Part shown: piece after piece, positions 1 through 45,929 of the stretch
How positions within the stretch are numbered: the first letter of the stretch is position 1
Layout of the letters: each line of letters begins with the position of its first letter
Origin: a virus
DNA length: 45,929 bases
Strand: one strand, 5' to 3'
Virus record (IMG/VR): IMGVR_UViG_3300022561_000003
Program-made: the position numbers and the translations under genes
The notes under the pieces: generated by a model
Seen by the model: the letters and a program-made list of their open reading frames with translations, nothing else
Told to the model about the DNA's origin: nothing
Database searches by the model: none

Positions 1-76
1 TATTTAATATTACTTTATAAAACACACTACAACAATTAAATAATAATTAGTGTGTTTTATAAAGTAATATTAAATA
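1..76. repeat. Perfect 29-bp inverted repeat (1-29 / 48-76) whose loop holds the 17-mer operator-like motif
   Basis: tatttaatattactttataaaacacacta is the exact reverse complement of tagtgtgttttataaagtaatattaaata; ACAATTAAATAATAATT at 32-48. Confidence 0.95.
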
Positions 77-107
77 TTACTAAGATTAAAAAGGTGGTAA
101 AAATAAT

Positions 108-662
108 ATGTTAAAGATATCTAATATTCAATCACTAATAAGAAAACACGACATAAGAATTCAAGATACCGACATGATGATTAATAAATACTATTCTGTA
201 AAGAATCAATTATTATTTAAAAATAATGGTAGTGATAAAAAGATCTCAAGTTTACTAAAATTTTTACAAGGCTACTTTAGCCACTTAGATGATAATTTTA
301 TGTGTAATCATAACTGTGTTAAAGATGATAAAATAATGGATATATTTAATAAACTATCCTCAACTTATAGTGATAGTGAAGCTTTATTAAATAGTGGTAT
401 AACTTGTAATTATAACAAAGAATCATACACAGTATTAAAAACTAAAGAATTAAGATTATTAATGGTTAAAACTGAGTACTTAGAAATATTTAAAGACGTT
501 TACTTGTCAGTTAATAAAGATACTAATTTAAATATAATCAATGTTATTAGTGAATATGGTATGGAAATACAAGGTATAATACTAGCTTTAGAATTCGTTA
601 ATGTAGATGGTAATAGAATAGAAATTAAAGATTATTTAATTAGTCAATTGGAGGTAGCATAA
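108..662 (+). CDS. hypothetical phage protein
   Basis: 184-aa ORF, RBS aaggtgg upstream. Confidence 0.75.
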   Translation: MLKISNIQSLIRKHDIRIQDTDMMINKYYSVKNQLLFKNNGSDKKISSLLKFLQGYFSHLDDNFMCNHNCVKDDKIMDIFNKLSSTYSDSEALLNSGITCNYNKESYTVLKTKELRLLMVKTEYLEIFKDVYLSVNKDTNLNIINVISEYGMEIQGIILALEFVNVDGNRIEIKDYLISQLEVA

Positions 663-962
663 ATGATAAATGAATTAAGAGAACTTAAACAATACTTAAG
701 ATTCTATGAAGAGGCTAGAGACAATGACAAGATGACTAAAAAGGAACAAAGAGAATTATGTATACAATATACTCAAGATAAAATTAAGGTAATAACTAAT
801 ATTAGTATACCACTGGAGAAAATTAGACTTGATATGAGAAATAATAAAATTGTATGTGAAAATTATGGTTATAACAATAAAGTATCTTTAGACTTTAGAT
901 TCTATCAAAATAAATGCACTATATGGGACGGACAAAGAGAAATTAATTTGACTATTGAATAA
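663..962 (+). CDS. hypothetical phage protein
   Basis: 99-aa ORF, RBS ggaggt, abuts previous stop. Confidence 0.75.
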   Translation: MINELRELKQYLRFYEEARDNDKMTKKEQRELCIQYTQDKIKVITNISIPLEKIRLDMRNNKIVCENYGYNNKVSLDFRFYQNKCTIWDGQREINLTIE

Positions 963-1059
963 TAATTTAAAAAGTTTTTAAAGAGTATAAGACAACATAA
1001 ATTATACTCTTAATAAAGCTTTTAAAAGCTAATAATATTATAAAGAGGAGTTGTATATC

Positions 1060-1374
1060 ATGTATAAAAATTCTACATTAAAAGGATTAAACATCGAATT
1101 AAAAAGCAACCTATTAGACTTGCAACAAAATATAAAAGAATCGGCTTTAAGAAATAAAACTATAGATATACTTCAAGAATCTTTTAGAAATTCTCAAGAC
1201 GATATATATTTAATACGTGTAAATATAGAAAGAAATAGACTTCTATTCACTGATAGAGCCATAACAAATATAGAATCACATATAACAATGATTAAGCAAG
1301 CTATAAGAGACTATAAAGAGCCACACTATATAAGTATCATGAATAATATTAACTTAGATGGGAGTTGTATATAA
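1060..1374 (+). CDS. hypothetical phage protein
   Basis: RBS gaggag 1045-1050 favours ATG 1060. Confidence 0.7.
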   Translation: MYKNSTLKGLNIELKSNLLDLQQNIKESALRNKTIDILQESFRNSQDDIYLIRVNIERNRLLFTDRAITNIESHITMIKQAIRDYKEPHYISIMNNINLDGSCI

Positions 1375-1598
1375 TGTTAAAAGAATTATATTTTGTTGGG
1401 ATTGAAGCAATAGGAGAAATAAAAGTTGTTGTTATAAAGAGTAAAGAATATGTTATGTCACATGATGATTATTGTATTAATGGTTTAAGATTCAATAAAT
1501 ATTATGAAAATGAAGAGGATGCAAACAAACAAGCTATAATTTTATCAAGAGGATCTTTTAAAGATAGTCCTAAATATAGAGTATATAAAAATTATTAA
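1374..1598 (+). CDS. hypothetical phage protein
   Basis: TAATG overlap with previous gene, RBS gggag. Confidence 0.7.
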   Translation: MLKELYFVGIEAIGEIKVVVIKSKEYVMSHDDYCINGLRFNKYYENEEDANKQAIILSRGSFKDSPKYRVYKNY

Positions 1599-1664
1599 CA
1601 CTAATATAAAAACATTCTTTTATAAGATACAAATAATAATAAAATATGAGGAGTTGTATTAATA

Positions 1665-1841
1665 ATGAGAGGTATATTAAATTTAAAGAATATAAATAGT
1701 AATAATAGCTATGAGATAGACTTAAACAAGTACAATAACACAGAGATTAAAATATTAGTAGAATATGATAACACATATGAAATAGAGACTCATGACGGTA
1801 GTGAGTACACAATATTTAAAGAAGAATTAATAACCATATAA
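1665..1841 (+). CDS. hypothetical 58-aa protein (MRGILNLKNI...), not in ORF track; bounded by two dif-like sites
   Basis: RBS gaggag; stop TAA forms the first three bases of TAAAA-gtaacc-TTTTA. Confidence 0.7.
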   Translation: MRGILNLKNINSNNSYEIDLNKYNNTEIKILVEYDNTYEIETHDGSEYTIFKEELITI

Positions 1842-1892
1842 AAGTAACCTTTTATTAGACAAATAATAAATATAAAAAGGAGCGTGTAATAA

Positions 1893-2222
1893 ATGAAAAG
1901 ATTAAGATTTGAATGGTGTTTAGGTGAAGACGTTCCAGAAATTAAAGAAGAGGATAAACAAATAAGAATTACACAACTAGATAATATGTTAATAGAATTG
2001 AAAGAAAAATTATTACTATTAAATAATGTAAATATTGAGGAAAGTGATACAAGAGATTACAGTGGATTATATTACTGTAAAACAGATAAAAGAATAAAGC
2101 CAAGATTTTCAATTAGTATGCGTATGAGAATAATTATAAGTAAAGAGGGAAGAAAAACAACATGGAACGATATTATGAGAACAGTTAACACAATTAAAGC
2201 ACCATACTATGAATTTATATAA
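1893..2222 (+). CDS. hypothetical phage protein
   Basis: 109-aa ORF, RBS aaggag. Confidence 0.75.
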   Translation: MKRLRFEWCLGEDVPEIKEEDKQIRITQLDNMLIELKEKLLLLNNVNIEESDTRDYSGLYYCKTDKRIKPRFSISMRMRIIISKEGRKTTWNDIMRTVNTIKAPYYEFI

Positions 2223-2254
2223 CAATTCAATAATAAACTAAAGGAGCACACACA

Positions 2255-2362
2255 GTGAATAAATTAATAAAATCTTTTTACTTTGAATTAATAGCATCCA
2301 TTACAAGCTTAGCAACAGCATATATCATTTTATGTATATTACTACCTAACATATTAAAATAA
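2255..2362 (+). CDS. small hydrophobic (single TM) protein, 35 aa
   Basis: RBS aaggag, GTG start, hydrophobic stretch ITSLATAYIILCILLP. Confidence 0.5.
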   Translation: MNKLIKSFYFELIASITSLATAYIILCILLPNILK

Positions 2363-2382
2363 TCTTAAAGGAGCGTTAAACA

Positions 2383-2535
2383 ATGATAAATTTAATTAAA
2401 AAATCTATTAACACATTTAATAAAGAGGTTGACAAAATAAACCAGGAGACTAAAATAGACACGATGAAACAAATTGAATTAAACATATTAGATAAAATGT
2501 TACTAAAGACACAAAATTTATTTATTAACAACTAA
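2383..2535 (+). CDS. hypothetical 50-aa protein
   Basis: RBS aaggag, ATG start, open frame to TAA. Confidence 0.55.
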   Translation: MINLIKKSINTFNKEVDKINQETKIDTMKQIELNILDKMLLKTQNLFINN

Positions 2536-2611
2536 ATAATACTTGTATATTTAAAGAAAATTAGTGTATAATAATTATATAATAATTTAATAAAAAGGTG
2601 GCTGATTAATA

Positions 2612-3016
2612 ATGATAAAAGCATTTAAACAAGAAGCAAATAATTATAATGAAATAAGGATCTTTAATTTAGAAACTGGAGAATTTAATTCATATTTCCA
2701 GGATAAAAATATAGGGTATACATTTACAGATTATAAAACTACAGTTTATGAAATGGGTTATAAATCAGTTAATGACTGCATGAAAGAATTAAAACATCGT
2801 AAATATTTAGGGGTTGAAATAGACTACAAAGAACAAAGAGAATCTGAGAAATTAGGCTGGATTAAATTAGGAATAGAAAGAATTAAAAGAGCTAAAAGAG
2901 TCAATACAAGTGATTTTGAAGACGTTATAAAAAAATTATCTATCTATGGATTAGGTTACTGTGATGCACAAAATATGATTATAACTTGTTATGAGCATGA
3001 ACTTATAAATATTTAA
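2612..3016 (+). CDS. hypothetical phage protein
   Basis: 134-aa ORF, RBS aaggtgg. Confidence 0.75.
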   Translation: MIKAFKQEANNYNEIRIFNLETGEFNSYFQDKNIGYTFTDYKTTVYEMGYKSVNDCMKELKHRKYLGVEIDYKEQRESEKLGWIKLGIERIKRAKRVNTSDFEDVIKKLSIYGLGYCDAQNMIITCYEHELINI

Positions 3017-3084
3017 ATGTTTTAACTTGCACATTAAGAACTTAATAATAATTCTAGTGTGCAATGTAAAGCAATATTAAATAT
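3009..3084 (+). repeat. intergenic stem-loop element (family with 1-76 and 4141-4200)
   Basis: TTGCACATTA 3027-3036 pairs with TAGTGTGCAA 3055-3064; outer arms atatttaa/ttaaatat. Confidence 0.75.
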
Positions 3085-3114
3085 ATTGTTAAAATTAAAA
3101 AGGTGGTTTTAATA

Positions 3115-4134
3115 ATGAATAAAGAATATGTATTAAATAATGAAACTTCAAGAATTGAATTACATTTTAGTAAAGAAGAATACGCAGCACTAGACGGAGT
3201 TACTAAAGCAGAATTAAAAAGTATATGCTTATTTTCTGGAAAATCTCAAGCGTGGGTAAGTAGAACTAAAAGTGGCCATTATAAAATAATTAATTTTGCT
3301 GAAAAATTAGGTTTTGTAAATGGTGGATGCAATGGGGAAATATTAACTCATGAAGAAGTAGCAGAAAATAAGATAATTAAACAGGAAGAGCAAATAGAAA
3401 AATCAAATGCAACATATCCTGAAATAGATATAAATGATATAGAGTCATATTTAGTATCAAAGCAATTAAGTGATAATGAAAATAGTAATGCATTTTTTAG
3501 AAATACACCTATAGATCATCAACATCAGCTACAAGAACTACTACAAAGTGCTAACAATGATATAGCAGAATTAAAGAATTTAGGATGTAATAATTATATA
3601 GAATATAAAGCTAAAACTATTCTCCAGAGCTTCAAGAAAAATTATAGTAATCAATATATAAAAGTATTAACTCAAAAGGGTAATAATCCTTCATGGATGG
3701 TAACAGGGCGTGGAAATATGAATGTAAGTAGATATAATAAGAAACAAGATCAACTTTCTAATATGCAACATCAATTATCAATATTAATAGATGAATACAA
3801 TGCAAAGATTAAAAACTTTAAATATCAAATTAAACATGAGAACGCACAAATTGTAAAAATTGAAATAGAAGAGACTTTAAAAAATGTTACTGAAGTATTG
3901 CTGACTAAAATTAGTAGAGAATTTGATCCAAGTGCTGTAGAAAATATATTTAGTAATCCAAGAAGTGAAATAAAAGGATATAGCTACAATGAAGAGTATT
4001 TCTTATTTAAAAATTGGGGATACTGGAGAATATACAATAAATTAGGGAATGAATTAAATGTAACTACAAGAACTATAAAAACATTAAAAGAAGCTAAAAC
4101 TCACTTGTCATATATAATAAATAATGTAGCATAA
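3115..4134 (+). CDS. hypothetical phage protein (possible DUF3560-like)
   Basis: RBS aaggtgg favours ATG 3115; motifs ELHFSK...AWVSR and PSWMVTGRGN recall DUF3560-type phage/plasmid proteins (weak, from memory). Confidence 0.65.
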   Translation: MNKEYVLNNETSRIELHFSKEEYAALDGVTKAELKSICLFSGKSQAWVSRTKSGHYKIINFAEKLGFVNGGCNGEILTHEEVAENKIIKQEEQIEKSNATYPEIDINDIESYLVSKQLSDNENSNAFFRNTPIDHQHQLQELLQSANNDIAELKNLGCNNYIEYKAKTILQSFKKNYSNQYIKVLTQKGNNPSWMVTGRGNMNVSRYNKKQDQLSNMQHQLSILIDEYNAKIKNFKYQIKHENAQIVKIEIEETLKNVTEVLLTKISREFDPSAVENIFSNPRSEIKGYSYNEEYFLFKNWGYWRIYNKLGNELNVTTRTIKTLKEAKTHLSYIINNVA

Positions 4135-4140
4135 GAAATT

Positions 4141-4200
4141 TTTTAACTAGCACATTAACAAATAAATAATAATAATATTAGTGTGCTATGTAAAGCATTT
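4141..4200 (+). repeat. intergenic stem-loop element (family with 1-76 and 3009-3084)
   Basis: TAGCACATTAA 4148-4158 pairs with TTAGTGTGCTA 4178-4188, followed by tgtaaagca as in the 3 kb copy. Confidence 0.75.
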
Positions 4201-4231
4201 AAATGCTATTAATAAAAAGGATGTGTAAATA

Positions 4232-4507
4232 ATGATAAATGTATTATGTAATAGTTTTAATAGTAAAGAGGCACACTGGCACATGTTAGTAAATAAGAAT
4301 TTAAAAGGTATTAAGGCCTTAAAAGACTCTAAGCTATGTAATATATATCAGTTAGATAATAGCCTTATAATTGAAGTACCCGCTATTATGGAAACAATGA
4401 AAGAAGTACAAAGCATATATAATGCAGCTATAAACAATAAGAATTATAAAGTAGTATTTGCAGATCAATATAATTATTGTAAAAACTTTATTCTAGGAGG
4501 AATTTAG
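4232..4507 (+). CDS. hypothetical phage protein
   Basis: 91-aa ORF, RBS aaggatg. Confidence 0.7.
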   Translation: MINVLCNSFNSKEAHWHMLVNKNLKGIKALKDSKLCNIYQLDNSLIIEVPAIMETMKEVQSIYNAAINNKNYKVVFADQYNYCKNFILGGI

Positions 4508-4509
4508 TA

Positions 4510-4677
4510 ATGAATAGAAAATTCAATTTAATTGGTTTTACATCTCCTGAAAATTTAACATTAACAGAAGCTAAAAGAATTTTAGGAAATTCAATTAATA
4601 AATTAATTCCAGGAACTTCTATTAAATTTAATGGTTACGGTAATGGAATTAACTTCACTATAGAAAGATTAAGATAA
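4510..4677 (+). CDS. hypothetical 55-aa protein (MNRKFNLIGF...), not in ORF track
   Basis: RBS ggagg; flanked by TAAAA-N6-TTCTA sites at 4480 and 4683. Confidence 0.7.
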   Translation: MNRKFNLIGFTSPENLTLTEAKRILGNSINKLIPGTSIKFNGYGNGINFTIERLR

Positions 4678-4725
4678 TAGCATAAAATAAAGATTCTATT
4701 AAAATTTTAGGAGGAATATATAATT

Positions 4726-4905
4726 ATGGCACAAAGATATAAAAGCACATTTGAATTCTTTGATATGGAAGAACAAGCAAAAAGATTTTGTGATATTGAA
4801 AATTTGAATAGTTATATTAAAAAATATCACAAGGCACATTATACTCCTTGGAGTAGTCAAGACGGAAAAGAGAATAAATTTGTAGCATGGTATGTAACAA
4901 AATAA
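4726..4905 (+). CDS. hypothetical 59-aa protein (MAQRYKSTFE...), not in ORF track
   Basis: RBS aggagg; flanked by TAAAA-N6-TTCTA sites at 4683 and 4903. Confidence 0.75.
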   Translation: MAQRYKSTFEFFDMEEQAKRFCDIENLNSYIKKYHKAHYTPWSSQDGKENKFVAWYVTK

Positions 4906-4940
4906 AAACCTAATTCTAGTAGAGTCTAAGAGCTTAATTA

Positions 4941-5006
4941 ATAACAAGCTTGTAATTATCCCTAAGAAGTAATTCAAATCATCCTGGGACGTTATAAGCT
5001 TGTTAT
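4941..5006 (+). repeat. long imperfect intergenic hairpin
   Basis: ATAACAAGCTTGTAAT..TCCC pairs with GGGA.GTTATAAGCTTGTTAT, with G-U pairs. Confidence 0.7.
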
Positions 5007-5046
5007 AATACATAATAACTAAACAATACTTTAAGGATGTGAATAA

Positions 5047-5199
5047 ATGAAAAGAAAAAACAGGAAACTAAAAAAGCTTAACAAATACACTACAATGAAA
5101 CATAATAGCAGTATGTCTGTAAAAGAATTTTTTATAAAATTATGTGAAGTAGAAGAATCAACTCTGGAATGGTGGGACGATAATTCATTAACAATGTAA
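5047..5199 (+). CDS. hypothetical 50-aa protein
   Basis: RBS aaggatgtg, open frame. Confidence 0.55.
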   Translation: MKRKNRKLKKLNKYTTMKHNSSMSVKEFFIKLCEVEESTLEWWDDNSLTM

Positions 5200-5225
5200 T
5201 AATAATTTATTATGGAGGTTTATTC

Positions 5226-5429
5226 ATGGAGAATTTATCAACTAGGAAATTATATTATGCTAAAGAGAAATGTTATGGTAGTCTTTGTACTTTCATTTTT
5301 TATGGAATATGTAGAATAGATAATACAGAACTTGAAGAATTTACAAACGTATTAAAAGCTCTAGGACTTGACAAAATAATTATAGACAAAGATATTGACA
5401 GCAAAGTTTTTGTCATAGAAGCAAAATAA
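5226..5429 (+). CDS. hypothetical phage protein
   Basis: RBS ggaggt, 67 aa. Confidence 0.7.
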   Translation: MENLSTRKLYYAKEKCYGSLCTFIFYGICRIDNTELEEFTNVLKALGLDKIIIDKDIDSKVFVIEAK

Positions 5430-5447
5430 TAAAAGAGGTGTAATTAA

Positions 5448-5678
5448 ATGAATGATTATAAAGATATTACCGAGGAAGAATTTAAGGATAGTATATTAGT
5501 AGATAAGATAAAATGGTTATGCTCTGCTAAGATAATTGAAGCTATTCCATCGGATAAAAAGAAACATGACTTAAAAAAGATTCTTAAAAAGGAAAGAAGT
5601 AAATATTTAAATGATAAATTTATACTAAAGCAAATTGACTATATAATAAATTATAATAATCTGAAAGAGGTGTATTAA
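5448..5678 (+). CDS. hypothetical phage protein
   Basis: RBS gaggtg, 76 aa. Confidence 0.7.
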   Translation: MNDYKDITEEEFKDSILVDKIKWLCSAKIIEAIPSDKKKHDLKKILKKERSKYLNDKFILKQIDYIINYNNLKEVY

Positions 5679-5858
5679 ATGTGGCATCCAGTAATTGCCC
5701 ATATAGAAAGTGGAACGAGAATTAACAATGCAATTCATGAACTAGAAGAAGCATTATACCAAGAAGACACATTATGTTTTAATATGGATCAAGAAAAAAC
5801 TTCTCAAATTAAATTAGCAATGGAAATATTAAAAGGAAATAGAAATGATTTAATTTAA
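5679..5858 (+). CDS. hypothetical 59-aa protein (MWHPVIAHIE...)
   Basis: RBS gaggtg, abuts previous stop. Confidence 0.65.
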   Translation: MWHPVIAHIESGTRINNAIHELEEALYQEDTLCFNMDQEKTSQIKLAMEILKGNRNDLI

Positions 5859-6066
5859 AATATCCAATAAAAACACGATTTTATAGTATTTAAAAACTTA
5901 CTCTAGAAATTATAGAGGGTTGTTAAATTATAAGTATTTTATTTACTTTAATTGAAACTATTATTTAATTAAAACGTATATTGTATAATATGGGATATAT
6001 AAAGCAATATCTTATAATTTCAACACGTCTGTAATAATTTACAAACAAATTAAAGGAAGTGATTAT

Positions 6067-6171
6067 ATGGAAATGGACGTAGGATTTATAGCTATGATGG
6101 AAGAGGAAAAAAGAAGAAAAGCTAATAAGAAATTAATAGAAATTCAAGAAGAACAAGAAGTCGAGGAATAG
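6067..6171 (+). CDS. small charged 34-aa protein
   Basis: RBS aaggaagtg, MEMDVGFIAMMEEEKRRK... Confidence 0.45.
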   Translation: MEMDVGFIAMMEEEKRRKANKKLIEIQEEQEVEE

Positions 6172-6250
6172 GAAGAATAAAAAATAAATTACCTCTGGCT
6201 TCATTTAAATTATTAAAGTTGGGGGTATATCCTGGGGAGGATATGAAACT

Positions 6251-6484
6251 ATGATAATAGATTTTTTAACTGCTACAAACTATGAGAGTAATTTTAAGAA
6301 GTTAGGCGCAAATAAACAATATCAACATTATGCAATACTTAATCGTATAGATGATGAGCCAGACGAGTTTACACTAAGCATAGATATTGACATAGATGCA
6401 AAAGGCAATGACCATAGCACAATAATTAAGATGCATAGAAACGTAGCTAGAGAGCTTATAACAGATAGTACAGAAAGATTCTAA
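6251..6484 (+). CDS. acidic hypothetical protein, paralog of 21672..21902; antitoxin-position gene
   Basis: RBS gggagg; shares MII..L..YE, ID.D, IIKMH, LITD..E.F with the 21672 protein. Confidence 0.75.
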   Translation: MIIDFLTATNYESNFKKLGANKQYQHYAILNRIDDEPDEFTLSIDIDIDAKGNDHSTIIKMHRNVARELITDSTERF

Positions 6485-6547
6485 TATAAAAAGAGAGTAG
6501 CAAATGTGTGCTATTCTTAACTTAACAATAAAAAGGAGGTGCGAATA

Positions 6548-7648
6548 ATGAGTGAAATTATAATAAGAAGATCTGACATATGGATGGCTAATTTATCAGG
6601 AGATGAAGGAAACGTTTTAAAAGGTATTCATCCAGTATTAATTATAAGTTGTAAGAAATCTAATAATAGTACTACTTTGGTTAATGTTTGCCCTGTGACA
6701 AGCACTTTAAAGAGCAACATTACAAATATACCGATAGGAGCTGAAAGTGGACTCTTGCATGAATCTGTAGTGTTATGTGGTCAAGTACAAACAATAAGTA
6801 AGAAAGATTTATTTAAAAAAGTAGGATTTGCAAAACGTCAACTCATGGATTTAGTAATAAGAACAATAGTAAAACAAATTGAAGGTAAAAATAATGAATT
6901 AAGTATTACACAGAAAGAAAAATTAGATTATATGTTAAAGAGTATTAAGAAATTAATTAGTTTCAAAATTAAATATAATATTATAGATGTTGAAATAGAT
7001 GAGCAAATAGAAAATTCATTTTTAGAAATTAAAGATTATTGTAATTCTATTAATATTGATTACAATGGTTTAGGAAACTTAGAAATATTTAAAATACATC
7101 AAAAATCAAGAGAGAAAATAAGAGTAACGCAATTTAAAAAAGATTATATAACAGCAGTTAAATTGTCTGAGGAATATTTAAAGAGTTTATATGAAATAGA
7201 TTATACTGTATATGGTAATGAAATTTGTTCAGAATTAGAATGGGCATTGTATAATCTTTCTTTAGCAGTAAAGAAACTAGGAGAAATTGAAAGAAGTTAT
7301 AAGTTAGCAAAACAAGCATTAACTTTCAGTACAGAAGAAAATAGTAATAGAATATTAACATACTGGCTAATAGGAGAATGTTGTAACTTAATGGGATCTG
7401 AATATAAAGAAGAAGGAATTAACGTATTTGAGAAATGTATATCTTTTTATAAAAGTGTTGGAGAGAAAAAATATGAAATACTATCACAGTTTAATAAAGC
7501 AAAACTATTAAAAGATATAAATAGCATGGAAGAATTAATTAAAGAATATGAAATGACACAATTTAAAAACGTGTTGCATACATTTGGAGATATGGAAAAT
7601 GATGAAGTTCTTAAAGAATTGAAAATTGAATTAAATAATACTTTCTAA
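6548..7648 (+). CDS. PemK/MazF-family N-terminal domain fused to TPR-like helical domain; putative RRNPP-type peptide receptor
   Basis: N-terminus RRSDIWMANLS..G..HPVLIIS..N....VNVCPVTS...SVVLCGQVQTISK follows the NdoA/MazF pattern; C-terminus has TPR-like helices (WALYNLSLAVKKLGEIERSYKLAKQAL, TYWLIGECCNLMG, EGINVFEKCISFY, SQFNKAKL); RBS aaggaggt favours ATG 6548. Confidence 0.8.
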   Translation: MSEIIIRRSDIWMANLSGDEGNVLKGIHPVLIISCKKSNNSTTLVNVCPVTSTLKSNITNIPIGAESGLLHESVVLCGQVQTISKKDLFKKVGFAKRQLMDLVIRTIVKQIEGKNNELSITQKEKLDYMLKSIKKLISFKIKYNIIDVEIDEQIENSFLEIKDYCNSINIDYNGLGNLEIFKIHQKSREKIRVTQFKKDYITAVKLSEEYLKSLYEIDYTVYGNEICSELEWALYNLSLAVKKLGEIERSYKLAKQALTFSTEENSNRILTYWLIGECCNLMGSEYKEEGINVFEKCISFYKSVGEKKYEILSQFNKAKLLKDINSMEELIKEYEMTQFKNVLHTFGDMENDEVLKELKIELNNTF

Positions 7649-7657
7649 GATTCAAAG

Positions 7658-7690
7658 TGTGGGAGCGGATGTTTTTTAAACTCTCCCACA
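7658..7690 (+). promoter_or_regulatory. hairpin between receptor and peptide gene
   Basis: TGTGGGAG (7658-7665) / CTCCCACA (7683-7690). Confidence 0.55.
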
Positions 7691-7717
7691 AATAAAATAA
7701 TAGGAGGTAATCTCAAG

Positions 7718-7861
7718 ATGAAGATTACAAAACGTACAAAGAACATAGTAATGGCAATGTGTCTTATTGCTATACTAACAGCAGGTGTAAGCACAACTAA
7801 AGGAACAGTTGTTACAGGGGGCACAGTAACAACACAGGGAATAGATCCACCAATAAACTAA
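7718..7861 (+). CDS. putative secreted signalling propeptide, 47 aa (MKITKRTKNIVMAMCLIAILTAGVSTTKGTVVTGGTVTTQGIDPPIN)
   Basis: RBS aggaggt 7702-7708; basic N-region, hydrophobic H-region, polar tail ending GIDPPIN; directly downstream of the TPR protein; missed by ORF track. Confidence 0.8.
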   Translation: MKITKRTKNIVMAMCLIAILTAGVSTTKGTVVTGGTVTTQGIDPPIN

Positions 7862-7873
7862 CCAAGTGCAGTC

Positions 7874-7912
7874 TTAGTCTTTCCTGCAATATCAAAGAAA
7901 GACTAAAATTTT
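7874..7912 (+). terminator. hairpin/terminator after peptide gene
   Basis: TTAGTCTTTC 7874-7883 / GAAAGACTAA 7897-7906, then aatttt. Confidence 0.5.
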
Positions 7913-7928
7913 AAAAGGGGTGAAAAAA

Positions 7929-8246
7929 TTGAATAAAGAAGTGTTGGAGAAATTATGTAAAGAATATGGGTTTTCTTTTTCTATTATGGGTAAATATATT
8001 CAAATTGTAAGTAAGAGAGACACATATTATATATTGGATATGAATCATGAAGGAAGAAGAATTAAATTGTTTCACCAGAATATATATGCAAGCGCTGGAT
8101 TCCACAAACATGGAGAACATGAAAGTCTTAAAAATATATTTGCTAGTATTTTTAGCCATGATAATATCTACAATGTTGGTAGCAGAAACAATAAATTAAC
8201 TAGAATGACAGAATTATTTAATCAACTTCACAACACTCCAGCATAA
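7929..8246 (+). CDS. hypothetical protein (position analogous to the regulated gene downstream of aimP)
   Basis: RBS aaggggtg, TTG start 7929 (alt GTG 7920). Confidence 0.7.
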   Translation: MNKEVLEKLCKEYGFSFSIMGKYIQIVSKRDTYYILDMNHEGRRIKLFHQNIYASAGFHKHGEHESLKNIFASIFSHDNIYNVGSRNNKLTRMTELFNQLHNTPA

Positions 8247-8336
8247 ATAAATAATAATTGTAGCAAACAATCGAATAATAATGTATAATATAAGATAAAG
8301 AGGGCACAATATTAATATACAAGAGGTGAGAACATA

Positions 8337-8519
8337 ATGGAAGATCATTTTCTACTATTCCCAATACTGATTTTAGTAGGTATACTTTATGTAGCATGGT
8401 ACATTATAAAATTGATATGGATTACGTTAGGATTAATATTTATACTAATAAGAAAAATATATCGAAAAATTATGAATAAAAATGTAGAAGGAGTGAATAA
8501 TAACAATGTTATTAGATGA
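8337..8519 (+). CDS. small membrane protein
   Basis: RBS gaggtg; long hydrophobic stretch followed by basic tail. Confidence 0.6.
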   Translation: MEDHFLLFPILILVGILYVAWYIIKLIWITLGLIFILIRKIYRKIMNKNVEGVNNNNVIR

Positions 8520-9390
8520 GTATCTTGAATATCTAAAATCTACAGAAGGTAAGAGCTCTGGAACAATTACACAATATCACAACAGCATGAAGCTATTTAT
8601 GAATTATATGAAAGAAGATAAATACAGCATCACCAGAGAATCAATCAAAAAAATTAAAATATCTGATATTTATGGATTTTTAGCTACAATATCAGAATCT
8701 AATTCAGGAAGCTCCAGAAGAAATAAGATATCAGCATTAAAATCATTCTTTGAGTATTGTAAAGAGATTGAATTAGTAAAGCATAATATAATTGTAGACA
8801 TAAAGAAGCAACCAAAAACTCCAAGACGAATTCCTAAATATTTCAACCTAGATGAATGTAAATTATTAATAAGTTCAGTAGGCAAAAGAAATCTAATTAG
8901 AGATAAAATGATAATAATATTATTTCTATCTACTGGATTAAGATTAACAGAATTAATTAACCTAGATATAAATTGTGTGATTGACAACAACTTAACAATA
9001 ATCGGCAAAGGAAATAAAGAGAGGCCAGTGTATTTGAATCAAAAAATAATAACATTGTTAAAAGAATATCTATTAGAAAGAGGAGAATCAGATTCAAACG
9101 CATTATTCCTTAGTGAGCGAAATAACAGAATTTCTAAGAGTGCAGTACAGAATTTATTAAGAAATGCAATAGACAGAGCTGGATTGAAATTAGAAGGTGA
9201 AACTGACGTCCTAGTGCATGTTTTAAGACACTCGTTTGCTACAAATGAATATCAGAATGGAACAGATATTAGACTCCTCCAGGAAGTGCTAGGACATGAA
9301 GATATAGGAACGACTCAAATTTATACACACGTTAATAAGAAGCAAATGGAAAATCAAGCAGAAAATTCTATAATGAGTAGTATAATATAA
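8506..9390 (+). CDS. XerC/XerD-type tyrosine recombinase
   Basis: All catalytic residues present: TGLRLTEL, GKGNKER, HVLRHSFAT, LGHEDIGTTQIYTH; SAM-like N-terminal domain, 294 aa, no arm-binding domain. Confidence 0.95.
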   Translation: MLLDEYLEYLKSTEGKSSGTITQYHNSMKLFMNYMKEDKYSITRESIKKIKISDIYGFLATISESNSGSSRRNKISALKSFFEYCKEIELVKHNIIVDIKKQPKTPRRIPKYFNLDECKLLISSVGKRNLIRDKMIIILFLSTGLRLTELINLDINCVIDNNLTIIGKGNKERPVYLNQKIITLLKEYLLERGESDSNALFLSERNNRISKSAVQNLLRNAIDRAGLKLEGETDVLVHVLRHSFATNEYQNGTDIRLLQEVLGHEDIGTTQIYTHVNKKQMENQAENSIMSSII

Positions 9391-9448
9391 TGTAAAAAAT
9401 TGGTATAATCAAGTCGAACGAATTTATGTTAATATTACGTAAAATAGA

Positions 9449-9477
9449 TTGACAAAGTAACAATTAAATAATAAAAT
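9449..9477 (+). promoter_or_regulatory. sigma-A promoter with operator-like motif across spacer and -10
   Basis: TTGACA-17-TAAAAT; ACAATTAAATAATAA at 9460. Confidence 0.7.
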
Positions 9478-9500
9478 AATAAAGAGGATGTGTTAATAAA

Positions 9501-10136
9501 ATGAATGAGAAAATAGAATTATTAAAAGAATTAATTGAGAAATCTGAATTAACCGTACAACAAAAGATAAACAAAATCATCCAGACACTAATAAGAACAG
9601 AAGATCCAATTAAAGCTAGAATATTGAGTAATGAGATATTAGATGGTAAATTTGATAAGTTAGAAAATCAAAGTATTTTAAATTTGGTAACAGCATTTAA
9701 TGATAACGAATCAATAGTAGTAAGCAATCAAACAGAATACAATGATGTTAAAGAAGATACCCTATTTAATAAAAATGATTCAAACGAAAACAAAGCAATC
9801 AAGACATTAGAGTATCAATTGAAAGTAATGCAATCTCAGATGGAATCCTTAGAATACAATAATAATAAAAAGATGAAAGAACTAGAAGAATTAAACAATA
9901 AACGAATAGACGAACTAACTAAATCAAATAATGAATTGTCTGGATTAAATAGTAGATTAGTTGCAAGATTAAGTTTAACTAAAAATTCTAAACTGATTGA
10001 AGTATCAGATGAAAGTATTAACGAATTATATATTAGAAACTTAGAAACAGCAGTAACTGAATATGAAGAAGCGTTTATCGTAAAAGGAATAGTTCCAAAG
10101 ACTTATTACAAATTAAATAATAGAGAGGGAGAATAA
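9501..10136 (+). CDS. coiled-coil hypothetical protein
   Basis: 211 aa, heptad-rich LEYQLKVMQSQMESLE...LSGLNSRL. Confidence 0.75.
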   Translation: MNEKIELLKELIEKSELTVQQKINKIIQTLIRTEDPIKARILSNEILDGKFDKLENQSILNLVTAFNDNESIVVSNQTEYNDVKEDTLFNKNDSNENKAIKTLEYQLKVMQSQMESLEYNNNKKMKELEELNNKRIDELTKSNNELSGLNSRLVARLSLTKNSKLIEVSDESINELYIRNLETAVTEYEEAFIVKGIVPKTYYKLNNREGE

Positions 10137-10141
10137 AAATT

Positions 10142-11080
10142 ATGAGAACTCAAAAATATTCTAAATTATATATTACTATTTATGACGAATTAAATAATAA
10201 GGGAAATGTTATTAAAAACATTCTAAAAACTGAAAAGGAATTAGATATTGAATTATTAGATTGGAAAGATGAACAGTTAGTTATTTTCTTAAAGAAATTT
10301 GAATCAATATCTCCAGTAAGTTTAAGAAAAAATTTAACGATATTAAGAGAGTTTGCTAATTATATTTGTAAAGAAGAAAATCTTGAATGTCCTATATTTA
10401 CATTAGAAGAATCTGTTTTTATGAGTTTGATTGATACAGATAAATTGTTATCCGTAACATTATCTTATGAACAGTTTCAGAACATCAGAGGACAGCTAGG
10501 AATGGCAGGTATAGGAGAAACAGTAAACTACAGAGATAAGCTTATTTTTGAACTCGCATGGTTTGGCGTTACTGAAGATGAAATGAGAATGTTAAAAGAG
10601 TCTGATATAGAATATGTTGATAATAAAGGAATGGAAGTTGCTATATTAAATCTAAATACTGGTAAAACTGTAAGAATTGATGATCCAGAAGTTATTGATG
10701 ATATTAAAAAATGTATAGTAACAGATTCAATTACTAGAGTCGCTAAAGATGGCAGATTTAAAACTACTGGATACAGAGATTCAGAGTACCTACTAAGAGC
10801 TGGAAAATCAGGTGGAACATCTCCTAATTCATTCTTTGGTAAACCTGCTACAGCACTAAAAGGAGCTTTTGTTAAACAAGAAATAACTTGTGATGGAATT
10901 AATGTCTTTGATTTGAGCTTAGACGATATTAGGAGGAGCAGACTGGTGCTGTTACTAAATAAAAAGAATGAAGAGTATTTTAACTTTGAAACTGTTGCAG
11001 CAATATATAATCTTAAGACAATTTCTGCGATTAGATGGTACCGAGAAATAGCTGCAATGAAATATCCAGAGGTAAAATAA
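10142..11080 (+). CDS. degenerate tyrosine-recombinase-fold protein, MrpR/YopR-like putative lysogeny repressor
   Basis: YRDKLIFELAWFGVTEDEMRMLKESDI aligns to box I with R->T; LSLDDIRRS aligns to HxxR with H->D; no LGH. Confidence 0.65.
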   Translation: MRTQKYSKLYITIYDELNNKGNVIKNILKTEKELDIELLDWKDEQLVIFLKKFESISPVSLRKNLTILREFANYICKEENLECPIFTLEESVFMSLIDTDKLLSVTLSYEQFQNIRGQLGMAGIGETVNYRDKLIFELAWFGVTEDEMRMLKESDIEYVDNKGMEVAILNLNTGKTVRIDDPEVIDDIKKCIVTDSITRVAKDGRFKTTGYRDSEYLLRAGKSGGTSPNSFFGKPATALKGAFVKQEITCDGINVFDLSLDDIRRSRLVLLLNKKNEEYFNFETVAAIYNLKTISAIRWYREIAAMKYPEVK

Positions 11081-11168
11081 TGAAGCCTGGAACAACACTA
11101 ATATTATTAAGTTTAGTGTTGTTCTTAGTCAGCATCAACAATCAAATAATAATAAGGGATGGGGATAA

Positions 11169-11561
11169 ATGATGAAAGAATTTAATAATAAAGATTTTGT
11201 TAAAACTGAAAAATACGTAGCTATAACAGGAGACAATTTTGACTCAGATAGACAATTTGAAATAGAAGTTGATGGAGTACAAATAACGTTATGTATGGAT
11301 GAACAGAATAGGCTCATTCAGATACTCTCAGCCGATGGAGAAGTTATTAGTAGTAAGAATACCAATGTAGCTAAAAAGTGCCTACAGAGAGTCGTTACAA
11401 CGTCTAGAGAGGCTACATATACCGACAAGCAAGAAAGGTTCTGGTCGTTCTACCTAGATGATATAAGACCTAATTCAAAATGTCCTAAAGTAGATAATTC
11501 CACTATGTATGCGATTCAAGCTTTGGATTGGGAGACAATAAAGTTAGAATTAACCAAATGA
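11169..11561 (+). CDS. hypothetical phage protein
   Basis: 130-aa ORF with purine-rich RBS. Confidence 0.7.
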   Translation: MMKEFNNKDFVKTEKYVAITGDNFDSDRQFEIEVDGVQITLCMDEQNRLIQILSADGEVISSKNTNVAKKCLQRVVTTSREATYTDKQERFWSFYLDDIRPNSKCPKVDNSTMYAIQALDWETIKLELTK

Positions 11562-11575
11562 ATTATATCGGAATA

Positions 11576-11604
11576 TTGACAATTAAATAATAAATTTGTA
11601 GAAT
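11576..11604 (+). promoter_or_regulatory. sigma-A promoter overlapped by operator-like motif
   Basis: TTGACA-17-TAGAAT; motif ACAATTAAATAATAAAT starts inside the -35. Confidence 0.75.
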
Positions 11605-11763
11605 AAATAGTCAAGTAGGAAATTATTGTAAACATTATTATTATATTGTACCGATTGACTATAACAAATTTAGAATATATATTATGTTATAATAAAATAT
11701 AAAGTTTATCAGACGTGCATGGTATAATAAAGAAAATAATTTATATGAAAGAAGGAATTAATA

Positions 11764-11943
11764 ATGGATCACACAATATTAGCAACATATTTTAATGGAG
11801 ATAATTATAGTTTTGATTGGTTAGAAAATGATGAAGATACAGCAGAATGGTTAGATGAAAGTAAAGACAAGTATACTCAGATAGAAATTATTAAAGTTAA
11901 TGTTATGGAAGTAATATATCAGTCTAAAGATATGGAGGAATAA
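11764..11943 (+). CDS. acidic 59-aa protein (MDHTILATYF...)
   Basis: RBS gaagga, open frame, not in ORF track. Confidence 0.6.
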   Translation: MDHTILATYFNGDNYSFDWLENDEDTAEWLDESKDKYTQIEIIKVNVMEVIYQSKDMEE

Positions 11944-11944
11944 T

Positions 11945-12136
11945 ATGAAAAGTATAATTAATTATGTTTCTAATTTTATTAAAATGATAAAAGATTTACC
12001 AGATGAAATGTTATATGTGCAACTAAATAATGCGGGGTTAGTGACTCCGACTGTAAAAATGAGTAATAAGGAGCCATTTCTTACTAAAGAAGAAATTATA
12101 AAAGTTAAAAGTATAAAAAATATAACCATATTATAA
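11945..12136 (+). CDS. hypothetical phage protein
   Basis: RBS ggagg. Confidence 0.65.
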   Translation: MKSIINYVSNFIKMIKDLPDEMLYVQLNNAGLVTPTVKMSNKEPFLTKEEIIKVKSIKNITIL

Positions 12137-12177
12137 AAGTAGTTTTCAAGTTAAATTATAAGGAGGTAAATAATATA

Positions 12178-12510
12178 ATGGAAGAATCGGGAACATCTTT
12201 AAATTGGAAGAAAATAAGAGCTGAAGAATTATCGAGGAAAGGTTATTCCCCGGAAGATATGGGATTATTAGAATTACTTAAAGAAGATTGTTTAAATGTA
12301 GATATATTAAAAATGTACCTTGAAAGATATATCCATAATAAAGTTATGTATGAGAATGATAGTAAAAAGTTAAGAGATAAAATACACATCAAATGCAAAA
12401 TTATGAATGAATGGATTACAGAATGGAGCGATTTTGATTCTGTATCATGGTATCAGGAAGGACTAGATGAATTAAGTAAAATGATTGGATCATTACAGAG
12501 ATTAACTTAA
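12178..12510 (+). CDS. hypothetical phage protein
   Basis: RBS aaggaggt. Confidence 0.75.
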   Translation: MEESGTSLNWKKIRAEELSRKGYSPEDMGLLELLKEDCLNVDILKMYLERYIHNKVMYENDSKKLRDKIHIKCKIMNEWITEWSDFDSVSWYQEGLDELSKMIGSLQRLT

Positions 12511-12526
12511 AAATGAGGAGGACTAA

Positions 12527-12748
12527 ATGATAATTAAATGTGGTAGAGAAGAGTTTGATTTAAATGAAAAAGATGTAATTTTAGATAATGGATGTTGCTT
12601 TCAGATATTAACCAGAGAGACAGGAAAAGGATGGAATAAGTATGCTCCTATAATAGCTAAACGCCTCGCAAATAAACTGATTAAGAATGGTGATTTATGT
12701 TTAAAAGAAGCTAAGGCAAATAGAAATCTATATTATAGAATAAGTTAA
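12527..12748 (+). CDS. hypothetical phage protein
   Basis: RBS gaggagg. Confidence 0.75.
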   Translation: MIIKCGREEFDLNEKDVILDNGCCFQILTRETGKGWNKYAPIIAKRLANKLIKNGDLCLKEAKANRNLYYRIS

Positions 12749-12767
12749 AAGAGAGAGGAGGATATTA

Positions 12768-12971
12768 ATGAATAAAAGTGAAGCATATATTTCGATGGAA
12801 CAAGGTAAAAAGATTACACATATATATTTTGATAGTGACGAGTTTCTATATATAAAAGATGGAATTATGTATACAGAAGATAATTACAGATTTGATAATA
12901 GAGATGATGGTTATGATGGTTGGAAAGATAGAAATAGCGAATCATTTCAAAGAGATTGGAATATCTATTAA
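12768..12971 (+). CDS. hypothetical phage protein
   Basis: RBS aggagg; stop begins a dif-like site. Confidence 0.75.
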   Translation: MNKSEAYISMEQGKKITHIYFDSDEFLYIKDGIMYTEDNYRFDNRDDGYDGWKDRNSESFQRDWNIY

Positions 12972-13004
12972 AAGAGAATTTTTATAAGAAAGGAGAAAAA
13001 ACAA

Positions 13005-13562
13005 ATGTTTTTAAACTTATTTAATAGTTCAAAAAGAGATCAAAATATTCAAAATGAAAGAAGTAAAATATATAATGAAATATCTATTATAAATAAACAA
13101 CTTCATGATATATATAATCCTTCCCCAAAAATAAAACCTTGGAGATATAGATTAAATGCAGTACCTACTGATTATGAAGAATTTACTATAAGATATCTTG
13201 AGAATTTAAAAATGAATGAAGTTTTGCACAATAAACCAGAGTATAAAGAATATGGATTGATGAATGATAGTAAAATGAATTTTGAAGAATTAGATAATAA
13301 ATTACAATTAGACACTGATAATAAATATAAGTTATTTGAAATTATAAATGAGCATCAATTAGACGATTTTGAAACTCAAATGTGGGCTGAATCTGCAATT
13401 AAAGATATTCATGTTATAAAGATAAGTGAGCAAGAAAAAGATGAATGTAGGCATAAGTATGGATTAGCTAAAATAGATGATAAGCAACTAGAAACCATCA
13501 AACAATTAAATTCAGAGAAAGAAAATTTAGAAAAACAATTAAACTTGTTACGTAAATTATAA
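13005..13562 (+). CDS. hypothetical protein (putative cassette gene)
   Basis: RBS aaggag; between sites 12969 and 13566. Confidence 0.75.
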   Translation: MFLNLFNSSKRDQNIQNERSKIYNEISIINKQLHDIYNPSPKIKPWRYRLNAVPTDYEEFTIRYLENLKMNEVLHNKPEYKEYGLMNDSKMNFEELDNKLQLDTDNKYKLFEIINEHQLDDFETQMWAESAIKDIHVIKISEQEKDECRHKYGLAKIDDKQLETIKQLNSEKENLEKQLNLLRKL

Positions 13563-13600
13563 TTATAAAACAGGTATTTTATATTAAGGAGGATGAGAAA

Positions 13601-13798
13601 ATGAAATATAAAGTATTAATAGAAATTCAAGGAGAAAAAGATTGCTATAATTGTCCCATAAATGAATCAGTCGGTGGATATGGAAATACAAAATGTAATT
13701 TGCAAGGTGATATGATATTTGATTATGATAGTAAAAATTATGGTAAATCAGATAAGGCTAAACAATTAGAAAAATGTCCATTAAAAGAAATAGAATAA
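13601..13798 (+). CDS. small Cys-rich protein (putative cassette gene)
   Basis: CxxCP...C...CP; between sites 13566 and 13801. Confidence 0.75.
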   Translation: MKYKVLIEIQGEKDCYNCPINESVGGYGNTKCNLQGDMIFDYDSKNYGKSDKAKQLEKCPLKEIE

Positions 13799-13860
13799 TT
13801 TAAAATGTTAATTTTATGGTATGAATAATAAAACTAAAATAAAAATTAGGAGGGGTTTAA

Positions 13861-14106
13861 ATGTCAATTTATGAAATGGTTAAAAAGTTAATAGGAAGTA
13901 TAGAACCGTATGGAGATTCAGGTATTGATGAAAAACGTTCAACTAATCTTGAGGAACACATAGACCTTGTTTTTGGTTTAGTTACTGACTTAATTAAAAC
14001 GGCAGATTTTAAAAATAGAGGTGAAGCTAGTATACAGAAATTAGGAATAGCAGCTAACGATGCCCTATTGGAAATAAAAAATTCGATTGATAATAATATT
14101 GGATAA
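13861..14106 (+). CDS. hypothetical protein (putative cassette gene)
   Basis: RBS aggagg; between sites 13801 and 14104. Confidence 0.75.
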   Translation: MSIYEMVKKLIGSIEPYGDSGIDEKRSTNLEEHIDLVFGLVTDLIKTADFKNRGEASIQKLGIAANDALLEIKNSIDNNIG

Positions 14107-14142
14107 AACTATTATTTTAATATAGGAAGGAGTTGTTAATGA

Positions 14143-14346
14143 ATGGAGTATCAATGTCCTCTGTGTAAGGAAATGTTAATTAAAACAAATGATGACTATA
14201 AATGTACTAATGAAGATTGCAATATGAAAAGAGCTGGAAAAATAAAGATAAGAGAAGATTATCAAGATATTTTTATTGAAGATAAATTGACTAATAGAAT
14301 TACGAAAGAAAACAAATTATGTACCATATTTAAAATAACAAATTAA
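14143..14346 (+). CDS. small zinc-ribbon-like protein
   Basis: CPLC...CTNEDC. Confidence 0.65.
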   Translation: MEYQCPLCKEMLIKTNDDYKCTNEDCNMKRAGKIKIREDYQDIFIEDKLTNRITKENKLCTIFKITN

Positions 14347-14359
14347 TTTTAAATAACAT

Positions 14360-14389
14360 TTGACAAATGAATAATACTTATGGTAAACT
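14360..14389 (+). promoter_or_regulatory. sigma-A promoter with operator-like variant
   Basis: TTGACA-18-TAAACT with extended -10 TG; motif variant ACAAATGAATAATACTT. Confidence 0.6.
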
Positions 14390-14430
14390 AAGGATAACGA
14401 ATTAAATAATAATTGAAAGGAGATAAAAAA

Positions 14431-14589
14431 ATGAAAGAAAGAGTAATGTGTATGGCAGGAGAACTTGGATTTAATATAGAGCAGAATGTTTGCCACGTAT
14501 ATTTAATAAAAGATGAAAATAGAAGACACTATAAAGGATATACAAAAGCATATATGTTTTTATATAGAAGATTAAAAGCAATTAAATAA
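14431..14589 (+). CDS. hypothetical 52-aa protein
   Basis: RBS aaggag, not in ORF track. Confidence 0.6.
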   Translation: MKERVMCMAGELGFNIEQNVCHVYLIKDENRRHYKGYTKAYMFLYRRLKAIK

Positions 14590-14611
14590 TAATAAAGGAG
14601 AGGAGAATATT

Positions 14612-15331
14612 ATGGAAAACGATCAATTACAAATATTTAATAATGAGGAGTTCGGACAGATAAGAACTATTACAGAAAATGGAGACACTTGGTTTTTAGG
14701 AAAGGACATTGCTGGAACTTTAGCATATAAAGATACATCAGATGCATTAAAGAAACATGTTGATGAAGAGGATAAAATGGGTAGGCAAATCGCCGACTCA
14801 TTAGGAAGACAGCAAAACACTATCTTTATAAACGAGAGTGGAATGTATAGTTTGATATTTAAGAGCAAACAACCTAAAGCTAAAGAATTTAAAAGATGGG
14901 TAACTTCAGAAGTATTACCATCTATTCGTAAAACCGGTGGATATGTAGCTCCCAGCATTGCAAGCAAAGACACTTATATATTAGACTTAGCCAAGTCAAT
15001 GCAATTAACTAATCAAGTTGTACAAGGAATATTGACATCAGTAACTAAGATGGAAGAGTTTGTTAAAGATAGTCTTAATGCAAAAGATATTCAAATAGAT
15101 AGAGCATCAGAGTTAATTGGATTAAGAAGTAAGAACACAATGATGTTATCTGGTGCATTAAAAGAGAAATTAGAAGACCTCACAGGGGCATATGTTTCTG
15201 CTACGTCTGAATTATATAAGAAGATTAAGAAATTAGTATTTAAAGAGTTTCATGTATTTAAATGGGAAGAAATTGCAATAGGAAAATATAATAGAGTTTA
15301 TGCATTTATAGATTCTATAGAAGAAATATAA
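14612..15331 (+). CDS. BRO-N domain phage antirepressor-like protein
   Basis: FNNEEFGQIR..WFLGKDIA..L.Y..FINESGMYSLIFKS..AKEFKRWVTSEVLPSIRKTGGY is the BRO-N signature. Confidence 0.9.
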   Translation: MENDQLQIFNNEEFGQIRTITENGDTWFLGKDIAGTLAYKDTSDALKKHVDEEDKMGRQIADSLGRQQNTIFINESGMYSLIFKSKQPKAKEFKRWVTSEVLPSIRKTGGYVAPSIASKDTYILDLAKSMQLTNQVVQGILTSVTKMEEFVKDSLNAKDIQIDRASELIGLRSKNTMMLSGALKEKLEDLTGAYVSATSELYKKIKKLVFKEFHVFKWEEIAIGKYNRVYAFIDSIEEI

Positions 15332-15361
15332 CAATTAAATAATAATTAGGGGGAGAATATT

Positions 15362-15583
15362 ATGATAAAGAATAACTGTAGAGACTGCATGACCAGAGAA
15401 CTCGGATGTCATTCAAATTGCATTACATATAATAACTTTACTGCTGCACTCCAGGAGAAGAAAGAACATAAGCTAGATCAATTTGATAGCTACAAAAGAG
15501 ATAGACTTATTCAAGAGAATGAGTACAGAATTAAAATAGGTAAGGCTACATTAGGCAATAGTAAAAATTTTGCAAACTGTTAA
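15362..15583 (+). CDS. small Cys-rich hypothetical protein
   Basis: CRDC..R..GCHSNC. Confidence 0.7.
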   Translation: MIKNNCRDCMTRELGCHSNCITYNNFTAALQEKKEHKLDQFDSYKRDRLIQENEYRIKIGKATLGNSKNFANC

Positions 15584-15615
15584 CAACTAAATAATAATTG
15601 AGGAGGTAATATATT

Positions 15616-15978
15616 ATGAAAGATAAATGGATGTATAATTTAGATGGTGGAGATATATGGTATGGCGAAGAGTTTGATACAAAAGAAGAAGCAATTAAAA
15701 TTGGTAGAGAAGAATCGGAAGATGATACTTTTAGAATAGGACAGATTAAAGAAGTTAAGCCAAGTGGGGTAGATGTTGATTATATATTAGAAAATGTAGC
15801 TGAGAATACAACAGATGATGTTGGAGAAATTGGAGAAGATTATCTGTGTGATGTTACTAAAGAAGATAGAGTAGAATTAGAAGAAAAGTTAAATGTAGTA
15901 TTATTTACATGGATGAAAAAATATGGGTATGAGCCTACATTTTTTCTAATTGATAATGAAGAGGTAATCATATGTTAA
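15616..15978 (+). CDS. acidic hypothetical phage protein
   Basis: RBS aggaggt; FDTKEEAI motif common in phage proteins. Confidence 0.75.
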   Translation: MKDKWMYNLDGGDIWYGEEFDTKEEAIKIGREESEDDTFRIGQIKEVKPSGVDVDYILENVAENTTDDVGEIGEDYLCDVTKEDRVELEEKLNVVLFTWMKKYGYEPTFFLIDNEEVIIC

Positions 15979-16217
15979 AGGACTCTATTAATAAATCTGC
16001 TAAGAAACATGGAATTAATCCATATGTGTTAGCACAAATTATTCAATCAGAATCAAGTTGGGTAATTCCATACGAAAATAAGTCCATGTGGAATAAGATC
16101 AAATTATTCTTTAGTAAGATATTTAAAATTAATAAGGAAGTTAAATCACAGGAGACTTTTGGTCTTGGACAATTTTCTAGAAGTCAAATAGATAAAAATA
16201 ATGATTTTAGGAGGTAA
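15972..16217 (+). CDS. truncated lytic-transglycosylase (SLT)-like protein
   Basis: AKKHGINPYVLAQIIQSESSW (motif I with catalytic E) and GLGQF (GLMQ-like motif II); ends after 81 aa. Confidence 0.55.
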   Translation: MLKDSINKSAKKHGINPYVLAQIIQSESSWVIPYENKSMWNKIKLFFSKIFKINKEVKSQETFGLGQFSRSQIDKNNDFRR

Positions 16218-16225
16218 TATTTATT

Positions 16226-16522
16226 ATGAGTGAATCAAATAATGAAGTAAGAGGACACTTATGTGAGGGATTAAAGAGATTCCAGGAGAACTCCACTTAT
16301 TCGTGTATACCTAAATTTAATAAAGAGGGTGAAGTTGAGGGGTGTGATGCGACAAATGAAATTAGAATTATATTTTGTCCATTCTGTGGTGAGAAATTAA
16401 TTGAATCGAAAGAATATAAATATACTTGTGTTGAATGTAAAGATACATGGAAATCATATGATAAAAATATAATATGTTGTGACGAATGTTATAGTGGTGA
16501 TTTAACAATAGAAGTGATATAA
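16226..16522 (+). CDS. Cys-rich zinc-finger-like protein
   Basis: FCPFCG, CVEC, CCDEC. Confidence 0.7.
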   Translation: MSESNNEVRGHLCEGLKRFQENSTYSCIPKFNKEGEVEGCDATNEIRIIFCPFCGEKLIESKEYKYTCVECKDTWKSYDKNIICCDECYSGDLTIEVI

Positions 16523-16553
16523 AACATGTCTTTTAAAAGAAGGAGGAAATGGT

Positions 16554-16715
16554 ATGTTAAATAGTGAGTTAATTACAAAGTTAGAAGAATTAGATCCAAA
16601 TGCAGAGATTATTGTTTGGGAAGGCTATGATGCTGGATGTACTACTAGAGAATTTCAAATTAGTTCAGGTATATTCTTTGATACAAATCAAAAATATTAT
16701 TTATTGGAGGCATAG
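16554..16715 (+). CDS. hypothetical 53-aa protein (MLNSELITKLEELDPNAEII...)
   Basis: RBS aaggagg; occupies the spurious 5' extension given to the ligase ORF. Confidence 0.7.
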   Translation: MLNSELITKLEELDPNAEIIVWEGYDAGCTTREFQISSGIFFDTNQKYYLLEA

Positions 16716-16716
16716 T

Positions 16717-18666
16717 ATGAATAGATTAATTGAATTAACAGACTTATTAAAACAAGCCTCGGCAGCCTATTATAATTCTGATACTAGTTTTTACACTGAC
16801 AAACAGTTTGACGCCCTCCTTGACGAGCTGAAGGCACTAGAAACATCATCAGGAGTAGTATTATCAGGTAGTCCAACAAGTAATGTAGGATATGAAGTCA
16901 AGTCAAAACTAACTAAAGTTTCTCATTCAATTCCACTCCGTTCACTTGGTAAAACTAAAACAATTAAAGATTTAGAATACTTTCAAGGCAGTCAAGATTG
17001 TGAGTTAATGCTTAAGGGGGATGGACTTACAAATGAAATTATATATGACAATGGAATATTAATTCAGGGTAGCACCAGAGGAAATGGAGAGATAGGAGAA
17101 GATATAACTCATAATGTAAAAACTTACAACAAAATACCTTTAACTATTGATTTCAAAGGATATTTAAAAGTTGTAGGTGAGGCCGTAATATTTGATGAGG
17201 ATTTTACAATAGTGAATGAAAAAGCTGGAGGAAAGTATTCTAATTCAAGAAATCTAGTAGCAGGAAGTGTGAGACAATTAGATTCTAAAATATGTGCTGC
17301 TAGAAATGTAAACTTTATGGCTTTTGGAATATTAGAAATGAAAATTGATGGAGTAGACAAAAACTATAATAAGTTTCATAAGCAATTAGAATTTTTAGGT
17401 GACTTAGGTTTTTATGTTGTACCTCATGTTATGACTGAGAAGAAAGATGATTTAGAAGTTATTATAGATAGTATGAAAGAATTAGCAAAACAAATAGGAG
17501 TTCCTATTGATGGAATGGTATTGAAGTTTAATGATATTTCTTATGGAGAAAGTTTAGGATCAACTTCACATCATCCATTAAATGCTATTGCTTTTAAGTT
17601 TTATGATGAAGAATCTGAAACTGAATATATTACTACAGAATGGAATACTTCACGTACAGGACAGTTAAACCCAGTAGCTATATTTCAACCTACAGAAATA
17701 GAATCTTCTATAGTGGAAAGAGCTACACTTCATAATGTAGATTATTTTAGAGAGTTACAATTAGGTAAAGGAGATATTATCACATTGATAAAAGCTAATC
17801 AAGTTATTCCTAAAGTAACAGGGAACTTAACGAGAAGTAATACTGAATTAATTCCTGAAGAATGTCCGGTATGTAATAGTAAAACAGAAGTAAGATTATT
17901 AAAAACTGCTCATGTATTATTTTGCACAAATGAAGATTGTCCATCTAAAAAAGTAGCTCAGTTTGAACATTTTTGTAGCAGAGATGCTATGAATATTTTA
18001 GGACTTGGAGAGGCAATAATCGAAACATTTATAAATATGGGGCTCCTAAGTAATTTGCCAGATATTTATAGATTGCAAGATTATAGATTTAGGATAATTG
18101 CTCTTGAAGGATTTGGAGAGAAATCATATAACAAGATAATTCAAGCTGTTGAAAATTCAAGAGTATGTAAGTTAGAAAATTTTATATATGCTTTAGGAAT
18201 CCCAAATGTTGGTAAAGGTACTGCAAAAGATTTGTGTAATTATTTTAAAGGCTCTTTTAATAATTTTATAGAGGCTATAGAAAGCAATTTTGATTTTTCT
18301 AATATAAAAGATATAGGAGAAATTACAAGTGAATCTATCTATTTATGGTTTACTGAAGATGTTAAAGATGATCTCTTTGAGTTAGTTCAGTATATTGAAT
18401 TCAGCAAAGAGAAAATTGCAGAAGTAAACACTAAAGGAATATTTGCAGATAAGAAGATTTATTGTACCGGAAGTTTTGCTTCACATAAGAAAGACGAATT
18501 AAAAGTTATTGTAGAAAGTTTAGGAGGAGAGTTTGCTTCAGGATACGCTAAGTCTCTTGATTATTTAGTAGTTGGTTCCTTAAAAGGTAGTGGTAAAGTT
18601 GCAAAGGCCGAGAAAGATGGAGTTAAAGTATTAACCGAGGAACAATTTTTAGAAATGATTAAATAA
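16717..18666 (+). CDS. ligA: NAD-dependent DNA ligase
   Basis: AYY..D..FD, KGDG adenylation motif, STRGNGEIGEDIT, SRTG, Zn finger CPVC..C..C, HhH (ALGIPNVG), C-terminal BRCT; RBS ggagg favours ATG 16717. Confidence 0.97.
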   Translation: MNRLIELTDLLKQASAAYYNSDTSFYTDKQFDALLDELKALETSSGVVLSGSPTSNVGYEVKSKLTKVSHSIPLRSLGKTKTIKDLEYFQGSQDCELMLKGDGLTNEIIYDNGILIQGSTRGNGEIGEDITHNVKTYNKIPLTIDFKGYLKVVGEAVIFDEDFTIVNEKAGGKYSNSRNLVAGSVRQLDSKICAARNVNFMAFGILEMKIDGVDKNYNKFHKQLEFLGDLGFYVVPHVMTEKKDDLEVIIDSMKELAKQIGVPIDGMVLKFNDISYGESLGSTSHHPLNAIAFKFYDEESETEYITTEWNTSRTGQLNPVAIFQPTEIESSIVERATLHNVDYFRELQLGKGDIITLIKANQVIPKVTGNLTRSNTELIPEECPVCNSKTEVRLLKTAHVLFCTNEDCPSKKVAQFEHFCSRDAMNILGLGEAIIETFINMGLLSNLPDIYRLQDYRFRIIALEGFGEKSYNKIIQAVENSRVCKLENFIYALGIPNVGKGTAKDLCNYFKGSFNNFIEAIESNFDFSNIKDIGEITSESIYLWFTEDVKDDLFELVQYIEFSKEKIAEVNTKGIFADKKIYCTGSFASHKKDELKVIVESLGGEFASGYAKSLDYLVVGSLKGSGKVAKAEKDGVKVLTEEQFLEMIK

Positions 18667-18677
18667 AGGAGGCCATT

Positions 18678-18905
18678 ATGGTAAAGAAAGTAATAATAGA
18701 AAAAGATGATGAACGGAAAATGTTAAAGTGGGATGAGGAAAGACTTAGTGTTTTCAGGGAAAGATATAATACTCTTGGTGCTGAAGAAACAGAATATGTT
18801 ATAGGTTTAGATATTGCTAGTACGGATTCTGTAGATTGCAGTGGAATGTGTCATTTCAAGATCGTTGATGGAGAATATATTTTTGATGGGGTTGTTACAT
18901 TATGA
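18678..18905 (+). CDS. hypothetical phage protein
   Basis: RBS aaggagg. Confidence 0.7.
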   Translation: MVKKVIIEKDDERKMLKWDEERLSVFRERYNTLGAEETEYVIGLDIASTDSVDCSGMCHFKIVDGEYIFDGVVTL

Positions 18906-19087
18906 TTTACACGCATAATTGCAGAAATAAGGAATGTGATAATTTCGGAGATTTTGACTTAGATTTAGCTATGAGGGAGATTCCATTGAAGGAATGCCCA
19001 AAGTGTCACCAGAGCGTCATTAGAGTGTATAAATCAGTTAATGTAGATTTATCATTTAAAGGATCGTACAATTCCACTAGGAAGTAA
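18902..19087 (+). CDS. FmdB-like zinc-ribbon protein
   Basis: MIYTHNC...C...CPKC...R.Y....FKGSY. Confidence 0.7.
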   Translation: MIYTHNCRNKECDNFGDFDLDLAMREIPLKECPKCHQSVIRVYKSVNVDLSFKGSYNSTRK

Positions 19088-19143
19088 AAGTTAGTACGTC
19101 ATCCTATGAGAATATGATGAATTAAATTAAAGGAGAAAAAATT

Positions 19144-19413
19144 ATGCAAGAAAGTATTTTAAATGAAACTACAGATACAGAAAAATATTGGTGTGTAATT
19201 AGACTAACCGACAAAGATGGAAATATAACATATAGATGTGATGAGCATGACACACCATTTTGCAAAGAATTAATAAATGCAAAACAGTATGAATATTTCT
19301 TAGAGGATGAGCTTGAGGCATCAATGCAAAGTTTTTCTTATGGATTAGATTTAAATAATTTTAAAATAGAGATTAAAAAAATCAGAATTAAATATGAGAT
19401 TATAGAATTTTAG
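19144..19413 (+). CDS. hypothetical phage protein
   Basis: RBS aaggag. Confidence 0.7.
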   Translation: MQESILNETTDTEKYWCVIRLTDKDGNITYRCDEHDTPFCKELINAKQYEYFLEDELEASMQSFSYGLDLNNFKIEIKKIRIKYEIIEF

Positions 19414-19505
19414 TTACGTAATACAAATATAGATGATAAAACATCTTATAAAATTTATGTTTTAAAAGAATATAAAATAAATACCAAATTATTTCAATTA
19501 TTCTA

Positions 19506-19534
19506 TTGACAATTAAATGATAATTTAGTATTCT
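19506..19534 (+). promoter_or_regulatory. sigma-A promoter overlapped by operator-like motif
   Basis: TTGACA-17-TATTCT; ACAATTAAATGATAATT. Confidence 0.75.
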
Positions 19535-19577
19535 TAATACAAGGGAATAATTACTAATAAAGTTGAGGAGGAAAGGA

Positions 19578-19805
19578 ATGAGAATTGTAGTCGGTGAAAG
19601 TTATAAGGTGGCAAAGAATAGACACACATATTACGGTAGCTGCGATGATATAAAAGCTCTGGAGGGTAAAGCAGTTAAAGTGGTTAAGATATATGATTAT
19701 CCAGAGGAAGAATCTCCTTATGATATTGAAGATCTAAATGGAGAAGTACATACTGTTGAAGCTTGTAATTTACAAGAATTAAATAATAATTTAACGGAGG
19801 TATAA
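19578..19805 (+). CDS. small SH3-like barrel protein, paralog of N-terminus of 19808 protein
   Basis: IVVGESYKVAKNR..Y.GSCDDIKALEG...EACNL.ELNNN is repeated in the next gene. Confidence 0.7.
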   Translation: MRIVVGESYKVAKNRHTYYGSCDDIKALEGKAVKVVKIYDYPEEESPYDIEDLNGEVHTVEACNLQELNNNLTEV

Positions 19806-19807
19806 AA

Positions 19808-21517
19808 ATGAATATTATAGTAGGAAATAGTTACAGGGTAGTAAAAAATAGAGATAGTCAATATGGCGGATGTAATGATATAAAATTAATAGAAGGCATG
19901 ATTGTCAAGGTAACAAATTCTGATACTAATTTCCGAAGAGAAGGTTCTTTTGATATTACAGATGAAAAAGGAGGAGAACACTGTTGCGAGGCATGTAATT
20001 TAACAGAAATAAATAATAATGAGGAGAAAAAAGTTATGAAGAAAATATTAAAAGTATTATGTGTGAATAATGGTTTCTACAATTTAAGTAATAGACAATT
20101 TTGTACAGAGGGAAGAGAGTATAAAGTAATCGAAGAAACAGACAAAACTCTTACAATCCTGGATGATGGAGAATATGAAAATGAAGTAGAGTTTAGAAGT
20201 AATAAATGGTTTGAGTTACTATATGAAGAAAAGGAGAATGTTGTTGTGAAAATGTTTAAAATAGGAGATAAAGTAAAAATAGTAAATAAGGAAATAATGC
20301 TATCAAGTATTGTAGAAGTAAATATAGGAGATACAGCAGTAATTGAAAAAACTTTAGGCTTTGACAATGAGTATAAAATAATAATGGATAAAGATAATGA
20401 TTGGTGGTATGCAAAAGCTGAAGAGTTAGAATTAATTATAAATAATCCTAAGTTTGAAATAATAATTGAAGGGGATACAACTACAGTAAGGTTAGATGAT
20501 GGTGTTGAAGGCGTAGCAAGACGTTACTACAAGGATGAATATAGTAGAGGGTTTGGAATAGTTGCAGCTCTATCAAAAGCTTTAGACATAGATTTAGTAG
20601 CTGAAGTACTAAAAGTTGTTAAGTCGTATGATAAACCTACAGTGGAAGAAATTAAGGCATTTGCAGATAGAACTGCATTTAGATACAATAAATTTAAAGT
20701 AGGGGATATTGTAACAGGGTTAGATGATGGTACAGAATGGGGTATTACAAATATAAATATGACTAAGGGAAAAGTTATACAGGCTAGATTAAGATTTGTT
20801 TGTATTGAAGTATTAGAACATAAAGATAAAAGTCAAATAGGATATATAAGTGGAGAAATTGAATCTAAATACTTTAAATTAGTAGAAACGAAAAAAGATC
20901 CTAAATTTGGAATTGGAGATATTACTATTAGTAATAAAACTACTGGAGAAGTAATATATAAAGGTAAAGGAAATATAACTTCAGACGTATCGTTTAAAAA
21001 GACAATTTTAAAGGAAGGAGTTAAGATAGAGCCAATAACATTTAAAAAGGGTGACAAGGTAAGGATTTGGGAAGGAATAGTGGTTGATCAGAAATATGAT
21101 GGGGAATGTCAAGTTACATCGGATATGAGAAGGTATATCAACAAAGAAACAATAATAGTTGGAGAAAAATATCATAACACTAGATTTGAATTAGAAATAG
21201 ATGGTGGTGATTGGTCATGGAGTCCTAGTATGCTTGAGTTAGTTAAAGAGAAAGAGTTAAAAGTTGGAGACAGAGTTTACTATAAGAGTATGAATGGAAC
21301 ATATGCTGTGTGTGAAATCAACAGAATAAAAGGAAAAGAGGTATGGGGAAAATGGTCTGGTAAATACTTTGATACTATAGAAGAGTTGCCTAAGACAATA
21401 AATGAATTTGAAGAGGTCAGAAAGAATTCAGGTAAAACATTTGTGCAGTTGTTTCAAGTTAAAAAGCTCATTTTAATAGATGATACTAAACCAAAAAATC
21501 CAGTAATAAGATGGTAA
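19808..21517 (+). CDS. multidomain phage protein built from repeated SH3/KOW-like modules
   Basis: Repeated (F/L)KxGDxV starts and LEL/FKL ends; internal RBS-like sites. Confidence 0.75.
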   Translation: MNIIVGNSYRVVKNRDSQYGGCNDIKLIEGMIVKVTNSDTNFRREGSFDITDEKGGEHCCEACNLTEINNNEEKKVMKKILKVLCVNNGFYNLSNRQFCTEGREYKVIEETDKTLTILDDGEYENEVEFRSNKWFELLYEEKENVVVKMFKIGDKVKIVNKEIMLSSIVEVNIGDTAVIEKTLGFDNEYKIIMDKDNDWWYAKAEELELIINNPKFEIIIEGDTTTVRLDDGVEGVARRYYKDEYSRGFGIVAALSKALDIDLVAEVLKVVKSYDKPTVEEIKAFADRTAFRYNKFKVGDIVTGLDDGTEWGITNINMTKGKVIQARLRFVCIEVLEHKDKSQIGYISGEIESKYFKLVETKKDPKFGIGDITISNKTTGEVIYKGKGNITSDVSFKKTILKEGVKIEPITFKKGDKVRIWEGIVVDQKYDGECQVTSDMRRYINKETIIVGEKYHNTRFELEIDGGDWSWSPSMLELVKEKELKVGDRVYYKSMNGTYAVCEINRIKGKEVWGKWSGKYFDTIEELPKTINEFEEVRKNSGKTFVQLFQVKKLILIDDTKPKNPVIRW

Positions 21518-21537
21518 CAATTGAATAATAATTAAAG

Positions 21538-21571
21538 TTTGAGGGAATATCGATTAATATATCTCCTCAAA
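21538..21571. terminator. hairpin/terminator
   Basis: TTTGAGG...CCTCAAA. Confidence 0.5.
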
Positions 21572-21671
21572 TAAATAAAAATAAATTAGAACTGATGTTC
21601 TGTTTCGACAAATTATTACTTAAATTAGGTATATAATATAATTATAACTAATAAATAATATCTTAGGAGGA

Positions 21672-21902
21672 ATGATTATGATAATAAAAGATCTGGTAGA
21701 ATCTGATTATGAGGAAAAGTATAGTAGGCTAAGTGCAAGTAGACAGTTAAAATATCAAATAATTGACAATGAAATAGAAAAGGAAGATCAGGAATACATA
21801 GTTGCTATTGATATGGATGAAGAGAATGAGGTAGGGCATATCATAAAAATGCACTATGATGATAGAGGATATTTAATTACAGATGGTGCAGAGATGTTCT
21901 AA
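21672..21902 (+). CDS. acidic hypothetical protein, paralog of 6251..6484
   Basis: shared IIKMH and LITD..E.F; RBS aggagg. Confidence 0.75.
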   Translation: MIMIIKDLVESDYEEKYSRLSASRQLKYQIIDNEIEKEDQEYIVAIDMDEENEVGHIIKMHYDDRGYLITDGAEMF

Positions 21903-21987
21903 TGTAGGGGCTGCTAGATGGGAGAAGTTTAGCAGCCAGATTGTAACAATAGTTTGAGAAATAAATAATAATTAAGGAGGTGACTAT

Positions 21988-22161
21988 ATGTGTGAACATA
22001 AATGGGTATTTCAAGAATCATCATATGCTCATAGCTTTGGAAGTTATAATGATGTATTTGACAGGGTAGATACTTATTATTGTGAAAAATGTTTAGAGAT
22101 GAAGGAAGTTAATGCTAAACATGAAAATGCCAGAAGTGCGCCATATTGGTATAAGAAATAA
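21988..22161 (+). CDS. 57-aa Cys/His protein (MCEHKW...YYCEKC)
   Basis: RBS aaggaggtg; not in ORF track. Confidence 0.7.
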   Translation: MCEHKWVFQESSYAHSFGSYNDVFDRVDTYYCEKCLEMKEVNAKHENARSAPYWYKK

Positions 22162-22212
22162 TATCTTATCAAATGAAGATTTTAAAAGATTAATAAAGGA
22201 GGGAACATTACA

Positions 22213-22416
22213 ATGAAATATTATGTGAAAGATTTAGAAGAAAAGAGCAATCCATATCCTTGTACAAATTGTAGTCATGGAAGTGGAAGTTATAGTAATG
22301 GAGAAGATAAAAATGGAAAGTACATTGAATCTAAGAGTTGTAGGGATGATGGAAAATGTTCGGAATATAAAGAATACAACGAGAGAAAAGCTCTTAATCA
22401 AAATATTCTACTTTAA
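22213..22416 (+). CDS. small Cys-rich protein (putative cassette gene)
   Basis: between sites 22169 and 22414. Confidence 0.7.
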   Translation: MKYYVKDLEEKSNPYPCTNCSHGSGSYSNGEDKNGKYIESKSCRDDGKCSEYKEYNERKALNQNILL

Positions 22417-22468
22417 AAGTTGAGTTTTATTGTATATAAAAATAATTTAAAATATCTTTAGGAAACTG

Positions 22469-22497
22469 TTGACAACTAAACAATAATTTAGTATTAT
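22469..22497 (+). promoter_or_regulatory. sigma-A promoter of the replication operon overlapped by operator-like motif
   Basis: TTGACA-17-TATTAT; ACAACTAAACAATAATT 22472-22488. Confidence 0.8.
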
Positions 22498-22636
22498 ATA
22501 GGTAAGGGTTTATTTTGTAAGGGAGGGATTGCATGGTAATGGTAAGAGGATCACCTGGAGGGTTGAAGTACAATTAGATAATACTTGATGAATTAAAATA
22601 TAGGGTAGCAACCTCATAGCTGAAGGAGTAAAGGAT

Positions 22637-23857
22637 ATGAATAATACATTCGAAGTTACAGGATTAATTACGATGGGGAAAGAGTCAGAAAAATTTAAAC
22701 CTTATTCAACTACAACATCTGTAAAAGGATGGACTACAGAAGTATTTCAACCTACTTTAGTAGCTGGATGCAATCGACACTTCACAAGAATAAAAGGATT
22801 CCATAAAGCAGATGGCACTGGAAAAGTATTTACACTCTCTAAAGGTGAGTTTGATGAAAAGACAAAAGAAAAAGTTAAAGGAACAAAATTACAAATTACA
22901 TGGGCAGATAGAAACTTGCCTGAAGTAGTAGAGCAAGTTGCAGAATTTAAGAAATTTGTAGTTGATCTTGAGGAACCAAATAGAAGATATCTACTAGAAA
23001 AAGCTTTAGAGAAAGTTAAAGATGGAACTATAACAGAAGAAGAACTTATATCAGCAGATGCCCAGGATGCAGAAGATGTTGAAAAAGAATTAATAGCAAG
23101 TAAGAAAAAAAGAAAAGAGTTTATCCATGAGGCAGATTTTATAAATCTTGTTAAGCAAATAATAGAGTCTGGTAAATATTCTCAGAGATTATTCAAGACG
23201 ATGGGAGAACTTCAATTCACAGAGTATCAAGGTAAGTTCAGAGAGAATATGGTTCCTTCAAGAATATATCTAGCAGAAGAAGACGCAGTTCCAAGCTCTA
23301 TAGGAAATATAACAATATTCTTCAAAGAAGATGCTGTAGTAGATGCCAAAGATGGATACTTAATCAATGGATTTGTAAGAAACTATGATAATGACAGAAA
23401 AGAAGAAATAGGAGCTCCTATAGAATTATGGTTAGATACAACTAATGATGATACAGATATTAAGAGAGAGAAATTACATAAACTCTTAGTAAGTCAATTT
23501 ACAGTTAATGATGAAAGCTATAAAGAAATAGGATGTAGAGTTCATATATTAGATGGTTCTCAGAAAGTGGATATTACTGAAGATATGCTAAATGATTTTC
23601 AGAAAGAAATGATTGAACTTGGAGTTATGACATTTGATGATGTTAGAGCAGAATTAGGTGGAGATTTATATGGAGATAAAGTTAAGAAAATGGTCGTCGA
23701 TACAGTCTCTAAGGGATATTCAAAAGGTAGAAAAGATACTCTATATAAAGATTCTGATTTCATTGTAAAAGCTATTGAATTAAAAGAAGATCCTAAGCCA
23801 GCAGAAAAGAAAGATGATGAAGATGGTTCCGGAGATATATTTGAAGGTCTATATTAA
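22637..23857 (+). CDS. putative ssDNA-binding/replication protein (SPbeta YorF-like position)
   Basis: N-terminal NTFEVTG, acidic C-terminal tail DDEDGSGDIFEGLY, position before AAA ATPase. Confidence 0.55.
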   Translation: MNNTFEVTGLITMGKESEKFKPYSTTTSVKGWTTEVFQPTLVAGCNRHFTRIKGFHKADGTGKVFTLSKGEFDEKTKEKVKGTKLQITWADRNLPEVVEQVAEFKKFVVDLEEPNRRYLLEKALEKVKDGTITEEELISADAQDAEDVEKELIASKKKRKEFIHEADFINLVKQIIESGKYSQRLFKTMGELQFTEYQGKFRENMVPSRIYLAEEDAVPSSIGNITIFFKEDAVVDAKDGYLINGFVRNYDNDRKEEIGAPIELWLDTTNDDTDIKREKLHKLLVSQFTVNDESYKEIGCRVHILDGSQKVDITEDMLNDFQKEMIELGVMTFDDVRAELGGDLYGDKVKKMVVDTVSKGYSKGRKDTLYKDSDFIVKAIELKEDPKPAEKKDDEDGSGDIFEGLY

Positions 23858-23913
23858 AAAAATTATAAACTAAACGACAATTAAATAATAATTATGAAAG
23901 AAGGTATTTATTA

Positions 23914-25077
23914 ATGGCAGAAAGAAGAAAAATAGGTTCAGTAACTAAGGTGGCTACAGATTTTGCAGATTATAGTTATATGCTTAACGGTACAGCAGGT
24001 ATAGGTAAAACTACCACAGCAGTAGAGATAGGGCAAAAATTATATGGAGGAGATGGTGTTCTTCTCCTTACCATAGGAGAGGAGCCTAAACCTGAACATA
24101 TGGGAAATGTATTAAATGAAGTTGCTAAGGATTGGGCAGATTTCGCTGAAATACTCAAACTACTTATTAAGTATAAGAAAGAAGATTATCCAAACTTAAG
24201 AATGGTGGCATTTGATACTACAAACGAGATATTCAGATTAGCTGAAGCTTTCATTGTAGATAAATATAACAATGCTAATCCTACTAAAAAAGTGGGAAGT
24301 ATAAAAGGAGCATATGGTGGATTTCAAGCTGGAGAAAATATGGTAGTTGATTTAGTTGTAAGAGCTGTGTTCCCTCTAAGAAATGTTGGAATTTGTCCTT
24401 TCTTTATTGGACACACAAAGAAAAAGAGCATTAAGGATATTCAAACAGATATAGAATATGAGGTAACAACATCAGATTTAGACTCTAAATACTATAATGC
24501 AATTAAAGATAGAGTATCTATTGTTGGATGTGCTTATGTTGAAAGGGTAATGAATGATGTAAAAACTGTAGAAGATGCTTTCTCCAAGAAAAACAAGCAA
24601 GTGGGTAGGATTGAAAGTGAAAAGAGAGTAATTGCTTTTAGAGATGAAGAACATTCAATAGATAATAAATCTCATCTTAAATTTATTGAAGCAAAAGTAG
24701 ATTTTACCTCTGACGATATTATAAAAGGAATTGAAGTTGCAATAGAAAAACAAGTAGCATTCTACAAAAATCCAGTAGATAAAATAGAAACTCCTAAAAA
24801 GGAATCTGTAGCTACTAAGGAACCTATTGTTGAAACAACTACAAATGATTTAATAGGATCAGAGGCTGAAATACCAACAAAGGATATGACCGTAGATTCT
24901 GCTAAAAACAAAGAATTACTAAAAGAAATAACAGTAATATTAAAAGCTTTGGGAGCTAAAAAAGATCAATCTAAAATGCCAGGAGTAAAAGATATATTTA
25001 CAGAATATGGAGCAAGTAAATTAGATCCTGCTGCACCAACAGAGATGTTTGTAAAAGTATTGGAATATATTCAATAA
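23914..25077 (+). CDS. AAA_24/Sak4-like P-loop ATPase (YorG-like)
   Basis: Walker A GTAGIGKTT, Walker B VAFDT, GAYGGF, FIGHTK. Confidence 0.8.
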   Translation: MAERRKIGSVTKVATDFADYSYMLNGTAGIGKTTTAVEIGQKLYGGDGVLLLTIGEEPKPEHMGNVLNEVAKDWADFAEILKLLIKYKKEDYPNLRMVAFDTTNEIFRLAEAFIVDKYNNANPTKKVGSIKGAYGGFQAGENMVVDLVVRAVFPLRNVGICPFFIGHTKKKSIKDIQTDIEYEVTTSDLDSKYYNAIKDRVSIVGCAYVERVMNDVKTVEDAFSKKNKQVGRIESEKRVIAFRDEEHSIDNKSHLKFIEAKVDFTSDDIIKGIEVAIEKQVAFYKNPVDKIETPKKESVATKEPIVETTTNDLIGSEAEIPTKDMTVDSAKNKELLKEITVILKALGAKKDQSKMPGVKDIFTEYGASKLDPAAPTEMFVKVLEYIQ

Positions 25078-25083
25078 TTGAAT

Positions 25084-25111
25084 AGGGGATTAATTTCCCC
25101 TTTATTTATTT
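25084..25111 (+). terminator. rho-independent terminator-like hairpin
   Basis: AGGGGA-ttaatt-TCCCCT followed by T-rich tract. Confidence 0.6.
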
Positions 25112-25127
25112 AAAAAGAGGTGAGTAA

Positions 25128-25604
25128 ATGTTAGTAATTTGTAGAGCATGTAAGAAAAAGAATGATAGAGATATTTCCTATAAGGTAATTATTAACGGTA
25201 AAAATCATTATTACTGTAATGAAAAAGAATATTTAGATGAAATTGTAGCAAGAAAAGCAAAACTAGAAGTATTTGAATTATGTACAGAAATATTAGGAAG
25301 TACGACAAATACAATTTTATTTAAAGAAATAACTGAAATAGCCAATATTCATACATATGTAAAAATACTGGGATATCTTACGGATAATATTGAAAAAATA
25401 AATGGATTTATGTCAAAATCTTTTAGTTCAGAATACGGAAAGATAAAATATTTCACAACTATTTTAAAAAATAATATTGGAGATTATGTAGTTGAGACAA
25501 AAATAGAAAGATTCATAGAAGCAGAAACAACTGAAGTTAATTATAAAAGGAGAGATAGAAAGAAAAGTTTAAGCCAATATATAGACGAATATGAGGGGGA
25601 ATAA
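25128..25604 (+). CDS. Zn-binding hypothetical replication protein (YorH-like position)
   Basis: CRAC...YYC; between ATPase and helicase. Confidence 0.65.
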   Translation: MLVICRACKKKNDRDISYKVIINGKNHYYCNEKEYLDEIVARKAKLEVFELCTEILGSTTNTILFKEITEIANIHTYVKILGYLTDNIEKINGFMSKSFSSEYGKIKYFTTILKNNIGDYVVETKIERFIEAETTEVNYKRRDRKKSLSQYIDEYEGE

Positions 25605-25606
25605 AT

Positions 25607-27166
25607 TTGAGTGATATTTTTATTACAGGAGTTGAAGAAAGGTATCCAAAGGAGTTATTAGAGAATAGAGCAATGCATGAGGGTAATTGTATAGCAATCA
25701 TTTTTAAGGATATTTTAACACTTGATGAAATAAGTTTAAAATCTACTGACTTCATTACTCAGGATGGCAAGTTTTACTTTGAAATAGCCAGTAATGTCCG
25801 TAAGAAAGGGTTTAACGTTATAGACGATGTTACAATCTTCTCAGAATGTGGAGATGTAATTACTAATGGATATGAAAAAAGAGGTGGGTGGCAGTCTATT
25901 CAGGATATTGTAGATGTTGTGAATGACAAGAATGCTGAGAGCTATTTAGATACTCTAGATAGAGAAAATGTAATGTTAAAATTACATGATCTAGGAATGA
26001 ATTTATTAAAACCTATTCAAGATAGTGGAAAAGAAATAATTCCTTATAAGTTGTTTAGAAAAATGGATAGTGAGAGTGTCGTGGAATGGTACGAAAGTAA
26101 AATCAATGAATTTTCTACAAGCAATAGCACTAAGGTTATTGAAGAAGGTAATTTAGAGATAACAGACGAATACTTAGAGGGGTTGCAACAAGGACTAGAA
26201 AGTGGTGTCCCATTCGATATCTGTGGAAAAGACATTAATGGAGAAGACATTAAATGTTTCCCTTATATGAGCAATGAAATAGGTGGATTAATGGATGAAA
26301 CATTAAATATGTTATCAGGATTCAGTTCAAGTGGTAAAACCACAGCATGGACTACAATCATGATGGGATTGCAATATAGAGGAAGGAAAATAATAATTAT
26401 ATCAAATGAACAAAAATCAAGCGTATTTAAAATGCAATTTCTGACATGGCTACTTTCAAAGTATTTTAAGTATTTTAAAGTAACAAAGAAAAAAATAAAG
26501 AATAAGAGTGAACTAACTCAAGAAGATAAAATTATGATTAAAAAGGCTCAAATACTATGGAATGAGAAATATCAAAGTAGTTTTAAATTTGTTAGAATTA
26601 CTGACGCAGATATGTCAGTAGTAAAAAAGAAGGTAAGAAAATATGCGCTTAATGATGGATTTGATACATTCTTGTACGATACTTTTAAAGTTGAATTAGA
26701 TGGTGGAAATGGTGATAATAATCATTTAAAATTAATAAAAGATTCAAGAACTTTAGATATTTTATGTAAGAAGTATAAATTACTTGGTCTTGCAAGTATG
26801 CAGTTAGCTGAAGGAATGGTAGGAACATTATTTTTAAATGCTGGAGTATTATCTCAAAGCAAACAAGTAAAGGAAATATTAGAAAGTCTAACTATGATGA
26901 GGCCTACGTTCCTAGAAGAATTAGACTCCACGAATAAAAAGTTTTATTGTAAACCATTCAGAAGAAAACAAATTAATGGGAAATGGATTCAAGAAGATTA
27001 TACTCCAGATCCGACAGGAGTATATAGGACTATATTCTTTGAGAAAACAAGAAATGGAGTAAGTTCTAATGATACCGGAGTTTGTATGTTATGGAAGTTC
27101 AATGGGAATAATGGAACCTTTGTAGAGTCTGCATATTGCATGCCCAAGCATGGGCGAATAGGTTAA
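25607..27166 (+). CDS. DnaB-like replicative helicase
   Basis: Walker A GFSSSGKTT, ISNEQ, LYDTFK, SMQL, EKTRNG; TTG start with RBS gagggg. Confidence 0.85.
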   Translation: MSDIFITGVEERYPKELLENRAMHEGNCIAIIFKDILTLDEISLKSTDFITQDGKFYFEIASNVRKKGFNVIDDVTIFSECGDVITNGYEKRGGWQSIQDIVDVVNDKNAESYLDTLDRENVMLKLHDLGMNLLKPIQDSGKEIIPYKLFRKMDSESVVEWYESKINEFSTSNSTKVIEEGNLEITDEYLEGLQQGLESGVPFDICGKDINGEDIKCFPYMSNEIGGLMDETLNMLSGFSSSGKTTAWTTIMMGLQYRGRKIIIISNEQKSSVFKMQFLTWLLSKYFKYFKVTKKKIKNKSELTQEDKIMIKKAQILWNEKYQSSFKFVRITDADMSVVKKKVRKYALNDGFDTFLYDTFKVELDGGNGDNNHLKLIKDSRTLDILCKKYKLLGLASMQLAEGMVGTLFLNAGVLSQSKQVKEILESLTMMRPTFLEELDSTNKKFYCKPFRRKQINGKWIQEDYTPDPTGVYRTIFFEKTRNGVSSNDTGVCMLWKFNGNNGTFVESAYCMPKHGRIG

Positions 27167-27180
27167 AGAAAGGAGAATAT

Positions 27181-27738
27181 ATGAGTAAAAAACTTAATGA
27201 ATATAATTTAAGTGGTGAATATGGGATAGGATATACCTCAAAAGGAACTGAATTTTATTTTGATATAGAAGATTATAATAAAATTAAAAATTTTACGTGG
27301 TATATTGGCAAAGATGGGTACGTAGTTGAAAAATATAAAAAGATAATGACTAGAATGCATAGATTAGTTATGAAACTAAATAAAGATAATCCTATTAAGG
27401 TGGATCATATTGATAGAAAACGAAATGATAACAGAAAAATGAATCTAAGATTTGCAACATCTAGTAAAAATGGCATGAATAAAGGATTACAAAGTAACAA
27501 TAGCACTGGATTTGTTGGAGTTTCATGGGATAAAAAGAATAATAAGTGGTATACTGCAATTAAAATAAATCAAAAAGTTGTTTTCATAGGAAGATTTAGT
27601 GATATAGATATTGCTATAACAGAAAGACTTAAAGCAGAAATAAAATACTTTGGAAAAGAATTTGCACCACAAAGAAATTTATTTGAAGAATATGGAATTG
27701 CTCAAGAGAAACAATTAAACAATAATTTAGTTTGCTAA
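27181..27738 (+). CDS. HNH endonuclease with C-terminal AP2 domain
   Basis: MHRLVM..VDHIDRKRNDNRKMNLR, STGFVGVSW..KW; RBS aaggag favours ATG 27181. Confidence 0.9.
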   Translation: MSKKLNEYNLSGEYGIGYTSKGTEFYFDIEDYNKIKNFTWYIGKDGYVVEKYKKIMTRMHRLVMKLNKDNPIKVDHIDRKRNDNRKMNLRFATSSKNGMNKGLQSNNSTGFVGVSWDKKNNKWYTAIKINQKVVFIGRFSDIDIAITERLKAEIKYFGKEFAPQRNLFEEYGIAQEKQLNNNLVC

Positions 27739-27765
27739 TAATCTCAAAAAGTTAGGTGAATATAA

Positions 27766-28785
27766 ATGAAAGAAATTAAGGAACTTTTATTATCTAATCC
27801 AGAACATATAGAAAATATACTCGTAACTCTTGGGTTTTATAAAGTTCATAAATATAAACAAGAAATCATGTGCTGCAACTCAGAAAAAGGAACAGGAGCT
27901 TCTATCCATATTAAACTTAATGATAGCATATCATGTAAGGACTATAAATATGGTGAGAAAGGTGATATATTCTCATTTCTTATGAAGAAAAGGCAAATAG
28001 AATTGGTAGATGTTCTAAATATAATTAAACAAGAACTTGGAATAGATTCTTTTACTTTCTCAGAAAAGCCAACAAATAATGTATTTGGAGGAGCCTACCG
28101 TAAGATAAAGAGAAATTCTCCGGATGAAAATAAAGATATAATTCTTCCGGAAGATACTTTAATTCCTTATTCTAATAAACTTAATATGAGATTTCTAAGA
28201 GATGGCATAAGCTTTGAGACACAAAGGAAATTTCAGATAGGGTTAGATCCATTTACACAGAGAATAACAATTCCTTGGAGAAATTTACAAGGAGAATTAA
28301 TAGGAATTATGGGTAGGTATGCAGGTAATGAGGAAGAAATACCTAGGTGGATGCCAGTAATACCTTTTCCTAAATTAAATGCTTTGTATGGATATTCAAG
28401 TAATTATAAATACCTTGTAGATTGTGATGTTTTATATCTCGGAGAAAGTGAAAAATTCGTACTTTTTTTGGACTCGGTAGGTATAAATACTTGTTTAGCA
28501 ATAGGAAGAAGTGAAATATCTTCAGGACAAATTAAAAGAATAATATCTCTTAATCCTAAAGAAATAATATACTGCATGGATGAAGGACTTCCAGAGGAAA
28601 TAAATATTAAGAACGTTAAGTTAACGCAACAGTTTTTGAAGTATCATAATATAAAAATAGGATACGTCTATGATGAAAATAATGAACTATTGCCAAAGGA
28701 CTCAAAGGCATCACCTACAGATTTTAATAAAGATATATTCTTGAGATTAGTTACAGAAAAAGTTAAGGAGGTGTTAGTATCTTAG
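27766..28785 (+). CDS. phage DNA primase (TOPRIM), YorJ-like
   Basis: GDIFSF, RITIPWRN..G.LIGIMGR, LYG, GESEK, CMDEG. Confidence 0.8.
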   Translation: MKEIKELLLSNPEHIENILVTLGFYKVHKYKQEIMCCNSEKGTGASIHIKLNDSISCKDYKYGEKGDIFSFLMKKRQIELVDVLNIIKQELGIDSFTFSEKPTNNVFGGAYRKIKRNSPDENKDIILPEDTLIPYSNKLNMRFLRDGISFETQRKFQIGLDPFTQRITIPWRNLQGELIGIMGRYAGNEEEIPRWMPVIPFPKLNALYGYSSNYKYLVDCDVLYLGESEKFVLFLDSVGINTCLAIGRSEISSGQIKRIISLNPKEIIYCMDEGLPEEINIKNVKLTQQFLKYHNIKIGYVYDENNELLPKDSKASPTDFNKDIFLRLVTEKVKEVLVS

Positions 28786-31700
28786 ATTTAATAAATAGAA
28801 TAATGCCAACATTGAAATTTAAGTTTCCATATACAGCAGAAGAATACTTAGAAAATTTATTTGTGGAAAATTATCACAAACATACAGATTATAGTAATGT
28901 TTTTTCACCGGATAGTGCGGAGTCTATTGAAAACTATGCGAAAAATACAGTCTTGTATTCAGGAAAGTGCCTTTTTAGTGGTGAGCATGGTAGTCAAGGC
29001 AATGTATTTCTTACATATAAGGTGGCTCAAGAGAATGGTTTGAAATACAGACATTCGACAGAGGCATATTGGGTAAAAGATAGAGTAAAAGAATATCCTG
29101 AAATTGATAAGGAAACAGGAAAATACAAAGTAGATGCAAAAACAGGAGAGATTAAAACTCATAAAGACAGAGCTAATTGTCATATCGTCTTAGTTGCAAG
29201 GAATCAGGAAGGACAAGAAGATATAAATTTTGCTTTATCCCTTGCAAATGAGGAAGGATATTATTATAAACCTAGATTAGATTTAGAATTACTTTTAAAT
29301 ATTCCTAAAAATAATATTTATGTATCGAGTGCGTGTATTGCAGGTTGGAAATATGAAGATGCTGAAGAAATGTGGCTAAAGATTCATAAACACTTTGGAG
29401 GTAATTTCTTCTTGGAGGTACAAACTCATAATACTCTTCCTCAGAAGGAATTAAATCAGAAAATATCAAGAATAGCAAAAGAAAATAATATTCAATTGAT
29501 ATGTGGTTTAGATAGTCACTTTACCAATCAAGAAAATAGTATTAAAAGAGATCAAATTCTTAAATATAAGGGTGTAACTTATGCAGAAGAAGAAGGTTGG
29601 TATCTTGATTATCCTAATGGAAAAGAGATATTTAAAAGGTTTAAGGAACAAGGAATTTTAAATAATACAGAAATTCTAACAGCTATGATGAACACGAATG
29701 TTTTTATTAATGAATGTGAAGAAACTTCTTTTGATAAGAGCTTTAAAATACCTTGTATATATCCAGGAACCACCTATGCAGAAAGAGCAATAATATTCAA
29801 AAAGATAATAAATGAGAGATATAAGCTTGAAAAACTTAAAACTCCTGAAAAAGTAAAAGGAATTATATATGAAGTTGAACAAATTGTAGATAGTGGAGTT
29901 GTAGATTATTTCTTATTGAATGATAAAATTATTCAGAAAGCAGTAAATGATTATGAAGGGATATTAACTACTACATCCAGAGGAAGTTCTGCTTCATTTA
30001 TAGTCAATAAACTCTTAGGATTTACTACAATTGATAGATTTAATTCAGAAATACCTATATATCCAGAAAGATTTTTAACAAAAGAAAGAGTTATGAGTGG
30101 ACAAATGCCAGATATAGATATGAATATCGCAAAACAGGAACCATTTATTCAAGCTACCAGAGATTTACTTGGTGAACATAGTTGTTATCCTTTGGTTTCT
30201 ATAGAAAAGCTCAAGAAGAAAGCAGCATGGCAACTATATGCTGGAGCAAATGACGTAGCTCCTGAAGATGCAAATGAAATATCTAAGTTTATATCAAAAT
30301 ATGATGAGAAAATGAAATATGCAGAAGAAATAGATAGAGAATTTATTCTAGTAGAAGATTTCATTCCAGAAGAGTATATGTCTTTATATGAACAGAGTTT
30401 AGAATATCAAGGAATTACTATTAATGCTAAAGCTCATCCTTGTGGATATTTATTGCTCGAAGGTGACATCCGCCGTAAGGTAGGATTAATAAGGACTACA
30501 TCTGAAACAACAGGTAAGTTTGTATTATGTGCTAATATTGATGGAGCTTATCTTGACGAATTTGGATATGTAAAAAATGATTTTCTTATAGTAGACAGTG
30601 TTCATTTGGTTTATGAATTATTTAAAAGTATTGGCAGAGAAGTTCCTAGCTTTGACGAACTTAGAGAAATGATAAAAGGAGATAAACCTACTTGGGATAT
30701 TTATGCAAATGGAATAACTTGTTGTATAAATCAATGCGAAAAAGAATCTACAACTAAGAAAGTAATGCAATATAAACCACAAAATTTAGCGGAGAGCTCA
30801 GCACTAATTGCCGGAATTCGTCCAGGTTTCAAATCTCTTCTTGGAAATTTCCTAGCGAGAGAACCTTATTCTACTGGAGAACCAGTAATAGATACTCTTT
30901 TAGAAGATACCTTTCATCAAATGCTGTATCAAGAAAATTTAATGAAGATACTTGCGTTCTTAGGAGTTCCTATGACAGACGCATATAGTGTAATAAAAGC
31001 TATAAGTAAAAAGAAACTAAAAGGAGAAAAGCTTGAAAAATTAGAGAATACACTAAAAGAAAATTGGTTGAAAATTATAGGTAATTTAGACAACTTTGAA
31101 AAGGTTTGGCAAGTATTTAATGATTCTGCCCGATATTCATTTAATGCACCCCATGCTTTGTCAATGGGAGGAGATAGTGCTTATGAAGCTTGGTTTAAGG
31201 CTCATCATACAGCAAAATTCTATGAAGTATCAATTAATCACTATCAGGCTAAGAACAAGAAAGATAAGATAGATGCTCTTATCAAAGAATCTATGATTCA
31301 CTTTGGATATAGATTAGGAGATTATGAATTTGAAAAAGATAATAGAAAAGTAAATGTGGATGAGGAAAACAAAATAATATATCCTAATTTATCTAGTATA
31401 AAAGGATTTGGAGAAGGGGTTTCTACTAAGCTATATGAAATGGGATTATCTAATTACACTGATTTTACTGTATTCCTAGATGATTTAAAAGGTGGAAAGA
31501 TAAATCGTACAGTAGTAAGCAAACTTATTAAACTAAACTACTTCAAGAAGTTTGGAGGAATAAATTATCTTTTAGAAGTTATGAATTGGTATGATACTTT
31601 AAAAGATACTAAGGAAATATTTAAAACAAAAGTAGTAGAATTAGGACTATCTTTAGAAGATGTATTGACATACGGAAATGAAACTGCTAAAAAGGTAACG

Positions 31701-32132
31701 AAATTAAGAACCGATGATTTGCTTAAGGATATTATATCTAAAGTAAAAGATACTCCTTTAACTCTTCAAGAAACTATTAAAAATCAAAAGGAAATACTTG
31801 GAATAATAACTCATGTTGATCCTTCCTATTCAGATAAAGTATTCTTTGTTTCAGAGTTAGAAGTTTTGAAGTCTATTACAAATATGAAACTCTACAGAAT
31901 CAAAGACGGTAAGCTTATAGACTTAAAAATGTGGAGTAGCAAGTTTTCTAAAGATGAATTTGTATTGGGAGATTTTCTTTGCCTAACAAAAGTAGATAAG
32001 AAAAATCGTCAGACTCCAACAGGAGAGATTAATCTTGATACCGGGAAGAAAATATATATGGATGTAGAAGATGTTTTTGAGTTTTGGTTAAATAAATATA
32101 AAGTTATAACATATGAATTTAATGAGGATTAA
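28779..32132 (+). CDS. dnaE: DNA polymerase III alpha subunit (start probably ATC 28779; first ATG 28803)
   Basis: PHP motifs NYHKHTDYS, EH, DSH; SRGS, PDIDMN, KNDFL, RYSFNAPHA. Confidence 0.93.
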   Translation: MLDLINRIMPTLKFKFPYTAEEYLENLFVENYHKHTDYSNVFSPDSAESIENYAKNTVLYSGKCLFSGEHGSQGNVFLTYKVAQENGLKYRHSTEAYWVKDRVKEYPEIDKETGKYKVDAKTGEIKTHKDRANCHIVLVARNQEGQEDINFALSLANEEGYYYKPRLDLELLLNIPKNNIYVSSACIAGWKYEDAEEMWLKIHKHFGGNFFLEVQTHNTLPQKELNQKISRIAKENNIQLICGLDSHFTNQENSIKRDQILKYKGVTYAEEEGWYLDYPNGKEIFKRFKEQGILNNTEILTAMMNTNVFINECEETSFDKSFKIPCIYPGTTYAERAIIFKKIINERYKLEKLKTPEKVKGIIYEVEQIVDSGVVDYFLLNDKIIQKAVNDYEGILTTTSRGSSASFIVNKLLGFTTIDRFNSEIPIYPERFLTKERVMSGQMPDIDMNIAKQEPFIQATRDLLGEHSCYPLVSIEKLKKKAAWQLYAGANDVAPEDANEISKFISKYDEKMKYAEEIDREFILVEDFIPEEYMSLYEQSLEYQGITINAKAHPCGYLLLEGDIRRKVGLIRTTSETTGKFVLCANIDGAYLDEFGYVKNDFLIVDSVHLVYELFKSIGREVPSFDELREMIKGDKPTWDIYANGITCCINQCEKESTTKKVMQYKPQNLAESSALIAGIRPGFKSLLGNFLAREPYSTGEPVIDTLLEDTFHQMLYQENLMKILAFLGVPMTDAYSVIKAISKKKLKGEKLEKLENTLKENWLKIIGNLDNFEKVWQVFNDSARYSFNAPHALSMGGDSAYEAWFKAHHTAKFYEVSINHYQAKNKKDKIDALIKESMIHFGYRLGDYEFEKDNRKVNVDEENKIIYPNLSSIKGFGEGVSTKLYEMGLSNYTDFTVFLDDLKGGKINRTVVSKLIKLNYFKKFGGINYLLEVMNWYDTLKDTKEIFKTKVVELGLSLEDVLTYGNETAKKVTKLRTDDLLKDIISKVKDTPLTLQETIKNQKEILGIITHVDPSYSDKVFFVSELEVLKSITNMKLYRIKDGKLIDLKMWSSKFSKDEFVLGDFLCLTKVDKKNRQTPTGEINLDTGKKIYMDVEDVFEFWLNKYKVITYEFNED

Positions 32133-32156
32133 ATAATAACTAAGGAGCGTGGATAA

Positions 32157-32678
32157 ATGATTAAATTTCTTATATCAATGATGATAGCATTTATTTTGCT
32201 CTATAATAATCCAACTATAATAATCCAAGAAGAACATAAGCCAGCTATAGAAACTGAAATAATAGAGAAAAAGGTAGAAGTTAAACCTAGAGTTGTAATA
32301 GTTAAAAAGAAACCAGTAGTAAAAAAGAAACCAACAGTAGTCAAGAAAGCTCCACAATTAATTAATATCATAATTTCCTATTACACAAACTCCATTGAGA
32401 ATTGTGGCAATACCAAAGGAATCTCTGCTAGTGGTAAGAACCTAACTTTGAGTAGAGGAGGAACATACGTAGCAGCTCCCAAGAACATTCCTTTTAAGAC
32501 TAAGATAAATGTCAAAGGGATAGGAGTTGTTACCGTAGAGGACAGAGGAGGAGCCATTAAACATGTCTGGAAAGATGGTAAGCAATATATGAAGCTAGAT
32601 GTATTTGTAAAAGGCGCAACTCAACATCAATTAGAGAAAATGGGAATTGTAAAAACTACAGGATATATAATAAAATAA
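32157..32678 (+). CDS. exported 3D-domain protein
   Basis: signal/TM N-terminus; ISASG, VAAP..IPF.T..., VEDRGGAIK, KLDVF. Confidence 0.85.
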   Translation: MIKFLISMMIAFILLYNNPTIIIQEEHKPAIETEIIEKKVEVKPRVVIVKKKPVVKKKPTVVKKAPQLINIIISYYTNSIENCGNTKGISASGKNLTLSRGGTYVAAPKNIPFKTKINVKGIGVVTVEDRGGAIKHVWKDGKQYMKLDVFVKGATQHQLEKMGIVKTTGYIIK

Positions 32679-32702
32679 ATGTAAAATACTTTCAGTAGAC
32701 TA

Positions 32703-32731
32703 TTGACAACTAAACAATAACTTGGTAGAAT
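32703..32731 (+). promoter_or_regulatory. sigma-A promoter overlapped by operator-like motif
   Basis: TTGACA-17-TAGAAT with extended TG; ACAACTAAACAATAACT. Confidence 0.8.
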
Positions 32732-32771
32732 ATAGGAAAGAGATTAATAATAATCCAGAGGAGGATATTAT

Positions 32772-33146
32772 ATGAAATTTCAAATCGGATCAAGTTTAAA
32801 AGTTAAAGAGGGTTTAGTAGAAGGCCGGTATTACAATGGAATGAATGGAGTATATTTCAACCCAGATATGGAGAAGTATTGTGGCATGGAAGCAAATGTA
32901 GTAGAAATTGAAAATGATAAATATAAATTAGATATTGACGATGGAGATTGGAGCTGGAATAATGCTATGGTAGAGGAAGTAATAGATTTTGAAGTAGGAA
33001 ATTTTGTTAAAGTTACAGATGGTGAATATCTTGGAGTAATACAAAATATTATACCGGATGATAATGGTAATAAAATGTATAGTTTAGACAAAAACAATGT
33101 ATATTTATTCAGTAAAGATCAATTAGAATTAATAAATAACAACTAA
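32772..33146 (+). CDS. two-module SH3-like phage protein, related to a module of 19808..21517
   Basis: DM.KY....LDIDDGDWSW vs DM.RY....LEIDGGDWSW. Confidence 0.75.
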   Translation: MKFQIGSSLKVKEGLVEGRYYNGMNGVYFNPDMEKYCGMEANVVEIENDKYKLDIDDGDWSWNNAMVEEVIDFEVGNFVKVTDGEYLGVIQNIIPDDNGNKMYSLDKNNVYLFSKDQLELINNN

Positions 33147-33166
33147 ATAATAACTTTAAGGAGGAT

Positions 33167-33631
33167 ATGTTAATGGATGGTAAAGAATTAATTTGGGTAT
33201 CAACAGAATTAAAAGAAGTATGGGATAAAGCAGGTTCTGAGGAAGAACAAACGAAAGTGTTTCTAAGAGCTATAGAGGATAGAAAGATTGACGTAAAATG
33301 TCAGATAGAAGCTCTTGAGGAGGATGTACTTCTCTTTAAAGGTATCGGAATAAAGTATAAAACTGAACTTGAAAAAGTTTATAATGAACAGTCGCTTCAA
33401 CTTGAAAAGATTTGGGAAGATTTTAATTGTAGTGACAAGATTGCAAAACAAGCACAGAAAATAAAAAGTACGTTATCACCTGTAATTGAAACTATGAAGA
33501 GTATTAATAAAGAATTTGATAGTGTTTCTACTTATAAAGTTGAAAATCTTATCTCAGTTATTGAAAAATTTAATAATATGGGCACAGAAGATAAAAGACT
33601 TCTAGAAATTTTATTAAATAGTCGAAAGTAA
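33167..33631 (+). CDS. coiled-coil hypothetical protein
   Basis: RBS aaggagg, 154 aa. Confidence 0.75.
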   Translation: MLMDGKELIWVSTELKEVWDKAGSEEEQTKVFLRAIEDRKIDVKCQIEALEEDVLLFKGIGIKYKTELEKVYNEQSLQLEKIWEDFNCSDKIAKQAQKIKSTLSPVIETMKSINKEFDSVSTYKVENLISVIEKFNNMGTEDKRLLEILLNSRK

Positions 33632-33772
33632 TTAACAAATAATTTTGGGGTTAAAATGAAAGAAATATCAGAACTTGAAACCTACTCATAGCCCCATTCT
33701 AAATCTGTTAAAAGAGCCATTTTAATAGATGAATAATATGAAAAAAATGTGTAACTAAAGGGAGTGATAAAA

Positions 33773-33997
33773 ATGTGTAAATATTGTGAGGGCGGAGAAT
33801 TACTTTATAAAGGAACTTGGTGGGAAGTTAGAATTTATAATGATTACGGTGAACGTGAATTATGTTCCGAGATTGATATACCAGGATATGCGGGTGTTTG
33901 TGATAATGTGACAGTAGATATTAAATTTTGTCCAATGTGTGGGAAAGAATTAACAAGTAAATCTAAATATCAAATAGAGGAAGAGAACTTAAAATAA
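33773..33997 (+). CDS. small zinc-finger protein (putative cassette gene)
   Basis: CKYC...FCPMCG; between sites 33709 and 34029. Confidence 0.75.
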   Translation: MCKYCEGGELLYKGTWWEVRIYNDYGERELCSEIDIPGYAGVCDNVTVDIKFCPMCGKELTSKSKYQIEEENLK

Positions 33998-34207
33998 TTA
34001 CGTCACACTTCAACCAAAGGATGTATTTTAAAAGGTCAATTTTATATTAATATTTATTACAATTAAACAATAATTTATAGGCTAGATTTAGCTAAATTAT
34101 TAAAAGTTGAAACTGGCTTATATCCCCATAGTCAATGTTATAAAAGGAAAATTTTATAAGATGAATGTAACAACTAAATAATAATTAAATTAGAGGAGGT
34201 TTTTGTT

Positions 34208-35452
34208 ATAAAAAAATTAAGAGTACGTACATTATTTAGTGGAATTGGTGCTCCAGAAATTGCATTAAGGGATGCTAAAATTCCTTATGAACTAGTTGAT
34301 TTCTGTGAGTTTGATAAATATGCAGTTAAGAGTTATTGTGCAGTACATAATGAATTAGAAAGCAAGAATTTGGGAGATGTAACAAAAGTTGATGGTAAAG
34401 AACTAGAATACGCAGATCTTATGGTATGGGGGTTTCCTTGTACAGATATTTCGGTAGCTGGACTTGTTAAAGGATTCATAGATGAAGAAGGAAATGTAAC
34501 TAGATCAGGATTATATTATGAAGGACTTAGAATACTCAGAGAAACTATGCCAAAATATTCTATAATTGAAAATGTAAAGAATTTAGTAGGAAAGAAATTT
34601 AAAGAACAGTTTGAGTCTATGTTAGAAGATATAAAAGGATTAGGCTATAATAATTATTGGAAAGTTCTCAATGCTAAAGATTTTGGTATCCCTCAAAATA
34701 GAGAAAGAGTATTTATAATTTCTATTAGAGAAGATGTTGATACTGGTAAGTTTGAATTCCCTAAAGCATTCGATAATGGATTAAGATTAAAAGATTTCTT
34801 AGAAAATAATATAGAACCTAAATATTATATATCTCAAGAGAAAACTGATAAATTAATTAGTCAATTAAAAGATAAAAATAATTTAATGCTAGATATGTGT
34901 CAATCTAAAAGAGAGGGACATCCAAGGGAATACACAGATTATTCGCCTACTCTAAGTGCAAGGGATTATAAGGAACCAAGATTAATAAATGAAGGGAGTC
35001 AAACTGAACCTAAAATAATTGCTTCAAGAGGAAGATATATTGATGGCAAAATAGAGCAACAATTTGAGCCTAGAAAAGATGATATAACTAACACTTTAAC
35101 CACTGTCCAAAAAGATAATTTGTTATTAGAAAACAAATGTGTTCAGCTTGGGAATTTGGAACAACCAGGATATCATGAATCATGCAATAGAGTATATTCC
35201 CCAGAAGGTATCGCAAGAACTCTTATGGGTGGCGGAGGAAATTTAAATGATAAAGCTGGACAGTATCTAATTGATTATAAAGTTAGAAGGTTAATACCAC
35301 TTGAATGTTGGAAACTTATGGGATTTACAAATGAAGACTTTCAGAAAGCAAAAGATGTTGGGATTTCAGATAGTCAATTATATAAACAAGCAGGAAATTC
35401 TATTGTAACAAATGTTTTGAAAGAAATATTTAAGAACTTATTTGACAATTAA
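34208..35452 (+). CDS. DNA (cytosine-5)-methyltransferase, probable ATA start
   Basis: Motif I LFSGIG lies upstream of the track's TTG; motif IV GFPC, VI ENV, VIII QNRERVF, X YKQAGNS; RBS gaggaggt 7 nt before ATA 34208. Confidence 0.92.
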   Translation: MKKLRVRTLFSGIGAPEIALRDAKIPYELVDFCEFDKYAVKSYCAVHNELESKNLGDVTKVDGKELEYADLMVWGFPCTDISVAGLVKGFIDEEGNVTRSGLYYEGLRILRETMPKYSIIENVKNLVGKKFKEQFESMLEDIKGLGYNNYWKVLNAKDFGIPQNRERVFIISIREDVDTGKFEFPKAFDNGLRLKDFLENNIEPKYYISQEKTDKLISQLKDKNNLMLDMCQSKREGHPREYTDYSPTLSARDYKEPRLINEGSQTEPKIIASRGRYIDGKIEQQFEPRKDDITNTLTTVQKDNLLLENKCVQLGNLEQPGYHESCNRVYSPEGIARTLMGGGGNLNDKAGQYLIDYKVRRLIPLECWKLMGFTNEDFQKAKDVGISDSQLYKQAGNSIVTNVLKEIFKNLFDN

Positions 35453-35544
35453 ATAATAATTTAGAAATTCAGTTAAAACATTCATTTTAAGATAAGAAAG
35501 GAGATAATATTATTAAAAATTCAAGATTAGGAGAATCAAAAAAA

Positions 35545-36267
35545 ATGAATTGTGGCGAAGTTGCAACAATAATTAAATACAATAAAGCCACTGATATTAT
35601 GATCAAATTTGAGGGAACCGGAGAACAAATCAACTGTGAATATGGAGATTTCAAAAAAGGTATGATTAAAAGCCATTTTTCACCTTCTGTTTTTGGTATA
35701 GGGATAGTAGGATTAACACTTACAGTTGATGAAAAAGGAAAGCAATTAGATAGTTACCATAATTGGATAGGAATGATAGATAGATGCTATAACAAAAAAC
35801 ATTCAATTAAAAGACCAACTTACGCAGAGTGTAAAGTATGCAATAAATGGTTAACCTACTCTACTTTTAAAAAGTGGTATGATAACAATTATTATGAAAT
35901 TGAAGAGGAAAAGATGTGCTTAGACAAAGATATCTTATTCAAAGGTAATAAAATTTACTCGCCAGAGACATGCATTTATGTGCCTAATAGAATAAATGTG
36001 TTGTTTACTAAAAGACAAAATGAGCGAGGTAAGTTTCCTATTGGAGTTGATTTTATAAAGAAAAATAATAACTATAGATCAAGATGTAATTATGAAAAGA
36101 ATGTTTCGGTTTATTTAGGATCATTTAGTACTCCAGAAGAAGCATTCATGCCTTATAAAATATACAAAGAACAATTGATTAAATCTATTGCAGATATATA
36201 CAAAAATAAAATACCAAAAAATCTATATAATGCTATGTATTATTATAAAATTGAAATGACAGATTAA
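35545..36267 (+). CDS. HNH-like homing endonuclease with AP2-like C-terminus (may start at ATT 35512)
   Basis: W..MIDRCY, VC..W..Y..F..W, LDKDIL..GNKIYSPETC, PIGV, YLGSF.TPEEA. Confidence 0.8.
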   Translation: MNCGEVATIIKYNKATDIMIKFEGTGEQINCEYGDFKKGMIKSHFSPSVFGIGIVGLTLTVDEKGKQLDSYHNWIGMIDRCYNKKHSIKRPTYAECKVCNKWLTYSTFKKWYDNNYYEIEEEKMCLDKDILFKGNKIYSPETCIYVPNRINVLFTKRQNERGKFPIGVDFIKKNNNYRSRCNYEKNVSVYLGSFSTPEEAFMPYKIYKEQLIKSIADIYKNKIPKNLYNAMYYYKIEMTD

Positions 36268-36293
36268 AAATAATATAAATAAGGAGATAAATT

Positions 36294-37397
36294 ATGAGTA
36301 GCAGCAACATTTTTATACCTAAGAAAATTAATGTGGGATTTCAAAGTAGAACCGACACATATACTAAGAAATTGGCTTATATTATTTATTATGATAATAA
36401 GGGGATACTTAGAAAAGAAAATTCATGGAACAGTTGGAGAGATGAAAAAATTGACAATATTATATTTGAAAATGTGCCAACCAGCGGATTCGTTCTTAAT
36501 AAAAAAGTAGGGGATTATTCATCTAATTGGAATCATCGTCAAGCTTATGTAAGAGTTTATGATTCTAGAGATTTTGAGTTTGAAATAACTATAGAAAATT
36601 TATTATATATTCTTGAAAATGCTTCATCAATAAAAGGCAAAGGATTAGAGGGTGACTTCATATATGGGTGGGATGGAAAGGACTTATTATTAATTCCAGT
36701 TGAATCTCCAGACTATATTGAAATTTCTAAATTTAGTAAGATGCTCCAAACTAATTTACATGTTAAAGCCAAAGAATTAATATTAGGAGCTACCTATAAA
36801 ACTAAACAAAATGAAGAATGGATTTACATGGGTAGATTTGATTATTGGAATATCAAGTACGATAGAGTTCCAATAGAGTCAGCGAGAAATTTTTATGGCT
36901 ACAGTAGTCAACAATATAAAAGTGTTTATAGCAATGTTAATAAGGGCAAGCATCATTATTTTGCTAGAGAATGTAAAAATACCTATAGTGAAGAAATATA
37001 TCTTTCAACACTAAAAATCAAAAGTTTAGGAGATAAATTTATTGAAGTAATTTCAGAAGAATGTGTAGAAAACTATGCAGAATTGTTTGATAAAATAGAA
37101 TGTACTAGAGATTATTCTCCATATGATGAGAGTAAAGACGTATATACTCCGTATACATTTGAAGAATACTTTGAAAAAGTTAATAGAAGTAATGGACTTT
37201 ATTGTTATGACTCTCAGAAAAAAGATAGACATATAAGCAAAGTATATAACAAAGAAAATATGTATTATTATGAAGAGAGAAGTAATTATAATTCAGAACG
37301 AACAGAAGGAGATATTGAGACAATATATAATACAATACAACCAATGTATAAAGATGAATATTTACAAAATGGTAAATTATATAAGGAGGGTAAATAG
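36294..37397 (+). CDS. hypothetical phage protein
   Basis: 367-aa ORF, RBS aaggag. Confidence 0.8.
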   Translation: MSSSNIFIPKKINVGFQSRTDTYTKKLAYIIYYDNKGILRKENSWNSWRDEKIDNIIFENVPTSGFVLNKKVGDYSSNWNHRQAYVRVYDSRDFEFEITIENLLYILENASSIKGKGLEGDFIYGWDGKDLLLIPVESPDYIEISKFSKMLQTNLHVKAKELILGATYKTKQNEEWIYMGRFDYWNIKYDRVPIESARNFYGYSSQQYKSVYSNVNKGKHHYFARECKNTYSEEIYLSTLKIKSLGDKFIEVISEECVENYAELFDKIECTRDYSPYDESKDVYTPYTFEEYFEKVNRSNGLYCYDSQKKDRHISKVYNKENMYYYEERSNYNSERTEGDIETIYNTIQPMYKDEYLQNGKLYKEGK

Positions 37398-37398
37398 T

Positions 37399-37812
37399 AT
37401 GAATAATACATCAAACGATTCAAAAATCATGACTTTAAAAACACAAATTATAAACAAGAGGAAACAATTAGACGGTGTTAAAAAGTTCTCTCCTATTACA
37501 AACTGCTCAATTGAGGTTGATGGAGTAAGATACAATATTAATGTATTAATAAAAGAACAACTTATCTCCCTCATGGTTAAATTAAACTCTTATATGATTT
37601 CTGCAAAGGAATTAAGATTGCTAGAGGAGTATATTATAAGTGGTTTTAATGTACAGGATTGGATCAGTGATATTAAAGCAAAACTAGATGTAGTTTCTCG
37701 CAAAGATGAAGAAAGAAAACTTAAAACTATGGAAGATAAGCTAGATTATTTACTTTCCAATGATAAAAAAGTAGAACTTGAAATTAGTGAAATTGAAGCG
37801 TTATTAAAATAA
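37399..37812 (+). CDS. hypothetical phage protein
   Basis: RBS aaggagg favours ATG 37399. Confidence 0.75.
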   Translation: MNNTSNDSKIMTLKTQIINKRKQLDGVKKFSPITNCSIEVDGVRYNINVLIKEQLISLMVKLNSYMISAKELRLLEEYIISGFNVQDWISDIKAKLDVVSRKDEERKLKTMEDKLDYLLSNDKKVELEISEIEALLK

Positions 37813-37844
37813 CAATTGAATAATAATTAAGGAGATGTAGATAT

Positions 37845-37997
37845 ATGCCAGCTAAAGGAAGTTATTGTGAAATGTGTTCTCATAGGGGAAAGAAAACAGA
37901 TATGGTTATGGATAAAGGCAGATATTTCTGCTCAAAGGAATGTGCTACATGGTATGAAAATACATATCTTAAGGATGAGGAGGTAAAAAAGAAATAA
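37845..37997 (+). CDS. 50-aa Cys-rich (TRASH/MYM-like) protein
   Basis: CEMC...YFCSKEC; RBS aaggag; TAATG overlap with next gene. Confidence 0.65.
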   Translation: MPAKGSYCEMCSHRGKKTDMVMDKGRYFCSKECATWYENTYLKDEEVKKK

Positions 37998-38950
37998 TGG
38001 GGAAAGTTAAAGATGATTTGACAGGACAAAGGTTTGGTAAATTAACGGTCATAAATAAAGTAGAAGGTTATATAGCTACAAATGGAAGTAAACCGACTAT
38101 GTTACATTGTGAATGCGATTGTGGCAAAGAAAAAGATATCCTTAAAGATAGTTTAACTTCAAACAAAACTAAGAGTTGTGGGTGTTTAAAAAAAGAGAAA
38201 GGAGATATAGATAGGAAAAGTTTAATTGGGATGAAATTTGGTAGATTGACTGTTCTATATCAAACAGATTATTATTTCTTGCCTTCTGGAAAAAGGGTTG
38301 CTCAGTGGTATTGTCAATGTGATTGTAATTTAGATAATCCAAACTTTGCTACTGCTTCTAGTGGTAGTTTACAAAGTGGAAATACAGCATCGTGTGGTTG
38401 TTTTGCTAAAGAACAGATATATAAGGCACATAAAAAATATAATTCTTATAATTTAAATGGAGATTGTGGAATAGGGCATACCTTTAAAGATGAACCATTT
38501 TTATTTGACTTAGAAGACTTCAATAAAATTAAAGAATATTGTTGGTGTTATGATAAGGATGGATATGTTATTACAAATAGTAACAATAAAACTATATGGA
38601 TGCATAGGTTAATAATGAGTCCTAAAGAAAATGAGGATGTTGATCATATATACCATGTACATCATGATAATAGGAAAAATGAATTAAGGTCAATTACTCG
38701 TTCTCAAAACCAAATGAATAAAGTTCTTTCAATTCATAATACAACTGGAATAAAAGGAGTACGATTTACAGGTAATCATAAACCTTGGAAAGCGTCTATA
38801 ACAATAGATGGTAAATGTGTACAAAAGGCTTTTAAAAATAGAGAAGATGCAATAGTTCATAGAATATATCTTGAAGAGAAATATCATGGTGAATATGCAC
38901 TTAAAGAAAAAGAACAACTGAACAATAATTTACAGGAGGTGACTATTTGA
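37997..38950 (+). CDS. HNH endonuclease with two N-terminal Cys-rich repeats and AP2-like C-terminus
   Basis: DLTGQRFGKLTV..CECDCG..KSCGC twice; MHRLIM..VDHIYH..DNRKNELR; TGIKGV. Confidence 0.9.
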   Translation: MGKVKDDLTGQRFGKLTVINKVEGYIATNGSKPTMLHCECDCGKEKDILKDSLTSNKTKSCGCLKKEKGDIDRKSLIGMKFGRLTVLYQTDYYFLPSGKRVAQWYCQCDCNLDNPNFATASSGSLQSGNTASCGCFAKEQIYKAHKKYNSYNLNGDCGIGHTFKDEPFLFDLEDFNKIKEYCWCYDKDGYVITNSNNKTIWMHRLIMSPKENEDVDHIYHVHHDNRKNELRSITRSQNQMNKVLSIHNTTGIKGVRFTGNHKPWKASITIDGKCVQKAFKNREDAIVHRIYLEEKYHGEYALKEKEQLNNNLQEVTI

Positions 38951-40569
38951 AAAAGCAATGGAATATAATTAATAAATGTCCATCAAGCGAAAACATGATT
39001 GAAAATATTTTGACTGCACGTGGAATATTAGATATTAAACATTTTCTAAATCCTATCCCCTCAGATTTAATACCTATTGATAAATTAATAAACATGGATA
39101 AATCAGTGGAAATAATAACTGAAGGTATAAAAGATAATAAAAGATTTACAATATTTTATGACGCTGCCGATGTTGATGGAATTGCAAGTGGTACAATTAT
39201 GAGAAAATATTTAGCGAACTTTACTGATAAAGTAGAATATGTTTTCGGGCTTGGTAAAAAACATGGTTTGAAATGTATAGACTTAGATAAAGTAATTGAG
39301 ATAACAGATATTCTTATAATAGTAGATTCTTCTACAGGAGATCATGAGCAACAAAATTATCTTCAATCTAATGGAGTAACAGTAATTATATATGACCATC
39401 ATCCAGAACCTATAAATCCTAATGTTTGTACAGTAAGTAGCCAGTATTTATATCCTAATAGTCAATTAAGTGGCTCAGGGGTTACGTGGAAGGCTTGTTT
39501 AGCATTAGATAATGCTTTGGGTACAAATTATGCTCTTGATTATATTGATCTTGCAGCGATAGGAATATTAGCAGATGTATCAAGTATAGGAGAAAAATAT
39601 ATGGAAAACAGACTCCTTGTCAGCTTAGGCATGAAAAACTTAAAAAATACAGCAATCAAGATTATATTGGGATCCTACGATTTTAACTCTCAGAGTGTGT
39701 TATTCTCAATTGCACCATTAATCAATAGCTCGGCAAGGTTATCTAAAAATCAGCTAGTAATTGATTTTATGATGGAGGATGATAAGAAAAAAGCCAAGAA
39801 ATTATATAATCAATTGGTGGAAATAAAAGAGGAACAGAAAATTCTAGTTGATATAGCTACTAAAAGTCTTACTGAACAAATAGAAAAACAAGATTATGTA
39901 AACAATAAAGTAGTATATGGTTTTGTAAATGTAGGTGAGCTAACTGGGTTAATTGGTAGTAAGCTTTGTGAAGCATATGGCAAACCTGCAATAATATTAA
40001 AAACTCCTATAGTTGGAGCTTCAAAGTTAACCGGCTCAATAAGGGCTGTTGGAATTGATAACTTTAAATCTCTCATCAACAATTCAGGTTTAGGAAAGGC
40101 CTATGGTCACGAAAGTGCAGCAGGAGTATTTATTCAAGTTGACAGTCTTCAGCCTCTATTAGAAAAGTTGAATGAAGTTCTAAAAGATGTAGAATTTAAA
40201 ACAGAAGAGGATATTGATATTCAACTCGAACCAGAAGAAATAACTACAGAGTTAATTAAACAAATGGAAAAGGTTAATAGATTAACAGGGAAAGACTTCA
40301 AGCCTATAACAGTTTATATAGAGGGTGTAGAGCCTCAAAATGTGAGCAATATGAAAGCTGGTCAACATACGAAATTCGATGCGGAGGATTTAGAGTGCAT
40401 AAAATGGAATTCTCAGCTACATGAAGATTTAAAATATACAAAAGGGATATACAATCGAATGGATATATTTGGAACGTTAACTTTAGGTAATTTTCGTGGA
40501 GTTAAAACTAAACAAGTAATTATTCAGGATACAAGAAATTTGGAGCAGAATTTAGAATTCTTCAGATAA
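38947..40569 (+). CDS. recJ: RecJ-like DHH ssDNA exonuclease
   Basis: DADVDG-like motif, IIVDS, YDHH, LSGSGV, LADV, GSIR, GHESAAG. Confidence 0.9.
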   Translation: MKKQWNIINKCPSSENMIENILTARGILDIKHFLNPIPSDLIPIDKLINMDKSVEIITEGIKDNKRFTIFYDAADVDGIASGTIMRKYLANFTDKVEYVFGLGKKHGLKCIDLDKVIEITDILIIVDSSTGDHEQQNYLQSNGVTVIIYDHHPEPINPNVCTVSSQYLYPNSQLSGSGVTWKACLALDNALGTNYALDYIDLAAIGILADVSSIGEKYMENRLLVSLGMKNLKNTAIKIILGSYDFNSQSVLFSIAPLINSSARLSKNQLVIDFMMEDDKKKAKKLYNQLVEIKEEQKILVDIATKSLTEQIEKQDYVNNKVVYGFVNVGELTGLIGSKLCEAYGKPAIILKTPIVGASKLTGSIRAVGIDNFKSLINNSGLGKAYGHESAAGVFIQVDSLQPLLEKLNEVLKDVEFKTEEDIDIQLEPEEITTELIKQMEKVNRLTGKDFKPITVYIEGVEPQNVSNMKAGQHTKFDAEDLECIKWNSQLHEDLKYTKGIYNRMDIFGTLTLGNFRGVKTKQVIIQDTRNLEQNLEFFR

Positions 40570-40593
40570 TAATTTATAGGAGGTAATAAAAAT

Positions 40594-40854
40594 ATGGATA
40601 TTGAGAAACAATTATTTGAAATATTTCAAACTAAAAATAATAAATATGATTTATATATAACTCTTGTAAAGTTTTGCAAGAATTTAGAAAATGATACTAG
40701 AGGAGAGGAAAATTCTGAATTTTATTTAAAAGTAACAGAATTACAAAATAGCATTAACAATGCAGGATGGGAAGAAAGGCATTCGGAACAAATAAGTTAT
40801 TTAAATAAATTACAAGGTGAAATTTCAGATAAATATGAAGATTATTTGTACTAA
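40594..40854 (+). CDS. hypothetical phage protein
   Basis: RBS aggaggt. Confidence 0.7.
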   Translation: MDIEKQLFEIFQTKNNKYDLYITLVKFCKNLENDTRGEENSEFYLKVTELQNSINNAGWEERHSEQISYLNKLQGEISDKYEDYLY

Positions 40855-40914
40855 AACAGTAATAATTTAAAATAACCTTTTTATAAGAATTAATAATAAC
40901 AGAGGAGTGATATT

Positions 40915-41472
40915 GTGTCAGCAACAAATAGAGGAACAGTTCGAGCAACAGCAGATTTTTACGCTACACCAGAAAAAGTGATTCATAATTTATTAAATCA
41001 TTATAAAATAAAAGATGGTGAAATACTAGAGCCATCCGCAGGTAATGGTAACTTTACTAAGGTGATAAAAGAAAGAGAAGGAGATAAAGTGTTTATTACT
41101 TCGCTAGAATTAAGAGAAGAAGAATCTGAAAATCTTAAAGAATATAGTGATAATGTCATAATAACAGATTTCCTAAAATTCAAGACTAATAAAAAATACG
41201 GAACCATCATAGGTAATCCACCTTATAGTTTAGCAATGGAATTTATAGAACATTGTTTTGAAATAGGTGATGAGAATACAGAAATAATTATGTTGCTCAG
41301 AACTGCATTTTTAGAAAGTAAAAAGAGATATGATTTCTGGCAGAAACATCCTGTTAACGGATTATATGTTCTAAGTCAAAGACCATCATTTACTGGTCAT
41401 GGTACAGATGCTACATCTTATGCATTCTTTGTATGGAATAATAGTGGGAAACAAGAAATAAAAGTTATATAA
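40915..41472 (+). CDS. small DNA N6-adenine methyltransferase
   Basis: DFYATP, ILEPSAGNG, IIGNPPY. Confidence 0.88.
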   Translation: MSATNRGTVRATADFYATPEKVIHNLLNHYKIKDGEILEPSAGNGNFTKVIKEREGDKVFITSLELREEESENLKEYSDNVIITDFLKFKTNKKYGTIIGNPPYSLAMEFIEHCFEIGDENTEIIMLLRTAFLESKKRYDFWQKHPVNGLYVLSQRPSFTGHGTDATSYAFFVWNNSGKQEIKVI

Positions 41473-41475
41473 CTC

Positions 41476-41504
41476 TTGACAACTAAATAATAATTTGGTA
41501 AGAT
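41476..41504 (+). promoter_or_regulatory. sigma-A promoter overlapped by operator-like motif
   Basis: TTGACA-17-TAAGAT with extended TG; ACAACTAAATAATAATT 41479-41495. Confidence 0.8.
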
Positions 41505-41599
41505 ATACACAAGGAGTTAATCATAAGGAAAGGAGGATAAATATCCAATAAAATTTAACTTTTATATGATGATTAAATAATAATTTTAGGAGGTCATGT

Positions 41600-41866
41600 A
41601 TGAGACTGATTAAAATAAATTCTAGATACACTTATGAAATTGAAAGTGACTATCAAATCGGAGAAAAAATTATATTCACAGATAAATGTGGATTAAAGGG
41701 AGAGGAAGGAACTATAGTCGGAATCGTTGGATTTGAAGAACATTGTGAATATGTTATTTTATATAGCCACAAAATTAGAGGCGGGATAGGTCAAGCTTGT
41801 CTTTGTAAAATGGGAGATGAGAGTGCAATATTTTCATCGCCACAAATAATACCAAATAATAATTAA
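41600..41866 (+). CDS. hypothetical phage protein
   Basis: RBS aggaggt. Confidence 0.7.
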   Translation: MRLIKINSRYTYEIESDYQIGEKIIFTDKCGLKGEEGTIVGIVGFEEHCEYVILYSHKIRGGIGQACLCKMGDESAIFSSPQIIPNNN

Positions 41867-41880
41867 GGAGGGTTTATATT

Positions 41881-42060
41881 ATGAAAAGATTCGTTGTTGA
41901 AATGGCAATAGGATTTGGTGCAAGTTTAGAGGTAGAAGCAGAAAACTATGAAGATGCTGTTAGCAAGGCTAAACAAGAGGTAAGAGATAATCCATCAGAA
42001 TATATGGATGAAGTAGAAATTGAAGGAATAAATTTTGTAAGAGAAATTGAGAGGAGGTAA
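41881..42060 (+). CDS. hypothetical 59-aa protein (VEAENYEDAV..AK motif)
   Basis: RBS aaggagg; not in ORF track. Confidence 0.7.
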   Translation: MKRFVVEMAIGFGASLEVEAENYEDAVSKAKQEVRDNPSEYMDEVEIEGINFVREIERR

Positions 42061-42064
42061 TATT

Positions 42065-42337
42065 ATGTTAACAATGAAAGATTTAGAACAATGTTTTAGA
42101 GATGCGAGGTTTATGAATTCTCTATATGTTGGAATACAAATAGAAACAAGAGGTTCTGAAGGATTGGAAACAATTATTAATCCAAGTGAGAATTTTGATG
42201 CTAAACTGGAATATTATAAATCAGCTTATACAAATGAATTAGTATTAAATAAATTTGATGGAATCAAAATAGTAAACTTTGGATTTGGAGACTGTTATGA
42301 TGAACTCGAATGTCAATTTGAAAATATAGAGAACTAA
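42065..42337 (+). CDS. hypothetical phage protein
   Basis: RBS aggaggt favours ATG 42065. Confidence 0.7.
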   Translation: MLTMKDLEQCFRDARFMNSLYVGIQIETRGSEGLETIINPSENFDAKLEYYKSAYTNELVLNKFDGIKIVNFGFGDCYDELECQFENIEN

Positions 42338-42361
42338 AAATAAAATATGACGGAGGTATTT

Positions 42362-45300
42362 ATGCAAATAGTTAAAAGAGATGGTAGAGAGATAGGGTTT
42401 CAAAAGGGTAAAATTGTTGAAGCAATAGTAAAATCTATGAATGAAACTAAGAAAGGAATAGATGTAGACTTAGCTAATAAAATTTCAGAGTCTATATCTA
42501 AAATAAATAAAGAAAACTTATCTGTAGAAGATATTCAAGATTTAGTTGAACAAAAACTCATGAAGTCCAATCGTAAAGATGTAGCTAAACAATATATATC
42601 TTATAGAAGTGAAAGAACTAGAATGAGAGAAATTAATAATGAAATAAATACAAAGATAAAAAAAATAGTTGCCTGTTCAGATGTTCAAAATGCTAATGCA
42701 AATGTAGATGAACATTCTTTTGGTGGAAGAAAATTTGAAAGTGCTGGAGTAATTCATAAGAAAATAGGATTAGAAATGATGAGACCAGAAACGGCATTAG
42801 CTCATAAAGAAAATAGGGTTTATCAACATGATTTAGATTCTTATGACATAGGAATGCATAATTGTTTGTTTTTAGACATGGAGAGAGTTTTGAATAATGG
42901 ATTTGAAACTAGGAATGGAGATGTAAGACCTGCAAGTTCATATAGTACGGCTTGTCAACTAGTTGCAGTAGCTTTCCAGGTACAAAGTCAAGTGCAATTT
43001 GGAGGTTGTGGATCTGCTCACATTGATTATGATTTAAAACCATTTGTTAAGAAATCATTTATAAAGCACTTTAAGGATGGACTTAAATATATAGACGAAT
43101 TAGAACAATATGAGATTGATAATATAATAGAAACAAATGATGTACAATTATCTAATTTAGAATTAGAACAAAACTTTAAAAAATCATTTAAATATGCCTT
43201 AGAAAAAACAGATAAGGAAGGATTACAAGCATCTCAAGGATTATATCATAATCTGAATACATTAGAATCAAGAGCTGGAAGCCAAGTACCTTTTACTTCA
43301 ATTAACTTTGGAAGAGATAAAACTCCAGAAGGTAGAAAAGTTACAGAATGGATGTTGAAGTCATCAATTGATGGTATAGGTAAGAATCACAGAACAAGTA
43401 TATTCCCTATATCTATATTCCAATATAAAAAAGGTGAAAATGATAAAGTAGGAACTCCTAATTACGATTTAAAAAAACTAGCGATAAAGTCACTTACTAA
43501 GAGAATATATCCTAATATAGTTAACTGTGACTACACTCAAAATATAGAAGATATAAATAGTCCAGATACATCTATGGCAACAATGGGGTGTGTAGATGGA
43601 GAAGAGATAATTACTTATAAATATAAAGACTTATTGTTTATAGAAAGTTTTAAAAGAATGTGGGATAGACTATCTAAAGATTTTGAGGTTAAAGAACAAC
43701 AATTAAATAATAATTTTTATATAGATTTAAATAACGTATTGATTTACGACACGAATAAAGGATTTGTAGACACAAAGAGGATAATCAAAAATCAAGATAA
43801 AGGAGATTGGAACAGAGTTAAATTCTCGAATGGAAGAAGTTTATTAGCTACATCAGATCATCCTTTGCCTATTGAAAAAAAGGGAAGAGTTTTTGTTAAA
43901 GATTTAATAGTTGGAGACAAAATACAAATTAATCAGAATCAATATAGTGAAACTAATATAGAATATTCTCAAGATAAAGCATGGTTACTTGGATTTCTAT
44001 TATGCGATGGTTGTTATGATATGCAACTAAGTTCTTCAATTGCTTTGACCGGTGAGGATGACATAGAGGAAAATTATAGAAGAATATTTAAAGAAATTTA
44101 TGACTTAAATGTAGAAACAGTTGTTTGGAATAGGGGCGCAAGAGGAGATTATAAAGAATTAAAAGTTAGAACCGGAAACTATAAAGCAGTTGAATTAGAG
44201 CTGTTAGAAGTGTTTGGAGGAAAGCAAAAAATATATAGACAAATACCAAACGAAGTTTTTTCATGGAATAGAGAATCTAAATTGTCATTTCTAGCAGGAA
44301 TGATTGATGCAGATGGATATATTAACAGCACTGGACATAGTGGAACAATAGTACAAATAGGTAGTACAAATAAAGAATTAGCATTGCAGACTGCTGCATT
44401 ATCCCAAAGTTTAGGAATACCTACAAAAACTTACTTAAACCATTATACTTCCAAAGATAAAAGTAAAATAAGATATAGAGTTGAGTTTTCTGCGACAATA
44501 GAATTATTAAATTATATGGCTTGTAATAAAAAAATCGACTGTTTTACTAGAGAGGCAAACACAACAAAAACTAATGTTGCAGTAGTTGTATCAGTAGAAA
44601 TGTTAGGTAATTTAAATAAATATAGTTATGACGTTACTACTGAAAGTGATTTCTTTGAAGTTAGTGGAATATGCAACCATAATTGTAGAACGATGATAGG
44701 AGCAGATAGACATGGATTAGGATACTCTAAAATAGGAAGAGGTAATGTAGCTCCTGTAACTATGGATTTACCTAAGATTGGTATTAAACATGGTATATGT
44801 CTTGGAGAAAGAACTGAAGCTGATTTAGAAGGATTTTGGAAAGAATTTGATGAAGTATTGGGAATAGCATCTCAAAGTTTAGTTGATAGATTCTATCATA
44901 TTTGTAGTCAAAATTATAGGTCAGCACCATTTATGTATACAAATGGAACAATAGCAGATTTCGATAAAGTAATAGATAAAGGAATTTATGAAGCTATGAG
45001 ACATGGAACTTTAGCTATGGGATACATTGGAATTGCAGAAATGTGTCAAGCTTTATTTGGTAAAAACCACGCAGAGGATAAAGAAGTTCATAAGTTTGCC
45101 TTAAGTGTAGTAAAATATATCTCTGAATACACTAAGAAGGTAAGTGAGGTATATAATTTAAACTTTAGTTGTTATGCTTCTCCAGCAGAAAATACCTGTA
45201 AAACAATGATGCAAGGACTACAAAAGGAATTTGGAATGATTGAGAATGTTACCTCAAGAGCTTATTTAACTAATTCACATCATATTCCAGTATGGCAAAA

Positions 45301-45670
45301 GGTTTCTATCTTTGAAAAGTTAAATCTTGAAGCTCCATTCTGTCGATATCCTACTGGTGGTTGCATTACATATGTTGAATTAGATAGTGCAATAATTAAA
45401 AATGAGAAGGCAATAGAGGATATAATAGATTATGCTATGTCATTAGATATACCTTACTTAGCTTTTAACTTTCCAATAGATACTTGCTTAGACTGTGGTT
45501 ATCAAGGAGAATTTAATGACAAGTGTTTAGTATGTGGAAGTGCAAATATTCAGCAACTTAGAAGAGTAACAGGGTATTTGACAACAGACTATAAGAATTT
45601 TAATGCAGGCAAAATTGCAGAAGTAGAAGATAGGATAAAACACAGTAAATATACCGATTTTGGAGAATAG
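42362..45670 (+). CDS. nrdD: anaerobic (class III) ribonucleoside-triphosphate reductase with ATP cone, intein-interrupted
   Basis: IVKRDG ATP cone, HDLD, HNC, SRAGSQVPF, MG|CRT, PAE, CLDC..CLVC, glycyl radical RRVTGYL; RBS ggagg favours ATG 42362. Confidence 0.97.
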   Translation: MQIVKRDGREIGFQKGKIVEAIVKSMNETKKGIDVDLANKISESISKINKENLSVEDIQDLVEQKLMKSNRKDVAKQYISYRSERTRMREINNEINTKIKKIVACSDVQNANANVDEHSFGGRKFESAGVIHKKIGLEMMRPETALAHKENRVYQHDLDSYDIGMHNCLFLDMERVLNNGFETRNGDVRPASSYSTACQLVAVAFQVQSQVQFGGCGSAHIDYDLKPFVKKSFIKHFKDGLKYIDELEQYEIDNIIETNDVQLSNLELEQNFKKSFKYALEKTDKEGLQASQGLYHNLNTLESRAGSQVPFTSINFGRDKTPEGRKVTEWMLKSSIDGIGKNHRTSIFPISIFQYKKGENDKVGTPNYDLKKLAIKSLTKRIYPNIVNCDYTQNIEDINSPDTSMATMGCVDGEEIITYKYKDLLFIESFKRMWDRLSKDFEVKEQQLNNNFYIDLNNVLIYDTNKGFVDTKRIIKNQDKGDWNRVKFSNGRSLLATSDHPLPIEKKGRVFVKDLIVGDKIQINQNQYSETNIEYSQDKAWLLGFLLCDGCYDMQLSSSIALTGEDDIEENYRRIFKEIYDLNVETVVWNRGARGDYKELKVRTGNYKAVELELLEVFGGKQKIYRQIPNEVFSWNRESKLSFLAGMIDADGYINSTGHSGTIVQIGSTNKELALQTAALSQSLGIPTKTYLNHYTSKDKSKIRYRVEFSATIELLNYMACNKKIDCFTREANTTKTNVAVVVSVEMLGNLNKYSYDVTTESDFFEVSGICNHNCRTMIGADRHGLGYSKIGRGNVAPVTMDLPKIGIKHGICLGERTEADLEGFWKEFDEVLGIASQSLVDRFYHICSQNYRSAPFMYTNGTIADFDKVIDKGIYEAMRHGTLAMGYIGIAEMCQALFGKNHAEDKEVHKFALSVVKYISEYTKKVSEVYNLNFSCYASPAENTCKTMMQGLQKEFGMIENVTSRAYLTNSHHIPVWQKVSIFEKLNLEAPFCRYPTGGCITYVELDSAIIKNEKAIEDIIDYAMSLDIPYLAFNFPIDTCLDCGYQGEFNDKCLVCGSANIQQLRRVTGYLTTDYKNFNAGKIAEVEDRIKHSKYTDFGE
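43589..44683 (+). mobile_element. 365-aa intein with LAGLIDADG homing endonuclease
   Basis: Starts CVDGEE after TMG, block B ATSDHP, LLGFLLCDG and FLAGMIDADG, ends YDVTT...HN before C(+1)RT. Confidence 0.95.
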
Positions 45671-45672
45671 TT

Positions 45673-45929
45673 ATGTATATCAGTGGAATACAATATGAAA
45701 GTATTGTAGATGGAGAAGGATTAAGACTAACAATGTTTGTAAGTGGATGTAAATGGAATTGTGAAGGTTGTCATAACCCTAAAACTCATAGCTTTGTTAA
45801 TGGTAAATGTTTTGATATAAAGTTACAAAATCATATTATAGATTATATTCAAAACAATCCTATGATAAAAGGTATTACATTATCTGGTGGAGATCCAATG
45901 TTCTCAGCAAAAGAATTAATTGAATTTGT
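45673..45929 (+). CDS. nrdG: anaerobic RNR activating enzyme (radical SAM), truncated by window end
   Basis: ESIVDGEGLR..FVSGCKWNCEGCHNP...GITLSGGDP. Confidence 0.93.
   Translation, partial: MYISGIQYESIVDGEGLRLTMFVSGCKWNCEGCHNPKTHSFVNGKCFDIKLQNHIIDYIQNNPMIKGITLSGGDPMFSAKELIEF

Follow-up and report, generated by a model that had tools for sequence, protein, structure and literature searches.

The sequence TAAAA-N6-TTTTA, a 16-base palindrome termed M1 here, is a genuine motif in the genome of a large uncultivated phage. It is intergenic and under selection, has a symmetric sequence and no structure, and recurs with its core conserved in other phage lineages. The window analyzed, a 45,929-nt stretch of the 125,827-bp parent genome, contains 19 exact copies versus 1.15 expected (sd 1.07; maximum of 5 in 100 shuffles, none reaching 19), and the whole genome contains 23 versus 4.5 in 20 dinucleotide shuffles. 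An earlier note on this DNA had counted 16 exact cores and estimated that chance would give 1-2; the enrichment and the estimate hold, but the number is 19. As that note had anticipated, six bases is the sole spacer peak: counts for N0 to N15 in the window were 2, 2, 1, 3, 0, 1, 19, 3, 0, 0, 1, 2, 2, 2, 0 and 0, and the genome gave 23 copies at N6 versus 1-5 at each other spacer from N0 to N13. Spacers all differ, as previously claimed, among both the 19 window sites and the 23 genome sites, and their G+C content exceeds that of the genome in all five genomes compared (0.33-0.45 versus 0.26-0.32). One-mismatch variants show no overall enrichment (58 versus 78 expected in the genome, 15 versus approximately 24.5 in the window); three of them, at 4480, 4683 and 4903, have a TTCTA arm and are located at successive gene ends.

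Of the 115 M1 copies in the five genomes, 21 lie in the interior of an ORF of at least 60 aa and 94 do not. Three composition-matched control words counted in the same genomes gave 2 outside and 10 inside (ATTTT-N6-AAAAT), 8 and 14 (TTTTA-N6-TAAAA), and 3 and 16 (AAAAT-N6-ATTTT), an intergenic excess of M1 of 12-47 fold. Because control words occur 10-16 times within ORFs, intragenic M1 is near chance level.

M1 typically lies between a stop codon and the following ribosome-binding site (RBS) (Table 1). In the window 17 of 19 copies are intergenic, which upholds for those 17 the earlier statement that all exact copies sit at gene boundaries; the exceptions, 20995 and 21460, are in frame in ORF 19808..21517, where the domain following the first copy also exists as a stand-alone protein (phrog_7488). 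TAA is the stop codon of the upstream gene at 1839, 12969, 14104, 16520 and 22414, five of the 19 exact sites. Of the remaining positions previously listed as such, 4903 does supply a stop but is a one-mismatch variant, and 12134 is not within one mismatch of M1. In five genomes, an RBS occurs within 16 nt downstream of 31/115 sites versus 3/115 in a mirrored control, and TAA is an in-frame stop at 23/115 versus 10. Six single genes of the window are bracketed by M1 sites. The rightward early/replication half of the genome carries 20 of the 23 sites, and the reported lack of sites among core genes at 22.6-33.6 kb was borne out, with none between 22414 and 33709.

Table 1. M1 sites and associated features of the window
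Feature	Position	Strand	Context
M1 (TAAAA-acattc-TTTTA)	1607..1622	.	8 nt past stop of 1365..1598; 42 nt before ATG 1665
M1	1839..1854	.	TAA is stop of 1665..1841; ATG 1893 is 38 nt on
M1	3096..3111	.	spacer AGGTGG resembles RBS of conserved 343-aa gene (3103/3115..4134)
TAAAA-N6-TTCTA (one mismatch)	4683..4698	.	directly past stop of 4510..4677
TAAAA-N6-TTCTA (one mismatch)	4903..4918	.	TAA is stop of 4726..4905
M1	5868..5883	.	9 nt past stop of 5679..5858
Xer-family tyrosine recombinase, 294 aa	8506..9390	+	catalytic blocks conserved; candidate M1 binder only if M1 is a Xer site
M1	12969..12984	.	TAA is stop of 12768..12971; AGGAG from 6 nt after; ATG 13005
M1	13566..13581	.	3 nt past stop of 13005..13562; AAGGAGG 4 nt after; ATG 13601
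M1	13801..13816	.	2 nt past stop of 13601..13798; conserved 81-aa gene downstream
M1	14104..14119	.	TAA is stop of 81-aa gene 13861..14106; ATG 14143
M1	16520..16535	.	TAA is stop of 16226..16522; adjoins RBS of NAD ligase gene; position shared with relative G001
M1	19449..19464	.	35 nt past stop of 19144..19413; 42 nt before -35 hexamer at 19506
M1 copy	20995..21010	.	in frame in ORF 19808..21517, then AAGGAAGGAG, then phrog_7488-type domain
M1 copy	21460..21475	.	in frame, 3' end of ORF 19808..21517
M1	22414..22429	.	TAA is stop of 22213..22416; 40 nt before replication-module promoter -35 (22469)
Conserved replication module (helicase, primase, DNA polymerase III alpha, others)	22637..32132	+	no M1 at its junctions
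M1	33709..33724	.	first site past the 11-kb replication module, which has none; 33764 is 39 nt on
M1	34029..34044	.	31 nt past stop of 33764..33997; 12 nt before promoter-like TTACAA...
M1	34141..34156	.	best extended palindrome, 10/11 flank positions complementary
M1	35474..35489	.	starts 30 nt after start of TTGACA promoter-like element, over its -10/start region
M1	40868..40883	.	31 nt before 185-aa adenine methylase gene; none at orthologous place in G001
M1	41549..41564	.	between promoter 41476 and ATG 41600; none at orthologous place in G001

M1 recurs in two close relatives and two distant phage lineages, with an identical core in phages that share few proteins, at 22-60% identity. Syntenically conserved junctions of at least 10 nt carry no M1 (0/38), versus 48/286 other junctions (15/113 breakpoint and 33/173 accessory-accessory junctions; Fisher p = 0.003), a test confounded by the location of most conserved junctions in replication and structural modules.

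Symmetry extends into the flanks, where the half-site consensus T-[C/A]-W-T-W-TAAAA is mirrored on both sides, with T at -5 in 80 and C at -4 in 57 of 128 half-sites. The A/T tracts of the two half-sites are one helical turn apart. Among 64 sites, paired flank positions do not covary (140 versus 142.2 expected, p = 0.62), and flank self-complementarity of individual sites is not above that predicted from column composition. Thus, the 11-bp arms described earlier survive as a symmetric consensus, but complementarity per site does not exceed composition. Together with a mean MFE of -1.3 kcal/mol for 26-nt sites, the lack of covariation rules out M1 as a hairpin. Sequence symmetry without structure suggests that each half-site is read independently, on duplex DNA.

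We tentatively favor reading M1 as an operator, or a roadblock site, occupied by a regulator that binds DNA as a dimer. The copies would be double-stranded binding sites for a putative sequence-specific protein, encoded by phage or host, that binds as a symmetric dimer with each half reading one half-site. The likeliest job of this protein would be transcriptional: by occupying many intergenic sites, and a few over promoters, it may silence or insulate the early operons, rich in accessory genes, of a phage that is temperate and probably maintained as a plasmid, in a mode likened to the stoperators (dispersed operators) of Cluster A mycobacteriophages. Dimer binding and a transcriptional effect are what we infer. 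Genome-encoded functions include an actin-like ParM/Alp partition protein, a RepL-like winged-helix protein, an FtsK-like translocase, and serine and tyrosine recombinases, a plasmid-prophage toolkit that makes a lysogenic state needing genome-wide silencing plausible. The position of M1 relative to promoters varies (-55, -85, over the start, +40, or promoter absent), which fits occupancy or a roadblock and not a fixed promoter element. In G010, a conserved AAAATATAAYTAAGT element that looks like a -10 region precedes 8 or more of the 33 sites by a few bases (by eye).

Several observations argue against an operator. No Cro/CI-type helix-turn-helix protein was recognised among 74 window and 96 other proteins, and BLAST and profile searches revealed no regulator-like protein common to the three motif-bearing lineages. 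Immunity operators usually diverge fast; a core identical in distant phages is therefore better fitted by a host factor or recombinase than by a phage repressor. Promoter association is not general, since -10-like hexamers upstream of M1 equal the mirrored control (23/115 versus 22/115). In the distant phage G009, six consecutive small genes are bracketed by M1 with one site per junction, more than a roadblock needs. Moreover, an operator neither predicts the confounded avoidance of conserved junctions nor accounts for G+C-richer spacers.

The earlier note proposed instead that M1 copies are Xer core sites of the 8506..9390 recombinase bounding exchangeable gene modules, in other words a phage counterpart of Acinetobacter plasmid pdif modules and, loosely, of integron cassettes. 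We consider this unlikely, if far from negligible. Its claim of Xer-like geometry is sound: symmetric arms, each invariant over its inner 5 bp, flank a centre of strictly 6 bp, as in the 11-6-11 geometry of dif, and the arms of single-recombinase difSL and difH likewise end in GAAAA at the centre in the available part of PMC5357621. The recombinase is also intact as described, with family membership and conserved catalytic blocks confirmed by alignment to XerA and XerD; XerA enzymes are its best solved relatives, and XerA/XerD match far better than IntI4. G001 has a conserved counterpart with 46% identity and every catalytic block, and a g0/G001 Xer profile matches a tyrosine recombinase in all three motif-bearing lineages (E = 8e-58 in G010, 1e-35 in G009). 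In G009, 13 of 18 M1 sites fall within 11 kb downstream of the xer-like gene, in a small-gene array ordered stop-site-RBS-ATG. Avoidance of conserved junctions also speaks for module boundaries, and where G001 has the order 81-aa gene, site, ligase, this phage has several extra genes between two sites. Holliday junction resolvase-like and FtsK-like proteins are also phage-encoded, and the G+C-richer variable spacers resemble pdif spacers in Table 1 of PMC13141974.

Spacer compatibility speaks against such exchange. No spacer pair shares 5/6 bases in this genome (0/253) or G001 (0/465), whereas pdif exchange, in the accessible portion of PMC13141974, was seen only between identical or near-identical spacers. 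In three genomes similar spacers seemed to be avoided (P = 0.014), which was not replicated in G009 (1 versus 1.3) or G010 (7 versus 8.0); overall there are 10 pairs versus 16.9 (P = 0.04). The expectation that breakpoints fall in spacers also failed in G010/G011, the one near-identical genome pair found, where a replaced segment measures 8.9 kb in one genome and 4.6 kb in the other and its breakpoints are at least 3.2 kb and 0.4 kb from any site. The methylase gene keeps its place and downstream promoter in this genome and G001, yet has sites on both sides only here, and in G001 and G002 a site occupies a conserved late-gene junction with no cassette involved. The M1 sites nearest to xer are 2.6 and 3.6 kb away, unlike the single-recombinase systems described in PMC5357621, where dif is kept beside xer. 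Furthermore, phages with closer Xer homologues lack the motif (38% identity in L071, with no M1 in 19.3 kb; 36% in L072/G013, with one in 90.5 kb versus a control count of 8), whereas one phage with Xer at 24% identity carries it. Four metagenome runs, for which contigs were searched, yielded no trustworthy deletion or circle junctions. A gene-cassette role is partly supported and unproven, with geometry, an intact recombinase, site-bracketed genes and variable-region junctions in favor, and breakpoints, spacer compatibility and phages with closer Xer homologues against.

Less probable still is binding of a conserved host or unrecognised phage protein with an architectural or segregational, non-transcriptional role, for instance in a spore-forming host where a plasmid prophage would use M1 as a centromere-like, spore-entrapment or nucleoid-organising site. 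The identical core in very distant phages argues for a slowly evolving partner, and the phage encodes ParM/Alp-like partition, FtsK/SpoIIIE-like and Cse60-like proteins. The sites bound by host ParB are palindromes of 16 bp, and those present in phage phi29 have been linked to spore entrapment. Such a role does not need coding avoidance or stop-RBS placement, yet the RBS link is strong. A Clostridiaceae genome reached via an NrdD match, not known as host, showed no enrichment (106 M1 versus 88 of the reversed word in 3.8 Mb).

That M1 acts in mRNA as an intercistronic signal, either a processing site or a small A-U hairpin translational operator, is improbable. The directional link to the RBS, the excess of in-frame TAA stops, and the regular stop-site-TAGGAGAAAAT-ATG junctions of G009 point that way, but the five-pair A-U stem is unstable, its flanks do not covary, and the arms are conserved as sequence and not just as complementarity. 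No Rfam family matches the window, and sites 19449 and 22414, upstream of promoters, would be at the extreme 3' end of a transcript, if transcribed.

There is very little to recommend M1 as a promoter or promoter part, whether of sigma-70 type or for a phage factor. It is A/T-rich, lies upstream of genes, and reads TATAAAA or TATAAGA from arm plus flank. A sigma-70 promoter is nonetheless rejected by the lack of -35 conservation 17 nt upstream, the separation of arms by just 6 bp, and sigma-70-like matches in the window at shuffle level (146 versus 148; 117 versus 117). The genome has its own distinct, well-conserved TTGACA-N17-TAnnnT promoter family. Moreover, at least 17 sites are followed after 2-8 nt by the RBS (by eye), which a transcript starting downstream would therefore lack. 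Chance, finally, is virtually untenable for intergenic copies: a G+C content of 27-30% and control-level intragenic counts are as it predicts, but it is refuted by shuffles, the N6 peak, control words and recurrence in other genomes.

Integron cassettes are promoterless RBS+ORF units with an element at the ORF 3' end, arrayed near a tyrosine recombinase gene, and M1 similarly marks ORF 3' ends of RBS+ORF units near such a gene. attC sites, long and imperfectly palindromic, are recognised in the form of folded single strands, with structure rather than sequence conserved; M1 is the reverse, and the phage recombinase is closer to XerA/XerD than to IntI4. The PeSL regulatory cassettes of T4-type phages, as presented in the available text of PMC2839356, share with M1 repeated intergenic motifs in hyperplastic regions of small, non-essential genes with gene turnover. 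They combine a strong sigma-70 promoter with a terminator stem-loop and are shuffled by homologous recombination, whereas M1 contains neither element, and so short and interrupted a sequence cannot sustain homologous exchange; a separate M2/promoter repeat family in the same phage is the closer analogue.

Like Acinetobacter pdif sites acted on by XerC/XerD, M1 has 11-6-11 geometry, arms whose inner ends are rich in A/T, spacers that vary and are richer in G+C, and numerous sites on one replicon at the edges of accessory gene modules (PMC13141974, in part). In that account, the two pdif arms differ in sequence between the XerC and the XerD side, which gives the site its orientation, modules alternate, and identical or near-identical spacers occur within one plasmid; M1 arms are identical, this genome has no compatible pairs, and a single phage-encoded Xer would have to act alone. 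The sections of PMC5357621 on difSL/XerS, difH/XerH and archaeal dif/XerA describe near-palindromic arms ending in AAAA at the centre, as M1 has, and one enzyme acting on both; the nearest solved relatives of the phage enzyme are XerA proteins. There each replicon carries a single site, next to xer and used for dimer resolution; this phage has 23, none beside xer.

Stoperators of Cluster A phages, as covered in part of PMC6550527, are 13-bp and asymmetric, are oriented with transcription, bind a monomeric repressor, and differ in consensus between subclusters. M1 is palindromic around six free central bases, has a putative partner, and keeps an identical core in very distant phages. In the same source, 20 to 30 stoperators per genome, most of them off promoters, block elongation, and the approximately 20-30 M1 sites per genome in short intergenic regions match that number and placement. 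As in L5 and Bxb1 (PMC6550527, PMC9283540, both in part), highly conserved sites are dispersed mostly through short intergenic regions of small-gene operons, with a few at promoters and the majority elsewhere.

The TAAAA-N6-TTTTA core (M1) occurs 19 times in the window, rather than the 16 exact copies counted in the earlier note. The chance level of one to two copies given there agrees with shuffled sequence, in which 1.15 copies are expected, the maximum is 5 and 0 of 100 shuffles reach 19. The predicted preference for a 6-nt spacer was likewise borne out by a lone N6 peak (19 copies versus 0-3 at other spacings from 0 to 15), and the claim that all spacers differ holds for the 6-bp centres of the entire phage genome. 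Across those 125,827 bp we found 23 copies versus 4.5 expected, 20 of which reside in the rightward early/replication half. Placement of all exact copies at gene boundaries is correct for 17 of 19 in the window, but not for those at 20995 and 21460, which lie inside a long ORF. The roughly six mismatch variants reported earlier fare less well: one-mismatch forms are not enriched as a class (58 versus 78 expected, whole genome), although three with a shared TTCTA right arm (4480, 4683 and 4903; 4480-4918) sit at three successive gene ends and are perhaps a local site sub-family. In the five motif-bearing genomes, 94 copies fall outside and 21 inside the interiors of ORFs, these being called by an uncurated, greedy in-house procedure; three composition-matched words gave 2, 8 and 3 copies outside and 10, 14 and 16 inside. 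Because such words are rare outside ORFs and similarly frequent inside, intergenic copies of M1 are a selected class, and intragenic copies are at about chance level. The ORF at 19808-21517 (569 aa) has an in-frame M1 at 20995, followed by AAGGAAGGAG and then directly by a phrog_7488 domain, which also occurs as a stand-alone protein of 124 aa (32772..33146). The arrangement resembles a fossil gene junction that is now read through; the 497-aa homolog of the ORF in the close relative G001 likewise carries one site internally and one at its end.

The gene content suggests a large temperate phage that infects an anaerobic, low-G+C spore-former and is probably maintained as a plasmid. The window corresponds to bases 2892-48820 of the phage contig. 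The contig has 27-30% G+C, and its DNA polymerase shares 34-35% identity with those of c-st and phiCD211, two large Clostridium phages. Every real gene in the window points rightward, with about 50 small ORFs of no known family scattered among recognizable genes, and no tRNA genes were detected in the window. The homing endonuclease load is unusually heavy, with at least 12 genes (HNH, GIY-YIG, endonuclease VII-like and LAGLIDADG), many amid structural genes. A module at 7920-11080 that is kept in G001 encodes a 108-aa basic protein, a small ORF, the 294-aa Xer protein, a 211-aa coiled-coil-like protein and a 312-aa protein with a faint integrase-like PHROG match; a near-perfect 35-bp palindrome (11090-11124) comes after it.

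Features of the phage genome (window coordinates unless marked genome)
Feature	Coordinates	Strand	Remarks
MazF/PemK endoribonuclease domain (N-terminal) with unknown C-terminal part	6539-7648		369 aa; no counterpart in G001
Xer-family recombinase	8506..9390	+	294 aa
Bro/Ant protein	window		
NAD-dependent ligase	window		
Replication module: AAA_24/Sak4-like protein, DnaB-like helicase, primase, DNA polymerase III alpha	22637..32132	+	
Two DNA methylases; RecJ; several HNH endonucleases	window		
Anaerobic ribonucleotide reductase NrdD	42347-45670		split by intein with LAGLIDADG homing endonuclease
Structural and lysis genes	rest of genome	leftward	
Large serine recombinase	genome 57543-59225		
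RepL/MarR-like winged-helix protein	genome 60236-60811		191 aa; 61% identical in both close relatives
Second tyrosine integrase	genome 65207-66217		
FtsK/SpoIIIE-like protein	genome 117325-118956		
Actin-like ParM/Alp partition protein	genome 122776-123636		
Promoter family copies	11576, 19506, 22469, 32703, 41476; genome 52384, 83778, 95756, 111748, 114763, 116271		
M2 repeat copies	15333-15347, 19777-19791, 23879-23893		30 other places in genome

Two IMG/VR relatives with polymerases 82-84% identical to that of the phage, G001 (122 kb, complete) and G002 (a 58-kb fragment), carry 31 and 10 copies of M1 versus 0 and 1 of the reversed word. The next group, at about 60% polymerase identity, is without the motif (0, 6 and 0 copies versus 3, 3 and 0 for controls). 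A search by Xer-protein alignment yielded 69 other phage loci, among which were two further M1 lineages with the same N6 peak: G009 (18 copies, control 3) and the pair G010 and G011 (39 and 16 copies, controls 7 and 1). These have only a handful of proteins in common with the phage, three of them 51-59% and most 22-46% identical. By profile search, the only proteins common to all motif-bearing lineages are tyrosine recombinases, a GIY-YIG-like endonuclease, a tape-measure-like protein and a head protease. M1 marks junctions of the variable genome part in no fewer than three lineages with hardly anything else in common. Within the phage clade, 68 of 208 ORFs are common to relatives. No match was obtained by megablast of the replication module against phage records or by portal alignment against bacterial genomes, no IMG/VR locus with the ligase as query, and no additional close relatives with the G009 and G010 Xer genes. 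The polymerase gave a best tblastn match of 52%, the 81-aa protein alone one distant locus, and a metagenome scan with the Xer protein one 1.5-kb contig; no relative above about 75-80% nucleotide identity was found. Motif enrichment was absent from one Clostridiaceae genome, which is not established as that of the host.

M1 is an exact 5-6-5 core, enriched with the N6 center alone, around which a mirrored flank consensus extends to position 10 (half-site T-[C/A]-W-T-W-TAAAA). Flank positions 1-6 are complementary 140 times versus 142.2 expected from column composition (p = 0.62; 64 sites, three genomes), and 26-nt sites fold with a mean of only -1.3 kcal/mol. The symmetry therefore lies in sequence and not in pairing, which suggests that the half-sites are read independently on duplex DNA, i.e., by a symmetric dimer. 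Absent flank covariation and weak folding rule out an RNA hairpin, a cruciform and an attC-like folded strand. In each of the five genomes, the 6-bp centers have a higher G+C content than the genome as a whole (0.33-0.45 versus 0.26-0.32). Although the core is not directional, M1 is directional relative to genes. A ribosome-binding site (RBS) starts within 16 nt downstream of 31 of 115 sites, versus 3 of 115 on the mirrored side; the upstream arm supplies an in-frame TAA stop codon in 23 of 115 sites versus 10 of 115 mirrored. Given these one-sided counts, the typical junction reads stop, M1, RBS, start.

M1 was rejected as a promoter, there being no -35 conservation, only shuffle-level numbers of sigma-70-like matches in the window and, in many sites, an RBS that begins 2-8 nt past the motif. 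Moreover, -10-like hexamers upstream of sites show no excess (23 of 115 versus 22 of 115 in the mirrored control). An intrinsic terminator was rejected as well, with 1 and 3 terminator-like matches in 39 kb, none at a site, and no stem. The phage does possess a well-conserved promoter family, TTGACAAYTAAAYAATAATTTRG-TAnnAT, with about 12 near-identical copies on both strands. The spacer of these promoters is conserved and partly palindromic and might act as an operator in its own right; G001 carries its own version of the family, TTGACAATACGAAWRTAATATAGTATAMT. The position of M1 relative to promoters varies: some sites lie upstream, about 40 nt from the -35 element (19449 and 22414) or at a distance of 12 nt (34029), the one at 35474 covers the -10/start region, and that at 41549 lies about 40 nt past the start. 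In G010, at least 8 of 33 sites are preceded within a few bases by a conserved, -10-region-like AAAATATAAYTAAGT (e.g., 21429, 95838, 101303, 102177, 108286 and 119574), and at these sites M1 would cover the transcription start. A second repeat, M2, (A)ACAATTAAAYAATAATT, is commoner than M1; its palindromic part, AATTA-N5-TAATT, occurs 33 times in the genome versus 4.1 expected. M2 copies follow the direction of transcription and are located either within the spacer of TTGACA promoters or immediately ahead of ribosome-binding sites.

Stated most cautiously, M1 is a predicted target for a protein that binds duplex DNA as a symmetric dimer. As to its role, we tentatively favor transcriptional occupancy, as an operator or roadblock, a reading that is quite possible without being probable. 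We do so because the number of sites, their short-intergenic placement in early operons and their variable relation to promoters fit dispersed operators; the plasmid-prophage genes also fit, and plasmid prophage P1 has such a system. Dispersed operators are also known from Cluster A mycobacteriophages, as described in PMC6550527. The operator reading is weakened by the missing recognizable repressor and by core identity in very distant phages. Pfam and PHROG scans of 170 ORFs revealed no Cro/CI-like repressor, the sole helix-turn-helix match being a weak RepL/MarR-like one in the 191-aa protein. Furthermore, a core shared unchanged by such distant phages is more easily reconciled with a host factor or a recombinase than with an immunity repressor.

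For these same two reasons, we retain as unlikely, yet worth weighing, the idea of the earlier note that M1 sites are Xer-type boundaries of gene modules. The recombinase invoked there is intact as described, with full-length matches to XerA (E = 6e-32) and XerD (E = 1e-26), Phage_integrase and SAM_1 domains, and aligned blocks RLxEL, GKGNKER, HxLRH, LGH and QIYTH that presumably hold the catalytic residues. As a Xer relative it is genuine and apparently active, and it is also conserved in G001. PMC5357621 describes dif as a 6-bp center between two 11-bp half-sites, with the arms of the single-recombinase sites difSL and difH ending in GAAAA, and the arms and center of M1 fit this geometry. 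The proposed 11-6-11 likeness thus survives in the dyad arms, strict N6 center and mirrored flank, but the flank symmetry is not one of pairing. Promoterless RBS-plus-ORF units with a site at the 3' end, arranged in arrays, were also confirmed, as six single-gene units in the window and an array in G009, where 13 of 18 sites lie within 8 kb and six consecutive genes (58-120 aa) have junctions of the form TAA-AA-N6-TTTTA-TAGGAGAAAAT-ATG.

Gene junctions of three close genomes were classified (n = 411; 13 of 64 sites, being intragenic, were left out). At spacers of 10 nt or more, sites occur at 0 of 38 syntenically conserved junctions versus 15 of 113 synteny-breakpoint and 33 of 173 accessory-accessory junctions (Fisher p = 0.003), a result confounded by conserved junctions being nearly all in replication and structural modules. 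With all junctions counted, the figures are 2 of 56, 15 of 143 and 33 of 212 (p = 0.045), and the two exceptions represent one orthologous late-gene junction in G001 and G002. One locus resembles an insertion: an 81-aa gene, site and ligase in G001 correspond to the 81-aa gene, site, several genes, site and ligase in the phage.

Other evidence speaks against module exchange. Identical or nearly identical spacers are the only rule known for pdif exchange, according to PMC13141974, yet 0 of 253 site pairs in the phage genome and 0 of 465 in G001 share 5 of 6 spacer bases; in G010, 7 of 528 do, as chance predicts. Similar-spacer pairs in three genomes numbered 2 versus 7.7 expected (P = 0.014), and active avoidance, if real, would itself have hinted at recombination. 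However, it was not replicated in G009 (1 versus 1.3) or G010 (7 versus 8.0), leaving 10 versus 16.9 overall (P = 0.04). The expectation that breakpoints between relatives fall in the 6-bp spacers was contradicted by the one event available, in another lineage: G010 and G011 are 100% identical on either side of a single replaced segment (8.9 versus 4.6 kb) whose ends carry no site, the nearest sites being 3.2 kb and 0.4 kb from the breakpoints. The segment lies within L140 (G010:21000-38000) and L141 (G011:67200-80000). In G011, an inverted 275-bp copy (98.9%) of a stretch situated 4.9 kb away borders the left breakpoint, pointing to either an invertible segment or an assembly artifact. The phage and G001 have in common an orthologous gene for a 185-aa methylase together with the promoter downstream of it, but sites bracket these in the phage only; therefore, sites come and go without the gene moving. 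Unlike in the single-recombinase dif systems described in PMC5357621, the xer gene has no adjoining site, and no shared dif-like palindrome was recognized among A/T-rich noise beside the xer genes of seven phages. Phages with closer Xer homologs (L071, 38%; L072/G013, 36%) are without the motif, whereas G009, with a more distant one (24%), has it. A search for sequencing runs containing the phage turned up four DNA runs labelled glacier metagenome (X1-X4) and no RNA run. The four were compared over window 3000-22999 as contigs, in which rare circles and deletions are invisible. This gave 15 'joints', all but three with a shorter side of 20-23 letters and none above 36. They were not counted as junctions because many end at promoters or at copies of M2, which caused spurious joints. 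Among the 16 distinct loose-end places listed, one (3090) is at a site.

An improbable variant is that large, A/T-rich phages living as plasmids have their own pdif- or integron-like system, in which a single phage-encoded Xer-family recombinase would act on palindromic M1 sites at stop-site-RBS junctions. Since each spacer is unique, exchange would be confined to the same junction of two co-resident genomes or would follow a one-strand route, completed by replication or a junction resolvase. Promoterless RBS-plus-ORF modules might thereby be swapped between related phages, with the single genome left unscrambled. An architectural or segregational site is a more doubtful proposition. An RNA-level intercistronic signal is very improbable; a comparison of the window with Rfam gave no support for a structured RNA, and the sites show no covarying helix.

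Accessory genes of this phage clade differ between relatives almost without exception, and one invariant DNA word marks the junctions of that variable part. If an operator, M1 would define a circuit that silences or insulates genes across the genome in uncultivated phages of low-G+C anaerobes, and would provide a handle for finding its regulator and for recognizing such phages in metagenomic data. If M1 is instead a recombination site, it would be part of a site-specific system for exchanging gene modules, the first to be described in a phage, with a bearing on the origin of phage mosaicism.

Among known systems, PeSL join a strong sigma-70 promoter to a terminator stem-loop, and M1 has neither. 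Xer/dif and pdif sites, with two dyad-related arms of about 11 bp on either side of a 6-8 bp center, match M1 in arm geometry but have identical or near-identical partner centers, which M1 lacks. Integron cassettes, like M1 junctions, present a promoterless ORF with its own RBS and a 3' site, in arrays. However, attC is an imperfect palindrome of conserved structure that is recognized as a folded single strand, whereas M1 has sequence-invariant arms and no structure. In integrons, an IntI-type integrase gene adjoins an attI site and a cassette promoter; the phage recombinase, which aligns with XerA and XerD throughout, matches the integrase IntI4 over residues 208-277 only (E = 1e-16). Stoperators are asymmetric, oriented with transcription and bound by a monomer, whereas the core and flank consensus of M1 are palindromic. 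Their cognate repressor is encoded by the phage and, once bound, stops initiation or elongation. Nonetheless, stoperator systems, like M1, comprise tens of near-invariant sites that are mostly in short intergenic regions, with some at promoters.

Follow-up and report, generated by a model that had tools for sequence, protein, structure and literature searches.

We identified a candidate peptide-signalling module in a large Clostridium phage, in which a MazF-fold domain is fused to a TPR-type domain and the fusion gene is followed by a gene for a small, predicted secreted propeptide. The source is an IMG/VR virus record of 125.8 kb, from which a stretch of 45,929 nucleotides (the window) was analysed. 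Peptide-gated control of a phage MazF, that is, the logic of the RRNPP receptors and of arbitrium with a MazF-fold output instead of a DNA-binding domain, is the best reading of the data, and we would put its probability at about 60%. A more specific version has, in our estimation, somewhat less than an even chance of being right. It holds that a self-encoded secreted proline peptide of 5-7 residues (of the IDPPIN type) directly switches the RNase activity of the phage MazF through a fused or partnered TPR sensor, so that a toxin acting enzymatically and post-transcriptionally would, for the first time, be the output of a peptide quorum-sensing receptor, and that the switch sets lysogeny, plasmid-state maintenance or dormancy by carrier density in large clostridial phage-plasmids. 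That the peptide gates RNase activity, in either direction, and that lysis or lysogeny depends on it are pure inference on our part.

To our knowledge, the characterized RRNPP and arbitrium receptors all act via DNA binding or, in the case of Rap, via binding of response regulators. The original prediction, made from the DNA letters, knew of no described MazF-RRNPP receptor, and we likewise found no paper in the literature describing such a module.

A MazF domain fused to a TPR-type domain

The receptor gene (P0001, 6548-7648, plus strand) is preceded by an AGGAGG ribosome binding site and encodes a protein of 366 aa, laid out as a PemK/MazF domain, a helical linker and a TPR domain. Neither a signal peptide nor a transmembrane segment was seen in its sequence, and Pfam gave no HTH match in it, the N-terminal domain being PF02452. 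There are nine full-length relatives, with identities of 37-99%, and PF02452 is found in all of them.

The first ~110 aa had been predicted to be MazF-like, and both sequence and structure comparisons agree. Residues 7-109 (6566..6874, plus strand) match PF02452 (PemK_toxin) with an E value of 9.1e-20, at 71 bits against a cut-off of 23.1. This part of the protein also matches phrog_1936, "MazF-like growth inhibitor" (1.7e-20), and solved MazF/EndoA chains (1.5e-7), and its AF2 model superposes on the MazF of S. aureus and B. subtilis with TMt 0.80-0.86 and an rmsd of 1.7-2.0 Å. The top Foldseek matches of the full-length model were MazF only, and for that reason the C-terminal domain was folded alone. 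Between the two domains lies a two-helix linker (aa ~113-170, 6884..7057, plus strand), with AF2 helices at 120-142 and 148-167. The linker is missing from the short fused forms P0011 and L011, goes with the MazF half where the two domains are encoded separately, and is present in CST027 of phage c-st as well, although that protein has no TPR domain.

A TPR-type peptide-binding domain is predicted at aa ~174-366 (7067..7645, plus strand) from profile, AF2 and VIA-align results. Taken alone, the C-terminal ~190 aa give only TPR matches below threshold in Pfam, while a family profile of the domain reaches consensus TPR proteins at 6.5e-30 and NprR at about 1e-6. The AF2 model has about 10 helices (pLDDT 87.8, pTM 0.83), and its first VIA-align match is NprR (5dbk_A, Z 18.0, 181 residues aligned), followed by LGN (17.4), NprR with NprX (4gpk_F, 17.3), RapI (15.4) and PlcR-PapR (15.3); phi3T Rap is in the list as well, with Rap scores of 14.4-15.4. 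Foldseek ranks KLC and MamA first for the same domain, and TPR folds top both the Foldseek and the VIA-align results. Among natural proteins, the better PDB matches of the profile include NprR and the TPRs of Bardet-Biedl proteins, O-GlcNAc-transferase and CTR9, and no bacterial one besides NprR. The expectation of a TPR-like C-terminal region is thus borne out. The NprR score, however, is tied with those of the eukaryotic LGN and KLC TPRs and lies within about 1 Z of LGN and other generic TPRs, so that no specific kinship with NprR follows, and RRNPP descent of the domain is not separable from generic TPR likeness. In other words, the MazF and TPR halves that had been predicted were both found by Foldseek and profile comparison, while the RRNPP assignment of the second half could not be told apart from a general one.

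Clostridial Xre-HTH+TPR regulators match the family profile at 1e-9 to 1e-13, and hhalign pairs them with the TPR domain at 93% (E 2.5e-7) over only 96 columns. We considered the chromosomal Xre-HTH+TPR proteins of ~435 aa as evidence of RRNPP descent and set them aside; their match is weak and, by our criteria, no signal-peptide ORF lies downstream of them. No sequence match to AimR appeared in any profile or structure-database search that we ran. Foldseek of the C-terminal domain found no BFVD entry with E <= 0.001 and nothing AimR-like there, and tblastn of the TPR domain against plasmids gave no match.

The propeptide gene and its conserved tail

The second gene of the module is a 47-aa ORF (P0002, 7718..7861, plus strand), which starts exactly 69 bp past the receptor stop and has AGGAGG at 7702-7707. 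The distance, the strong ribosome binding site, the Sec-type N-terminus and the tail GIDPPIN had all been pointed out in the original prediction, and each of them was confirmed. The n-region is charged +4/-0, the hydrophobic 12-mer has a KD value of 2.88, and MKITK and the hydrophobic core recur in relatives. Judged from the sequence, the product carries an export signal. A lipoprotein was considered and rejected, there being no lipobox and no conserved Cys.

The predicted mature signal region is GIDPPIN (7838..7858, plus strand), with IDPPIN as its core, and was recognized as a conserved tail motif. Across 11 loci the tail follows the consensus [IV]-[DNF]-[PA]-P-[GIV]-x, the variants seen in relatives being IDPPGN, IFPPGN, IDPPVR, IDPPGH, VDPPGS, VNAPGT and IDPPGG. 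Some propeptides contain the motif more than once (two copies in L001, three each in L005 and L019). The motif codons differ synonymously between loci and also between repeats, as in the two repeats of L001, where 5 of the 6 motif codons do so. The C-terminal proline motif, IDPPIN in this phage, appears from these comparisons to be the selected part of the propeptide.

The DPPG core of the tail varies so little that any "private" pherotypes could differ at no more than one or two positions. In distant members 3-8 further residues come after the motif, placing it inside the propeptide, so that extra processing would be needed. A pattern search of IMG/VR for IDPPGN followed by a stop gave 10 matches, none of them in a signal-peptide ORF and none with a TPR upstream; thus the motif alone does not identify the module, and by this search IMG/VR contains no member of the IDPPGN subgroup. 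The tandem motif copies resemble multi-copy pheromone precursors.

Conservation of the module in relatives

Each of the first 11 relatives that we examined has, downstream, a small ORF with a proline-motif end, the copy in L012 having lost its start, and further Clostridiaceae and metagenome loci have downstream ORFs with more divergent proline tails. An adjacent propeptide ORF was looked for in L025 and none was found. When we counted over the window and the fetched loci, a strict signal-peptide-like small ORF followed 15 of 20 MazF-associated TPR genes, whereas among the remaining 85 large ORFs this held for 5 (Fisher p 3e-10), and three of the five MazF-TPR misses have a looser ORF of this kind.

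MazF and TPR are fused in some loci and are adjacent genes in many relatives, where a MazF of ~180 aa is directly followed by a TPR protein of 178-217 aa and then by an ORF of 42-59 aa. The coexistence of fused and split forms links MazF to TPR in the manner of a Rosetta stone. The strictly one-protein switch of the original prediction cannot be maintained, given these separate genes and the conserved small gene upstream (discussed below). The peptide gene stays with the TPR at identities of 20-30% and across fusion and fission, and in L021 and L022 it accompanies the TPR even though MazF is missing.

The PolIII-alpha of the record has its nearest relatives in c-st, phiCD211 and phiCDIF1296T, and the carrier is a large Clostridium phage; megablast of positions 5000-12000 of the window against phages gave no match. 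The module family belongs to large clostridial phages or phage-plasmids, on which MazF, TPR and peptide gene, as far as their sequences tell, travel together.

The predicted receptor-peptide complex

Prediction of a complex between the TPR domain and the propeptide gave an ipSAE of 0.70 (0.70, 0.70 and 0.79 in individual runs), against 0.32 for the best control. Of solved complexes, 58 of 80 attained the ipSAE mark, and of mismatched pairs 2 of 110 did, a calibration that holds only roughly here because the alignments used for the complex were our own. The runs share at least 43% of their contacts, and the partner has a pLDDT of about 50. Confident peptide contacts are made by propeptide residues 40-47 only, and this predicted C-terminal octamer docks in the TPR groove, in agreement with the original prediction that the ligand would be a C-terminal peptide. 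The predicted contacts include W273, F315, N316, K319, D348 and E361 (full-length numbering). Among 37 diverse members, the contact positions vary less than other positions of the TPR domain (entropy 1.90 vs 2.41 bits, p 0.0012), and one of them, N152 of the domain (N316 in the full-length protein), is alone among all columns in being conserved in 90% of members or more. The tail motif is predicted to lie in the concave TPR groove on the most conserved residues of the family, and the passing score may echo the model's memory of solved RRNPP-peptide complexes.

Among 11 loci, distance between tails correlates with distance between contact residues (r 0.70, Mantel p 0.0004) and nearly equally with distance at non-contact positions (r 0.66, n 11). 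Once overall divergence is removed, contact-specific co-variation of receptor and peptide is not significant (partial Mantel r 0.33, p 0.11, n 11). The homologs had been expected to have an adjacent, co-varying propeptide; apart from L025, and from L012 with its lost start, the adjacent ORF with its conserved tail is there, and the contact-specific co-variation did not reach significance.

The upstream gene and a toxin-antitoxin alternative

In the antitoxin position upstream of the receptor gene lies a gene for an acidic small protein of 77 aa (6251..6484, plus strand; type B upstream partner), which we regard as a candidate accessory part. L046 has a copy with 75% identity directly upstream of its split MazF gene, with an identity of only about 30% between the TPRs of L046 and P0001, and a 38% identical paralogue is encoded at 21678-21899 of the window. 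In most other relatives this protein is replaced by an unrelated ORF (type A) of 57-63 aa, basic and helical. The 77-aa protein has no Pfam, NCBIfam or PADLOC family match, and the type A ORF has none in NCBIfam or PADLOC. It may be that this separate upstream small gene is the real MazF regulator.

A rather unlikely explanation is that the locus is a phage-plasmid addiction or abortive-infection toxin-antitoxin system, with MazF as the toxin, the TPR and/or upstream protein as antitoxin or as the sensor of a protein trigger (as in CapRel), and the exported protein as an accessory, for example in superinfection exclusion, rather than as the TPR ligand. The occurrence of a conserved small gene upstream in most loci is consistent with such a system, as is the plasmid-maintenance neighbourhood: tyrosine recombinases adjoin the module in the window, an MrpR-like gene is also nearby, and actin-like partition genes (Alp7A/ParM-like) adjoin the module in L005 and L017. 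The TPR gene of the split forms, moreover, sits where a downstream antitoxin would, with the MazF stop and the TPR start abutting, and the non-significant contact-specific co-variation points the same way. An accessory role for the exported protein is difficult to reconcile, however, with a peptide gene that tracks such divergent TPRs in fused and split forms and even where there is no MazF. The selected short C-terminal motif, tandem in three loci, is what one would expect of a processed signal rather than of a membrane protein; docking of the tail is predicted in a conserved TPR groove, with controls well below; and PADLOC assigned no defence family to the receptor, the TPR or the upstream and downstream genes.

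Catalytic residues of the MazF domain

The SH3-like barrel of the MazF/PemK type II toxins is present here, and its active site is altered. The catalytic residues of MazF, which we take to be an Arg (R25 in B. subtilis, R29 in E. coli) and a Thr (T48 and T52, respectively), correspond in P0001 to His28 and Thr51; GVRPVLVI of B. subtilis EndoA aligns with GIHPVLII, while Thr51 and the remaining PemK core are kept. H28, P29, T51 and S52 are invariant in nine members, and His is also found at the Arg position in split and distant TPR-linked forms (L009, L012, L046, P0014, P0048 and L016-L020). The split TPR-linked MazF of L025 retains the Arg, as do both solved MazFs for which alignments were examined. 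Since nearly all TPR-linked MazFs have His in place of this Arg, any RNase activity may be weak or absent, and we consider that of the P0001 MazF domain uncertain.

Peptide-TPR signalling might thus be real and the MazF fold not an RNase at all, serving instead as a binding module that sequesters host MazE/MazF, or binds RNA without cutting it, with density-dependent manipulation of the host toxin-antitoxin system as the output. This, too, we think rather unlikely. The distribution of His and Arg would fit, including the Arg kept in c-st CST027, which has neither TPR nor peptide, and proteins of phi3T are known to act by binding host MazF (bioRxiv 10.1101/2023.04.27.537455). Against it, Thr51 and the PemK core are conserved, and the TPR-linked split MazF of L025 has the Arg. 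Nor does replacement of Arg by His need to abolish catalysis, since RNases commonly use His as a general acid/base.

That the small ORF is instead the precursor of a proline-rich secreted effector (bacteriocin-like or a modified peptide) acting on other cells, with MazF-TPR as a regulator or immunity-type partner rather than a receptor, is highly improbable: its signal peptide, conserved proline-rich core and tandem core repeats would suit such a role, but the cores have just 5-7 residues, no conserved modification enzyme, exporter or immunity gene adjoins, and docking in the TPR groove is predicted.

Comparison with known systems

Read as peptide-gated control of a phage MazF, the module has the TPR-type domain and the adjacent propeptide gene of the RRNPP(A) class, without the HTH or Rap-type helical effector domain. 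It resembles arbitrium of the SPbeta/phi3T-like Bacillus phages in having a phage TPR receptor gene followed by a small gene for a propeptide, here predicted to be exported, in the predicted placing of the signal in about the last 6 residues of the propeptide, and in variants that differ at few positions. In arbitrium, however, AimR carries an HTH at its N-terminus and regulates the transcription of aimX, and MazF belongs to the host, whereas here there is no AimR-type HTH-TPR receptor, the MazF fold is within the receptor or encoded next to it, and the TPR domain is about half as large as that of AimR. Of the relatives, the closest ones, L001-L003, are the only ones to have a 108-aa gene after the peptide gene; L005, L006, L009 and L010 lack it. 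In phi3T, arbitrium has been linked to MazF, with the MazF RNase as the downstream lever of the decision (bioRxiv 10.1101/2023.04.27.537455).

NprR-NprX of the Bacillus cereus group, which provides the best structural match of the TPR domain, also has its peptide gene directly downstream; NprR differs in having an HTH and nine TPRs in about 420 aa. The Rap-Phr systems, including phi3T Rap and pLS20 Rap, are similar to the proposed switch in that an RRNPP receptor without a DNA-binding domain is controlled by its peptide at the level of protein activity, that Phr precursors may hold several peptide copies, and that they occur on phages and plasmids. The effector of Rap, unlike the RNase fold seen here, is a three-helix bundle, which binds response regulators or dephosphorylates them.

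CapRel(SJ46) likewise has its toxin at the N-terminus and a regulatory or sensor domain at the C-terminus of a single chain, and ligand binding to the latter decides toxin activity. What CapRel binds is the capsid protein of an invading phage, and the system is a host defence, whereas here a phage is the carrier and encodes the presumed ligand, a secreted peptide, itself. EDF, the extracellular death factor pentapeptide of E. coli, modulates MazF by cell density, although this is debated. A short extracellular peptide tuning MazF with cell density is what the two would have in common; EDF, however, is derived from a metabolic enzyme and proposed to bind MazF directly, and has no dedicated receptor domain or propeptide gene.

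Closer at hand, c-st is a related large clostridial plasmid-prophage, and its CST027 (phrog_1936/phrog_35650) is a homologous MazF with the same helical extension; no propeptide ORF was found after it. We considered the neighbouring CST028 as a split TPR and rejected it for lack of a TPR-profile match (hhalign probability 0.1%).

Proposed mechanism and other features of the locus

Under peptide-gated control, the propeptide would be exported, trimmed to a 5-7-mer and left to accumulate with the density of phage-carrying cells. The mature peptide would then be re-imported by Opp-type permeases, as are other RRNPP peptides, and bind the TPR, and binding would switch RNA cleavage by altering the MazF dimer, attached or in split forms associated, in its oligomeric or steric state. 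As to the sign, we have a weak preference, hardly better than an even bet, for peptide binding turning MazF on. With MazF on at high signal, phage and host transcripts would be cleaved, and lysogeny or quiet maintenance of the plasmid state would be favoured; a single protein would then cover the route known from phi3T, in which high AimP goes with no AimX, an active host MazF and lysogeny. The product of the small upstream gene could act as a buffer or antitoxin.

If this is true, an RNase-fold toxin output would be a new output class for peptide quorum sensing, and phage communication would be tied directly to toxin-antitoxin biology, where the phi3T link needs AimX and the host MazEF. The module would also be a compact ligand-controlled RNase, possibly useful as a tool. 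The carriers of the family, large clostridial phages and phage-plasmids, are relatives of c-st and phiCD211, and how they control lysogeny is poorly understood.

RNA folding places a hairpin, GTGGGAG...CTCCCAC (7659..7689, plus strand), between the receptor stop and the peptide ribosome binding site, with an energy of -22.3 kcal/mol (z -2.99). It has no T-run and is thus not a canonical terminator, and a terminator scan of 5800-8600 found none. The 7-bp stem of the hairpin is kept in 10 loci, with changes on both sides in 4 of its 7 pairs.

The receptor gene and its peptide gene

The receptor gene (6548-7648, + strand; 366 aa, RBS AGGAGG) encodes a PemK/MazF domain at residues 7-109, with matches to PF02452 (Pfam, E 9.1e-20), to phrog_1936, "MazF-like growth inhibitor" (1.7e-20), and to solved EndoA/MazF chains (1.5e-7). 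MazF structures are also the top Foldseek matches (TMt 0.80-0.86) of an AF2 model of the whole receptor (pLDDT 79.6). The propeptide gene (7718-7861, + strand; 47 aa) starts 69 bp past the receptor stop, with AGGAGG at 7702-7707. In its product, an n-region with four basic residues and none acidic leads into a hydrophobic core (Kyte-Doolittle 2.88 for a 12-mer), and the tail reads GIDPPIN. The original prediction had described a MazF-type N-terminus and a small ORF with this spacing, RBS, signal and tail, and was right in all details that could be checked.

Thr51 of the MazF domain is conserved. His28, which aligns with the catalytic Arg (R25) of Bacillus subtilis EndoA, is invariant across nine close relatives, and His also occupies this position in the split forms (MazF and TPR encoded by separate adjacent genes) and in distant TPR-linked MazF forms; Arg is retained in one related locus, L025, and in CST027 of phage c-st. 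The His form may still cleave RNA; one rival explanation is that the MazF fold is non-catalytic and serves as a binding module. CST027 resembles the receptor in having a MazF domain and helical linker, but it has no TPR and no peptide. The neighboring gene, CST028, was considered as a separate TPR and ruled out, as it is not a TPR.

Conservation of the gene arrangement

Nine proteins of comparable length (309-385 aa), 37-99% identical and each with PF02452, came from a word-indexed search, and in each fetched contig a small ORF lies directly downstream on the same strand. In these ORFs a conserved MK(I/K)TK-type start and a hydrophobic core precede a variable middle, and the C-terminal motif is again conserved: IDPPGN in L001 (two copies), L002, L003/4 and L008, IFPPGN in L006/7, and IDPPVR in L005 (three copies, one IDSPVR and two IDPPVR). 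An IMG/VR relative, L011, ends in IDPPGH. The motif codons vary synonymously among loci (ATA/ATT, CCA/CCT/CCG, GGN, AAC/AAT), and five of six differ synonymously between the two L001 repeats; because of these differences, the codon pattern shows selection to be acting on the peptide sequence rather than on the DNA.

Searching 1.84 billion representatives with a profile made from the C-terminal domain alone gave 39 proteins, four fused and about 30 stand-alone (180-230 aa). Where the context could be read, the stand-alone TPR genes lie directly 3' of a gene for a PemK protein of about 180 aa (MazF plus linker) and 5' of a 42-59-aa ORF. Peptide tails include VDPPGS (L009), VNAPGT (L010, a fused form) and IDPPGG (L012, Clostridium estertheticum CF002, where the start of the peptide ORF is lost). 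Strong matches were found in at least nine of 388 sampled Clostridiaceae genomes, with peptides that are more diverged, yet proline-based: three copies of [IM]DPPM in L019, and tails ...SPIVWSIKQP(Q/T)VSK in L016/17, ...IEPPLPHGVTT in L021 and ...VILPPH in L022. Also among these diverged peptides are those of L046 and L048, in which 7-8 more residues follow an internal IDPPGG or IDPPVPG. In L025 alone, no downstream peptide ORF of this kind was found. Since peptide ORFs are present at fused, split and distant loci, the unit of MazF (with linker), TPR and exported peptide is, judged from these sequences, maintained whether MazF and TPR are fused or split, even where TPR identity falls to 20-30%.

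Under strict criteria (two or more K/R but no D/E within residues 2-9, a 12-mer Kyte-Doolittle value of at least 2.1, and 25-75 aa), a signal-peptide-like ORF lies 3' of 15 of 20 MazF-associated TPR genes; of the other large ORFs on the same DNA, 5 of 85 have one (Fisher p 3e-10).

The L012 module is probably a decaying copy: its peptide region (3594-3725 of NZ_JAHLDM010000017.1) keeps the RBS and a MIDPPGG tail without a start codon or n-region, and its split TPR gene carries a small deletion close to the C-terminus. In L021 and L022 (Clostridiaceae genomes G054 and G144), the genes for the TPR and proline-tail peptide have no adjacent MazF gene, the 5' neighbor encoding part of an integrase or else an HNH protein, so the sensor-peptide pair may also occur alone or with other partners.

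The TPR domain and its predicted groove

Searched alone, the C-terminal part of the receptor gave only sub-threshold Pfam TPR matches. A 37-member family profile matches consensus TPR proteins at 6.5e-30 and, among natural bacterial proteins, NprR at about 1e-6. Folded alone with the family alignment, the domain is predicted with confidence to form about 10 helices (pLDDT 87.8, pTM 0.83), and peptide-binding TPRs (KLC, MamA, LGN) lead the Foldseek matches of this model. Re-ranking with VIA-align places apo NprR (5dbk_A) at the top (Z 18.0, rmsd 4.1 A, 181 aligned), with NprR-NprX at Z 17.3, RapI at 15.4, PlcR-PapR at 15.3, phi3T Rap at 15.0 and pLS20 Rap at 14.4; LGN, at 17.4, is effectively level with NprR. 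The confident helical model, the profile matches and the NprR match bear out the earlier claim of a TPR-like C-terminal half. On the modeled fold, this is a TPR domain with the size and shape of the sensors of the RRNPP class of peptide quorum-sensing receptors, with specific RRNPP descent not separable from a generic TPR because the NprR and LGN scores tie. Chromosomal Xre-HTH+TPR proteins (about 435 aa) also match the profile, at 1e-9 to 1e-13; hhalign covers only 96 columns between these regulators and the TPR family, and by the strict criteria their genes have no downstream signal-peptide ORF.

Another rival explanation takes the small ORF to encode an exported effector peptide. The fit of the peptide to the TPR groove was examined in one complex prediction, of the TPR domain with the whole 47-aa propeptide, each with a self-made alignment. 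It gave ipSAE 0.70 (runs 0.70, 0.70, 0.79) versus 0.32 for the best control. In the tool's calibration, which is only rough with self-made alignments, 58 of 80 solved complexes attain the ipSAE mark, as do 2 of 110 mismatched pairs. No less than 43% of contacts are common to the runs, with a partner pLDDT near 50, and a resemblance to solved RRNPP-peptide complexes may account for the pass. The placement of the contacts is the informative part: confident predicted contacts involve only propeptide residues 40-47 (QGIDPPIN), which would lie against the concave face of the receptor, including W273, F315, N316, K319, D348 and E361 (full-length numbering). Among 37 diverse members, the positions predicted to make contact vary less than the others (entropy 1.90 versus 2.41 bits, Mann-Whitney p 0.0012), and N316 alone reaches 90% conservation or more; in the model, this conserved groove is in keeping with the DPP core that the peptides conserve. 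Contact-specific receptor-peptide co-variation was not significant (partial Mantel r 0.33, p 0.11), tail distance correlating nearly equally with contact distance (r 0.70) and non-contact distance (r 0.66). Positions 195-196 (QF here, RG in the IDPPGN group) are predicted to contact the motif's fifth residue, which is variable; this is no more than suggestive.

Upstream genes and intergenic hairpin

A conventional addiction or abortive-infection toxin-antitoxin system, with the exported protein unrelated, is a further rival. There is no recognizable MazE-type antitoxin at the module, and a small gene lies upstream of the MazF gene at every locus. Here it encodes an acidic 77-aa protein (6251-6484), directly 5' of the MazF-TPR gene. 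A 75% identical copy lies 5' of a split MazF gene on an unrelated metagenome contig (L046, 1637-1870), and a 38% identical paralogue is found 15 kb away in the replication region (21678-21899). By analogy to the phi3T phage antitoxins AimX and YosL, this protein may be a MazF-directed inhibitor. At most other loci the upstream gene encodes a 57-63-aa basic helical protein ending ...ELExYKAA (L001 2506-2685; L002 3756-3932; L003 3759-3932; L005 3755-3940; L006 3794-3985; L008 3732-3911; L012 2248-2430; and the distant L017 and L019). It persists even beside very diverged MazF-TPR and peptide genes and may be a fourth module component. Neither type of upstream protein has an NCBIfam or PADLOC match.

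A stem-loop (7659-7689; -22.3 kcal/mol, z -3.0) with the loop sequence (G)TTAAAC and no T-run separates the receptor stop from the peptide RBS. Ten loci retain it, and four of seven pairs show compensatory changes. Its predicted outer pairing would also sequester the Shine-Dalgarno sequence of the peptide gene. Possible roles are in setting the receptor:peptide ratio, in mRNA processing, or as a cleavage target.

Proposed mechanism

Of the readings of the module, a peptide-sensing switch is the best supported. Under this reading, the propeptide would be exported and cut down to the IDPPIN core, which would be re-imported and bound in the TPR groove, altering the activity of the attached MazF dimer. 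As to the sign of regulation, ligand binding usually releases fused toxin-sensor proteins. For this reason, and because host MazF stays active at high arbitrium signal in phi3T, where its activity is needed for lysogenization and restrains induction (bioRxiv 10.1101/2023.04.27.537455), we slightly prefer activation of MazF by the peptide. Almost as likely is the opposite sign: like the peptides that inhibit Rap or AimR, this one would then act as a diffusible antitoxin.

Such a switch would combine RRNPP/arbitrium logic with a new output domain, the MazF fold. Full-text searches joining MazF with RRNPP, TPR, quorum sensing or toxin-antitoxin gave only arbitrium-MazEF work and unrelated papers, and MazF and PemK are unmentioned in the RRNPP_detector papers, the RRNPPA evolution papers and a 2026 phage-communication review. 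Detectors based on TPR HMMs would probably miss the receptor, as its Pfam TPR matches fall below threshold.

Genomic context

The parent is a linear IMG/VR virus record of 125.8 kb, estimated 76% complete, with 28% GC, encoding NAD ligase, DnaB, Sak4 and a PolIII-alpha-type polymerase. The polymerase is nearest, at about 34%, to homologues in c-st, phiCD211 and phiCDIF1296T, which we take to be large clostridial phages persisting as plasmids. Downstream of the module are an intact XerC/D-like tyrosine recombinase (8506-9390) and then a degenerate second one, an order shared with L001-L004. After the XerC/D-like gene come a coiled-coil-like ORF of 211 aa and a protein of 312 aa (10142-11080) with an integrase PHROG match only (1e-9) and no Pfam integrase domain; the recombinase/211-aa/312-aa order recurs in L001-L004 and L019. 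The block probably serves multimer resolution or plasmid maintenance. Actin-like partition genes adjoin the module in L005 and L017.

Immediately 3' of the peptide gene is a 108-aa gene (7920-8246), in the place that aimX has in arbitrium. It is conserved in L001-L003, with the common pattern ...KRDTYY...HQN...H..G.H...HD..., has no family match and is missing from more distant relatives. Elsewhere in the window, an anaerobic ribonucleotide reductase gene, NrdD (42347-45670; ATP-cone and glycyl-radical domain), is interrupted by an intein bearing a LAGLIDADG homing endonuclease (Pfam matches, residues ~450-779).

Follow-up and report, generated by a model that had tools for sequence, protein, structure and literature searches.

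Evidence that a short palindrome delimits exchangeable gene modules in SPbeta-like phages

How tailed-phage genomes stay ordered despite free gene exchange has been argued over since the late 1970s. The modular theory, reportedly set out by Susskind and Botstein in 1978 and by Botstein in 1980, is said to have proposed conserved short linkers that direct exchange between related phages, and Clark et al. in 2001 reportedly described "boundary sequences" between the functional modules of lambdoid phages. Clear examples of such linkers are, to our knowledge, few, and the earlier linker and boundary sequences are weakly supported and lineage-specific. Stoperators of Cluster A mycobacteriophages are a repeated protein-binding motif that lies in short intergenic spaces genome-wide. 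In SPbeta, the SPBRE are operators of the master repressor MrpR/YopR/SroF (PMC10516654; 10.1101/2025.11.27.690993). Both SPBRE and stoperator motifs are long, asymmetric, and monomer-bound, with many copies over the phage genome in short intergenic spaces, and the SPBRE binder in SPbeta phages has a recombinase fold. T4-type phages carry PeSL (promoter-early stem-loop) cassettes (Arbiol et al. 2010, PMC2839356; Comeau et al. 2014, PMC4122927), in which a motif of approximately 50–70 bp, consisting of a promoter and a G+C-rich stem-loop, lies between genes beside small ORFans in hyperplastic early regions. Indels and replacements between relatives stop at this motif, whose primary role is not recombination but which also serves as a recombination linker. 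In Acinetobacter plasmids, many pdif sites (dif modules) with an arm/6-bp spacer/arm layout bound accessory-gene modules that occur in different contexts, with Xer-type tyrosine recombinases as presumed agents (PMC6449649, PMC13141974). The pdif sites are asymmetric (XerC/XerD, 11-6-11), alternate in orientation, and use host XerCD. Integrons comprise promoterless, co-oriented single-gene units read from an upstream promoter and separated by a repeated imperfect palindrome. Their integrase IntI, a tyrosine recombinase distinguished by an extra segment, is encoded right next to attI, where the array begins. This attC site is 57–141 nt long, acts as a folded single strand with R''/L''/L'/R' boxes, and goes with the upstream gene as the 3' end of its cassette.

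Here we analyzed a window of 45,929 nt from IMG/VR record IMGVR_UViG_3300022561_000003 (125.8 kb in full, called W), in which a 16-base palindrome, TAAAA-N6-TTTTA, recurs between small genes. The window contains 19 exact copies, against 1.15 ± 1.07 expected from 100 dinucleotide shuffles (maximum 5). A scan of spacings from 0 to 11 over the whole 125.8-kb record gave 23 copies at N6 and 1–5 at each other spacing, so that TAAAA/TTTTA pairs are enriched only at 6 bases; together, the scan and the shuffles exclude chance or base composition as the source of the copies. One-mismatch variants showed no enrichment. In each arm the inner 5 bp are invariant; conservation of the outer arm is weak, and so is its mirror symmetry (a T at −5 matched by an A at +20). 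This arrangement of two inverted arms around a 6-bp center has the Xer/dif-type layout. The spacer has no conserved sequence, and across seven genomes none was duplicated within one genome. Arm covariation was absent at the sites, outer arms included, and their RNA folds are weak hairpins of 0 to −5 kcal/mol, close to shuffled sequence. This rules out a hairpin with covarying arms, whether RNA or DNA, and suggests half-site recognition on duplex DNA. A sigma-A promoter within the site was also rejected, as the mirrored TAAGAT belongs to the opposite half-site and the ribosome-binding site (RBS) after several of the sites is too near for a transcript start. The sites are mostly in the early region, just 5' of ribosome-binding sites, with no fixed distance to promoters; some copies are intragenic or lie within regions read on the opposite strand.

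The motif is family-wide in SPbeta-like phages, from Bacillus to Clostridium. The complete Clostridium provirus G001 has 32 N6 palindromes versus 2 at N7, and SPbeta has 34 versus 2 in the control. Phages c-st, phiCD211, E3, and Thrax2 carry 31, 26, 30, and 19 (controls 2–7), and further relatives have 12, 8, 11, 6, and 5 sites per 12–22 kb. In MT835469, TGAAA-N6-TTTCA takes the place of TAAAA-N6-TTTTA. We found no description of this palindrome in the literature, SPBRE being a different motif. Unlike the earlier linkers, it is one strict motif shared by Bacillus to Clostridium phages, with a per-site "address" spacer in conserved order. Like PeSL, it lies between genes beside small ORFans in hyperplastic early regions, with indels and replacements ending at it; however, it is a 16-bp A/T sequence with a free 6-bp spacer, belongs to Firmicutes siphoviruses, and is neither a promoter nor a stable hairpin, with no sigma-A consensus tied to the sites. 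The pdif layout is similar, but the palindrome has a symmetric 5-6-5 core and weak outer arms, and this is a phage element whose candidate recombinases are phage-encoded. SPBRE and stoperators are oriented with transcription and repressor-bound, whereas the palindrome core is perfectly symmetric; the asymmetric, oriented motif of W is a separate 17-mer, AACAATTAAAYAATAATT, and the MrpR peaks of SPbeta (aimR, yonT, yonP, and others) lie elsewhere than its 34 palindromes.

Four sites stand in a row at 12969–14119, a locus that the initial annotation read as an integron-like cassette array. All four are exact TAAAA-N6-TTTTA, and as claimed each pair encloses one unrelated ORF on the plus strand. 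The first site (12969–12984, spacer GAGAAT) provides, with its TAA, the stop codon of ORF 12768–12971 and is followed by a 185-aa ORFan with no family match (13005–13562), for which a homolog search returned only identical copies of the same phage. The second site (13566–13581, spacer CAGGTA) begins 3 nt past the stop codon of this gene, and 5 nt after the site begins the RBS of a Cys-rich 65-aa ORF, also without a family match (13601–13798). The third (13801–13816, spacer TGTTAA) precedes an 81-aa ORF assigned to phrog_26501 (13861–14106), whose stop codon is the TAA of the fourth (14104–14119, spacer CTATTA). None of the three ORFs matches common families. Searches of GenBank phages with the array DNA and proteins gave no match, and a ligase search of IMG/VR found no relative. 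Each ORF has its own RBS as described, with the Shine-Dalgarno sequence beginning 5–31 nt past the site. A 67-aa zinc-ribbon-like ORF (14143–14346, plus strand) comes after the last site, and then a further strong promoter at 14360. An additional "variant" site had been placed at 12134–12146, opening a three-gene block. This sequence (TAAAA, 3–4 bases, TTTT(C)) has the wrong spacing to belong to the family, and counts at 3–4-base spacings are at background. The stretch 11764–12971 thus consists of five small plus-strand ORFs (59, 63, 110, 73, and 67 aa) with no site between them, the last of which has a weak Tad2-like match.

Upstream of the array there is indeed a strong sigma-A-type promoter (TTGACA-17-TAGAAT, 11576–11604, plus strand), with a second promoter at 11655. 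Consensus scans of 11700–14350 found no sigma-A-like promoter scoring 11/12, in line with the annotation, and no plus-strand terminator. On these scans, the units are promoterless, co-oriented, and read from a common upstream promoter, as in integrons, and the sequence is consistent with co-transcription of the array from the upstream promoters. The remaining features of an integron are different. No IntI-type integrase or attI was found at the array head. The site is 16–28 bp with no R/L boxes, and with its 16-bp core, outer arms that do not covary, and folds close to shuffled sequence, it does not resemble an attC-like folded site. Moreover, it goes with the downstream rather than the upstream gene, and no excision products were seen for the units it bounds. 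The integron analogy is therefore not supported. What stands of the cassette proposal is that sites bound units differing among relatives and that these could be read from a common promoter; the integrase, attI, attC, the link to the upstream gene, and shuffling do not.

The nearest recombinase is an Xer-like tyrosine recombinase at 8506–9390 (plus strand), 3.6 kb 5' of the array with four genes between, close to the 3 kb first estimated. It lies in a conserved sro-like operon, and all of its catalytic residues are present (R, K, HxxR, H, Y). Its best full-length matches are XerA and XerD, with IntI4 matching residues 208–277 only. SPbeta has 34 sites without a close homolog of this enzyme, its YopP being 25% identical with HxxK, so the neighboring Xer-like enzyme is unlikely to be the family-wide partner of the sites. 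A YomM-like tyrosine recombinase, encoded outside the window, was found in every genome tested. W and G001 have 85% identity in this protein, which ranks third in conservation among their 45 shared proteins (median 48%), and its catalytic set is intact in both; in SPbeta, both YomM and YopP have HxxK in place of HxxR. Judging from sequence, this YomM-like protein with its tyrosine-recombinase fold appears to be the best candidate for binding the palindrome. Another recombinase-fold protein (10142–11080, plus strand) occupies the position of SPbeta YopR/SroF, with 21% identity, and probably binds the asymmetric 17-mer rather than the palindrome (cf. PMC10516654, 10.1101/2025.11.27.690993). A ParB/KorB-type binder was set aside, as W, G001, and SPbeta encode no ParB_N domain protein.

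Comparisons between relatives support the sites as delimiters of exchangeable modules. Pairs of sites with identical spacers across genomes number 17, versus 2.4 expected, and of the 14 such pairs in a comparison that left out L031, 13 had 80-nt flanks without homology on both sides. Same-spacer sites keep their order in related phages, with DNA on one or both sides that is unrelated up to the edge of the 16-mer. For example, spacers are collinear in the four Bacillus isolates SPbeta, phi3T, SPR, and Goe11. Of their 66 same-spacer pairs, 22 match on both sides and 18 on neither; another 22 match only in the right flank and 4 only in the left, so that the site goes with the downstream gene (22 vs 4). 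Single sites in these isolates (TTCAAT, GTTTTA, and TATTTA) show recombinant combinations of left and right flanks, and there is a clean slot swap between sites TATCTC and GATCAA, where phi3T has a methylase and SPbeta yorT. Spacers have drifted where the flanks are homologous but diverged and are identical where the flanks are unrelated. In distant relatives, homologous genes adjoin sites with unrelated spacers.

End-points of indels and replacements between relatives fall at the motif: mosaic junctions occupy 44 of 49 site-bearing gene gaps (~90%) versus 102 of 187 other gaps (55%). The tests used simple gene calls made for this analysis, and those against different reference genomes are not independent of one another. 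Since 70% of the junctions in the Bacillus set fall in gaps without a site, the sites are not required for mosaicism. The closeness of sites to the ends of SPbeta/phi3T BLAST blocks was by itself no better than the share of gaps carrying a site, and the flank-reassortment and adjacency tests were used in its place. In the laboratory, where SPbeta and phi3T are tractable, 15 of 16 observed SPbeta x phi3Ts crossovers were homologous (10.1101/2020.05.06.055103).

For the array itself, the initial annotation held that the cassette claim would fail if gene order were invariant among relatives and homologs elsewhere lacked the flanking sites. Neither was the case. In L019/L031, the closest relative (92% identity in Xer), the genes 3' of the shared operon are different throughout. 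The one array gene with a homolog, ORF 13861–14106, has its 71% counterpart at 9615–9860 of L016, in a different neighborhood and position, with a degenerate site upstream and an exact site downstream; the unit shared by W and L016 begins at the upstream site. Together with the phi3T methylase slot and the reassorted flanks, this places site-bounded modules in differing genetic contexts. Five near-identical contigs from different samples contained no gene shuffling, circles, or rearranged variants, and an apparent gene replacement in contig L009 was really a 4-nt indel in 99.8%-identical sequence. One strict family-wide motif marks joints with reassorting flanks, which bears on the question of phage genome order. 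The slots contain methyltransferases and other probable host-takeover or counter-defense genes, and the mechanism of exchange therefore bears on how phages renew their anti-defense repertoire.

We tentatively favor, with somewhat less than even confidence, a protein-binding palindrome at early-gene edges that doubles as a short-homology exchange linker. A paired, dimeric DNA-binding protein conserved in the SPbeta-like family would recognize the palindrome as duplex DNA marking the 5' edge of an early gene or group of genes. As with PeSL, the primary role of the motif would then not be recombination. An identical stretch of 16–23 bases, constant in position while the DNA around it is unrelated, would serve related phages or prophages as a recombination linker, and genes between two sites would behave as exchangeable modules. 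Exchange would likely proceed through the short shared sequence, for example by a phage annealing protein of the Sak4/YorG type, rather than by dedicated cut-and-rejoin. The array at 12969–14119 would represent four joints in a row with one gene per slot, behind the promoters at 11576 and 11655. A length of 16–23 bp is short for efficient homologous recombination, which counts against the linker. The inverted arms with their 6-bp spacer, the lack of duplicate spacers, and the intact tyrosine recombinases fit a site-specific reaction at least as well. Such a reaction would be a natural recombinase-mediated cassette exchange at dif/lox-like cores with a 6-bp crossover region, carried out by the family-wide YomM-like recombinase or, in the clade of W, also by the Xer-like one; we consider it possible but doubtful. 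Because each site of a genome has its own spacer, there would be no recombination within that genome, only with a co-resident relative, at the site that has the same spacer there. The strict 6-bp spacing agrees with this, as do the catalytic sets intact in the Xer-like enzyme of W and the YomM-like enzymes of W and G001, the collinear identical 16-mers abutted by unrelated DNA on both edges in Clostridium and Bacillus phages alike, the phi3T/yorT swap, and spacers that stay identical between unrelated flanks and drift between homologous ones. However, homologous genes of distant relatives adjoin unrelated spacers, the Bacillus phages show the same pattern although SPbeta YomM and YopP have HxxK, the five near-identical contigs gave no circles or rearranged variants, most junctions have no site, and the excess of right-only over left-only pairs is not expected from a symmetric site. 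If site-specific exchange did operate, SPbeta-like phages of Bacillus, Geobacillus, Clostridium, and Clostridioides would have a dedicated cassette exchange system of heterospecific dif/lox-like sites with a YomM-like cutter, a proposal we regard as rather unlikely. It would mean that every genome has 20–35 sites, all with a 6-bp "address" of their own, which are cut and rejoined by the YomM-like recombinase, and that co-resident relatives swap early genes slot by slot, methylases and likely counter-defense genes included, with their own genomes left unscrambled.

The location of the sites, mostly early and just 5' of ribosome-binding sites, could also reflect a purely regulatory or architectural operator, such as a roadblock, insulator, or silencer where early genes begin, with no role in recombination. 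Its role would be comparable to that of stoperators or KorB operators, it would be retained as an operator, and its link to junctions would be a by-product of this retention and of compact gene boundaries. The association with the downstream gene and the conservation over a very large evolutionary distance agree with such an operator, and so does the finding that 55% of site-less gaps are junctions too. It is nevertheless improbable: it leaves unexplained both the excess of junctions in site-bearing gaps and a non-consensus 6-bp spacer that is identical where both flanks are replaced and drifts where they are kept, and the variable distance to promoters and the lack of a ParB_N domain protein in three genomes speak against it. 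An RNA element, namely a hairpin between cistrons governing the processing, stability, or translation of polycistronic early mRNA, would suit a site between a stop codon and the next RBS in the sense orientation of transcription, but its likelihood is very slight. The stem would be five A-U pairs with fold energies near those of shuffled sequence, the outer arms do not covary, the loop is not conserved, and some copies are intragenic or in oppositely read regions.

Elsewhere in the window, sites 1607 and 1839 (1607–1854) flank a 58-aa ORF, site 3096–3111 has the RBS of gene 3115–4134 within its spacer, and site 5868–5883 lies 3' of ORF 5679–5858. The 16-mer at 16520–16535 (spacer CATGTC) recurs together with its RBS in the closest relative L031 (at 12721), with unrelated genes on either side. 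For the 98-aa gene that precedes the site in W, the homolog in L015 (71%) ends in a site whose spacer differs. Site 19449–19464 is approximately 57 nt 5' of a TTGACA promoter carrying the 17-mer, and site 22414–22429 overlaps the stop codon of ORF 22213–22416. Two intragenic sites, 20995 and 21460 (20995–21475), lie inside ORF 19808–21517, and the latter keeps its position in the L014 and G001 homologs of this gene. Sites 40868 and 41549 (40868–41564) flank a 185-aa ORF at 40915–41472. Four more sites, at 33709, 34029, 34141, and 35474, fall within 33709–35489, the last two flanking a DNA methyltransferase (34370–35452) as in SPbeta mtbP.

The palindrome TAAAA-N6-TTTTA occurs as 19 exact copies in the window against 1.15 expected, and none of 100 shuffles held more than five. 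A scan of spacings 0–11 over the 125.8-kb record gave 23 copies at spacing 6 and only 1–5 at every other spacing, with no enrichment of one-mismatch copies. Nearly all of the palindromes are intergenic (21 of 23), mostly 17–55 nt before the next start codon, and in five copies the preceding gene terminates on the TAA of the palindrome. The flanks are weakly mirrored, with T at -5 accompanied by A at +20 and C/A at -4 by G/T at +19, so the recognition stretch may reach about 26 bp. Pairing of the outer arm positions does not exceed the expectation for independent sides, and the predicted RNA hairpins (0 to -5 kcal/mol) are near those of shuffled sequence. Together with the mirrored flanks, this fits two putative half-sites for a dimer on duplex DNA rather than a folded strand. 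All 23 spacers of this phage are distinct, and no spacer was repeated within any of seven genomes checked.

The virus record is about 76% complete with 27–30% G+C; in the window (its bases 2892–48820), the plus strand carries every gene. Early and replication functions are encoded there, including an NAD-dependent ligase, a DnaE-type polymerase, a helicase, a primase, RecJ, a Sak4-like annealing protein, NrdD, a methyltransferase, and HNH endonucleases. Judging by its polymerase and ligase, the phage is a member of the large DnaE-encoding siphoviruses of Firmicutes, which include SPbeta, c-st, phiCD211, Geobacillus E3, and the B. anthracis vB_BanS phages. Its nearest relatives are uncultured phages or Clostridium prophages (e.g., C. 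estertheticum). A MazF/PemK-domain protein with a long C-terminal fusion (6548–7648) occupies the aimR position of SPbeta; in the relative L020, each part has a gene of its own.

The palindrome is common to the whole family. The ligase-linked relatives L014, L015, and L016 have 12, 8, and 11 exact sites per about 22 kb, at N6 only, with six in L019 (about 12 kb) and five in L020 (about 21 kb). The complete 126-kb Clostridium provirus G001 has 32, compared with two at N7 and two for the reversed pattern. Exact sites number 34 in SPbeta (control 2), 31 in c-st (control 7), 26 in phiCD211 (control 7), 30 in Geobacillus E3 (control 7), and 19 in Thrax2 (control 2). In SPbeta the palindromes are built and placed alike: the left arm supplies stop codons, and genes alternate with sites, as in yoqC-site-yoqD-site. 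A methylase lies between two palindromes both in SPbeta (mtbP, 113664–115059) and in the window (34141–35489). In the more distant gut phage MT835469, the TAAAA form is not enriched (7 vs 5 control). In its place is TGAAA-N6-TTTCA, with eight copies in 43 kb directly 5' of ribosome-binding sites (MT835469.1 positions 722, 4931, 5965, 6822, 13887, 24296, 27654, and 35396).

As the initial annotation described, one unrelated ORF lies between each two consecutive sites at 12969, 13566, 13801, and 14104 (185, 65, and 81 amino acids, respectively), each with a Shine-Dalgarno sequence 5–31 nt downstream of its site. This array lacks a strong promoter or terminator inside, and strong promoters lie upstream at 11576 and 11655 and downstream at 14360. 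The proposed variant site at 12134 falls away, as a spacer of 3–4 bases is background. At the array head, a 67-amino acid ORF (12768–12971) weakly matches a Thoeris anti-defence Tad2-like domain (PF11195, E=0.002, below cut-off; phrog_3474) and is a possible counter-defence gene.

No ongoing shuffling was seen at the array in five contigs from different samples, which are 99.8–100% identical there. An apparent difference in contigs L009 and L010 (vs window 13800–14600) is a 4-nt indel at 99.8% identity and not a gene swap; it alters the called genes after 13798 (76, 57, and 58 vs 81, 67, and 52 amino acids). Gene order varies among relatives as anticipated. Downstream of a shared operon, the closest relative, L019/L031 (Xer-like protein 92% and YopR-like protein 81% identical), carries entirely different genes, again site-bearing, and site 16520 with its ribosome-binding site recurs in L031 with unrelated genes on either side. 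The sole array gene with a homolog, 13861–14106, matches L016 9615–9860 (71%), where it adjoins the ligase and again has sites on both sides, the upstream one with a single mismatch and the downstream one exact. At the nucleotide level, the homologous stretch begins at the upstream site and extends as far as the stop codon.

Among the Clostridium genomes, 17 cross-genome pairs share an identical spacer, compared with 2.4 expected and a maximum of 10 in 2000 shuffles. With homology thresholds set from background percentiles, neither 80-nt flank was detectably homologous in 13 of 14 such pairs (run without L031). G001, L014, and L015 share the order of the spacers AGCTTA and GATCTC, each spacer having three unrelated left and three unrelated right flanks, and homologous but diverged flanks go with unrelated spacers or degenerate arms. 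In this phage and G001, a site is present in 33/197 gaps between non-conserved genes vs 3/65 between conserved genes. G001, L020, and all Bacillus phages are isolate-derived, and several other relatives are metagenome contigs.

In the four cultured Bacillus phages SPbeta, phi3T, SPR, and Goe11, the spacers make a single collinear series. The 66 same-spacer pairs share both flanks in 22 cases, the right only in 22, the left only in four, and neither in 18. Several sites have recombinant flank combinations; at TTCAAT, Goe11 combines a phi3T-type left flank with an SPbeta-type right flank. In a 3-kb hypervariable stretch between SPbeta and phi3T, few exact words of at least 13 nt are shared, and the three sites, which are collinear, belong to them. 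An extra phi3T methylase (locus L036, 23517–25987) occupies exactly the slot bounded by sites TATCTC and GATCAA, which in SPbeta is filled by yorT. Based on simple in-house ORF and ribosome-binding site calls, 44/49 site-bearing gene gaps are mosaic junctions vs 102/187 site-less gaps, so the sites are preferred joints and not the sole ones. The odds ratios are 5–7 per reference genome (p 0.002 to 0.07), though these tests are non-independent.

The sro-like operon (7929–11561) is laid out as yopP-yopQ-yopR of SPbeta. It encodes, in order, proteins of 105 and 60 amino acids, an Xer-like recombinase (8506–9390), a 211-amino acid protein, a recombinase-fold protein with faint YopR similarity (10142–11080), and a 130-amino acid protein. 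The operon is conserved in L019/L031, L020, and G001, and its best-conserved member is the Xer-like protein, at 92%, 62%, and 59% identity, respectively. This neighboring enzyme has an intact catalytic set and is conserved within this clade. Its only SPbeta counterpart is YopP, at 25% identity over 112 residues and with HxxK. An integron-like system run by the adjacent recombinase is unsupported as first stated. The evidence does support the sites as boundaries of exchangeable gene units, with transcription coming from a promoter upstream. A ParB-type protein was not found in this genome, G001, or SPbeta.

A YomM-like tyrosine recombinase is encoded outside the window on the minus strand (locus L037, genome 65207–66217) and matches Pfam Phage_integrase. 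It was found in all SPbeta-like genomes tested (MT835469 53%, Thrax2 48%, E3 and SPbeta 31–32%; partial in c-st and phiCD211). The catalytic set R-K-HxxR-H-Y is complete in this phage and G001; SPbeta has HxxK. Between this phage and G001 the protein is 85% identical, among the most conserved, with a median shared protein at 48%. It would be the best candidate partner of the palindrome, on co-occurrence only.

A separate asymmetric 17-mer, AAC-AATTAAAYAATAATT, has 33 near-exact copies genome-wide, all co-oriented with transcription (window 34, 2573, 14400, 15333, 19511, 19777, 23879, 27713, 33630, 34061, 35447, and 43701). It often occupies the spacer of TTGACA promoters or directly precedes a ribosome-binding site, and is mostly missing from relatives. 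YopR/MrpR/SroF is a monomeric recombinase-fold repressor that binds SPBRE, a long asymmetric repeated element (PMC10516654; 10.1101/2025.11.27.690993). This description fits the 17-mer and not the palindrome, and the 17-mer is probably the operator of the YopR/SroF-like repressor at 10142–11080.

The data establish the palindrome as a conserved, predicted dimer-type recognition site that also behaves as a joint of fixed position at which modules reassort. It may be primarily a docking site, with the identical 16–23 bases serving secondarily as a short-homology linker, as in the model of promoter-early stem-loop linkers (PeSL) of T4-type phages. We rank this docking-and-linker reading slightly ahead of the core-site reading below, at a little under even chances. 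The site goes along with the downstream gene, and the majority of junctions lack a site. Published recombination sites from SPbeta x phi3Ts hybrids evolved in the laboratory, and from extrachromosomal phage DNA, fell in homologous regions in 15/16 cases (10.1101/2020.05.06.055103), which also favors a linker.

The palindrome could instead be a true tyrosine-recombinase core site, with heterospecific spacers directing slot-wise exchange between co-resident relatives. The palindrome architecture suits such a site, spacers never recur within one genome, recombinases with an intact catalytic set are encoded, and spacer identity is found precisely where flanks are replaced; we consider a core site the less likely of the two. 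That the palindrome is a pure operator, uninvolved in recombination, is improbable, and an RNA element, for which the hairpins are near shuffled sequence, is very improbable.

Palindromes at 20995 and 21460–21475 fall within a 569-amino acid ORF (19808–21517). The latter keeps its position in the homologous genes of L014 (16313) and G001 (85485), which vary in length, and it may mark a domain-swap joint.
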